NCBI RefSeq assembly: GCF_000002075.1
Contig: NW_004797353.1
Location: 279,677 to 343,676, forward strand
DNA length: 64,000 bases
DNA from: Aplysia californica
Taxonomy: Eukaryota
Direction of reading: 5' to 3'
The first letter of the stretch is position 1. Each line of letters begins with the position of its first letter. The position numbers were made by a program, and so were the translations under genes. The notes below the pieces were generated by a model, which did not search any database, had not been told where the DNA came from, and was given only the letters and a program-made list of their open reading frames with translations. This document shows positions 1 to 64,000 of the stretch, in pieces.

Positions 1-440
1 TTTTCTCTTTTCGGATTTTCCCTGCCTTGCGTGATAAAAACTGCAATATCTCGGAAACTATAATAGATAAAACCCTCAAATAAAAAGCGAAATACTCAGG
101 GGAAGCTGTAGAATAATATGAGGTAGAAATCTCAATTTTCATATTTGGACCCATGTGAATGGTTTTTGCAGCTCCCCACACATTTGCACATTACATATAA
201 TGCATCTCATCAGTTAACACAATAGTTCATGATAAAAAAAGGCTTAACTTCAAATGCGTTTTTCTCAAATTCTCAAATCGCACGGTTCCTTACTTCAAAA
301 TGCCATAACTCCGTTATCAATTGAGATATTTGAAAAATTTAAACAGTGCCATGTAGAGAAATGAAAGGGCTGTCAAGTGGCACCATCAGTTAAAAAACAT
401 AAAAAATTACATTGTGCCTGGTTTTCCCAGGCCACCACAC
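1..440. mobile_element. Terminal part of a DNA transposon, possibly Sola-type, cut by the window edge
   Basis: Subterminal-like sequence ends ...TGCCTGGTTTTCCCAGGCCACCACAC and is followed by AAAT, which fits an AWWT target site. The other end is not in the window. Confidence 0.3.
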
Positions 441-946
441 AAATAGTCTCTGTGGTCAATTTTGTACGACAATGGAGAATCACTTGGCAGGAAGTGAAAA
501 AAATGTAAACAAACCAAGTTGCTACAGTGGAGAGGAAGTTGAACTACAGAACAAAATGGCTGCCACTGAACGTACACAGGAAAGGGTTAAAGAATAATCA
601 TGCAGTCTAAGCAGAGTTATGTTCCTTTTGCCAGTATGTCAGCCTTGTTGGGCAGGGATAGCTCTGAGGTTGAAAGGGTTAAAATCTAAACAGTAAATTT
701 AAGAAATACAGCACTTTGAAATATACACCCTGAATTACAATTCGCATAGTGTGGCTGCCCTAGGACGGGCACAGAGTCCATGGAGATACTGTCAGGATAA
801 AAAGAGTTGAAGAGTTAATTACGACAGTAAAGAATTAAGTCTCTCTCAATAGCACAAATCCATGCTGAGAAAAAATGAATAAATAAATAGGCAAAGTGGC
901 CCACATTTTCATTCACTACTTACTCTCAACTACAAAATGACCAATA

Positions 947-3900
947 TCACGTATTGAGAAGCCCTTTGAAATGTCTGGGAAGTATGCAGATGACATCAGT
1001 ATTTTGGTTGACCAGCTGTTGCAGCTGCTCCAAGTTCTGTAGCTGCATCTGTCTCAGAGTTTCTTCCAGGTCCTCCACTCTTTCTCTTAACGCTTCGGTT
1101 TTTTTGTTCACCTGTGAAATTTAAGAATGTTAAACAAGTGTGAGCATTTTGAGATTAGAATATGTGTCACGACGCGGTGGAATCAGGCGCTCGCCAATTT
1201 TGGAGCATGTGGAGTTATAGGTATCATAATAAAGGTTATTCCTATTGTCTTGCCTTTGAAGAATAAAAAATCCATCTATCTCTTTGCCATTGAAGGAGGA
1301 GGGGGTCGCTTGCTTTCAGAGATACAATTAGCAAGGAAATGGTTGCCAAAGTTTTGTTAGAGAGTCTATGGAAAGCAAAAATTTGATTTTCAGTAAAATC
1401 TATACAGAAATGTGTTTTTGAATGGACATTAAAGGTGTTGAGACAAAAACTGCCAAACAGACAGAAAAAGCCAGTATCTTCAATTTCATTATTTTGACGA
1501 GCGCCTGATTTCACCATGATTCCTCACAAATGGTCGAAATTGTTTGAGACTGCCATCCATTGTTGAGGAGAAAAGTGGTTGTCATAGGCAATTGAACATT
1601 TTGAACAGGAGGATTATTATTGGGAAGTGACCATTTGTACAGGAGATTGTCTAGGACAGGAGGCCACACAGTAGGTTTGACAGTATCTGAATCTGTACGT
1701 GACCAACACTAGTTATGTTCTGTGATCTTCTTACAGCGTTAAGGCCCTGTCAACAAAATTGTAATCATTTAAATAGAAGATGGCACGCTTTGAGTCTACC
1801 CATAAGAGCATAAATGCCAGTTCTGACATTACAGACTTTGTTGTTCCAAGTTAAGGCAAAAGGTTCAGATGGTAACTTTCTAGCAAATTTAGGGTGAAAT
1901 TGACTCTTTCCTCACAACAGTTGACATTCATCTTCCATTTCAGTACCATGCAGTAATCATACCCACACCTTTAGTATTCAACTGTTATACAATCACCATC
2001 AAAATCTAGCCTATATCTCGAAGATTCACGACAAGATAGCCTCAAACCCACTGAAGAGAAGCACGCGTCAGAACAGTAAACAATGTAATTCAATAAAATG
2101 AAGTTTCAACTGGAAACAACTCGCTTTAGAGCTATGTTGTCCAAACAGCATTTAACTACAAAGTGCACTTTTGACCAAAAAAAGTTATGTGGTGACAAAC
2201 TGCTAAAGAATGAAAAAAAGGACTTACTGCATTAGTCAAAATATTCAGCTTGCCAGCTTTAATACTCCTCTCTGACTGGAGTTGAAACTTAAATCGGGAG
2301 GAACTCAGAGGAGCGGCTTCCTCTTCTGCGGACTGTTCTTGTTGGGATTCCTCCGCCAGCAGAGTTGAGGCGCCTGCTGACAAGGTGGGGCCAATACCAC
2401 AAGAGGCGAGGCGAGATGACAGCTGAACCAAATCTCTGTCCATCAACATTGTTGTGACCTCACGCTCCACCTGGGAGACTTTCTGACTCTAAAAGGTTGA
2501 AGAAAGGAAGGGGATTGAATTGGCTACAACAATTATCTTGTCTAATGGCAATAAGCTACAGGTCCTGGTTTTGATCCCATCTCTAATATGTTTTTCAAAT
2601 AGTAGATTGCCACAATTTAGGTCACTTGGGGGCTGAGCTTGTTTGACCCAGTCAGTCAGGGACAACCCACCCTGAGAGGGATTCTATGTCCCAGAAGAAA
2701 AATAGATATATACTCCATAAAAATTCTCTCCCTCACCGGAACCAAACTCACTTTTCCAGCCTAACTGCTACACCACAGATAGTAAAGGTAAAAGCATAAC
2801 TAGAATATAAGTGTAAGAGAGAAAGCATTTACAAACATTTCCTTTTATCAATACTGGATCCTTTACATGATGATAGAAGTCACAATTACTTCCCTTGATT
2901 TTCTTCTGTATCTTCCTTATTTTTGGTTTTCATAGTTTATCTGAATTACAAATGTGTCAAATGTGTTCGGGATAATCATTCTCTACTGTAGTACGATAAA
3001 AATGTTCTTGAGAGATTCAAACCTTTCTAAAGACTATTTGTTCCATCCTCTCTATGTCCTCTTCATGTTTCAGGATGGCTTCCCTCAGTTCCGTCCGGGC
3101 AGCGTCGATATCACGCCCTATCGTACTCGGCACGGGCAAATACACAAGCTCCTCTTCCTCCAAAGACAGGAGTGTTTGCTGTGGATCTCCTTCCTGAATG
3201 CTGAGGTCCAGAACACTGTCCTGAAACAAATATACCATAAACATGAACTTTGTACAGAATGTTTGCATTTTAAGCATGGGTCTCAACTAAGAATTTTTAA
3301 AAAGGAGGAACTTTCCGAGTGATCCCGACAAAAGCCCATTTTCGCGAGACACCCACTATTATTATACTGTGGGACCCTAGAATGTTGAAATAAAAACAAT
3401 CAATTTATCAAAGCAAGGTTATTTCATACCAGTTAAAGGGTTTGGAAGATAATTTCAAGTAAGAGTCATTTACCAAATATTTACAATCTTGATTACGTAC
3501 AGAAAGTGGAGGCGCACTGTGGTCTTGCGCGACTTATTTATATTGTACCTTCATCACATTCGCCTAAATATAAACTATATAAAAATGAATCTTGTTTTGA
3601 GCCTGGGAAAAGGCTTAGAACCAGAATATCGACTGTCATGAACCAGTCTGGGTGTAATGATTCATATAATAAACGTGAAAGACAAAATTAATGCTCAAAC
3701 TCAAAGTAGAGTACATGTAATAACTTGAATAGCTCAAGTAAACCTATTCAGTGTGAGAGGTGTAAGAACTGTGGGAGGGCAAGATACAGTGACAATGAAA
3801 ATCTGCGAATCTCGAACAAAAAGCTAAAATATAGAGACATAATTTACTGTCACCCATCCAATGAAACGCGAATACTTAGGCCCCGGCCCTAAGTTCATTA

Positions 3901-6900
3901 ACACGCTTACAAGTAGTTATGACCGATCCCGATTATACACAAGGCATGCACAAACGCGCACTTTACTTTGCAGAGAGCTGTAGTGGATCTAGTAATCAAA
4001 ATTCTAAATATTAGAATTTGCTTCCAATTTCATTTCTTTTTTTTTGTCCTCTTGTGTTGCGTCCAGCCCTCCCCCCACCCCGGAGTGTGTCTTTTAAAAA
4101 AAATCAATAATCTCCCCCCATTCCGGAGTCCCGTACTTCACAGCACTCAGAACGCATGCAGGTTCATTGACCGGTCACAATGACGAGCCCGACAAAACGC
4201 TTGTATAACTTTCTTTTCTTTTTTGCCCCCCACAAGCGACAGCACAATGACGAACATTATTTTCATGGCGACACCACGTTTGTAATGCAGAACCTGCATG
4301 TTACAAATGTTGCGTATTCAGACTTTTAACAGACACATTTCTGAGATCTTGATTTTCCGGTCGAGCCTCGGAGTCACATACAATTCCGCTTGCCGCCATA
4401 GCCGCCTGTTCGCGTGAAACTTACTCTCACACTGGGAAAAGCCGAATTAACATCACAATTGCGTCCGCCAAAAATGAACTTAAAGACGTTATCGGATTTG
4501 GTTTTCAAATAATATTCGAGATCTTTTATGTATTTTCCCGCATCTCTGCGATTTTTTTTTTCAAATTCCCGGGTAATTCCCGAGGCCTGGCAGTCATTCT
4601 GCTCCCAGCAACTCTCTTTCTGATTGACCCGCTTTCGCAGTAGTGGAGTTTAGCGGAGGACAAGGCGGTAGCGGAAATCCGCTAAATAGCGGAATATTGA
4701 GACCCATGTTTAAGGAAACAGTGGAGGGTAGGGGGAGCAAAAAAAAGGGGGGGCCAATCGAGCTTGTTCTTCAAGAACCCTTTAACTTGGATCATGCACA
4801 ATTACTCCGAAAAGGGAGTGCAGAAAAAAAGTATTAAACACAGTATTCTGTAAAAAAAATAAATAATAATTCTAGACAGCTCATTTCCTAATAAGAAACA
4901 ATTTTAAAAAACAACAAAAAACAATGCTTTCCGGGACGCATTTCAAAGTAGCAATCAGAGATATGTGTATACTTCTAAACCAACATAACGTGCAAGAAAC
5001 ATCCCAGTGGAAACCTTTATTTGTGACAACTATAAATAATTCACTCAGAGGGCAGTACCGGGTGACATTCCATTGCAAACCTAGGAAGTGCTGCCCTGAT
5101 CATGGACAAATATTTGACAGAATTTCTTTGAAAACCCAAATATCCCCTTAAGCTATTCATATATTTAAGAAAGCCACTGTTCTGCTTCACTCACATTACT
5201 TCTGTGAGTAATTTCTAAAATGAAAACAAAATATTTTCAAACTACAAATTCGAATGAATTTTCTAACTACACAAAGAAAACTATCCATTCACTCAAACCC
5301 TCTAATGATGAATCACCCTTCTGAGCTGTCAAAGACACAAAAACGAACATAAAAGTAAAATGCTCTCGAAATATTAAATAGTCCCTTTAAACTGAACACA
5401 GTTAATCCTACAACTGCGGTAAAACGGTAAAAAAAATCCCTGTTTTTTTCATTGTCTATTTGAGTATGATAACCTCTTTAAACCAAAAAGCCAGCGAAAC
5501 TGGAAAAAAAAAAAAAAAACCAGTAGCCCTGTAGATTTGGGCTTAAGTAGACTCCACAGTAAGCATTTTTATCTTTACAAGTGTGCTGAAATGTACTACT
5601 CACCAGCCACTGCCAGAAAATGTGTTCTTTGTCTTTCCAGTCCAGCAAATGTTTCAGCTGCTCATTATCTTGCTCCAGCTCCTCCAACATCTGATCGAAT
5701 AAAGGAGAACATTCAAATCAATAGAGCTGTAGGACCATCCCATTGACAACGCAGTGAATATCAGCTTTTTTTTTAAGTTAGTGTTTTACGGCACTTGCAA
5801 CACAATAAGGTCATATAAGATTAGAGGTGTTACAAGAGAGTAACAAACACAAAAAAGAAGAAGGGGAGATAAAGACGACAGATGTTTGATAGGAAAGAAG
5901 AAGCAAACCGCACCAGAGCACCCGCCAACGACCCACATATCAGCTTTATTTTTATTTTTTTTAGTGCCCACTTTTCAAATTTCTGGTTCAACTATAATTT
6001 GCTTTCAAAGGAGGTTTTTTTTCTCTCTCTGTCCACTGATGCCATCTCAAGTGTGGGACTATCCTAAACTCCATCTAATGGTGAGAACAGAGCTGAATGT
6101 ATCCCACTTTGTTTTCACTGTAACCATAGACACTACGGTACACAGAGAAAAACTGAAGGTCAAACTCAACTAATATATTAGACATCAGGCTAACAGGAAT
6201 AATTTGCAATTTACTTTAAAATCTTCAATAACCAACATTATCTCGTATGTGAAAAATACAACTCACATTTTATAATCAAATGAAAAAGCTTGTACATACG
6301 TGCTTCATAGCCCCTGGATGTCTCAATAAGTACACCTCTAGAGTGGTCAAATGGTCAAGCTCTGGCTGCAGGTTAACACCTTTAGTGTACATATGAACCT
6401 GGACGAAAGAAAGAGAGAAAAATCATTTGACAACACGATTACATATAGCCAGTATTAAAAAACTGCATTTTACTTGACCCATCACATCCTCTTTCCACAC
6501 AAATTTTAGATCACATACCACCAAGAACAAAAAAGGAAAGATAAAAGTTTCCTACTATCTGTGATAATTTTTATATCAAATATCTATAATCACTATCATA
6601 TGATTATTAATTTGTACTGCTGTTGATTTTTTCATCTATTAACATTATACAAACATATCTCTATGAATGTCAAAATCTGCGATAAATTCTTCCATATGGT
6701 ATGAGATATGCATCTGATGTAACATGGCATTATTGCCAACTTTTATTTTTCTCATCATACTGAAATTCTTTTCTCAAAGTCATATACAATTTGATTTCTA
6801 TAAACAGCTTTAGCATCTCTGTAGTCGTACCAGCATGCCACATACTGCTGATACATTTACAAGACAGTAGAGCTCAAAGCACTTTCAAGTTTCAATTTTT

Positions 6901-9900
6901 TTTAAATACATAATTGGACCATGAATGGGACTGAAGATTTACGTACAGTGTAAAATATTTATACAATGATGCACTGAGATCATCAGCATCAATTTAAACA
7001 ATGCATCTCCATTATATCTATGATATGACACTTGTAAAAATGCTTACTGATCTAGTAATTTTTGCCATCTCCTGCTGAACAGCAAAAAGACGCCTAAGAG
7101 ATAGTTGCAGTTTCCCACACAGTACTAGCTGTTTCTGCAGCTCCTCTTTACTAGAGACAGTCGAACGGTGGCTTTCAGGTGGAGACTTTTCCAGCTCTGG
7201 AGTTTTTGACTGCATAAAAATAATACAATACGATAAAAAGAAAAAAACAACCCAAAGTTGATAGTAATAGATATTTAAAAAATTATAACTTTATCATCTT
7301 TATTTTCTCTTCAGGATATCCATGCAAATACACTCACACATACTTTTTAAAAATTACAATGGAGACGAGGGACTGACATAAAGGTATCATAAAATACAAG
7401 GACCCAAATAATAGCGTTTTTACTCTTTAAAAAAATACTACAAACCTTTTCAAAACAAATTAACAGCATCAAATTAAGTCAAAACATAACCCAAAATACA
7501 TAAAGTACCGGGGGGGGGGATATTGAACTGTATTTACCCTTGTCTCGATAAATGTTAACAAGTGTTGATACAAAGGGTTGGTTCGCTTCGAGATGACCTG
7601 ATCAAACAGTTTCTGTGAATGAACGACCCAGCCTACCGCCAGTAGGAGCTGACGACTCCCATAGGACATGTCCACCGGCAGCTGAGACAGTCCCGGATTC
7701 AAGTAGCCCCATTTCTGGAGCTGTGATTTCACCCTCTCAACAGCAGCAGCTGAAAATGATTACACAACACCTTTCAAAAGCAATAATCAATATCATTATC
7801 ATAAGCAGCCTACTGCAATTTCCACTTAAGGTGCCACTATCACTTTGACTGGCCAGAGACTCTGCTTTAAAAAAATACCCAAGTTTTTTTTCTGCCTTAC
7901 TAAAAGAAGAGATCTGAAATTTGCTTATGAACATTGGGTCTCTAGCCTATTTGTGCCAGAAGCTTGATCAAATTCACAAGTCATTTCTCTTTTGGTAAGT
8001 GAGAGCACTTATTTGAACTGGAAAGGGGAAGAAAGAATAAAATGGAAGTTTTAACAGTTTTACTGCATTTGCAAAACAAATACCTCACTAAAAGCCAAAA
8101 ATAAGAGGTGCTACTAGAGAGCAATACAAAGAAAGGAAGGAGAACAGACAATAAGGAAGATAGATTTTTTTATAGGAAAGAAGGAGCAAAGTATACCACA
8201 GCATCTATCAACCACCCACAGGTATTCCTTGCCCTGAAGGATCATTGGCTGCTCTGCCTAATCCAACAAAGATTCTGATTAGCTCAGAGGAGAGATAAGG
8301 ATGATAGATGTTTGATAGGAAAGAAGGAGTAAACCACACCAGAGCACCTGCCAACCACTCATCCACTGGAAATCATAGGTTTCCCTGATCCACAACACCA
8401 GACATTACTGCAGACATTACAGGCGAACAGGCTCCCAGGCTGCTTTACAATAGGAAGGATACAGATACTTGGCAAATGAAAAGTGTAGAAGAGCACAAAA
8501 GACATGGAGAAGCAAAGATGATACAAGTTTGAGCTAATCTCCCCAACACTAGTTTTAATAAGAACAGGCTATTAGACAAGTCACCCCTTAAGATCTTAAG
8601 ATCACCACCCCCTTCCCCCCCCCCCCCCCCCCCCCCCCCCTCGTCCTCTGCCAATTCCTCTCCAAAAAATAAGCATGGACAGTCTAAGCATGGACAGTTT
8701 TCTTTTCATCAGTACCTGTTTTGTTAAAAGTGACACGGCACTCCTTCCCATTAGGGGACTTTCCATCACAGTAGCAAATGATGTCATGCAGAAGCTCCCA
8801 CAGTGGCTCTATCTGGAATTGTAAACAATTTGGAAACATCATAGCTGGTGAAACAACATCTATAAAATAATATTTTTTTTCATCATAGCTTTTCCTTTAA
8901 GTCCATAAGCAGGCAATCTAATAACTATCGGGTGGCTTCTTTTTTTTTTTATAGACCAGATAGATACTTTGATAGAAATTGTGAGGCCCCCACCATACCC
9001 CACTACTGGCCTCCTTCACTCAAGACCATGCTCTCTTTTTCCATTCTGCTTTTAGACATATTATATCAAAAAGTGAAAAAGTGGCTGCCAAAAGTAATCA
9101 CTCTCTTAGAATATAAAGGCCAAAAATTCTGAAGTTAATAAAACCACAATATGTCATGGAATTAGAACTACAAAACACAATGTATTAGAATTAAGAGTGA
9201 AAGACAGCTGATATGATTTTCTATTTGTCTGTATAGAATCTGCTTTTTATTGTGATAATTTAATTTAGAAAAAAAAAATGGGTAAAGAATTAAACCTCTA
9301 TCGAAAATATGTCCTCCTCCTGTAAAATACTAATGGCTACTAACTGTTTCACCACCATACTGAATACAGAGGCTCATTTGGTATTTCTCTTGGTGTGTTA
9401 GTATGGCAATGTCACAGCTTTTAGTTTAGTTTTAGTAAGAGTTTTACGGCACTTGCAACACAATAAGGTCATATAAGTGCCGAAGATTAGAGGTGTTACA
9501 AAAGAGTAACAAACATAAAAAAGGAGGGGAGAAGAAGACGATAGACGTTTGATAGGAAAGAAGAAGCAAACCACACCAGAGCACCCGCCAACCACCCACT
9601 GTCACAGCTTTAAACACACACTTCACAAACATTTAATAAATAATACAAATGTAAATGTCAACATTCCATGAGCGAAACATTTTTTTACTTTTTGAATATT
9701 GGTTCAAAAACAAAAATAGTGGGAACTTTTTTTTTAAATTATAAAAAGGAAAGGAAACCAGGACCAAACCATTGAAGAGAGACTCAATGTAATGTATACA
9801 CACATTACCTTAGCATTCAAGAATGAAAAAAGTTGAAATTGAACATCTTACATTTTCTGGGGCAAAGAAACAGAAAATGCATGAAACACAAAAGTTGAAA

Positions 9901-12900
9901 TTTTAACACTTCACTAATTTTATATAAGGAAATAACCCACCAATGATATTCTCATTGAAATATACAGAAATTGCAATATATGTTTTCATGACATCACAGG
10001 TAGATGTAAAAAAACAAACATTGCTTGCAAAAGGTCCAATCAGAAAAATAAACAGTCTAGATGTTTAATTGTTTTAACCTTATAAATCGTGCACATAAAA
10101 ATATCATGAAAATTGAGCAATAATGAAAGTTTAAGAACTGTTTTTAACTTACAACTGAAAGTATTCCTTTGACTCACTTGGTATGAAACACAAAATTTTT
10201 GGCATTTAAATTTTATTACAAAAAAGATTGATGAAGATTACCAAGGACAGGTAGGTCTTTTTCCAAAGAAATCTGTTTTCCTCAAAATATATTTTTTTAA
10301 AGGCCTGTTTACCTATGAAAAAAATGTCCTACAGCTCCACAGGCGCTGAAGATTTTTTTTCTATACTTGACTGTAATGAAGCATTTCAGATGAAGCAGCA
10401 TGTGTCCACTGTTCGTTCCTTTTTTCCCCCCATGTAGCCAGTTGAAATGTTAAACTAATTTATGTATGACACTGCGAAAATCCACCACAGAGGTACCGCT
10501 GTTTTTGCAGGGCCGGAAGGTCTTTCTATTCATTATTGTAAAAGCCAAGAAGTACAAAGTCAACTCCATTTCTTAAATAAAGGTCAAAAGAGCATTTCGT
10601 TTTTATACGGTTTAAACAAATTCTTCCAGTAGTTCATTGCTTTTTCTCTCCTGTATTACCTGTCCTGGGCAACAACGTCATTGCACACCGAACAGGTCCA
10701 TCAGTGCTCAATTCCTCTCAGCACCAAAGCCCGCAAGGTATCCATACTGATTGTTCCAGTAGCTGGCTGTCTGATTATGGCGACGTCTATCCTTTCCAGA
10801 TAATCGCTCCTTTCTTCCTTCTCCCCTCTCTATCCCCATTTCCCGCATCCTGATGATTGCGTGGTGATCTGCTGTCTTCCTGATCCCATCCTCATCTCTC
10901 CTTTGCAGCACAATCTCTCATTTTGCATTTCAATGATTTCCCAACATTCTTAGAAAAGAACACAGAAGTTTCAGCTTAGACACTCACTCCATGAAGTTAT
11001 TAATGGCTTTGTCTGTGATGCTTTGTCGTTTCAAAGATCACCCATGAGAAACTCAAAATGAAGTCTTCTCTAGAAGACATGTTTATGGAGGTGTCCAAAA
11101 CCTGTTGTCCTTTTTTAGAGTGCCATCTTCATACATTTCATTCTCCATTTTTGATACAGAACTGTCTTCCTTGTTGCAAATCGCAAATGCAATAGGAACC
11201 CCCTCGCCCGACATATCAGCAACAACAACAGATATTAAGGGATAACTATGCTGTGTTGTAGAATGTGTTGAGTCAATGTACTTACAGTTAAAACAGTTCT
11301 TCTTCATACTTTCTCTTTGAAATGGAGATTGAATGCAAAGTAAAAAATCATCTTTACCTGAATTATTAACTTCATCTTTTTCCCCTGGAAGCTTTAAATA
11401 AATAATTGGATAATCCCCCTTTTTTTAAAGTTCTTCATCTCACAGACGGACACTGCAAGCAACATTTGAATCCTTGCGTGCATGGAAAATCTTAAACTCG
11501 TGTTTAATGTTCTGTGTATCTTTCCGAGCAACTACAATGATCCCTGTCGATTGAATCCACCCCTTCTCTAATATCGCTAAGGATTTTGACCTCAGTAACT
11601 CCAGCAGCTAGCTTGGCAGCAATGTAGCAGCGCAGGCCAGCTGATAATTTTAGATGGCACAAGTCTTTGCCATGGCCAGTATGGTCTAAACAATATACTA
11701 CAGTCACTTCTCCAGTGACCACGTGTTTACGGACTACTGTCAAATGACAGGTGCATTTTCCCTCCAGTTTAAAAGATCCTTGAAGCTTGAAACAACGAAT
11801 CCGCCTATCTGTTTCCAATTGGAATTTAACTTGGAACGATTACAGTAATAAAATTCAGTCACAAAATCAATCTTTTTCTTTGCGGTCCCTCGTTGCTTCA
11901 CAGAATGAGTGAAAGTTATTTTCTCAGTTTCTGAAAGCCAGACTTCAAATTCAGGATAAGATTGAAATTTTTTTTGAATGAATGGTCAAATTTTTGCTAT
12001 GTGCTTGATCAAGCCCCTTACAGAATCGGAAGAAAAGAGGCATTCTTGATAATGCCAGTGAGTGTTTTCATATGGTAAGTCAATACCATTGTGGAAAACC
12101 TTGATGTGTCTTTGGAGGGAAGAGCGTCAGCTTAGAATGAGTAAGGACATGGGGCCTGCTTGACAGTTCCTTTCTGACCTGTTTCAGCTATCTTGGTCTT
12201 GTCCGTCCCTGTTGTTTTCGTCTTGTCTGTCCCTGTTGTCTCTTCAGTCCTTGTTGTGCTTGTATTGTCCGTAGGCCTATCTGTTGTCTTGTCCGTTCCT
12301 GTCGTCAATGTCTTGTTTATCCCTCTCATCTTGTCGGTTCCTGTTGGCATCTGCTGGCTGGAGCCCAATTGTGTCTGCTGCTGACCGCTGGAGGTGCTCG
12401 CTTATGACTAGGAAGCCATGTTGGTGGTACTGCCTTTCGTTTCCAACCTTGCTGCTGATGTGCTCAGTCAGGGACCTGAGATGTCGGTAGCAATGTTGAC
12501 CTCCTCCATAGCGTGCCAGCAAAAAAGTACACGCCTTAAATAACGAGCGTACTGTGTTGGACAGTGCAGGTAAGTTTCAAAGTCAAAGACTGGGGGCCTG
12601 TCAGCAGCTAGTACAATTCTTCACTGCTGCCAGCAATGACAGCAGTGATGATGGCAACAACACCACACACATTCCCACACGTTTGAAGCGAATAGTTCAG
12701 GCACATGACGGAGCATACATGCCTGCCGTTGCATGGGTGGTGAGCCAACAACAGATTAGTTGGCTGTAGGGCCCCACACCCAAGGAAGTGAAGATAGGGA
12801 GGGGTTTATCTCTGTCATGAGAACTTCTGGCAGATCCTATCCCAGGCTGTCGCAGTACAGCAGCTTTGGAGCCTCCCGCTTCTATATGTCCACCACAGCA

Positions 12901-15900
12901 ACAGCTCAGTGGATCCCAGAGCGTTGGTGGTTTGACAGGAAAATCCTGCCTGGTCCAATGCCCACATTGACCACTAACATGAGGCGTCTGACATCACCAA
13001 GCTTCCTCCTCTTTGCACGCCCTTGAGGTCATTCAGCGTGGCTGAGTCCAAACAAAGTCCAACTGCTGAGACTGAGGTCCTGTTGAGCCGGTCGAGTACC
13101 CATATCATGTGCCCAAACCGCAGAGTACAGCCAGCTCGTCTGGTGTTGAATCTGATAGACACGAAAATGACCAAGTACATTAAAGCAGGTATTGGTAGGT
13201 GGTATTGCTTTATTCTAGTCTAAGGGTCTAAGTGTCTCAGTGCTAATTAAAGGGAGGAAAGGGGGAGGGATGAGCATACAGACATGACCCTTTTGCCGCA
13301 GGTTGATCGGGTGTATTTGAAATGAAACTTTAATGTGTTGGCAAAGAATTAATTTGATAATTGACAGTTGTCCACAGCACAGCTCGCTGCAAAGTTCTAT
13401 GCTGTATAAAATTAAACACATAGAAACGAGAGTGTGTGTTAGAGAGACAAGAGACAGAGAGAAAGAGAGAGAGACAGAGAGAGAGAGAAAAAAAGAGAGA
13501 GGAGAGATTGTTTTAGTAGAGGTTTTACAGCGCTCATAACTAAATAAGGTTATACATACGAGCTTCAAGAGGTGGATGTCAACAGAAAAGTCCTTACAGG
13601 GAATCAGGCTTACTCTGCTCACCCCTCTAGCTTCAACAGCACAAAGTCTGCTTCGACTATCAAGGCACCCCGGAAATACTGAGCAACAAGAGTGTGACAA
13701 ACATAAAAAAGGAGTACAGGAAAATGACGATAGTAATAGTAAGGAAAAGGAAAGAAAAAGCAGCAGTTCCCTGTCGCAGTTCAGGCACAATTATGAGCAT
13801 AACATTGATGAATAAGCCTATTTACAATTCTACTGCGCATAAGAACATAGTTAATATCCCCCTTTGGGAATGACATAAAGACACTTCAAGTCAGTAGCAC
13901 CGCCCCAGGGATGAGAGAGGAGAGAGATAGAGAGAGGGAGGGAGAGATAGAGANNNNNNNNNNNNNNNNNNNNNNNNNNNNNNNNNNNNNNNNNNNNNNN
14001 NNNNNNNNNNNNNNNNNNNNNNNNNNNNNNNNNNNNNNNNNNNNNNNNNNNNNNNNNNNNNNNNNNNNNNNNNNNNNNNNNNNNNNNNNNNNNNNNNNNN
14101 NNNNNNNNNNNNNNNNNNNNNNNNNNNNNNNNNNNNNNNNNNNNNNNNNNNNNNNNNNNNNNNNNNNNNNNNNNNNNNNNNNNNNNNNNNNNNNNNNNNN
14201 NNNNNNNNNNNNNNNNNNNNNNNNNNNNNNNNNNNNNNNNNNNNNNNNNNNNNNNNNNNNNNNNNNNNNNNNNNNNNNNNNNNNNNNNNNNNNNNNNNNN
14301 NNNNNNNNNNNNNNNNNNNNNNNNNNNNNNNNNNNNNNNNNNNNNNNNNNNNNNNNNNNNNNNNNNNNNNNNNNNNNNNNNNNNNNNNNNNNNNNNNNNN
14401 NNNNNNNNNNNNNNNNNNNNNNNNNNNNNNNNNNNNNNNNNNNNNNNNNNNNNNNNNNGGGGGGGAAGTGTGCTTTGTTGTTCACCATTTATACATTGGA
14501 ACTTCAAAGCTAAATGTAAAAATGTACACTAGTAAGCTCCAAAATGGATTTTAAGCCATGGCGTTGATGTGGAATTTTATCCACCATATGCTCGGATAAA
14601 GTTTTTAAATCTATGAATCAAAAAGATTCAAATTTTATTTTTAAAAACTTGATTAAAGCATAAGAAATACATAATTTGTCTGCTCCACTAAAAAAGGACC
14701 TGAAATGTATAAATAAAATGTGTGCAAAAATAAAATAATTATTTCTAAAAATTTACCGACTCCACAGAAGGAAAACAAAATGCCTAACTCACAAAAAAAC
14801 ACCATTTCCAGCGCAGATGTATGAAAATAAAAGGCCTAACTCATCGACAGCATAGTGTCTAATGTGCTTGGATGCAAACTGCCTAACTCATTTTAATTTT
14901 TAAAATATATAAGGACAATGATCACGAAAGGAATTGATAAATTTATATATATATACACACACTGAAATGATGCTTTTCAATGTTGAAGGTGAACATATTT
15001 CAGAAAAATTGTGGCTAGAAGAGATATTAAGATGTTTTTTCTGTCTCCTGTACAATCACCCAAAATGAGTTTGGCCCTTCAATTATGAGCATGACGATAT
15101 AATCCTAATCCGTTGTTGCATTAATTGAGAGTCCGTCCTTTTCCCTTACACAAGCGAGCTCTGACTCTGAGCCAGAGCTCAGTGAGTATAAGTGAGAACG
15201 ATAAATGTTCGATTGGTCAAGGATCACTGCTCGTTCGGCGTTGTCCCCTGGTCTCTGCAGCCGGGCCAATTCGGCACAGGCGACAAATTGTAGTTGGTCA
15301 CTGTTGCGTCAGTACAAACATACTGGGCCTTTTTAGCAATCAAACACACCACCACCACCCCCCTCTCCCAGAATATATATGTATAAAAGTATCACTCAGT
15401 GTCTTTCCGTCTCTATTCACATATTATGACGGTGCATATTGACAAGAGCAAAAAAGCTGATGAGTAAGAGTATGAGCAGGCGGGAGAGACAGGAAAACGG
15501 ACGGGAATAGACGGGAAAGGAGGAAGAAGGGGGGGGGGTAAAAAAAGAAAAGTTTAGTTTTAGTTAGAGTTTTACAGCACTTGCAACACAATAGGTCATG
15601 AAAGTGCCAAAGATTAGAGGCGTTACATAAGAGTAACATTCAAACACAAAATAGGACTGGAGATAAGGACGACAGATGTTTGATAGGAAAGAAGAAGCAA
15701 ATCACACCAGAGCACCCACCAAACACCCACGTTAAAAGAAGGATTCAGGGAGAAATTTATCAGCACTGCATATTAGTGTCCGCCAGATGTTCACTGACTG
15801 AGGTCGTATTAATTTGCTGTCCAGTCATCTGACATCCCAACGATGGTTACAGTGCCACAATTTGTTCAGCACGTTTTCACTTGTTGACATCATTGTAAAA

Positions 15901-16054
15901 TTATCAGACAAATAATGGCACCACGTTATAGGGGTAAAATTCTTTTCCAAGGGGACGTTATATGGCGACATTTAGTCTTGTCTTGAAATTTCTTTATTAC
16001 TTGATGTTACGACCGAGTATAATAATGTCTCGCAGAGTCAAACTGCTCTTTGTT

Positions 16055-16094
<40 letters not shown>

Positions 16095-18702
16095 NNNNNN
16101 NNNNNNNNNNNNNNNNNNNNNNNNNNNNNNNNNNNNNNNNNNNNNNNNNNNNNNNNNNNNNNNNNNNNNNNNNNNNNNNNNNNNNNNNNNNNNNNNNNNN
16201 NNNNNNNNNNNNNNNNNNNNNNNNNNNNNNNNNNNNNNNNNNNNNNNNNNNNNNNNNNNNNNNNNNNNNNNNNNNNNNNNNNNNNNNNNNNNNNNNNNNN
16301 NNNNNNNNNNNNNNNNNNNNNNNNNNNNNNNNNNNNNNNNNNNNNNNNNNNNNNNNNNNNNNNNNNNNNNNNNNNNNNNNNNNNNNNNNNNNNNNNNNNN
16401 NNNNNNNNNNNNNNNNNNNNNNNNNNNNNNNNNNNNNNNNNNNNNNNNNNNNNNNNNNNNNNNNNNNNNNNNNNNNNNNNNNNNNNNNNNNNNNNNNNNN
16501 NNNNNNNNNNNTAGCAGCAGCGTGAAATGCAGATTCATGCGCCGGTGGGGCACAAAAAGCAAACATACTCTTTCACTTGATATAGGCACCAAACACTTTT
16601 TTAAAATCTGACAAAAATTAACAAATTTGTGTAGTTTTTATTCCTTACCTTTAGAGTGTTGTCTCATGTCTGCGAAATCAACGAAATAAAGGCGTTCAGT
16701 TGTGAATCAAGGCTGTCGCACTCTTGTGTAAGAAAACACAGTCGAAATTCGCACAGATAGGACTAGGAAACCAATCGGCACTACCAAGATGTTTCAATTG
16801 CCCTATCTCATGTCCACGCCAGACTTGGGCACGACCTTGTGTTAGAGAGTGACCGTCTGTGATATGAGTGTAAACAAACATTCCAGCGTTCTTGAGTTGA
16901 ACACGTGCCATTTTGTCTGTGGGCAGTGAGTGAGTGAGAAAGAGAGAGAGAGAATTGGGTGGGGGGGAGAAAGAGAGAGAGGAGAGAGAGAGAGAGAAAG
17001 AAGGGAAGAAAAGAAAGAGAGGAGAGGAGCGAAAGAGTGAGAGAGAGAGGGGGGGGGAAGAGAAAGAGAGAGACAGAGAGAGAGAGAGTAAGATTTTTGA
17101 AAAATCCGGCGTAAAAAAAATTTTTTAATAAAAAATCAGGGTACACGCAATCAAAATCGGGAAAATCGGGATGCTTGAGATTTACGGCACGGATGAGTGG
17201 CAGGTTTAGAAAATAAACTGATTCATTATTCTTCAGAGCCTAGCAAATGACCACGAAAAACGTTTTTTTGACAGAAAGTGTTTGCAAATAGGTACACTTT
17301 GTAGCTCTATCACCACAGAGCATGGAACTTTTTGAATTTTTGAAATCCATCAATTTTTATATAAACAAAAAAATTACGATTTTTAATTAAAATCAAGTTA
17401 TCCAGGCCCCCGTTTAGTTTTCAAGTATCCTTCCCCCCCTTTCCGGTTCACATATAAGCGGGACCTAGTTTGTAGCGCCCGAGGCAACCGATGGCTGATG
17501 ATGTCACTCAGTGGAAATTTCCCAGCCGCCGGTCGTTCACCCAGTACGCGCAAACGGCAATGTCGATTTTTCCCTTAGTTACTCCCACATTTTTAAAGAT
17601 TACCCAAAAACCGCTTAACACAGAAGCATGAAATTTTAAGGGAATAAAGAAAAATGGTGTACAATGTATCAGTCAGTTTGACAACTCACAGCTCACAAAA
17701 TCTTCAAAGCGCACCATATCAACCAGTTTCGCAAACGTTTTCGACTACTTCTTGGATGGGTACAAAGTTGTCAAACTGCATACTACGAGATTGACCTCTT
17801 TTCTGATTGGCTGCCAAGTTTCATTCATATCCATTCACGAGAAGCGGCGTGAGAGCGAGTTGAAGACAACAACCTTTGCGTTAGTGCCAAAAATCGGCAG
17901 AACAAAACGCGCTTAGTGGGCATTGCTACAGAGCCATCCCAGGGTTCACATTCCAGTCTTTCCACACTTTCGATGACGGAAAATCCATGTTTACTACTAG
18001 TGTGTTAAAGAAGGATGGGGGTAATCTAACGGCAGGGGTAAACTCAAGGCACGACACCTGCAAATGTGAGCAACCAGAATGTGGGCGGAGCTTCTGTGCT
18101 GAAGCAAGCCTGTGTTGCCGGACACTGCGCATAGCTGATAAGTAGGTCGACTTGTCGACTTCTTCTGACACAGAAGGTGACTGTCGTGCATGTGTGTGGG
18201 TGTGTCGTCAAATCAGTGACTCGGCTTTGGGATAGAAAATGGGGGAAATGATGCTTGCCAGATGCACACCATCTACGTTTTTTAAAGCGTATATGCAAAC
18301 CCCTCAAATGAAATATAGAGAGTAAAGCTCACGCACAACCAAAACTTAAAGGGGGTAATCTGCAGGTTTAAAGCGTAATATACGCATATTTGTGCGTAAA
18401 GGGGAGCCCTGACTGTGACGTCTTGAGTCTTGACTGCACCAATCACCAGTCTCAGTGTGACGAAATGACCGTGAGACGAAATGACTGGTAGGCCCTCCTA
18501 TTCCTAGCCCAGACACCAGATGCTCTGCTGACAGACAATGACAATATTAGTTGAGGTGGTTAGACAAGAGGGAACTTACCGCCAGCTCGTTGTTGAATTT
18601 TGCTTGTCTTAGCGTTTCAGCACGCAGATGAGAAACTTTATTTTCTAAAAGAACTTTACAGAACAATTCAATGACTCCTCTAACATGGTTGGACTTTGAC
18701 AT
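947..18702 (-). CDS. TEDC1: Tubulin epsilon and delta complex protein 1 (C14orf80) homolog, 9 exons, about 467 aa
   Basis: Exons (minus): 18580-18702, 8716-8812, 7538-7749, 7048-7209, 6300-6398, 5604-5690, 3023-3220, 2228-2488, 947-1111. All introns are GT-AG and phase-consistent, ending in TGA at 947-949. Recognisable TEDC1 motifs: LRQAKFN...EPLWELL, VKSQLQKWGY...SQLPVDMSYGSRQLLLAVGW, VHMYTKG...DHLTTLE..LLRHP, EHIFWQWLDSVLD. Confidence 0.9.
3275..4708 (+). mobile_element. Non-autonomous hAT element with a 6-bp TSD (hAT6-like), in TEDC1 intron 6
   Basis: Perfect 12-bp TIRs CATGGGTCTCAA (3275-3286) and TTGAGACCCATG (4697-4708). TTTAAG flanks both sides (3269-3274, 4709-4714). Segment 4200-4670 aligns in inverted orientation with 43545-43990, just downstream of a hAT transposase. 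Confidence 0.85.
5769..5936 (-). mobile_element. Short retroposon family A, about 180 bp
   Basis: Homologous to 61211-61395. TSD ATATCAGCTTT on both sides. Confidence 0.85.
8100..8365 (-). mobile_element. Two decayed partial copies of retroposon family A
   Basis: 8100-8220 and 8285-8365 both contain variants of GATAGGAAAGAAGGAG.AAACCACACCAGAGCACC.GCCAACCAC. Confidence 0.65.
9422..9599 (-). mobile_element. Short retroposon family A, full length
   Basis: Complete from GTGGGTGGTTGGCGGG to the (CTAAAA)n tail. 12-bp TSD TGTCACAGCTTT at 9410-9421 and 9600-9611. Confidence 0.9.
10300..12170 (-). pseudogene. Decayed MULE (Mutator-like) transposase in TEDC1 intron 1
   Basis: Frameshifted pieces: KLEGKCTCHLTV...VTVVYCLDHTGH..DLCHLKLS...IAAKLAAGV (WRKY/GCM1-like region) and IDSTHSTT...LISVVVADMSGEGVPIAFAICNKED (first catalytic D motif of MULE). 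There is a C2H2-like remnant near 12050-12160. Element ends were not found. Confidence 0.7.
12190..12350. repeat. Degenerate minisatellite, about 21-bp unit (TCTTGTCCGT[CT]CCTGTTGT...)
   Basis: About 5 imperfect units. They translate as TGTDK[T] repeats on the minus strand. Confidence 0.6.
12360..13190 (-). mobile_element. Highly decayed, GC-richer segment, possibly a non-LTR retroelement (RT/RNase H) remnant
   Basis: Composition shifts here. Minus-strand ...SSKVGNERQ... resembles the RNase H GNExAD motif. No intact frame. Confidence 0.25.
13510..13911 (-). mobile_element. Short retroposon family B, about 395 bp, within a (GA)n tract
   Basis: Aligns end to end with 32954-33350 and 35618-36000. 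Confidence 0.85.
14460..15096. mobile_element. DNA transposon end with subterminal repeats, possibly Sola-type
   Basis: GCCTAACTCA occurs three times (about 14782, 14834, 14881), with an inverted variant TGAGTTTGGC at about 15066. Ends ...GAGCATGACG followed by ATAT. The other end is lost in or beyond the gap. Confidence 0.35.
15552..15730 (-). mobile_element. Short retroposon family A
   Basis: Full-length homolog of 9422-9599. Confidence 0.85.
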
Positions 18703-19163
18703 TGCAGTGCATCACCAGCCCGCTTGAATCTTCTACTTCACCCGTACACTCGACAGCTTCTCTTAAACTTCCTTCCAAACAATAATTCCATTCCAAACAT
18801 GTGTGGTGGAAAGTTAGTGGTTGGATGACGGCGGATGGATTCATGAGGATTCCAGGATTCCTGGATTAGTAAGAAACATTCAAACAGAGTGATGTCCCTT
18901 TACATTTTTAAAAACAAAAATTCTGAAATCAAAAAGCCAAGTCCCAATTTCAATTTAGATGGGGGTTTTTAGTAGCAATTTCTATCAATGAAAATCTGTT
19001 ACAGTAAGTATTGATTATAATTATGAATTAATGCTCATTTTACTATATGCAGTTGCAAAAGAAACTCAAAATTTGTTGAAGTTGAAGGTATTGTTTTGTT
19101 AATACAAAATCTTCCCAATTTTTTTCTGGTGTAGGCTTGGTGTCAACTTCCGTTTCAAACAAA
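18703..19163. promoter_or_regulatory. Bidirectional promoter shared by TEDC1 and ZNF830
   Basis: Divergent ATGs are 461 bp apart. ETS-like ACTTCC lies near both starts (about 18766 and 19146). AAAATGGC (YY1/Kozak-like) overlaps the ZNF830 ATG. Confidence 0.7.
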
Positions 19164-22100
19164 ATGGCATCCTCCAAGAAGAAAGTTGTCACTAAAGATG
19201 AGCTACGACGTTTTATGAAAGAGAAACAGACTCTTTCAAAAACTTCTGCGAAACGAGTTGATCACCCACTTGCAAAGTAGAGTATAACATGTCTCTTTTA
19301 CAGTAGTACTCGGTGCTTGAGTCAGTTACCAAGTCTTTACAGAATCACACTACAGTACAACAGAATAAATTAGTATATGGGTCATTCCACCAGTATTGTT
19401 TACTTTTACTGCTCACTATTTTCCACCTCAATAACACCCACCAAAAGTCACCATCTGCAGACATTCAAGTANNNNNNNNNNNNNNNNNNNNNNNNNNNNN
19501 NNNNNNNNNNNNNNNNNNNNNNNNNNNNNNNNNNNNNNNNNNNNNNNNNNNNNNNNNNNNNNNNNNNNNNNCCAAAAAAGCGAAAAAACCCACAACATAA
19601 TAGAAAATTCGTTTTAAAATGCAAATCGTTCACTAAGGTATCCTCCACGAGCTTATAAATGAACGTAGGGTAGTGTAATCTCTGTGAACATATGAGCTTA
19701 CTTTGGGCCTTTAACCAGGCGAAGTGCTACGACAAAACCAAAAGTTATTTACTTATGAAGGATAGGCGGGGAGAGCGTGAGAAAAGCGGATTTCCCAGAT
19801 TCGATCCGAAGGACAATTTATGTTGTCAGCTGCTGTTTCACTTTCTCGGGACACCGATCTATAGGCCCTATATTCAAACTCAAACATTTATAAAATCCCA
19901 TAGCCTAAATATATAAAATCCATCCGCTATATATTATATACCAGTTAATTTACATTAACCTTTTTCATTAAAAAATTCCTTCGAGACCTATATAATTGCT
20001 ACAGTAAAATGCTACCAGTATATGAGATTCAGGAGAGCAGGATGGGCCTTTACTTCCTGAGCAAGGATCGATCGGAGACACGGAACCGATATGATCCGAT
20101 AGAAATCTAAAATATTATGTTAATTGATGGCGGTTAAGATAAAATATCCCCCCCCCCCCACCATTTTATAGACTTAGAAATACCACAATATGAAATGACT
20201 CACATTAAGGCAACGTTTGGCGACAACAATCCAAACAGCTGAAACTCAGTTGGAAAGTCTATATTGCCCAAATGAAAAGCTATCAAAGTATACAACATTT
20301 CCCACGACATGCACCAGCACGATAATATATTATTTTGTAGTGAGTAGTGCATCAGCCACGAAATGTCACCCGCCATGCGTCTATCAAATTACATGTATTT
20401 TCAAAAAAGGCCAAAAATCAATTTCTTAAATTTTCATAGACTGATTAGACCTAGAGTGCTGAAAACAAAACCATTAAATTTTGTGTGAACTGAATTTGTT
20501 TTGATTTTAATAGACCAAGCTGTATTTTTCTAGTCTAATTATCTGGCTATCAACATGAAATCATTAATTACATAGATCTAGATCGATTAGGCTAGATGAA
20601 CTGATGATCAAAAAGTTATAAAAACTAGAATTGGTTTGTAGATTGTTGGTTCTTTGTCATCGAAGGCCATAGTTTCTCGGATATCAAAGCCGTCGCAATT
20701 TTTTTTATCTTATGATCTGCACTATATAATTATGTAAATACTCTCTGTCTGCTCAAAAGCCAAAATTGCAACTGAACCGTGACCTCAGTGACCCCAGAGA
20801 CAGCATTGATAAAAATAGATTTTGTCTATTCCATTTCTCCCCACCTCCCCCCTCCCTCTTTCATGACCACCAGTCGTGGGCGCCCCCGTGTGCCCAAGGG
20901 CAATAACTTCATTATTACTGTGATCCCAGGAGGTGGCAACTGGAGGCTTGATTCGATACATACTAATATCGAATACTTGAGTAAATCAGCGATAGCATTA
21001 TTGATCGATGCTTGGCAGCTAAAAAATTCTTGGCTAGGCCAGGCCTATTTCTTACACGACTTGGCTTGCTTAGCTAACTGGGGAAACGTTATGGTTTTGA
21101 CTTAATTCGCTACTGGCAGACAGGCAGACTGACAGACACTTTAGAGCAGCTAGGTCTTTATATAAGTATTATCTTCATTCTTACTTTTTCGTTTTAAACA
21201 ATTTGCAAAGAGAATGTAAACAGGAGTAATAAACTTTTATTGATATCATTTAATAAGCTTTCTGGGTCTCTATTTGTCTTTTGTAGCATAGCCTGGGTAA
21301 TTATGGGTGTCAATATACCACAGGCATATTGTGTAATGAGAAAAATCCCCCAAAACAATAATTGCCAATCCAGTGTCTAGTTAACTTGATCATGGATGTT
21401 TTAAAGTCGAGGTGTCGAATACACACGTTGGTCGCATCCGAGTACTAAATCTTTAAAACGGGTTTCAAGGTATCGAGTATTAGTATCGAATAATGTCTAC
21501 CTCTAGTGGCAACAAACTCGCTATCATCATTGTTCTCTCTTTCTCACGCCCAGTAAACGCGCTGTGAAAGGTAATTTGTTTGGATGAAGATTGAAAGATA
21601 AGACTGAAACTATATGTATGAGACTTTTAAAGTTCGTTTTGTTCTTGGTTGGGACTGACTTTTTAGAGAAAACTGTTGCCCGGAAGACAATGGGACGTGA
21701 TTCAGACTGGATCCAGAGATCAGATCAAGAATCTAACTCACTCGACCGCCATTTTGTCCGTGGATAATGAGCAGACATAGCAGCAGTTGGCTTTGTCATT
21801 GAATGTTGGATCTTTGATTGTTAATTTTTCAAGTTTGAGATGTTCCTTTCCTTCCCCTCACCCCCACAGGACTGTAGTTAATGTTGTGCTCTTAAAAGAA
21901 TCAAAGTCCATCACATCTCCCAGTGACAGTGCCTTACTTCTTGGACTACTGTACTGTGGTGGAGGCTTTGTTGGTTGGTTGGATTTGATTTTGATGAATA
22001 ATTTCTTGCCAAATTTAACTAAATTGAAAGTTTGCCAAAGCAAAGATTCACGTCCAGTAAACTAAGACAATCAAGGAATTCTATTTCACCTCTATTTACC

Positions 22101-23277
22101 ATAGCTGCCACTTTCCCGCTAAATAGCGGAAACTCCGTTTCATCTAGAAATCTAGATCTCTAGCTTTTCCCGCAACTTTCCTCCTTCCTCCGCTGGACCG
22201 CTCTTGGTCGCAATTTTCATACCTTTTTTCCCCCGCGGAAAACACTGAACCAGGAGAGAGACGAAAGCGCGGCTTGCGCATGTCCACCCGTAGCTTTCTA
22301 CTTCCGTTTTTCTAGGCCCAGCCGGCCCCAGCGCTAGTTTCACATTGATTATAATTGTTGTGGAGCAACACAGTAGTGTCGATCGGGCATCGGGACGTTA
22401 GCGCGCCGAGTTGTCATTGAAATTGGCGGAAATTCGAGAGAAATTGATTCAGAACCGAAAAATAAAAGGAGCTGAAATGAGAAAGAAGCAGCCGGTGTGC
22501 GACTTGAAAAGTTCATTAGAAAATTGAACTAGATCTAGATCTAGATTATCTAGATCTAGATCTAGATCTAGATCTAGCCGTTTTTTGCGAAAGAAATCGC
22601 GGCACTCCTGAACAATTGCCCTGTACAATTGCAGTCCCGTTTGTTTACATGACGGCTATTGTGGCTGCTGTGGAAGTGAATCTAGATATCTAGATCTAGA
22701 TCTATCTAGGTCTAGAAAATGTATCTCTAGATGATCTAGAATCTAGATCTACACATTAGATTAGATATAAATGGAACTATTCTCACCCGGGGTGAGAACA
22801 AAAATACGATCTAGATCTACCTCTCACCCCGGGTGAGACTTGCCAGCGTAGGCTATTCTCACCCGGTGTGAAACAAGACCTGTTTTTCCTCATTTTGGAG
22901 TACTGTTTATCTGTGTGGATGATCAAATTGATAAAAAAGCCAAGAAAAAATTACATTATAGCACAAAAGTAAGCAAATTTGATCGTCTTCAAAGATGCTA
23001 TGGCTATTTCACTTTTCGAATCGAGCCAAAATACGCGGGTCGCCATTTTGTTTTGCCCGGAAGTTCTCGCAAGATCTACTCCTCCTCTCTGTCTCTTTCT
23101 GAATACTGTCTATCTGTGTGGACGATGAAATTGACCAAAACAAAGTTAAAAAATGATGTTAAAGAACAAAACTAAATTAATTTGGTTGTCTACAAAGATG
23201 CTACGGCTATTTAACTTTCCGAATCGAGCCGAACTACGCGGGTCGCCATTTTGTTTTGCCCGGAAGTACTCGCGCTA

Positions 23278-23325
<48 letters not shown>

Positions 23326-26300
23326 CACTGCCCACAGACTAAATTGCACGCTTTTAGGCTAACACAAACTCCTTGGGCTAACACTAACTACAGTAGTAAT
23401 AGATCTAGAACGTTTGTTCACAGCACAGAATTCTATAATTCTGTTATCACAGTGTAGAATTCTGTGGTTCAAGGTGAACGCTTCACTAGTTGGCCTAGGC
23501 TATAACGGTGAACGCCCACCGGGTGAGAATAGCCAAAAGACTCGCCTGCGCTATTCTCACCCGGGGTGAGAATAGAGGTGGCCTTGATATATGGGTCATT
23601 CCACCAGTATTGTTTACTTTTACTGCTCACTATTTTCCACCTCAATAACACCCACCAAAAGTCACCATCTGCAGACATTCAAGTATGATTGCAAAGAAAT
23701 GATGATGAAGAAGCTTTGAAAGGCTCAAAAATATGCTCAGAAAACATTTTGCATACTTTTGACACATTACTAATGAAAATAGTGAGTTTTTATTCAAACG
23801 TAAAAGTAACATGGAAGGGGTGCATCTATTTAAGCCTTAGCCACAGTCTCAAAGTAATGTTTGTATTCATAATAAAAGTATTTCTTCAGTAACAGTAAGT
23901 TAAACACCACGGCAGTTCTTTCAGAAAGTCCCCACCTTTCCTTATAAGGCCGTAGTAGGTCGCTAAATTACGGTGAGTATCGTTTCATGTGTTCGTCCAT
24001 TTCAGGTAGAAAATTCAAAGTCTGAAATCTCACAAATGATCAGGTGAAACCTGCCTTTTATATCAATTAAATTATGTGTTATTTGTGTTTGACTGCTCAG
24101 TACGGAGAAAACCTGGCAAGAACGACCGTAAATGAGTACTTTTACAGCATTTTGATACCATGGGTTGATGATCGTCCGCTTTTAACGATCCGCACCGCTA
24201 TCAGTACAGTTACTTCGTTTCGGCCGATTTGCCCCCGTGACTTTTTAATATCGCCCGGGAAGAGATCTCTTTCGGTTCCGCTACTGAAACTTTCATTCCG
24301 AAGATGGCAGCGTCTGTGACCGCACCCGACGTTCATTCGTCCACCAGTTCGGACCAAGTAACGATCCCCTCGATGTTCGAGAAAGGTAACGATACTCACC
24401 AAAAATGTGAACGTTTTGAACATTTTTCACACACATTGATTAAGTTGTGTTTTGTTTGGACTTGTTATCCCTACTTAATGTTTCAGTAGTTTTCTGATCC
24501 CAATGTTGATCGATCAACCCCCTCCTTTGTCGACCTGCCATTGTTTTTCCTTTGGAGTGGACAAACGTTCAATGTTTGTCCCAAGTAACGGTCCTTTATT
24601 GGAATTACAGAAAATGGAGAAAAACACCATAAGCAATGAATATATACTTCTGTTTCCATTACATTTGTGTATCGTTGTGGTAAAAACTGGACTTGGGAGG
24701 AAATAAGGCTCACAAGACTGTTTTTCTGGTTCCAAGTTCACAAGAAGTGGGGAATGCTACAAGATTTTGAACAACAGTTTGTCCATGTAACCTTCCTTTT
24801 AATTTGATAGATAATAGACATCATTGGTATTTTTTAAATTGTGTCATGGCATTTGCAGTCACTTCTTTCATTAGATTGAACTAACATGGTTCATCTATAG
24901 TACTCTTGTTTAGACAAATGTACTCTAGGGTTGTTTTGATAGCAGATTGTCTGCAGTGTGAAAGGATCGTTACGTGGACAGACTTGAAATATTTTGATCC
25001 GAAACATTCCTCACCAAACTGTGTAGTGCATTTCAGAAGAGATGGAAGAGGTTTTTTTTCAGCCTTTGTTGTTTTTATGTCAATAAATATGTTAGGGGCA
25101 AACTTTAATAGACTGAATTTCTTGTGGTTCCAGTGGCCTTTTCAAGAAGTCAAGAGTTTACAAGGATTGTTTCACTGGACACCTTTCTTTGTCTGTCCGT
25201 GTAGCGTTCCACATTTAAAAATCTGTTAATGCCAAAGTTGCACCATTTATTGGCTGGGAAATATACACCAGATGAGAGAGAAAAGTTATGTTAATTGAAT
25301 TTAATTGTCAAAATGAACAGTGGGGAGTTTAAACTTTTTGCTGTATAGAAATCATGTGTATAAAAGAGATAGCCTGAGGAATGTTACAGGGACGGTCTAT
25401 AATTGAGGAATATGAAACATTCCTCACCGAANNNNNNNNNNNNNNNNNNNNNNNNNNNNNNNNNNNNNNNNNNNNNNNNNNNNNNNNNNNNNNNNNNNNN
25501 NNNNNNNNNNNNNNNNNNNNNNNNNNNNNNNNNNNNNNNNNNNNNNNNNNNNNNNNNNNNNNNNNNNNNNNNNNNNNNNNNNNNNNNNNNNNNNNNNNNN
25601 NNNNNNNNNNNNNNNNNNNNNNNNNNNNNNNNNNNNNNNNNNNNNNNNNNNNNNNNNNNNNNNNNNNNNNNNNNNNNNNNNNNNNNNNNNNNNNNNNNNN
25701 NNNNNNNNNNNNNNNNNNNNNNNNNNNNNNNNNNNNNNNNNNNNNNNNNNNNNNNNNNNNNNNNNNNNNNNNNNNNNNNNNNNNNNNNNNNNNNNNNNNN
25801 NNNNNNNNNNNNNNNNNNNNNNNNNNNNNNNNNNNNNNNNNNNNNNNNNNNNNNNNNNNNNNNNNNNNNNNNNNNNNNNNNNNNNNNNNNNNNNNNNNNN
25901 NNNNNNNNNNNNNNNNNNNNNNNNNNNNNNNNNNNNNNNNNNNNNNNNNNNNNNNNNNNNNNNNNNNNNNNNNNNNNNNNNNNNNNNNNNNNNNNNNNNN
26001 NNNNNNNNNNNNNNNNNNNNNNNNNNNNNNNNNNNNNNNNNTGAAACATTCCTCACCGAAACTACCAAAATGAAATCTTGTGAAGGGATTTTGGTCTTTA
26101 TTGATTATTTAGATGGGCATTAACATAATCACCTATTTTTGTCACAATTTGCAAATTTTACTTGTACTTTTTTGTGGATCACCAAAAAGAGTGAGGATTG
26201 TTTCATCAGACGATAAATTTAATCCTGTCCATGTAACATTCCACTCATAATTTTGCCTAGGACTGTAATGAATAATACAAAGTGGATTTTGAAGCCTACA

Positions 26301-29300
26301 TTGTGATAAAACTTTTGAAAAGGATAAAAAACATTTTAGTCCCATTTAAATGGAGGAAATGTGGGTTTTAGAACGACAACCAGTTAGGCCTGTAATGGGG
26401 ACTGTTTCAAGGACATTCTCAAGGTTCATCCCCATGTAACATTCCTCTCGCAAGGTTTTGAAAACTAGCTAGGTTTTCACAATGACAGGTTTTTCTGCAA
26501 AGGTGTTTTGGAAAAGCTAGATCCTGAATAAATTTTTATCATCATTTACAGATAAATGCCATTTTAAAAATTGATTTTTCAATATCTGCTATGTGAACAG
26601 TGAGGATTGTTTCATCAGTCATTCTCTATCTGGGCATTGTTACATCCTTACCATGAGTGTTTCTTTTGCACTCCATTGATGTTTTTAGTGAAGTAATGAG
26701 TAAATTAGTTAGTTGAAAGTTCATGTATGATAGTGGGAAGAAAAAAAGGATAAGAAAAGGTTATCAGGACTGGCAAACTAAAAAATGGTACTGTGGCCTG
26801 TAATATGAAAAGGCTGAGACACATAATAAAGGTTACATGGAATAATATGGAAACTATTCAATGATTGGTCTACAAGATACATTAAAACTTTACAGCCCAG
26901 TGATCAATTCATAACTTAGCCTACTTTGAATTATGTTTTTTTTGTGAAGGGGAGAAGGTATTTCAGGCAAAAAGAATGGGGGGGTAGTGTGTCATCAGAC
27001 CTAAGAGTATGTAGATCCCATTTTTTTTCCCCAGTCACGTTGAAACTCTTAGGTCGTCTTAGAAGGTGAAGATTGTTTCAAATTGTCTCATTGTTAGGTC
27101 GACTGAGAGCAAGGCCAGTTCCACTCCAGCAGCCTATTGTGCCCCCTGCAAGACTCTCAAAGCCTCCACTCACTGATGCAGAGAAGTCAAAGAGGAGATA
27201 TGATAAAAGAAAAGAGCAGGATCCAGATGGTCACAAAGCCTATCTTGCCAAGAAAAAAGAAGAAAACAAGCAACGAAGGGAGAAGCTGAAAGAAACTGCC
27301 ACAGAGGAGGAGAAAAGGATTCAACGAGAGAAAACCAAGGCAAGAGTAACCAAATGTCGAGAAAAGAAAAGAGCGGAGAAAGAAAGACTTATTGCTGAGG
27401 GTGTGTGCCCTGACGCTGATGCTATCACTAAGAAAAGAAAACCGATAACGAGAAAGGAGCAGCAAAAGGCGGAGCTTCAAAGAAAAAGGGACAGTGAGAG
27501 GAAAAAAAGAGAGAGAGAGGGGTGGAGTTGGCAGAAAAAGAAAGCAGAAAGCCATAAGGCAAAGGAGAGAAGGCAGAAGAAGAAAGACAAGGAAAGGACA
27601 GATGAAGACCAGAATGATCAGAGAAAAGTTGTTGATCCAGACACGGGAGGAAACAGAACTGAGGTCGCAAGGAAGCAGGCCTTGTACAGGGTCCGGAAAG
27701 CTCTTCCGAGGGATCCTGCACAGCGACAACAAACCCTGAAGGATTTGACGCTCATGTTACGGAAATCAGTGCTTCAGGAAAGAGTACATAAACTTGTCAG
27801 CCGCTGTGACAAGCGGGTGATGAGAGGACTGGCCCAACGCCTCTCTACCATGGACCGTCAATCGAGGACAGCTGGACGCAAGTTATTACAAATGTCTTGC
27901 CAACGTCTGCGCAGTATCCAGAGAAGCCATTCCTTCTCAACGGTCTTTATGAGGAAATCCCTAGAAAGCAAGCAGGCAAAGACTGTCGTCGAATTTCTCA
28001 AGGAGCATGCGGCACCGTTCGCAGATAAGAAAAGAGCAACGAAGACTGGGGCGACAATGCTCCTGCAAGACGATATGGCCACCCTATTTACTCTCTTCAA
28101 GAAGCGCCATCCTGACATCACCGTGTCGAAGAGTCAATTTTACAAGCTGAGGCCAAAGAGCCTCAAACTGCCGCAGTCACTGCAATTGAACCAGTGCCTT
28201 TGTGAGCCATGCGCTAACATTGACCTTAAAATCACAGCACTAAAGGCAGCTTACCCAAACATGCCAGCAAGTAAGTCAGCGCTGTTGGATGCTGTATTGT
28301 GTGGTAAAAAAGGGGAGTACCACCCTTATGACTGCATAACAATGAAATGTGGCGAGTGCGGACCTGAGAAACTGAAAGCCCTGCTCACTTCCCCGGCAAG
28401 GACATCTGTTGAATGCCGTGAGTGGAGAAACAGAAAGTCCACAGAGAAAAGCGGAGTAGTCACTAGAAAAGTTCTGGAGATTGAGGAGTGGGGGGTTAAT
28501 GAGCTTCTGACCAAGCTCATGAATGAGCTGAGGGCCTTCCCTCTTCACCTTCTGACTGCCAGGTGGCAGTACTGCCAATTCAACAAAATGAAAAGGGAGC
28601 TGCAACCTGGACAGGTTATGATGGTGTATGATTTTGCCGAAAATTTTAGGACATCATATCAAGACGAAGTTCAGTCGGCCCACTGGAACTACCAACAAGT
28701 CACCCTGCATCCAGTGGTGTGTTACCATAGGTGTCAGGACTGTAACGACTATGTCACACACTCAGTCGTTGCAGTCTCTGATGATCTTAAGCATGACTAC
28801 TTTGCAGTAGACATCATCCTGCAAAGAGTCCTTTCATTTTTCCAGGAGAGAGGCTACACCTTCAATAAAAGCATCGAGTGGTCAGATGGGTGCATGGCCC
28901 AGTATAAAAGCAAAGCGCCATTTTACCTGCTACAAAGCAGGGGTAAAAACACCAATGTACATCGCCATTTTTTTGGCTCGCGTCACGGGAAAAACCCATC
29001 TGATGGTGAGTCTGCAGTGGTGAAGTCAGCAGTGACGAGAGCCATAAAGTGCAGGAGGGTTGTGATACAAGACGCCTGGCAGCTGTACCAGTTTGCTGTT
29101 GGGAACTTGGAGAGGGACTCTGCTGAAAGGTGCCAGCATTTCAAGAGGAGCTTCATCTTCGTAAAGTCCTCGGATATTGTAAGATTTAACCTGCCGGACC
29201 TCAAGCCATTACCCAACACCAGACTGGTCCACTCAATTGTGAGCCACGGTGGACAGGTGCTTCAGTACCGCAACCTGTCCTGTTCCTGCGAGGGGTGCTG

Positions 29301-32300
29301 CCATGAATCTCCATGTCTCAACAGAGATTATGTTGACAAATGGAAGAGTCACAGCTTCACAAAGAAAAAGAAGGTGAGCATAGCATTCTTACAGGCCTGG
29401 TATAATTACTTAATGTTACAGAAGAAGAGAAAGGTGACACCCATCTCTGTAAGAGCAGAATCTCATTATACTACCCAAATGGTTCATTTGGACCGAACTG
29501 TCACCATTTCTTTTGTCTTAAGTATTTTAACATTTTACAAGTTTCTCATATTCATATTTTGATACCATTGACAGCATAGTAAGTAAACTACTGGGTATTG
29601 GATTAATTTTTCCCTTTTAAGCATTAGGCTATTTCTTGTGCACATCTTTACTTTCATCTTAAAGTTTTCCAAACATTTCTTGAAATGCAAAGAATATATC
29701 TTAGCAATCAGAAATAATGCCAATTTACACCTGCACATTCATTGACACTGACATGACTTGCATCCGCTAAATTGTGTATGGATTTAAAAATCAATTTTGT
29801 TGTGTATTTCATTGCCAGAGACATTGGCTCCTCTTTATTAGTATCCTCTTTAATAGTGATAGTCTTTCTACATAAAAAAATATGTCGATCTCTTTGCACA
29901 TATAACGTATAAATGTATTGGTGGTGGAAGTAATTTTTCAGTGCTGATGCTTAATGTTTGTTTTTGATATTTCAGGAACCTGCTGAGACTCCACTGGAGA
30001 CCGTACAGGATGAAGCTGTGGCGACGCCACTTAAAGAAATGCAAAATCTTCTGACTGTTACTGACTGCAAAGTAAGTATAAATGCCTTTAGAGTGTTAGG
30101 CTATGTGACGTGCAGATCACAACAGTGTAAAATTGATTTTCAGTTGTAGAATAATGTCTCTAAGAATTTACAAGTACACTGAATGGGTGAACTGAGTTTG
30201 ATACTCCGCTGCAGCAAATTGTATGCCCTTGGAAGGGGTATTTTTTCAAAAGGTATAAAAGGGACGGGTCTGGTTAGCCTACTTGACTGCACAGAGTGAA
30301 ATTGCTTCCCAGGAGGTTGAGAAAATTTATAATGCTTTGTTTTGGTGTATAGAAGGTAAAGGGTAAAGAGCATGTAGAAGCACTTTGAAAGTTTGCTTTT
30401 GCACTGGGATTAGGCAGCATTGCTGTATTTTTTTCTTTATTTTGGATTTTCTGTTTCAGAAACCTGTTGAAACAGAGATGATAATGGATGAAAATGCTGC
30501 TTCTATGCAGACGGAACATGATGAGGTAAGGCATTGAGTCATGATTTATTTTTGTTTTAGTAAGGTTTTTACAGCACTAACATCTACATAAGGTCATATA
30601 TGAGGGCCAAGGGGTGGATGTCAACAAAGAATAAGTCCAAACAGGGAATCAGGCTTACTTTGCTCACCTCTCTAGCCTCAACGGCACACAGTCTGCTTCG
30701 ACTATCAAGGCACCCCAGAAATAACAGTTCCCAAGAGAGTGACAAACATACTAAGGAAGTAGAGGAAAAATGACGATAGTAAGGATGAGGAAAGAAAAAG
30801 CAGCAGTTGCCCCTATGTTGTTTTCAATTAGGCCTATAGTATGATATGAATGATGGAGAATAGAAAATTGAAGCCTATTCATTTGAACACTTTTCAGCTT
30901 TTCAGATGTTCAAACCAGCACCTCTATATTTTTGCATTTCTTGCTTCTTGAAATAAGTTTTGAACTATTTTTTTAGGAGCAGATAATTGTAACTTTCCGG
31001 TTTGCTGCAAAATCCATGTCTTAGACACAGACAAGTGCAGACAATGTGGAGGCATTGAAAACTTATGTTTCTCTTCTTTTTGTTTCAGAGCATCAGTGAT
31101 GCCAATATTTCTGGCTTATTGTCAACCTCTGGAATGGAATATCTGGAGAATTTGCTGGAGGTAAGATCTTGTACATTCTTTTAGACAGTGGACCATATTG
31201 ATTTTTATTTTGCAAGGATATGAAAGTTGTCGATCAATGGAACAAAGTCTGGCTTTTTATTGCCTGACAGAGAAGTTCATAGTCAAGCGACAGAGTGTGC
31301 CAAAATATTACACTGCTATCTTGTAATTCAAATGATTAATTAAAGGTGAAATTATAAGGATTCCACTGTTGTAATAATAATGGTATAGCTGCTATTTTGA
31401 AATTATTAGTACTCACTATATTTTGTTTCGAGATTTTAAATCAAATTAGTTGACCTATCATCATTAGTTTATTTTTATTTAGAGTAAAAGTACACTTGTC
31501 TAGTTTTGACTGCTTTTTGTCATTTGTGTCAGTAGGCTCATTGTTGTTACCTTGTTTTACATTTTACCTAGGGAGAAGAAGATCAAGCTGACAAGAAAGA
31601 GGAGACAGGTATCCAAGAGGGACAGTATGTTGAGGTCTTCCTGTACGCCACTGGTGGGACCCGTCGCCAATTTAAAGGCATTGTAAGTCTGGGATTTCTT
31701 ACAAAACATTTGTTGTATTTGCCATAGAAATTACCTGGGTAACTTCTATTTGATGCTTGCCTGAACAAAATTAAATTGTTGACATACAATTCTCATACCA
31801 AACTTTGACATCTGGACATTAGCCTTCATCAACAAACCTACGGCACCTAAGGCTCAGGCAGGATGGGGTGACATGAAAGTCTTTTTAGTTTTAGTAAGGT
31901 TTTTACGGCGCTCGCAACAGCGTAAGGTCATATGATCGCCAAGTGGTGGATGTCAACAGAGAAGGCCAAACGGGGAATCAGGTTCACTCTTCTCACCTCT
32001 CTAGCCTCAACAGCACATAGTCTGCTTATACTATCGAGGCACCCCAGAAATAGCAGTTCTCAAGAGAGTGATAAACATACACTAGAAGTAGAAGAAAATG
32101 ACAATGGTAAGGATTAGGAAACGAAAAGCAGCATTTTCTCCGTGTTGTTTTGGCACAGTATGAGCATGTCATTGATAAATCAGCCCATTTACAATTTTAC
32201 TGTGTATAAGAATGTGTTAATATCCCCCCTTTGTGAATGGCTTAAAGATACTTCAGTTAGTAGCACTGCTCTAAGGGGTTGATGAAAGTCTAAGCATTCA

Positions 32301-35300
32301 AAAGTTGGGATTATGTAGGTTTTTCTTCCCATTAAACTCACGACAGACATTCATTTATCCACTGCTTTCAAATTGACACATTTGACATGACCTGTTATAC
32401 CCTTTCTTTTTTTGTGCAAGTGGAGAAGACCTTTCCTGGGGAGGTGCAAGTAAGGTATATGAAGCCTGTAGGATCTGGCCTCTACATCTGGCCGGAGCCC
32501 GATGACACCTCAGTCATACCAATTTATGACATTTGCCGCACCCTTGAACCTCCTGCATTAGTTTCTCGTGGCCGCTACAAATTTGAATGAGCGCGCACAG
32601 AGTTAACATTTACTGTATTGTCACTCTCTTGTACGATGACATTTAATAGATCTTGAAGCTATTCGTCATCTGCTATTATTAAGACTGTGTCCCGTGTCGT
32701 CTGATATATTTTACATTGTTTACGTTGTGTCCCCCTATCGAGATACTGTACCTGGCATTTCTTCTGTGTGTCTTGTGATATTTTCACTATACAGGGCGTT
32801 TTAAATTTCATTTCATTCAGTTATGGCTAGCTTCACGTCTAAGAGCAGCTAAGAATGACTCAAGTACTCAATTTCAGACTTCGAAGCTGTAACAATTCAG
32901 CTCTCTATTTGCTGCACTTTATTTCTTTGACCGTAGTCAAATACCATTGGACACCCCCCGGGGCGGTGCCACTGACTAAGTGTCTTTAGGCCATTCCCAA
33001 AGGGCGGACATTTCTCGTTCTAGTGCACAGTAGAATTGTAAATGGGCTGATCTAACAATGTCATGCTCATAACTGTACCTGAACTACAACAGGGAACTGC
33101 TGCCTTTTCTTTCCTAATCCTTACTATCGCCATTTTCCTCAACTTCTTTTGTGTGTTTGTCACACTCTTATGGCCCGCTATTGCCGGGGTGCCTTGATAG
33201 TCGAAGCAGACTTTGTGCTGCTAAAGCTAGAGAGGTGAGCAGAGTAAGTCTGATTCCCTGTAAGGACTTCTCTGTTGACATTCACCCCTCATATGACCTT
33301 ATGCAGTTGCGAGTGCCGTAAAACCTCTACTAAAACTAAAACTAAAATAACATTGGACATCATTAGTCTGTATGTGAAAGAATATTGTCACATCTACTCT
33401 CCACTCAGTAAAATCTAAGATCTCGAAAGGCAGTGGAGACCAGTACCGGTATGTTTATTGTCGGACCTGATTGTAACAATCCTCACTTTCGATTTTCAAT
33501 AGCTCTTTTTCATCAGTTCTAGTTTATTCTTTAAAAAAATACTGTGTCTATTAAATGCATTTGCTTCACAAATTACTTTGTTGTAAAGAAATAATGCCTT
33601 TAAGTTTGCTACAAAGAAGTTCTAGTGGAATATTGTATGCCGTATTTTGTCCAGTAACATTCCTCACCATTTAGCCAAAATGTGTTGCCTTCCTCATGAT
33701 TTACAATTTTGAAATATGTTTGGGTCTTCTTATGATCTCTCAATGTTTATATTTTTATAAAGTGATGACACTATCTTTCATCTATGTGTACTTTGATGAA
33801 GAAACTAATAATGGTGACTGTCAATTTTTCTGACATTTTTCCTGTAACGTTCCTCACCATTTTATGCAATTTTCTTGAACAGTGTTGTCCTTAAGTCAAT
33901 ATCTTTCAAGTGGTTTTGTGTCTTCTGGTAAATAAAACATGAGCAGAAGAACAAATCAATTTGATTTTGTCTGAATATTTTGTTTTTGTTGTCAATGTTT
34001 GTGTTTGTAACAATCCTCACCAACTTGAAAAGCAAATTTTCAGGCGTAACTGTGTCAAACCTAATTATCAAAGAGGTCTACAATTTTCAGGAGTGGCCAA
34101 TGAGACATTTCTCTTTATGACCTGCTATAGAAAAGTATTAAAATTTGACTTAAAATTTTGAACTTGAATGTTACTTTTAGTAAACAGTACTGGTGGAATG
34201 ACCCATATATTCACCTGGGATTGACGATATATGTGACTCGTGGAAAGCATACCCACAGCCTGAAACTGTTAGGGTACAAACACCACATGATAAATCGTTC
34301 AGAAAGTGTTGCTGGCTGAAAAGATTCTACCTTCCACACACAAAATATCGAGCCATTGTGGTGGAATATCAAAGAGTGGGTGAAATGACCTGGCATCAAG
34401 TCCATGTATTTGTATTTGTATTGCAGTATTTAGCTTGTTACTTGTTTGTATTGTCAGTGGGAAAAGGGCTATTGCTTCATTCTTTTTTAAGTCGAGCTGC
34501 TCATATTAGGCCTTCTCATTCAGACTGACAACAAACAAACTTCACGAGTTTCAGTGAGAGAAATTCTTCAAAGGAAGAGGAATTGATTTTTTTTGCGTGC
34601 GGGTGTGAAAGTAAAAATTTACCCAGTTTGGCAGGCACACAGCACAATCGGTAGGTCTCAGAAATCTTAAGTATCCAAGTGCATCCTGCTTTCCCCTCTC
34701 CTGCATACATAGTATGACACACAATAAAATGTGTATAACCTACACAATCAACTTAAGCCTCTTGTGTAACATACAATTATCCATGGATATTGTTTTGATC
34801 CATATGTTTATTTCTGCTTTCTTGTTCATTTGTTTTAGGATTTTGTCAAAAGTGAGACCGCTGTAACAGCCAAACATGACTTCTCTGAACACGTGCTATA
34901 AAAGAACTTTTTAAAAATTATAAACCATAAGAGATCTGGCTTGGGGATTTATTATAGGCCTGGCGGAAATCCTGTTATTACCGGTTCCAAGATTGTTATA
35001 AATGGGCCTCACTGTAATTTTTTTTCTAACACAGCTGGGGGGGGTTTTCAGATCATTTTCAATTTTGTAAAGACATATTTTTTACTTATGATTTTTTTAA
35101 AAACATATATATATTATGTATGGTATTTTTAGAGGATTATTTCCTTGTTTTCTGAATTCAGGTTATGTATCAGGACAGCGGCGTGGGGATAAATGAATAA
35201 ATTCTTCTACTTAAAGAAACTCGTAACCATGATCTGTGACCTTTTTTCAATTGTTTGTTTTACCAGGTACAACACTTTAAACCAGCTTGTTTGTATCCTT

Positions 35301-38300
35301 TGCAACAATGTGATAAAGAATGACCTCTTGTGGGCTGCACACGTTCAGAGTAAACAACATAAAGAGGTATTCCCTTTTCTTTCTTTGTTGATTATGGTTT
35401 TAATTGTAGTTGTAAATTAATTTAGTGTGTGCAATCTCTTTGTTGTCTTTTATCATCATAAAACACACAGTGACAAAATCTTCATCCTTTTTTACATTTA
35501 AATCACCATGTTGCTGGTTTCTTTAGTTTTTGCATAAAATGTGACTTCAGTTATAGTGGCATGCATTTTAAAAATAAAATTACTTGTGTGAAGATTTAAA
35601 CTTTAAAAAAAAAAGTACCCCCGGGGCAGTGCCACTGACTGAAGTGTCTTTAGGCCATTCCCAAAGGGGGGACATTTCTCCTTCAAGCATAGTAGAAATG
35701 TAAATGGGCTGAGTCATGTCACGCTCATAACTGTGCCTGATCTACAACAGGGAACTGCTGCTTTTTCTTTCCTGATCCTTACTATTGTCATTTTCCTCTA
35801 CTTCTCTTGTTTGTTTGTCACTCTCTTGTGACCTGCTATTTTGGGGTGCCTTGATAGTCGAAGCAGACCTTGTGCTGTTGAAGCTAGACAGGTTAACAGT
35901 CTAAGTCTGATTCCCTGTAAAGACTTCTCTGTTGACACCCACCCCATGGCGCTCATATGACCTTATGCAGTAGCGAGCGCCGTAAAACCCTCTACTATAA
36001 TTTTTTTTAAAATAATGAACTTTAAAAAGGTAGGCTAATGTGTCTAAGGTTAGAAAAAAGTTTTATGTTACAAAGTGATAAAGTATTCAGCCCTATTATT
36101 TGTTTTTCTTTCCTTCGGCAAAAGATGTCATGTTGTGCTGTTTGAGAAAATGTGTTTTCTGTTTTCTTGTTGCTTTGATATTTCCTAGGAGCCTTAATTA
36201 ATGATACGGTATTTGCACATCATTTCAGAGGGCTATTGCCCTAAAGACACAAGGACCTGCCAAGCCTGCTCATTTGGAAGCCACATCAGTCAAACGAAAA
36301 GCAGATGCTGTTGGTGGGGTTGACCCTAAAAGGAAGAAAACAGGTGCGTTTCTGCTGTCTTTTTATCAGGAGAGGTAATTCATTATCATCATTTGATTTC
36401 CTTTCTCCGTCTGGATCACAGAAAAGACCAACAGCGAACGTTTTCCAGTTTTTTTCCAATTTTGTATAATAGCTTCTTGACATTATTTCATGTCTTTCCA
36501 CTTTTCTGTACATTTTTCTCAGTGACTTATCTCCAGGTTCAAAGTGGCCCTCCCTAGAATATTTTACTGATCATTGTCTGGGTGGGTTTTTTTTACTGGC
36601 AGCGCTCTGAGATTATTAATCATTTTTTGGTACTCTATTATTATTTCAAATTTCCATCCTGTTCCATGAAGATTTGCTTCTCCTGTTCACACACATGACG
36701 CGGGATATTGATATACTCAGATTACAGCAAGTCAAAGTTTCAAATTGTATGGATTTGAGACTTGGAATGCGTCTTAGACTTGCATAAAGAGGATTTAGGT
36801 TTTCTTGAACAAGTGTTTAAGGAAGTTACTGAGGATCAGATGGACAGACAAGGTCACCAACGAGGAAGTATTAAGAAGGAGACAGAGCCCAGTCAGAGAT
36901 GAGGTGGGAAGAAGGCGTTAGCGATGGATTGGACATAGTCTCAGGAAGTCAAGCAGCTGCATAACAAGGAAAGTGTTAGATTGGAATCCAAGGGTAAGAC
37001 CGTGTGGAACCTGGAGAAGAGTCATGGAAATGGATGTACAGAAAAGTGGGAAGACATTGAGTGACATCAAGTGACTAGGGATAGGGAAAGGTGGAAAGTG
37101 TGTATTAGCGGCTTACATCCTGATCCAGGGTGAGAAAGGCAATGATGATGATCCTATTGTGAGTCTCAAGACTACGCTTATCAAGTTTCCCCTCCCCTTT
37201 ACCTTTATAGCTTTCCATCTCTGACCGAGTTCTCCCGCCTTTGTCCTTACGCACCATTACATTGTGACCACACCAGGGCGTAGTGTAGAACACAGCAATT
37301 AAGATTCAGTCTGCTTTGCAAATTCGAGAGTAGAGACAACTGCTGCTATGGTCAGGGAAGAGTTCACAGTTTAATGTGATCCTGCCAGGAGCGAATTTGT
37401 AGGCCATACCCACCCAGTATGTGATGTAAGTTTAGGTGGAGAGCTCAGATGCAAGTGCGATGTTAGGAGAAAACAAACGCGTCTGCGTTTTCACACCTCG
37501 GTGTGATCCCGTCCGGGGCAAACATTGTACCGTTTCATCGTGACTTACTGCGCACATGTGATCACATTTACTAGAGTGGTTGATCTGTGACACAATGGGT
37601 AGTTCAATGATAGCAAATTTTCTTTCTAGGTTGATCAGCTGTGCCTGCCCGCATTTTTGTTCTGTAAATTATTATCTGAAATGCGGGATCTTAACCGAAT
37701 GTAGACCTTCAGAGTGAATCAGAGTGGGATCTTAAGGGTGACTTTTGTAAAGTAAAAATTCTGTTTTCTTAAAACAGCGGGATCTTTAGCGAACCGGGAT
37801 CGTAAGCGATGGGATCTTAAGTGGAGACTACTGTATACAATTTGAAGGTTTGAAGGTATGTGTAGGTTTTCTGCATATGTGCGTTGATTGGAGCAAATGA
37901 GTCACTGTGTGTTTATACCTGACATTTAAGAGTTGTTGTAAAGTGCACATTCCTCAGCAGGTGATAAGAGGATGTCACTAGCAGTGGCTACTTCTTTTAT
38001 TTCCCCTCTGTTGTTCCTGTCAGTCTGGCTGGCTCTTTCCCTACAATAAATGACCGCTATTGTATTGATGTGCTGTTTTTTACGCAAACGAACAAAGCTT
38101 ACACCTCCAGTAATGACAAGATAGTGAAGATCCTACCAGCAGTTACTTGTAAGTTAAATAAAGGGCAGGCCTTATTATTCTATCCTTTGCAACTTTTTAA
38201 AATTTATCCTCACTTCTGGTATTTTATCTGCATTTCAGAAACAGCCCAACCTGTAAAATCAAAAAGGTAAATATAGTAATTGTTTGTCTGATTACAAGTT

Positions 38301-41300
38301 AGAATCTATACATTTATGTTCCTGTGTTGATATCTTGATTTTCGTTGTTACTGGTGTTTTACTAGCTCTGTTATTTATATATGGGATCTTATTTGGGCTA
38401 ACCAGGTAACAGTCTCTTGGGGGGAGGGGGGTTGGAGGATGGGGGAGATTTACTCTTTGGCATTATTTGATTGCTCTGTATGGATTATGAAACCGATTTG
38501 TAAACTAACAACCTCGAAGCAAAAGAAATAATTCATGCTACAAGCAGCCTCAAGTGATGTGTCTTTGTGTAGCCGTGCAAAGTTCGGTGTGCTACGTCTC
38601 ACATGAAAGAGCATTAGGAAAATCAGGTCTAAATATAAAATATTTTCAGCTGTCTTTGTAAGCTTGTCATGTGTGTGTTCTACAGACTGTTAGAAGTGGG
38701 AGCAAGTTATTTTCTCTGTGGATCGATTCCATTTAATGTTCTTGAACGCTACGATAATTCTGATTAGATAGGCTACCTTAATGCATTGTTTTTGCTGCAC
38801 ATATTCTGTCTGTTCCTACTATAGATTAAATTGTATCTAGAACTAAATGTCCAGCTCCAATAATAAACTGATTTGTGCTTTCAGTTTGCCTTCAGATTTC
38901 TTTGATGATAATGCTCAGCGCCAAGAGACACGAGAGAAGGCAAAAGCAGCGTTTTTAGCAGGGTATTCTTCTTCAGAGGAAAGTGATGATGATGATGAGA
39001 ATGATGATGATGATGAGAATGATGATGATACGGGTCAGACAAAGACACAACCAGATTCTTCCTCATCAGCAGCTGCAGCAGCAGCAGCATCAAAAAAGGG
39101 CCTTCCTTCAGGTACGCCGAAGTATATATTTTCTATTAAAAGATAAAGAAATTATATTAGGTCTACTCGAAGTGTAAATGGTAAATGAACTTTATGCATT
39201 CATTCCTTCTTTTATTTTTAAAGGAAAGGACTGAAAAGTAATCAACTTAGAATTAGGCAATGCTCCTTCGCATCAGAAAACACTGTTTGTGTTGTATTGC
39301 ACTACCTTAGAATTACAAAGTTTTATCTGCTCATTATCTAGTTTTGAGAAATTTGACCTAAAAATAATTTTGTGTCTCACTATATGTCAAGCTTTTTCAA
39401 ACTTTGTAATTCTAAGGTAACGATTAGTCAACATTTTGCGCCCTGTTGTGCTGATGCATATTATTTACAAGGCCAATGCCTATCTGAAAATACTGATTGC
39501 CCAATTCAAAGGAGGAAGAAAAGGATAGATGAGAAGCGTTAAAACTCAGTTTTCTATGCTTTCTATTTCAGATTTCTTTGACCCTGGCGAGGAGCCATCA
39601 GGCTCAGAAGAGAAACCAGAGTCCCAGCAGAACAAGAAGATGTCAGAAATTTTACCAGAAGGCTTCTTTGATGACCCTAAGATGGATGCTAAGGTAAATG
39701 GAACAAAAGTCTATGGTTGTATTTGTATGTAGAAGAAAGTACTGTGAAAAAGGACAGGGTCGTCTTACTCAAAAAGATAACAAGAAGTTGACCCCAAAAA
39801 GTTATCTTGTTTTAGAATCTGTCTTAATATTTTTTTATGAATTGCTTTTATGAGTTTTTAAATCTGACTAGGCTGTTGATAAAAGCTTATAATACTCGTA
39901 CGGGTAGTGTTTTATGTGGGCGGTTGGCGGGTGCTCTGGTGTGGTTTGCTCCTTCTTTCCTATTAAACATCTATCATCTTTATCTCCCCTCCTTTTTTAT
40001 GTTTGTTACTGTCTTATAACACCTCTAATCTTCTGGCGCTCATATGACCTTATGCAGTTGAGAGCGCCATAAAAGCTCTACTAAAACTAAAAAAGAGTGT
40101 TTTATAAATGCAATGTATTATTATTATTATATCATTCTTGCAATAGCTAATTCAGTTTCAGAGCTGTGCAGTGCATTTTCACAGAGTGAGATCAGTTAGC
40201 CTAAGATGCAAAACATTTCTCTCATTTGTTCATAGTGTTTGTTTACTGTACTAACCCAAAGAGTTTGTTATACATAATAAATAAAACCTTTTTTTCCCCC
40301 AAAACCATCTCTTTTCATCAAATTGAATAAGGAAGTTTAGGTGTTTTCACTCACCCATAGACACAATTTAGTCTTATCATCAATCCTGCATTTTTTATTG
40401 CGTACTTTTCATGGCAAGGGTTCTTACTGCTGTGTCCTATGCTATGAATACCAAATTTATCTCTGTGCATTTTGTGGATTCTCTTACCCTCACATCTCCA
40501 TTCTCAGGTCAGGAAAGTGGAGTACAAAGACAAAATGGAGGAGGAGTGGGACCTGTTTCAGAGAGCCATGAAGGAAGAAGCTCATGTAAGTATGGGGTTG
40601 TTTTTGTTTGATTTGTGGTGGCATGGTCTGCCTTTCCATTTTCCTCAAATCTCAAAGATTGCTAGAGAGTTAGATGGGCGGGTGACATGATACTGCCCCC
40701 AACTGTTTTCTGTAAGACTTGACAGCTGTTCATATGACCTTGTGCAGTTGCGAGCGCCGTAAAACCCTCTACTATTAAAAAAAAATAAATAAATGACAGT
40801 TGTGTTCTGCTTTCAATAATTTCATGCTCAATAGAGAATTTTGGAAAGGGACTCAAGTACAATTGACTTGTGGGCTTTGTTCTCATTACTATTTACAAAT
40901 CCAGTCTTGAAAATTAATAACTTTGCTGTAGAGTTGGCAAATCTGTGAAGAGCAATGCTGAAAATCTATACTTTCTGTATATCATAAAATTTTTTCTCTT
41001 TAACTCCTTCGTTGCATTATGACATAGGCTACCTGGTACATATTGAAAATTCATAATTTTTAGCACTGAGCTGAACCATGTACGTCACGGAAGTGGGCAA
41101 AATTTGTCGCTCCTGATTGTTTATGTGACGTTACATGTATGTCATGATAATAGCCTAGCTCTAATTCTTCTGTACAGAGTTTTAGCCACAAACGCTGCAT
41201 AGATTCATATTTGAAATAAAAGATGCGCGTATTGGTACCAAATTTGCTAATATTATTTTACTGCTAGGCTTGCAAGCAATCGATAAATACAGATCTAGGC

Positions 41301-42915
41301 TTGCGGGAGGCCGTGTGCTCTCGTAAAACGTCAAAATCGAAGTGACTTTAAAAAGTCAAACAAATTCACTTTTTTAGTTAGATTTGCAGGTTATTCGAAA
41401 TTATGAGTAAGATGGGAGGAAATGGGGAATAAGAAAAATGACAATCGAAGACCCGATATCCGAAATATGTCTTGAGTGATATAGATCTAGATCTAGACCG
41501 TGCGTCCATTACTACTGAGACTTTAAGCTACTTCTTGGGAAACGAGCTCAGCTAAAAATCCAGTGCTGACAGTAGGAACGTTTACCCCCTGGCAACGAAC
41601 GGGTTAAGCAACAAAAAACATGGGTAAAACACAGAAAATCCAGCGGCCCCTCAGATTTTGATTTAAGTTTAAGTGGACTCCACTGTGTTTGCTGTCTTTA
41701 GAAGTGATGATCCACTGGTGTAAATCTCATGACACAGATATAGATAAAATTAGTGATTTTGAATTAGGGTGATACAATCGGTTTGTCACTATTTGATGTC
41801 TTTTAATAAATGATCTACTGTTGTTGCCATAACGTTATTTAGAGAATGTGTCTAACTTTTTCTTCCTCTATCCCCAGGTTTCTGAGGTCATCATGGAAGA
41901 AGAGGATGAGCAGGCCAATCTGGACAGAAACATTGATGAGATTGACGACCAGATGTAAGTCACAGGGGTTGTCAAGTCTATGAATCCATCAACCTTATCT
42001 CTCCTCCGTCTTTTTTGTGTTTGCTACTCTCTTGTAACACCTGTAATCTTGGGCACTTATATGACCTTATTGCGTTGCTAGTGCCGTAAAACTTTTACTA
42101 AAACTAAAACAAAAGTCTATGAGTGTTGTCTCTGAAAGAATACTGTGGTACCTCAGTTGATGTGACCCTGGAGTATAGGGAGAGTGGTCATGATGCAAAT
42201 CTCTTTATGAAATTGGGATAATTTGGATGAATTAAGTTTTGCTCCCCATCTTGAACAAGGATGAACATGAATCACTTTCTGATTTTTGCACCCTTTACTG
42301 CTCCTAAAATTTTGTGTAAAAGTGCATAATTCAAAGCTAGCAAATCTACCTAGGGCTGTTAATTGTTCTATGATTGTCAGACAAATTCATATTCCCTGTA
42401 CTGTTGCCCTGAGAACTTTTTTTAACTGCTACCCTCGTAATGTGTGACATTCACAGAAAACCCAGCTGTGCTCATTCCTCCTTTAGAAATATCAGTATCA
42501 GAACAATTTTAATTCAAACATAGAATTTACTTTGCAAAATTTCAATTTTAATGGATAGTTACTACTTTAGACATTTAGTTTGCAATTTTTTGTCTTTATT
42601 ATTTTGTGCAAAATGTGTACATTTATTTGAGTTTGAGGTGCTGAAAAATGAACTCACTGACTGAAAACATCATAGTCCAAGCACAATTTTTTTACTGAAA
42701 AGTTACAATAGTTCTTGTCAGTATTGTCATGGTCTTCTTTTTTCCCCGTTTCCAGTCACAGGTGGCAGGAAGTGGAAAACCTCCATGTGAAGAAAGAAAC
42801 CATTCTGAAGACGACAACAAAAGAAGGACAGAAGGATGAGGACAGTGGGGACGATTTAGAGGAGGAAGACCTCGACCAGTTCTTGGAATGGCGGGCCAAG
42901 AAAGTGATGAAATGA
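19164..42915 (+). CDS. ZNF830: Zinc finger protein 830 (CCDC16/OMCG1) homolog, 9 exons, 339 aa
   Basis: Exons: 19164-19276, 35267-35366, 36229-36343, 38239-38266, 38885-39111, 39572-39693, 40508-40585, 41878-41954, 42756-42915. They total 1020 nt and all phases match. Motifs: [11 protein letters not shown]...[31 protein letters not shown] zinc finger, [32 protein letters not shown]-terminal FLEWRAK. Confidence 0.95.
19379..19471 (+). mobile_element. Second copy of the Sola2 left terminus, running into a 100-N gap
   Basis: Identical to 23593-23685 and preceded by ATAT (19375-19378). Confidence 0.85.
20941..21505. mobile_element. hAT-type MITE with an 8-bp TSD
   Basis: GTGGCAAC flanks both sides (20933-20940, 21506-21513). 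Imperfect TIRs TGGAGG...ATTCGATAC and GTATCGAAT...CCTCTA, with repeated TCGA[AG]TAC subterminal motifs. Confidence 0.7.
22528..22752. repeat. (CTAGAT)n self-complementary hexamer repeats
   Basis: Runs of TCTAGATCTAGA at 22528-22578 and 22680-22750. Shorter runs occur at about 22150 and 41480. Confidence 0.8.
22775..23585. mobile_element. MITE-like element with palindromic ends and an internal tandem duplication of about 200 bp
   Basis: CTATTCTCACCCGGGGTGAGAA-type palindromes cluster at both ends (22777-22870, 23515-23575). The internal units at about 22900-23095 and 23100-23290 align with each other. Confidence 0.55.
24304..32590 (+). CDS. Sola2-type DDD transposase, 7 predicted exons, about 955 aa
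   Basis: Exons: 24304-24385, 27098-29373, 29976-30071, 30460-30525, 31089-31160, 31572-31682, about 32420-32590. Motifs: [50 protein letters not shown], a Cys-rich CLCEPC...CGECG region, and C-terminal VRYMKP...YIWPEPDD...GRYKF. No stop in the 2276-nt main exon. The last acceptor is atypical. Confidence 0.85.
30551..30820 (-). mobile_element. Short retroposon family B, 5'-truncated, in a Sola2 intron
   Basis: Aligns with the 3' two-thirds of 31883-32278. Confidence 0.8.
31883..32278 (-). mobile_element. Short retroposon family B, full length, in a Sola2 intron
   Basis: Full-length alignment with the other B copies. TSD ATGAAAGTCT. Confidence 0.85.
32954..33350 (+). mobile_element. Short retroposon family B, full length, in the Sola2 3' region
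   Basis: Starts CCCCCCGGGGCGGTGCCACTGACT and ends GCCGTAAAACCTCTA(CTAAAA)n. TSD CATTGGACA at 32945-32953 and 33351-33359. Confidence 0.9.
35618..36000 (+). mobile_element. Short retroposon family B, full length, in ZNF830 intron 2
   Basis: Same 5' start and 3' hairpin tail as the other B copies. Imperfect TSD AACTTTAAAAA. Confidence 0.85.
36690..37150 (+). mobile_element. Decayed 3' end of an RTE-clade LINE
   Basis: Broken translation [21 protein letters not shown]...RWIGHSLRK...RKVLDWNP...WRR...DRERWK, followed by a (TGA)n tail. Confidence 0.75.
37680..37834. mobile_element. One terminus of a Tc1/mariner-pogo-like MITE
   Basis: Five GGGATC[TG]T[AT]A-type repeats end in ...GACTACTG followed by TA. 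The matching end was not found. Confidence 0.45.
39916..40092 (+). mobile_element. Short retroposon family A, full length
   Basis: TSD AGTGTTTTAT on both sides. Confidence 0.88.
40665..40790 (+). mobile_element. Retroposon with the same 3' tail but a different upstream sequence
   Basis: CATATGACCTTGTGCAGTTGCGAGCGCCGTAAAACCCTCTACTA followed by an A-rich tail. Confidence 0.55.
41004..41603. mobile_element. piggyBac-type non-autonomous element, 600 bp
   Basis: TTAA flanks both sides. Termini are CTCCTTCGTTGC and GCAACGAACGGG (2 mismatches in 12 bp). Confidence 0.7.
41982..42112 (+). mobile_element. Short retroposon family A, 5'-truncated
   Basis: 3' half of family A with TSD AAGTCTATGA. It sits about 27 bp from the ZNF830 exon 8 donor. 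Confidence 0.8.
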
Positions 42916-43540
42916 ATTCATCGGAGAAAGAAATTAAGACAAAACTATGACAATAGAATAAACAAATGTAAGGAAAATCTCGTCCTTATTCTGTGGAACA
43001 ATGTTGTTTGCTACTGCCCACTGCCATGCAAATGTTACTGAAATCAGTCATGCTGGTAATGAAGTGAGAGGAATGCTCAGACAATTTGAAGGTGGACCAA
43101 GCTGTCAGTGTTAGGACAGCCCTTGCTGTGTAATCGTGAGCTAAGCGATATAACTGATGAAGACCATAACGCCAAGAGGTTTGCTGTTGTTGTTTTTGTC
43201 ACGATTGACTGATGGTGTTGACAGGAACAGATGCAAACATGTATTCTGACATGAGATGGAAACTGATGAAGGTACAGCCGTGGTAAGGGAGAAATCATGA
43301 TCTGAAAACTGTCTTGAGTGTTTCTTTGATTTTTTACTTGAATTGAGGCTGTAATTTACTGAAGAAACAGGTAAAGGGTAAGTTTGAAGTATTATCCATA
43401 AGGGCTGGGGGGGTTTTAATATAACACTTTTAAACATAGTTCATACAGAGATACTAAAAAAATACAGTTTGCCATCTGTAATATTTGATTTTTTAAATTC
43501 ATTTGTGAGGCATGCTGACAAAATGAGTCAAAGTAAGCTG

Positions 43541-46480
43541 GGGCTGCCATTTCCTCCGCTAAACTCCGCTACAGCGACAGCGGGCCCATCAGAAAGAGAG
43601 TTGCTGGGAGCAGGGTGTCTGCCATGCCCCGGGAATTGGAAAAAAATTACAGAGACCTGGGAAAATGCATAAAAGATCTTGAATATTTGAAAACCAAATC
43701 CAATGACGTCATTATCAAATTCATTTTTGCCTATCGCGATTGTGATATTAATTCAGCTTTTCCCGGTCTGAGATTACGTTACACGCGGAATTGTATGTGA
43801 CACCGAGGCTCGACCGGAAAATCAAGATCTACTTTTGCTTTCGTTACCACCCAGAAATTTGTCAGTCATAGTCTGATAATGCAACATTTGTAACATGCAT
43901 GTTCTGCATTACAAACGGGGTGTTGCCATGAGAATTAATCAATATTCATCACTGTGCTGTCACTTGTGGAGACAAAAAGAAAGTTATTATCAGTGATGTT
44001 TGTGACCAAAAGTGAAAAAGGAGGAAAATGTCGCGTGACATATAAAAGTCAGTTTTCCCATTAAAGACTCCCATCTTTAAAACAACTTGAGGGGACAGAT
44101 AAAAGCTAAAATAGCTGTACTTACATTATCTTCAACTTGAGTAGGCATACAGGCATCCCCCTGTTAACATTTTCTTCTCTTGTTGAAAGGCCCTTGCAAT
44201 GAAGACTGGTGTCTCTTGAAGGCCTTCTTGATGGCGCTCTCTTTGATCATTCTGGCTTTTGCAATTGTTGTCAGAGTGTGCACTTGCTGCTCTAAAGCTC
44301 TCTTCTTCTCCTCTTTTTATTCTCTAACTTTGTTCAGTTGCTTCCTGTATCTGGCATGGGAAGACTTCATAGAGCACGCAAAGTTAGGGTTGACAGCAGT
44401 GTGCAAGGTTTCCTTTCTCTTGAAGCAGTCCACAGCAGAAGTATCCCTTGACATCAGGAAATATTTGATGGTCTGGACAGCAGAAAATGTAGACATTGTC
44501 ATGTTGCCTGACTTAACCTTTATGATGTCTTTCATCCTGGAGAATGAGCCTTCAACTTGTGGCCCATGAAATATGGAGAGACATGCTCTGGCTAACTTCT
44601 GGAGTGTAGGAAACTTTTTTTGCTTGCTCCACCATGCATCCACTCTTTCATGTGTATTAGTGTTTGGAGTGATGTTATACTCCTTGATTTCAGTGGCCAG
44701 CAAATTCATTTTTACAGGGGTTAAATAGTGTGGACAATAATCCTTTAGATTATTGAGAGATTTTCCTACCACTGAATGGCAAGGCACTTCTGGATCAAGG
44801 GCAAAAAGGCATGCAAGGAACTTGTCAAACGGCAGGGTTGTCAAGAGGTGTTTGGCACAAAACATATATAGGCCTTTGAGACAGTCATGAGAAAACTGTT
44901 TTGATCAGCATAACCTTTGAAGAGTTTCAAAGTTGTTTTCCACACTGCCAACATCAAGTTTCAGGAGCTGGTTGGGAGAAAGGTCCACAATTTTCTCTGG
45001 CTTGAGGAAGCTAGCAAGAATTTCTTGGTAGTGCTCACTTGAAAATCATGCATCTTGTGCACCATTGGCTCAACACTTTGAAAAGTACACACATATTCTT
45101 TTAAAATTGGCAGTGCTGAAGAATAGAAGTTCAAGATCAAACTTGTCTGGGTGAAATGTGTGAACAGTCTATCTATAATCCTCTGCTTCCTGTCACAATT
45201 GTCTTTGCTCAGAGTTTTGAACATTTTCTTCAAACGCTGAAAAATCTGATGCTCTTTGATTACACCCTTGCTGTCAGGTTTGTAGAACTGATGGATGAAG
45301 TCATTGATTACATCTTTGTGAGTCTGGGGTGAAGAGATGAATGGAAAGTAGAACAACCTCAGCATGTCTAGTAATCTCAGAGTTGAGAAAGTGGTGTCAT
45401 ACACAGAAAGCCATCTGTGTGGAATAAAGCATTGAGGAGCACTGTACTTCACATTAAAGAGATCACAGAGCTCTGCAAGAATGTCCTTAGAAACAGATGA
45501 CCACTTAAAATCTGTGTTCAGATCATGAAAGAGCCTTTCTACCCTATCATCAAAGGGTTTGTAAAAAATTTTCACTGCATTATGTGTGTGGTGGCATGAG
45601 TCCCCATTGATATCTAGAAGGTGAGGAACATGGTTCCTGAGGCGCGCTTCAACTCCAGATTTTGCACCTCTCATGACACTGCATGAGTCAAGCGGACAAG
45701 ATTGCAGATTTTTCCATGGAATTGAATTGCTGTCAATGAGATTTTTGATGGCTCTGAAAATAGTTTCTGCATCTGTTTTAATCAGTTCCACAGAATCTAA
45801 ATGTTCAATTACAACTTGCTCTTCCACTGGGCTGTAGTAACTAACCAACACAGCTAGCACCTTTTTATTGTTAGAGGATGTTGCCTCATCAATGTTCAAG
45901 GAAAATGGACATGCCATCATGTTTTCAATAATCCCTTTGGTAAAGAAGTCTGACACTCCGTATTTCAGTTTATATGCAGCTGTGCATCTATCTAGGGAAA
46001 CACCTGCTAGGGCCTTTGGGTCACTTGAGCATTCACAAATTAATTCTACCAGTTTTGGAGCTACAGAAAAAGAAATGTTTTCTGCCATCATGCTCAAAAC
46101 CATAACTTCTAAATTGGCAGTGCAATTGCTCACAGGGATCAAGCTACAACTATCGTATTCACGAGGCTGACTTGGGGGTGGTTCAGAAGTCGAATGTTCA
46201 TCAGAAGAACCAGCAGAAGATTTATTAGACCTAGGTCTAAATAAAGGGAAAAGGGGTGTTTCTTGAGTCTCCTTTGAGAACTGACCACCAAGAGTATAAT
46301 TTGTCTTCCTATACTCCACTCGAGAAACATGTTTTGTAGATTGAACATGATCTACTAATGCAACCTTGCCTTTTTCACCATAGCTTATCACATCATTGCA
46401 ATACGAACAAAGGGCTTTGTTAGCAATGGAATCTCCAGGTTTTACATCCAATTTCAAAGGTGTCTCCAACCAGACTGGAT
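43541..46480 (-). pseudogene. Frameshifted hAT transposase (hAT5/hAT6-like) plus its 3' subterminal region
   Basis: ORFs 44961-46469 and 44317-44865. Motifs: BED-like ALCSYC...DHVQSTKH, FSLNIDEAT, LDSCSVMRG, DSCHHTHN, HRWLS, and DAWW...FPTLQKLARACLSIFHGPQVEGSFS. 43545-43990 is homologous to the 3275-4708 element. Confidence 0.88.
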
Positions 46481-47700
46481 TTCCTGACAGTTTATGGTGA
46501 AACCTAGATCAGCAAGAAGAGAAAACACAAACTCTTTTGTGTCCTCTATACTGCTACTGCTAGCACTGCCAATCAGGCAAAAATCGTCCACGTAGCTGAC
46601 ACTACGGAAATGTTTTTATCGAATGTGCTGCACCACAGTTCTGATAGTTTTGACAATGGCATAACAAGATACACTGAGACCAAATGGTAACACACAGAAC
46701 TCGTAGGTATCTTCAAATTCAAACCCCAGAAATTTTCTATGTTCCTCATGTATGGGTATTTGATGGTATCCACTTTTTATGTCTATTGTAACGAGGAGGT
46801 CATCTAGCTGGCACAACTTGATAATGGTTGAAATGTCTTCCTAAACCATGGACGGGCATTTCGAAACATTGTTGATTCTTTGTAGGTCGTGAATAAGACG
46901 AAACTTTTGTTCTCCCTTTTTAGGAACCACCGAGAGGGGTGAAACACAATGGGGTTTGTCTTTGGCGATCCGCACACAGTTTTTCGACTACAGCTCCTTT
47001 ATTTCTGATCTCACAAAATCATGCTCCTGACTTGAATTGTCTGTTCTCGAGTTCGAAGACATAGGAACGGCAACGAAAGGAATCCTGACCCCGTTAAAAA
47101 TCCAATCATGAATCACGTTATTGTTTGTTATAGCCGCCCAATTGTGAAAGTTTTGACGTAAGGGGTAAACAATACTCATGTCTCGCCCCTCGTGGCACGT
47201 CCGCCTTGTTATTGGCCGGGGCCAGTCCACTCGTCGCTTTGTGCGGGGCGATCAGGAAAACTTGACCTGTTGTTGCCAAAGCATTGTCTGCTGCGGGAGC
47301 CCAACCTTGGGTTTCTGAACCACATGTTTTGATAGCCGCCTCGCGAGTAGTGTGTCGACCTGCCACGACTCGCGTTGTATCTGTGGCTGGGCGAGCCTCT
47401 GTGCTTGGCGGAGATCGCTGCTAGCTCAGTGGCCACCCTGATGTTGCTTAGCGATTTTTCATTAAAGACAGCACAGTTGGCTAAACAATTTGCTTGTTTC
47501 TTCGTCGAAAGTGGACTTGACGAGACCGCTGTATTCCGACAGTAAAAAGTTAATTTGAGCTTGCAAAACTGGACAGGGCATTCATTTCGCAGTTCAGCAG
47601 ATACGGCGACCATCATCAAATCGCGGAAGTCGGGGAATCCAAGGAAAGGCGAGGAAATTCCTCTCTGGTCTTCAATTTCTGCGGCATAGCCATGAAAGGT
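46480..47700 (-). mobile_element. DIRS-type retrotransposon fragment (end of gag plus decayed RT)
   Basis: An R/G/S-rich gag tail is followed by LRQNFHNWAAITNNNVIHDWIFNGVRIPF, VSPLSVVPKK..QKFRLIHDL, DIKSGYHQIPIHEEHRKFLGF, VLPFGLS and SYVDDF. Contains stops and frameshifts. Confidence 0.8.
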
Positions 47701-47754
47701 AGAACAAAGGATTCAGTAGTTCCAAGAATCTTTGTAGAGCATGTAGCAAAGATA

Positions 47755-48650
47755 TCTGTTAGCAGGGAAGCGTAGCAGGTACAGCTAAGTGCTCACACAT
47801 GTCCAAGAGATCTTGCTTTAGATCAGCACTGAGATCAAAGTCTCTATGTGAGTAAATGTCATCCAGGAGATGTGGTAAGATAGCATCATAGTCAAGAGTT
47901 GATAAGAATTTCTTAGAAATGTTGTGTATGTGAATGCATACACCTCCATATACATCATGCAAATGAGCAGGGATCACAGTGAAATTTTTCGCCAACCCCT
48001 GAACTTTGACGGTTGATCTGATAGACTTCAGTAAATATTGTGCCCCCCCTTCCACATCAGTTTAAAAAATACTGGATGGGGAGCGACTTCCTTCATTTAA
48101 GCATGAAATCCACAGTGCACACCTCTCATGTGTAAGCAGCTGAATCGGTCAGGATGGGGCCTAAGTTTGTCAACGGAATTTCATCTTCTCTGAGTTTTAC
48201 CATGATAGCATTGAAAACAGTTTCACCACATACCAGTCAGTTCTATGGCACCGTACAAATGGGTCACACTTTTTTGTAATACATTAGAGAAGTAGCATGA
48301 CAAATTGACATTATAGATTTGGCCTGGTTTGACAAGAAGGACATTGTCGATGAGTGTGTCTTTGAGAAGCTTGAAAACAATTTATTATTATGAAATTATA
48401 AAAGACATGTCAGATTTGAAGAAAAGGGCATTGGGTGAAAATCTATAAATTAGACCCATGTGTCAATTTTAAGCCGACATCTCCATTTACAGAATGTAAA
48501 AAGTAACCTTTTGTTAGCATGCCTCACATTCTGATGCCAAAGTCATAATTTTTCTAATTGAGAAAGCGTTTGCTCATTTTCTATGAGAGAGCATATATCT
48601 TCAGAGAAAATCTATCAGATCAAACTTTAATTGTTTATCTTTGATGGGCT
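47755..48650 (-). pseudogene. Second, more decayed hAT transposase fragment from a related family
   Basis: Broken reading SCYFSN...THLYGAIEL..GETVFNAIMVKLREDEIPLTNL..ILTDSAAY.MRG...HLHDVYGGVCIHIHN...DIYSHRDFDLSAD is colinear with the 44961-46469 protein. Confidence 0.65.
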
Positions 48651-51428
48651 TCTCTTGAAAGTGGTTTTAATGGGCTCACATGTTTGATTCAAAGAAAGCC
48701 CATGGTAAAACAATAATTATTCATAGTTGTCAAAAAGCTCATTGACTGGCTCCCAGGAATAACTGACAGTGGTGAACGAGGAATTACTGGTGGCTCTATC
48801 AAACCACATGTCGGGGGGCAGCAGCTCGAGTATCGTAGCTCGTGATTTTGGCGAAAATCAAAAGCGCTGAGAAAGGGCGCTTGCTATGTAAAAATCTCAA
48901 GAATTGTGGGTTTATTTAGTGAAAATATTGGTCAAATTTAAATCTAATACTGTTGATGGATATGTGGTGAAAAATCAGCTTTTTGTTCCTATCTTAAAAT
49001 TTGAAAAACTCACGTTATGATAGTTGTGCTGCTAACTTGGGATGTTAACGGTACCTTGTCCTGCTGTTGCTGTCCAATTTCTTCGCAAGATATTACACTG
49101 TTGTTACTAGTGTTACTCTAATATGACCACAGCCTATGTACGTCTGCTCTGAGGTGCAATTATTTTGCAGTAAGTTCAGTAACGGTTTTCAGAGCAAATG
49201 CCTGTACTCTTCAAAGTTGGTTGCAGAGTAGAAAGCAGATACAACACTCAGATGAATATGTTGCTTCCAATTTCACTGGCCTTTTTTTCATAATGTTTGG
49301 CATTTTCTTTTTTTCATCCACATTTATCCACATGGCTTTTCCATTCACTTTTAATTGAAATGACAAAGCTTATGAGAGGAAAAATATTGAGAGATATCTC
49401 AAATATGAATTGTTTGTTTGATGGGGCCGAATGTTGCATGTTTGATGGCCTGAAGTGATTGTTGTTTACCCATTTGACTTTTACATAAAATAAAATATCA
49501 TTATGCAACTGTACAGTAGACTTTAAACGTTTGTGGCAATGCCAGTACTTGTTTTTACCCATCCAGTCCTATGATATTTCTTATGCAGGGTGTTCCAAAA
49601 TGATGTGTGGGATAGTCTGGTACACAGTTCTTCTTTAGTCCAGCTTAAATATGGGCGTTACTTACTTTTTTTAACTGATTTAGTCTTTATTTTATTTTTA
49701 CTTTTACTCTATGGTATTTATTTGGCCACTCAAAACGAAGCCGAAATGAATAAAAATTTAATTCTAAAATGTTCTTTGAAAAGAGGTTTATCCACCATCA
49801 GTTTCACATTGTATGGGCAGAGCAAGGGGGCGATAGGCAATTTTGATTGATAGAAGAAAGGGTAACAAATCTTTGGTTTGTCCAGTAAATGTTGATGGCA
49901 GTTTTCGGGTTGCATTTTGACTGGGGGACAGAAATTGTATTTTGTTAAGACAAACAAAAACAAAAGTACCCAGAAACAGCAAAATTTTCAAAACAATTAG
50001 AAAACATGTATGGTCAAAACACCCCACTTTCTGTCACTCATGACAGGTTAAATAATCAAGACAACAAAGATAAAAATTAATAAGAAAAAATGTTTATTCA
50101 TGATGGAAAAATGGACAAAGTGTCATGTTCAAGCGCTTTCCGTATCTCCTATCTAAACAAGAATAGAAAAGTCAGAGCTCAACTTCTCAAATTGTACTCA
50201 TATTCGTGAACTGAGGGTAAGTTCTGAAGTCAAACAAATAACTCTATACGGTACAATATTTAGTAAGATTGCAACAGTCAACTTATTTGTTAATGGTGCC
50301 TAGTGAACTACAAAAGTCAGATTATGCCAAGCTTACAAGAAGCCAATATATGTTCCTAACAGATAATCTAAACAATATCTCTTGTCATCTTTCATAAATG
50401 GGTGTAAGGGTAAGACTTACTTTAGATCCGAATTTCTACAAAGGAAAAAAAAATATAATTTTAATGTTCCACCTTCACTAATAACTAAAAGTTAAGTAAA
50501 GGAGAAAAAATTTCATCAAATAATTATTGATACTAAACTGACAAATATTGAAAAGAATAGGCAAATCAGACATTTGACAATATCCATGTTCACATTCAGG
50601 AATAATAAAATCTTAAATTTTGAAAAGAATTAAACAAATCATTTAAAAATATTCATAATTGACATTCAAACATTTAGGAATTATGTAAAATCAGTTAAAA
50701 ATCGCACTTATAAACTACAAAATAAATCCTACCATGAGCATCTTAAATAACTTCTCTCAAATCTATGAAACCTTCTTTCTTTGGCTCAATTTTTAAAAAG
50801 AGAACCTATGAAGGACATTTTTGTCCATAGAGCTTTTGATTCAAATATAATGCATATATATTATATTCAAATCTCAAAGAAATTAACATTAATTATTGGG
50901 ATTTTTCCTAAACTTATAGTCGAACAAATGTTTATAGGCTATAAAAGATTTTATAAGGGAAAATTGCCTTATTTTAGGGTTTAAAAAAATTGAAACTTTA
51001 AAATAAAGAATTATCAGTTCACAATCCGTCACTGAAAGGCTGTGTTTGCAAGTGCCTGCAGGTTGTCATGTACATGTATTCAATTGTGTCAAAAATCTGC
51101 TAAATGTTTTTTAGAAAAATAAACATTAATTATTGTCACTTTTACAGAAACTTTTCTGCACATTGTATGAGATTTGCTGCAATACACATGAGTTGAAACT
51201 CCACTGCAGGCCAGTTCAAGTACAATTTTTACTTTTCAGAAAAAAAGGTTAGGATAAAATTATAAAAAACACAAAAGTACTACATCTTTACAAAGACATG
51301 GGAAAAAATTGTAGCCCATTCACTGGAGCAATGAATGTAACATCGAAATAGAAAAATGAAAGCATTACATGTACAGAATATTACCACAAAGCTTTGATAA
51401 CACATTGCCAAGACCAACCATCTGTACT

Positions 51429-54400
51429 TTAAGTATGTCGAGCTTCATCCAACTGGCGCTGCAACTCTTGGGAGCAAATTCTTGCTTGTTCGCTAGAAAT
51501 GGGAAAGTTAGGAAAGGAGAAAAATAATAGAGGGAATGCTTTTTTAAAAAGTTTTTTTTTTAATTTACAAAATAAAAATTAATTCAAAGCAGGTGCCGTG
51601 GTATACATTTATTTTAAACACCCTTTCAATTTCAACAGTGTGAGGTTTTAGTGGGTCCTCCGAATATGACGTCCATCTCTGATAGGACCAGGGCAAGTGA
51701 GTGCAAAGCATTTTAAAACACTTCAAAACAACTTAAGTTAAAGAACACCCTTTCGGGGATGTGAACCAGAGCCAACCCCACATTGTCCAGCATGACACCA
51801 ACTGAATAAGCTAACAGAGCGCCCAAACAAGAGTCAGTGGCCAATACTAAGTAGAGAATTGACCTGTGTGTGAAAAAGGAAAAAGAAACCCTATCCTCTG
51901 CATAATAGTTCAGAGAGGTGAGAGGAGACAAGCTTAGTCTTTGAGAAATGAAAACACATTAGAATAAGGGGTGAGTTATATTTATCAGAGGTGCCAATTA
52001 ATCATTTTTTATTGTCTAATAATTAAATTTTGCACAAATTGTATCAAGACGGTTTTCTTATGGAGTGCAATATGACATGCTTGAAATAAAAATGGACAAA
52101 CAGGTGCTAAATACTACAACTACAACACACAAAAAATCTTATTTCAGAGGTATTCGGAAAATGGGATTTTAAAATAATTATATTACAACTTTCTGAATGA
52201 TGAAAAAAATTTAAGATCCAAATCATAGGGCATACCGGGAGGTACAGTCAGAGGCAATTCTTCCCACATGCAGGAACAGTTAAGAACTTAAGACTTCAGT
52301 ATGTGTTACAGGCACAATTTTAAAAATCAAACTTGAGGGAGGGGGAATCAAAAGAGATTTATTTGTATCTCTTTGATGATCTAACTCATTGAGGATGGCC
52401 ATTCTGGGTGTACTGTTTTGGAGCACTTGGAAGGAGCGTAACTTCATTGTCCATACAGATTTTTAACTTGTTGTTCTTTTTCTTAAAATTTAAAAGGCAG
52501 ATAATAAACTGCATAGACACCTACTCAGAAATGTACAAATTCTTGTTTAGTTGTTGATGGTTCAAATGTGTCGCAACATTGCCTTTGGTAAGCTGCTGGT
52601 CGAACGTGTTTGCTATGCCCATACATAAAGAGTTAATCAAACACAAAAGCCACAAGACAACAATAAACCCCTCTCAAGTTAGGGAAGTAATTGGATCAAA
52701 CATCACTGAATATTCAATTTACAGATCTTCCTCTATACTATACATGAGGTATATATGTCCGCTGAGAAACTGGTATTGGTGGTATATTATGCAAAATCAC
52801 TTACACACCCTGACGTCCATTTAAGTAGACTTTAAATAAACTGGCACTATCACGTTCCCCAAGGGATGAAAAGGATTGAATTTGCGTGACCGATCACTCA
52901 CCGATAGGGTCCCTGTTGCTCACTTGTCATTGCCCTCCAGGCCTGTCCCATCATCTTGCTGATGACAGACGTGTGAATGCCAGGGTTCTCTCTGACATAG
53001 ATTTTAGAGCTTTATCAATACCATATTAAAATGTATTATACAGGCATCTAAAAAAAAAGAAGAAAAGACCGAAAAATCAATTTGCGCAATTCAGAAGGGG
53101 TCTTATAACCTCACTCCACCCTGTTGAAGGTTCTTTAAAGTTTAAAGTCCTATTTTGGACCGATCCTTTAACTCACATGAATGGGCATATATACTTCTGG
53201 ACTGATGCTGACAGCTGCTGTTAAGTTCAAGTCCCTCACAAGGAACTCTTGACAGTGGGCTTCTTGAGTTTTCATGACTTTTCATATCCTTCTGGCTTTG
53301 TCTTGTTACAGACAAAATATTAAAACAGGGTGTCCATCTTCTAAAAAATGAATTAACATTTGTGAAAGGGACACTAAATTTACATCTTACCATTATATAC
53401 AAGGCTTTTGTAACGCAAGGGTCAAGTGAAATCCAGCTAAAACGCAAAACGATGTCAGCCCTATCATCATAATCTGTTCAACCTGAGCAGTCACCAGCTG
53501 CATCTCTCAAGTAAAAATGCTTATCATTCAAAAGAAATATGGTGAGCTATTTTAACCAACACAATTAAAATCAAAACCCTATAATGGTTGCCAACCACCC
53601 TCAAAAAACCCTTCCAGAAATGGTTGAACAGTCGACTCCGTTTATTGTGCTGAACTTGCTTGAGTTGATCTTCGGTTAAGTTGATTTTTTTTCGGGCCCC
53701 ACAGGTTCTGACGGTTCAGTTGAATTTCGGATGAGTTGACTGTTTTTTTCAATCCTCCGACGACATCAACTCATCCGTAGACGATTGTGGCTGTTTTTTC
53801 AACTGCTTTGACGCAATTTGTATAACTAAAGAGACAGACTATTTCATCCCTGCCTGTCAGGGCCAATATAATACATATATATATATATATATGTGCAAGC
53901 CCAGCTTTGAATACACTATCAAGCTCAAGGGAGGACGTTTATTTGCTATCTCGCCGAATACCTTTCTTACCCAGAAGACAGAAGAAAATCGTACCACAAA
54001 AAAATGACACGAACACTAGGAACAGATTCTATCTTCTTAGATAACTCAGCTAGTTTGTTCAAATTTTAACACAAAGTAGAACTTATATAAATGCAAACCT
54101 AATGAACCGCTTCCTATGCAAACGGCTGTACATCATGAATCCATTCATCCATGAAGACTTTCTCAGATCAAGCTTAGAAGATGTCACCGAAGCTTCTCTG
54201 ATTATGGAGTTTGATGCTTGGACCAACTCACTCTTGGTTCTGAAGACAGTTTCAACACAGGAGTTCAAAGGGGAATAGTACATGTATATTACAAAATTTA
54301 CAATAGCATATTAAAGTACTCATGGAAGAGTATCAAATTCTTTTCTTTCTCAAAGAAAGAATCAATAATATCCTTGGCCCATATGAAAGGCTGAATATAT

Positions 54401-57400
54401 CTAGAACCATTAACACAAGAAAGCAGCTTAACATAAAGACAAAATATTTTACTTTCAAGGCAAAGCAAATGTTCATAATTTTATATATACCAAACATAAA
54501 AGGGAGACTTGGTATTAAAAATTAAACTATAAAAAATGAAAACCAACTAAATAATTAAAACGCTGAGCGGTTCTTTGGCTCAAAATCGAGAGTGTATAGA
54601 TTGAAAATTTTCGTTTGAATCTTATTATATATAAGACTACATTCTAATGATATTGAACAATTTTAACTCTTCAAAAGAATGCCGACAGACCCAATGACTA
54701 ATCTTTTATAATACAGATGAAAAGGGAATAAGATTCAAGGATAAAGAAGGACAGAAAAAAGGATGTAAGCCCACCAAGTCGGCAATGAAATGTAATAATA
54801 AAAATAATAATATTAATAATGAAGATCATTTCTTTCGCGCCCACTCCCGTGTAAACACAGCTCTGGGCGCTTTACATCATGCACGAACAACATTCACGCA
54901 CGCGACACTAGTCACGGCAGAACAATTTCTCTTGACTTTGGTGGACATTCGGTGCTATTTAACCAGAAAATAGTATAATTTATAACTGTACCACCAGCCC
55001 AGCTATACCACCAACTTCATGCTCGTCCCACACTTGGTGGTATAACGGCATTTGACTGAAGGCAACGTAAAGTATTAGAAACACACAGAGGAACAGCAAC
55101 ACTTACATTGGCTCATCTCTGGGGTTTGTCTTGGATGATGAAACAGACTCCGAAGATACAACTTCTTCAAAGTTTCCAACAATGAAGGGAGTGCTTCCTT
55201 GTGCCAGTGCTAGACAGAAAAAGAATTGTACTTCAAGAAAACGCTAAAATATAAAACACTAAAAAAAAAATCTTAATACACGTACACATGAGTATCAACA
55301 TCTAAAATGGGAATAACTGCCACATCAAACTTTCAAAAATTAAACCTTTGTCACTGAATCATCTAAAAGTGCAATCTTAAAGATAGTATGGGGAAGGTAG
55401 TGAAATTCCACACCAAACTTTATAAATTTCAGCGTGAGCTGCATATTTTGGGAAATTCCTATCTAAATTATTTTTTTTTAATATATCCGCAACAATTTCA
55501 ATTTGCATCACTGTAGAACTTTCCAACGCAGGTAATGGCATTTATTTCCAAGATTTTTAAAATTTTGCGTTCCATTTCAAAATTCTCATTTTGGTAGAGA
55601 TGAAGGATTGGAAATAGGAAAACAGACAAATCAAATAAAAATGAGTTAAGTGTTGAGTATAGAAATGGGAGGGAAAAAAACAAACACACTGAAAACATAA
55701 ACATAATAAAGAACATTTTTCTCAAAGTTCAATGTCAAACAGATTGTAGGGTGTACAAGTGCTGTGCGTCTGGAATTCCCCATTACACGACACATCACAT
55801 CCCATGGATAAAACCATGCCTTCATAACAGAAACACATATTTTTTCTCTGAACAGCTGTGACCCCTTTCCATATTAACATAGCTTTGCAGAATTCCCTTC
55901 AGAAACTACAAAATACACAAGTAGGTTCCAACGATTTACATCATTGGACATTAATATATAGCTGGCAAGAATACTGAGTAAGCATATTATACATGAACAG
56001 TCCTAACAAAAACTTGGGTTGAAGCAATTTCTCAAGACGTTTAAACATGCCATGCACAACCCCCCAGAGCTGGGGATTTTATGGAAATTTAATTAGCTAT
56101 TCCTGTGGCACCTTAACTCTTCAAACAACAGCCTGTGCCAGCAACAATTTTTCCCCTCAGAACTACTTGTATCTATTTCCTTCAATGACAAAATTTTAAA
56201 TAGAGAGTTTTACTAATAATTATAGCCATGACAACTATTCATTCCGACATGGCAATACCCTTTTATATAAAAGGATAAAAGTGGCTGTTAACAACAAAGC
56301 CTGAAAACTTTGAAGGACTTCAGTGCAAGCAAAAACAAACAGAAAAATTGTGGAATTCTTTCCTTGACATTAAATGTAAGAAAGTATATAATACCGAACA
56401 AATGGCAAGCCAGAAAATTTTTTAAAGCAGGAAACGTCTCCTGCTGGAACATGTATATCCCCGTCATACAGGAGTCTTCGGGTACATAACAAAGAATACT
56501 TTCCTTTTTATCATACTGGATTGTCTGAACTTTACTTTTTGGGTGATTGGAAGGTATCATCTTCTTCTTTGCCCAATGTAGTTTTCCGTCTTGTCCTACA
56601 ATTAAATACCCGTCATCACGTTGCTTCAACTTCTAGTCTCTTCTCAAAACACAGAAACACAGACAATCGAACTGAGCCATTGATGATTTATTTATAGTCA
56701 CCAACCACCCGTCCTTTGGTGCTGTTTAAGCCTTTTTATCCCTGTCTTTCACTTTATTCTTCCTTCCTTGCTTATAAGTCGAGTATTTTTTCACCAGAAA
56801 TTTACCCATACAACTTATGTAGCAACAGCACAGCTTCCAACACCTTCACCTACCAATGACAGCGGTATTGTGATAAAAATAAACTGCAGCTACCTGCTTC
56901 ATTTCGATCATACACCACCCATCCCGGCACACCAGCTCCCTGGTGGGCGACTTCTCCAAGGATCTCCATCCAGTTGGTGACGTTGACCAGTGCGGTTCTC
57001 TTAGGACTCATCTGTTTTCGTTTTTTGACACGAGATGACGACTGCACATCAATCTGCACAGGTACATTCACCTCAGAGACGGCATGTGGAGTGAATTCAG
57101 GAACCACCTGCTCAGAAACCTTAAAAAAAACAAAAGTATTTTTTTGAAAATTTGTGAAGCTTACATATCACCTTTGCCAGTACAACAATCTAAAAGGCGC
57201 TGTACAGAATCTTGCAGAGAGAGAAAGAAGAACAGGAGAATTATTGAACTCGTCAGCAGAGAAATTCAAACATGTTCTTTCATGTCTTTATTCTTCAACA
57301 CCATACGTGAGACTAACATACATAACCAAGGCACGAGCGCCGTAAAACCTTATACTATACATACTACTAACCAAGGCAACAATGAATACAAATGCATGAG

Positions 57401-60400
57401 AAAAAGAAACACGCATTCCTAACCAAAAAAAGTTATTAGCGCAGCGCAGCCAGAAAACGCCATGGGTTACCTGTTCCATTTGTTCTTTCAGTTCCTGCTT
57501 GATCGTAGCTAGTGGAAGAATCTGGTCAGGCGACACAGTGGTGAGTGTGTTCATCAGGTCGTTTGGCTGATCTTGCATTAGGCTGTGGTCACACTTGATA
57601 CCCACATCCTGCTTTACCTGAAACAAAAACGGAACGGAGGGAGGGGGGTGTTAATCTCTAAGCACGTATCACCGAGTGTAGAGATGCATGTGAAACAGCT
57701 GTAGCATGCATACGCTGTTCAGATAAGAGCACTTTAAAAACTTAAAGGGGGGGGGGTGAAAAAAACACCAAACAAAAGTTCTACAAATTATGAACTCCAT
57801 ATTCTGATATGACCAATCCTTGTTAACTAGCACACTGCGAGGACATCAAACCAGGGCATACTGGCCTACCTGAGACATGTTCGGAGACAAATCTGGGCTG
57901 CCGAGCCACTTCACTTCTGGGACGTCCATCACCTACAAACAGATCCATCGAAACATAACTCATTTTGATTTCAAGATGACATGTTCACATTCATTCTAAA
58001 AGACATCAGAATCAAGCTTACCCCCGACGAATAAGGTGCCTGAATCATGCAGCTTGCTACTCCTCATCTACTTCTTTCCTCATATATATTTTTCTCTACC
58101 CATTTTAGATCAATATAAACGCCATTTAACAAAAAGAAAAAGACTAATTAAATTCACATAAAACATCATACCCCCTTTAAATTGGCACATCAAATCTATG
58201 CTCTTTTCTAAACAAAGCCATTAGCTTTATAACATACCGTAATCTAGGTCACTGTGCCATTGAGACCTTGAGTTTGCAGCCAGTGACATATCTTTTCTTG
58301 CCAAAACTAAAACTAAACCAAAGTAAGAAAAATATTTTTGGGGAAGAGTCCAGACTAAAAAATAGCCCACTTCCATCGTACAGAAAAAATGGAGATGTGA
58401 GATATGACATTGTACTCACTTCAAACGTCGAGGAAGGAAGTTCAAACATAGCATTGTCATACTGAGTGTCACCAAGGAAAGTATCCAGATTTCCTGAAAA
58501 TAATAAAAGAAAACAAAATCTGCAAGAATGTTTTTTTAATGCCCCGTTTCTTTTTGCAAGCACCTTTAAAATAGAAGAAGCGAGAAAGGAGGAGAAAAGT
58601 GCTGCACAATATACTTCCACCACTACCAACAAAGTGAGAAGCACCTAGAAGTTCGGGGAAAATAGCAATCTCGGAAGAAAAAAAAAGCAATAGGAACGTA
58701 TGAAACATTAGCTCTTGTCCACGTGAATGTCACACCAAGAGCAATAAGAACAAGAGCTGGCAATTACAAGTGAAAGAAAAAGTCCAGATTACATAATATA
58801 TTCTTTTCTATTTCTAGTTAGGCAACTGCAAATATCAGACGATGTAGTTTCATACAGTTGAGGACTTAAAATTATTATCATTTTATAAGTATAAATTAAT
58901 CTTATCTTAAAATCATTGACGAAACAAACACACAAATATAATATCTTTTTTACCTGGTTCTCCGATCACAATTTCTTCAGAGGGCAGGACAAAATCGGGA
59001 AAGGGACCATCCACTGAATCATTCACCTCCACAGAATAGTTGGATGACGGGACGGCCGAATCCTGGGAATCATCATTCAGACCAGATTCGTAATACCCTG
59101 ACACTCTCAGGTCCGAGCTTCCCGTCAGTGAATCCGTGGTCGAGTCGATTGTCGGGGACGACAGTTTCAGACGTCGTGAAAGACTGGGTACGGACACTTC
59201 ACTGTCCTTCTGGGTTCACACACAACAGGAAAAAAATGTACAAGGAAAAGAGAACAAACATTTAAAAAACGATGTACTTCCCTGCACCATTCTTTATTTT
59301 TTCAACACAAAAAGAAATCTTATTCTAATGTACTAATTTCACAAAGTCCCTGCACCATGTGGTTATACTTGAGAGAACAAAAAAAAACCAATACAATAGT
59401 AAAAGTAAACCAAAATTTAAACCACTTGCTATATCCTTTATTTTATGTTATAAAAGAACGACACTAAACCAGAGTTGTGCACTTAACCATTGGATTGCAG
59501 CACAAGTTAGAAAACAGACTACAAAAGGACACGAAAAACACTAATTATCTAAATCAAGGTGCTGAAATTCCAAGAACAATCGTCGAAGAAAGGCGGGGAC
59601 ATGATAATAGTAATAATACAAGAAGAGGAATCTGCCCCCCAAAATGCCCCGAAGCGACAAGTGGAAATGATGACAGTGTGACGCATTCTACTTTGAGAAC
59701 ATAAAATTACGAAAGGGACTAGAGCATGGGTAAACAAACTTTTGTCAAAGAGGGCCGGATAACTATTTTGTTAAATGTACAATACAATGAATGCATAACT
59801 AATTGAAAGAGTTATATCATAAAGGATTAGCAAGAGCGTGATACATTAGCTAGAAGTTATGAAATTATATTCCATCATGTTTAATTTGGACTGCAGAGTT
59901 CAATGAGATGGTTAAATTATTTTGATGACCAAGACCTGATCACGCTGCAAACATCTTCCAAATATTTTTCCCGCATGGTAATTAGGCAACCAACCTTGCA
60001 GGCCATAGTTTGGTGGTCACTAGACGAGACTAAAGGAGCCAACCGTGGCCATGAGTGAATTCTCTTCACTTGTGGGGCCAGTTTTAAAGGAATTTGTTCT
60101 GATAGATAGAAGCTAAAACATGTACATGTATACTGTGGTCACGCCAAGGCATGAAGCTGCCACAAAGTCACAAGAGATTTCTCATATATCATCTTTGCTA
60201 AAGTAACTCGAAACTGCCACAAAGACAAAAGAGATGTCTCATATTATATTATCTTTGCTAAAGTAACTCCAGACCATGTTCTCCGGGTATAGCCGTTCTG
60301 CAGTAACCTCACTGTGTCCAAGTGAACTTTTGTTTAAGTTATCAAAACGATTCAGGCATGCACTAAACCTTGAATCTTAAATTTTTTGGGGGGTCATATC

Positions 60401-61959
60401 CCTTAATCTTTAAATCAACCTTCCCCCTCTCCAAATCAACAAGATAACAATCCTAAAAGAGTCACCTCAAAAAGTCAAAAATCAAGTCCTGACAGACAAT
60501 TCATGACTCCAACTTTTGAGAGTTAAAGCCATGTGTCCTGACAATGACAACTAACAACTTGAACAAAGGGCGTGAGACAAAAATCTCCCGACATAATCAT
60601 TAACAGTTATTTTTCTTTTCTGTATATTCCAGTGCTCCTCATAGTGTGCCATATACTTCTGTAAAATAACAACAAAGCAGAGAAAAAAATGTAATACTGC
60701 AAGACTAAAAGTAAAAGGGGAGCAGGAATAAAAATACAGACAGTTTAACAAGATACTCACGCTATCATCGGAACTGAAGGTCACGAACTCTCTATTCCAC
60801 GTGCCTGAAAGAGAAAAATAATGAAGCAGGTTAAAGAATGAATAGATGAAACTAGAAAATCACAATAAGTCACATATACAGACTTAAAAATTAGTTATCG
60901 AGAGTACATTGTTCAACACCTGCCACATACTGACAGCATATACAAGCAAATGATTTAATAACAGGTTAAAAGTCTAGAGACTAATAAAAGAGTTAGTTTG
61001 GACGTGTGGCTCAACTTTTTGTAACACACATCGACGGCTAGCACATACAGTGGCATTATCATCATCATCCATTAAGCTCAACAATAAGACAAAGACAGAA
61101 AATAGTAGGCGGGTAGCTGTGGAGTGAAAATAAATAAGATCCTCTTCCTTTCTTTCTTCGTTCTCAGCTTTTTTTTCGGTCTGTCTTACTTTTTCTCTTC
61201 ACTAATTGATGTGGGTGGTTGGCGGGTGCTCTGGTGTGGTTTGCTTCTTCTTCCCTATAAAACATCTATCGCCCTTATCTCCCCTCTTCTTTTTTATGTT
61301 TGTTACTCTCTTGTAACATCTCTAATCTTCAGGCGCTCATATGACCTCATGCAGTTGCGAGCGCCGTAAAACCTCTACTAAAACTAAACTAAAACTCACT
61401 AATTGATCGTCATTGTGTATATGAGCTTCTCTTTGCCAAGACATACAAACGAACAAGAAAATACGGAGTTTGACCTTGCTACTCTACAGCATCTGACCTG
61501 CTTGTTCAATGTCTTGTACACTGGAGGTGAGGAGCAGGAGGTTAGGGTCTGCCTGTGTACCCAGCTCAGAACACATGAAGCGTACAGTGTTCTCCAGGTA
61601 GGCCATGTAGCTGATGATACGCTGCATCATCACAACCTGACAACACACGCACACGGAATGAATTTTATTCAGAATAATAATTTAAAACGTTACAAACTTT
61701 TGACACGGTTTCCAACTAAATCTGTCGGTCAAGCAAATTGCAAAAATGCGGTAGGTGAAGTCACTGAAAATTGTTCGTGTACCTTAGAATCATCTTGAAA
61801 AGCTGTAATATTTCTATTAAGACATCAAGTTTGTATAGAGCATTAACATTTTCAATAGAAAGTGAAGAAAGAGAAACACAAAAAAACAAGCAAAAGAAAG
61901 AAAGGATTAAAAAGTCTACTTTTGGAGAATATGAATATTTGCAGTTCTTTGTAATAATG

Positions 61960-62026
<67 letters not shown>

Positions 62027-64000: not shown

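What the first reader, a model, noticed from the sequence alone, without database searches (positions are those of the whole stretch)
5769..61395. Two sibling short retroposon families with fixed 5' ends but no tRNA head
Seen: family A (about 180 bp; 5769, 9422, 15552, 39916, 41982, 61211 plus fragments) and family B (about 395 bp; 13510, 30551, 31883, 32954, 35618) occur roughly once per 5 kb. Most copies have 9-12 bp TSDs and (CTAAAA)n tails, the signature of target-primed reverse transcription. Full copies start at the same point: GTGGG[TC]GGTTGGCGGGTGCTCTGG for A and CCCCGGGGC[AG]GTGCCACTGACT for B. They are therefore defined transcripts, not random LINE truncations. The families share a pyrimidine-rich core of about 70 nt (TTCTTTCCTA...CTATCGTC...TGTTTGT[TC]ACTCTCTTG) and the 3' tail, but differ in the head and spacer. 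I see no pol III A/B boxes. Inference: a modular SINE-like system that uses a LINE-derived internal promoter or a self-processing 5' end and is mobilised by an I/Nimb/Ingi-group LINE.
Basis: partly seen in the sequence, partly recalled or inferred. Interest (0 to 1): 0.7.

Follow-up and report, generated by a model that had tools for sequence, protein, structure and literature searches.

The report
Snail SINEs without a tRNA head
Two very abundant short jumping elements in a sea-slug genome end in the same hairpin as a resident LINE retrotransposon, which likely copies them; they lack the tRNA-type promoter of ordinary SINEs, and the longer one probably descends from the front end of such a LINE.

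Summary
Confirmed. Families A (180 nt) and B (396 nt) are real retroposons with TSDs and fixed 5' ends. Sampling gives about 130,000 and 35,000 copies or fragments. They share a pyrimidine core and a 3' stem-loop.

I found the likely partner: an I-group (probably Nimb) LINE with ORF1 and an endonuclease-RT-RNase H ORF2. It matches the tail at 41 of 42 nt. Two tRNA-headed SINEs use the same tail; this scan noted the tail sharing earlier on other DNA of this genome.

A and B have no tRNA, 5S or 7SL head, no pol III boxes and no HDV-like or hammerhead ribozyme; controls for tRNA and HDV fired. The ribozyme idea is not supported.

The LINE-promoter idea has partial support for B only. B starts with A plus a C-run like the LINE. 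Its oldest subfamily resembles the LINE 5' UTR in order, at roughly p 0.01 against CT-rich DNA; a profile search did not confirm this. A's 31-nt G-rich head has no identified source.

Closest known: mollusc LP-SINEs and bipartite non-autonomous LINEs. Promoter activity is untested, and Repbase/Dfam could not be searched.

The parts
5769..5936 (-). Family A, full length, older tail version, 11-nt TSD
8047..8219 (-). Family A, old decayed copy (about 72-76% to other copies)
8286..8361 (-). Family A, 5' fragment (head and start of core)
9422..9599 (-). Family A, full length, older tail version, 12-nt TSD
13510..13912 (-). Family B, full length, in a GA-repeat tract; no exact TSD found
15552..15730 (-). 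Family A, full length, older tail version; no exact TSD found
30551..30824 (-). Family B, 5'-truncated (aligns from about consensus position 140)
31883..32275 (-). Family B, old subfamily (G-run followed by ATATTAACA), 10-nt TSD
32954..33346 (+). Family B, young subfamily, 9-nt TSD: head, shared core, B-specific spacer, tail
35618..36000 (+). Family B, full length, second young subfamily type, intron of a ZNF830-like gene
39916..40093 (+). Family A, full length, young tail version, 10-nt TSD
40730..40789 (+). Tail-only insertion of the shared stem-loop
41982..42112 (+). Family A, 5'-truncated, older tail version, 10-nt TSD
57334..57372 (+). Extreme 3' end of the partner LINE family (its own terminal repeat), 11-nt TSD
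61211..61394 (+). Family A, full length, young tail version, 12-nt TSD: 31-nt G-rich head, pyrimidine core, tail

Best explanation
A and B are non-autonomous retroposons without a small-RNA head whose 3' stem-loop matches the 3' end of a resident I-group (probably Nimb) LINE, which likely copies them, and B likely descends from an old 5' UTR of such a LINE that would serve as an internal RNA polymerase II promoter. Shown: TSDs, fixed 5' ends, shared core, shared tail, no tRNA/5S/7SL head, no known ribozyme, and a tail change in A. Inferred: target-primed reverse transcription by the LINE's ORF2 protein after binding the tail hairpin. Inferred with less certainty: B is a drifted LINE-5'-UTR-plus-tail element of the LP-SINE or bipartite type. 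A shares B's core but carries a different 31-nt head, so it probably arose by head replacement or shortening, and its promoter would lie in head plus core. Untested: transcription from these sequences and which polymerase does it.
For: Partner: a 6-kb LINE family (L096, L097, L098, L100, L110, L189) has ORF1 with three CCHC knuckles and a 1226-aa ORF2 with endonuclease, RT and RNase H. Its 3' end matches the A/B tail at 41 of 42 nt, and an older copy has the missing base. TSD-like matches of 11-13 nt flank 6 of 7 full-length LINE copies tested, some in low-complexity flanks, like the SINE TSDs. Tail stem: 84% of cells paired over 14 tails, 2 of 7 pairs change on both sides, slid controls 27-57%; fold z -2.7, -2.9, -3.3 for three tails, -0.7 for the fourth. 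No small-RNA head: ARAGORN at relaxed thresholds and B-box scans find family C's tRNA head but nothing in A or B; Rfam to E 10 finds no relevant family; the genome's own 7SL does not match. LINE-like 5' end of B: an A precedes the C-run in 17 of 22 B copies and 17 of 17 LINE heads, against 39% background (p 0.0003). Old B has a G-run motif identical to the LINE's at 12 of 13 nt. Old B positions 140-209 align to LINE 5' UTR 106-171 with score 46: 0 of 1000 dinucleotide shuffles, 0 and 3 of 1000 window shuffles, 3 of 1955 genomic windows, 2 of 156 CT-rich windows reach it. Old B is closer to the LINE than young B (46 vs 33; 66 vs 57 outside the motif used to select it). Published precedent: LP-SINEs with a Nimb-type head and CT-rich tract (PMC4758252).
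Against: The B-to-LINE similarity is weak. A nucleotide profile of old B gives negative bit scores on the LINE heads once composition is corrected, and no LINE 5' UTR among the 28 best rows shown for 1.26 Mb of masked loci. The global alignment is reached by 58 of 1000 window shuffles; the G-run motif alone by 98-151 of 2000; 12 pairs were tried. The best UTR match is to the second LINE family (L091 type), while the best tail match is to the first. A's head matches no LINE 5' end (best 13-46 per 300-1000 shuffles for the body). B lacks the hairpin of the LINE head. No LINE carrying the A or B head was found in 40 LINE stretches or four pattern searches (83/85). The two apparent head-plus-LINE loci are LINE insertions into B copies (L093 with an 11-nt TSD; L183). 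The LINE ends in (TAC)n or (TACA)n, not (CTAAAA)n. Poly(A) RNA reads cover A and B on both strands with read-through from flanks and no pile-up of starts, so no independent transcript is shown.
Confidence: 0.55

Rival explanations
1. A and B have no internal promoter. They come from a few source loci transcribed from outside promoters (pol II, or upstream-type pol III), and all copies start at the source's start site; the tail alone makes them mobile.
For: No promoter motif is identified in A. Few subfamilies in series, each with a tight consensus (A 4.4, 9.5, 17.9% divergence; B 3.8, 4.9, 9.1, 10.3%). Tail-only pieces with TSDs show that little beyond the tail is needed for insertion.
Against: A's first 35 nt stay essentially unchanged over three subfamilies while the tail changed. 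Two young B subfamilies of similar age differ at several sites. B's start resembles the LINE's start. About 130,000 copies are hard to get from one locus (inference).
Confidence: 0.22
2. A and B are pol III SINEs whose head comes from a small RNA that is too diverged or not yet catalogued in this lineage.
For: Nearly all SINEs have such heads (PMC4758252 introduction). One-mismatch A-box-like strings occur in A and B. Two tRNA-headed families share this tail.
Against: No B box within one mismatch, no tRNA fold at relaxed thresholds, no Rfam family and no 7SL match, while family C passes these tests. Both elements contain runs of 4-6 T, which by established knowledge stop pol III (consensus).
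Confidence: 0.13
3. A and B are cut out of host transcripts by a self-cleaving or processing signal at their 5' end, which fixes the first base.
For: B's first 135 nt fold better than shuffles (z -2.2). LINEs of this genome do use an HDV-like 5' fold. The elements are abundant in host poly(A) RNA.
Against: No HDV-like, hammerhead or other Rfam ribozyme in A or B with working positive controls. A's 5' part does not fold (z -0.3). Over 1,000 reads per run continue upstream through A's first base. No compensatory change seen in B's head across subfamilies (by eye).
Confidence: 0.07

Closest known systems
LP (LINE promoter) SINEs of molluscs: Lsa_2, Hdi/Hmi_LP, Sgl_LP, Oco/Oed_LP, pectinoid MESC SINEs (Matetovici et al. 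2016, PMC4758252; read: passages, sections 9 part 1 of 2, 10 and 12, supplement file 4 part 1 of 5 plus term searches; figures not held)
   Same: No leading tRNA head; start with a C-run; CT-rich tract behind the head; TSDs; short terminal repeats; tail shared with tRNA-headed SINEs; the scallop tail resembles this tail by eye. The host LINE's head has the same layout as the scallop LP head (by eye).
   Different: Published LP heads are recognisably similar to the first 68-70 nt of Nimb-17_LMi. B keeps only the start, a G-run motif and a downstream core, without the hairpin; A has no such head. The LP families listed in section 10 are from caenogastropods, abalone and bivalves.
Bipartite non-autonomous LINEs (RIME/NARTc, RTE-N, Vingi-N, R2 derivatives; Kojima 2018, PMC5786205; read: parts 2-4 of 5 of the text, supplement term search)
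   Same: Short, non-coding, LINE-type 3' end, expected pol II transcription, exchange of tails and heads.
   Different: That paper lists only RTE, Ingi, Vingi and R2 as sources. Here the partner is I-group/Nimb-like, the 5' part matches no extant LINE closely, and B has a 105-nt spacer with no match in either LINE family.
Nin-DC SINE and other tRNA SINEs with Nimb-type tails (family C here; Aca-Nin-DC-SINE as cited in PMC4758252; bivalve V and Meta SINEs in PMC11481361, passages read)
   Same: Same 3' stem-loop and likely the same LINE partner; CT-rich middle.
   Different: They have a tRNA head with perfect A and B boxes. A and B do not, and their bodies do not match C. That family C is the published Nin-DC SINE is inferred from a shared motif with the Lottia Nin domain, not from its consensus.

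Membership tests
Non-autonomous non-LTR retroposon (SINE in the broad sense) | Short, interspersed, high copy, variable-length TSDs, 3' simple repeat | tested here: met
Non-autonomous non-LTR retroposon (SINE in the broad sense) | 3' tail shared with an autonomous LINE of the same genome | tested here: met
   41 of 42 nt to L097; stem covariation; terminal repeat differs
tRNA-derived SINE (SINE2) | tRNA-like head with A and B boxes | tested here: not met
   ARAGORN at three thresholds and box scans negative for A and B, positive for family C
7SL-derived SINE (SINE1) | Head similar to 7SL RNA | tested here: not met
   Host 7SL genes fetched; head scores 12-17, reached by 126-448 of 500 shuffles
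5S- or snRNA-derived SINE (SINE3, SINEU) | Head similar to 5S rRNA or a U snRNA | tested here: not met
   Rfam to E 10 on one near-consensus copy of each family, and to E 5 on the window, gave no such family; host 5S and snRNA genes were not fetched
LP-SINE | First 70 nt homologous to the conserved Nimb-type LINE 5' end | tested here: inconclusive
   B: same first bases and G-run motif, no hairpin, weak statistics. A: no match. Tested against host LINE heads; the published heads were compared by eye only
LP-SINE | CT-rich tract behind the head, tail shared with tRNA SINEs | tested here: met
LP-SINE | Head acts as promoter (proposed, untested in PMC4758252) | not testable with these tools
   Poly(A) reads uninformative
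Bipartite non-autonomous LINE | 5' and 3' ends both match one autonomous LINE | tested here: inconclusive
   3' end met. 5' end: no close match in 40 LINE stretches or four pattern searches; remote similarity of old B to a second LINE family
Ribozyme-headed retroposon (Ingi/RIME, R2 type) | HDV-like self-cleaving fold at the 5' end | tested here: not met
   Rfam and descriptor negative for A and B; positive control L184 E 0.00046
Nimb clade (the partner LINE) | Two ORFs; CCHC knuckles in ORF1; endonuclease, RT, RNase H, CCHC in ORF2 (I group) | tested here: met
Nimb clade (the partner LINE) | RT groups with reference Nimb elements in a tree | not tested
   No named Nimb reference sequences were at hand; the label rests on domain layout and on head and tail resemblance to published Nimb-related SINEs
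Already catalogued repeat (Repbase, Dfam, SINEBase) | Consensus matches an existing entry | not testable with these tools
   Libraries not available. PMC5786205 names CALSINE3, a CORE SINE, so a sea-hare SINE series exists in Repbase; family motifs were absent from the two supplements searched

The most novel reading that the evidence does not exclude
Family A, about 2.5% of the sampled DNA, runs on a new minimal internal promoter: a 31-nt G-rich head plus a pyrimidine core that comes neither from a small-RNA gene nor from an intact LINE head. It would be a SINE class defined by a de novo promoter, with B as the transitional form from a Nimb 5' UTR.
Probability: 0.25. Interest if true: 0.65.

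Novelty: new variant of a known kind. Interest (0 to 1): 0.42.

Why it matters
SINEs are usually defined by a pol III promoter taken from a small RNA. In the sampled DNA the most abundant of the three short families measured lacks one, and it sits beside tRNA-headed SINEs that use the same LINE tail. That makes a built-in comparison for asking how a headless element is transcribed. The LP-SINE promoter proposed in 2016 was left untested in that paper, and a phrase search found no follow-up. Intact partner LINE copies (full 1226-aa ORF2) and near-consensus A, B and C copies make reporter and retrotransposition tests direct. The tail borrowing itself is familiar.

Tried and rejected
7SL origin: suggested by a recalled resemblance, rejected against the host's own 7SL genes. 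Degenerate tRNA fold in B's head: not found at relaxed thresholds. HDV-like or hammerhead head: rejected with controls; the descriptor also rang on one Nimb-type head (L092) and missed a second copy of the control family (L185), so it is rough. Bipartite origin from an extant LINE: L093 looked like B 5' half + LINE + B 3' half but is a LINE inserted into B with an 11-nt TSD; L183 is likewise an insertion. Search for a LINE with the exact A/B terminus: 367 and 24 exact tail matches in non-A/B context; the 30 and 24 loci read were tail-only insertions or rearranged A/B copies, none a LINE. Search for a third LINE family with an A- or B-like head: the 30 of 1,527 and 30 of 142 matches read held old B, the two known LINE families and unrelated DNA. 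Protein search with the LINE C-terminus returned only that family. Sequencing-run search listed no RNA holder on record; three poly(A) runs of one study were laid and could not show start sites. Metagenome scan for the B head: 0 matches. Protein atlas gave no answer. The Nimbus paper was not held. Nine literature searches listed no description of these two families; subscription journals, Repbase Reports and figure alignments are outside what was searched, and 4 of 5 parts of the PMC4758252 supplement PDF were searched by term but not read.
Full report
OBSERVATION. The 11 named copies are present. Self-BLAST and a consensus scan add two A pieces (8047-8219, 8286-8361), a tail-only piece (40730) and a LINE tail fragment (57334). 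Searches of the own genome returned 40 scored copies each at 93-100% (A) and 90-100% (B) identity, out of 5,996 and 5,650 first-look candidates. Thirty loci of each gave consensus elements of 180 and 396 nt with unconserved flanks. In 40 stretches of 10 kb at round coordinates, mostly on large scaffolds (335,677 non-N bases), there were 57 A, 15 B and 22 family C hits, fragments included. That scales to about 132,000 (100,000-171,000), 35,000 (19,000-57,000) and 51,000. Exact head 22-mers number 13,949 and 3,152 genome-wide with reversed controls at 0; the sample predicted about 11,600 and 4,600 (5 and 2 hits).

TSDs AND 5' ENDS. Exact TSDs of 9-12 nt flank 7 of the 11 named copies. With one mismatch allowed, 28 of 31 full A and 17 of 22 full B copies have one, mostly 11-13 nt, against 19 of 229 random sites. 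Among non-target copies with an intact tail and some body, 93 of 114 A and 22 of 35 B start within 10 nt of the consensus start; in the 40-stretch sample alone 32 of 40 and 6 of 12. The longer family C reaches its start in 12 of 38. So the start is fixed. For a 180-nt element this shows a defined RNA start, not an internal promoter.

MODULES. A is a 31-nt G-rich head, a pyrimidine core (about 32-108), a short linker and the tail. B is a head of about 147 nt, the same core, a spacer of about 105 nt and the tail. Core homology is firm (score 84, best shuffle 43 of 500). A has three subfamilies at 4.4, 9.5 and 17.9% divergence (63, 52 and 17 of 132 copies). The head is essentially unchanged; the older two carry a different tail with compensating stem changes. 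B has subfamilies at 3.8, 4.9 and 9.1% (52 copies) and an older one at 10.3% (21 copies selected by a motif).

PARTNER. An endonuclease-domain search and 40 fetched stretches gave two related I-group LINE families. Both have ORF1 with three CCHC knuckles and a 1226-aa ORF2 with endonuclease, RT, RNase H and a CCHC motif, 716 of 1226 residues identical between them. One family ends in the A/B tail (41 of 42 nt) followed by (TAC)n or (TACA)n rather than (CTAAAA)n. The other has a more distant version of the same hairpin. Over 14 tails the 7-bp stem is paired in 84% of cells with two doubly changed pairs; related sequences can exceed those shuffles, so this supports but does not prove the fold. 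The other RNase H-bearing families sampled did not end in this tail. 'Nimb' is my label from domain layout and resemblance to published Nimb-related SINE ends; no tree with references was built. Of 210 tail hits in the loci then held, 95 followed A, 57 B, 25 a LINE and 33 something else, mostly family C. Family C is a 517-nt SINE with a tRNA head, perfect A and B boxes and a Nin-like domain. RNA reads show a fourth, tRNA-B-box-bearing neighbour of the tail (one run's table).

WHAT THE HEADS ARE NOT. Not tRNA: ARAGORN at three thresholds and box scans are negative while family C is positive. Not any Rfam family to E 10. Not 7SL, tested against the host's own genes. Not an HDV-like or hammerhead ribozyme: another LINE of this genome (L184) hits an HDV model at E 0.00046 and my descriptor, A and B hit neither. 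Both bodies hold T4-T6 runs, which by established knowledge terminate pol III.

WHAT B'S HEAD MAY BE. Both LINE families begin with the same 70-nt head: A, five C, a stem, a G-run, an A-rich loop and the stem's partner (z -3.4). By eye this is the layout of the scallop LP-SINE head in the supplement of PMC4758252. B also begins with A plus a C-run (17 of 22; LINE 17 of 17; background 565 of 1,447; p 0.0003). Its old subfamily has a G-run motif matching the LINE's at 12 of 13 nt; that motif class occurs 1,527 times against 7 in the control, and of 30 loci read 21 were old B, 8 LINE heads and 1 neither. Further on, old B 140-209 aligns with LINE 5' UTR 106-171 (score 46; 0 of 1000 dinucleotide shuffles, 0 and 3 of 1000 window shuffles). 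Genomic windows reach that score in 3 of 1,955 cases, CT-rich ones in 2 of 156. Young B scores lower (33), as descent would predict. Against this: composition-corrected profile scores are negative, the global alignment is reached by 58 of 1000 shuffles, 12 pairs were tested, the match is to the LINE family with the more distant tail, the hairpin is missing, and no LINE with B's head was found. I put descent of B's head and core from a Nimb-type 5' UTR at about 60%.

A'S HEAD. It matches nothing tested. A 10 of 11 nt match to a motif that precedes the CT tract in one LINE UTR is visible, but the body alignments are reached by 13-46 shuffles per 300-1000. Its origin is open.

RNA. Three poly(A) runs of one study carry 12,500-21,600 reads on each element, on both strands, most running on into other sequence, with no place where many molecules begin. 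This is what copies inside host transcripts give, and it says nothing on independent transcription.

MECHANISM AND RIVALS. Most likely the LINE ORF2 protein binds the tail hairpin and primes reverse transcription at a nick (inferred from TSDs, the tail match and established LINE-SINE biology). Transcription most likely uses a LINE-derived internal pol II signal in head plus core (inferred, weaker). Rivals are source loci with outside promoters, an unrecognised pol III head, and 5' cleavage.

KNOWN AND NEW. Working like LP-SINEs (PMC4758252) and bipartite non-autonomous LINEs (PMC5786205) is likely. Membership is inconclusive for B and not shown for A. Nine paper searches listed no description of these families, but repeat libraries could not be searched and elements this abundant may well be catalogued. 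The host is a gastropod, a sea hare according to earlier notes of this scan; family C's Nin-like motif fits a mollusc. An earlier finding on other DNA of this genome covered the shared tail and the tail swap; what is added here is the LINE itself and the tests on the heads. Verdict: real, a new variant of a known kind, interest 0.42.

Noticed in passing
L091:521-590, L097:9013-9083 (minus), L110:903-970: Both Nimb-type LINE families share a 70-nt head whose C-run could pair with the G-run inside the loop of a 9-bp stem (a possible pseudoknot). The scallop LP-SINE head shows the same stem with different letters (by eye). The loop holds a TATA-like string. Possibly a conserved RNA structure or promoter; not in the Rfam tests run here.
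   Followed up: partly
L184:8185-8246 (minus): A different LINE family starts with an HDV-like ribozyme fold (Rfam E 0.00046, below gathering score; descriptor positive). It shares a 12-nt string with the Nimb-type head (11 of 2000 shuffles).
   Followed up: partly
L191-L220, L244-L267, window 40730-40789: Many insertions consist of the 60-nt tail alone, with TSDs, starting at the foot of the hairpin. The patterns used select for this, so a truncation hotspot is not shown.
   Followed up: partly
L104:8550-9079 and other loci: Family C: 517-nt tRNA-headed SINE with CT-rich middle, Nin-like domain and the same tail; about 51,000 copies or fragments by sampling; none seen in this window.
   Followed up: partly
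L041:1553 (reads laid): Loose read ends show a fourth family in which a tRNA-type B box lies directly before the shared tail.
   Followed up: no
L155, L167, L200, L260, L262: Internally deleted A and B copies joining head or core directly to the tail, some with TSDs; possible template jumps during reverse transcription.
   Followed up: no
L096:6609-9736, L093:1182-7129: Tandem 3' fragments of the LINE behind a full copy (L096), and a LINE inserted inside a B copy with an 11-nt TSD (L093).
   Followed up: partly
window 27070-29562 (+): 830-aa stop-to-stop frame with no Pfam hit; looks like a DNA-transposon gene by eye.
   Followed up: no
window 44317-46508 (-): Broken transposase-like frames (weak DUF4371 hit); an inverted copy pair 4215-4666 / 43546-43982 at 74% identity lies nearby.
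   Followed up: no
window 46616-47250 (-): Reverse-transcriptase fragment (RVT_1, E 5e-8), by eye DIRS-like and unrelated to the partner LINE.
   Followed up: no
window 7472-7759 (-); 35193-40690 (+): Exons of a TEDC1 gene and of a ZNF830/ZNF380-like gene; several A and B copies lie between or near these exons.
   Followed up: no
window 54793-54890 and 62003-62106; 22901-23300; 19374-19471 and 23588-23685: Another two-copy short repeat next to a (TAA)n tract; a 203-nt tandem duplication; and a 98-nt exact duplicate beside a 100-N run, possibly an assembly artefact.
   Followed up: no
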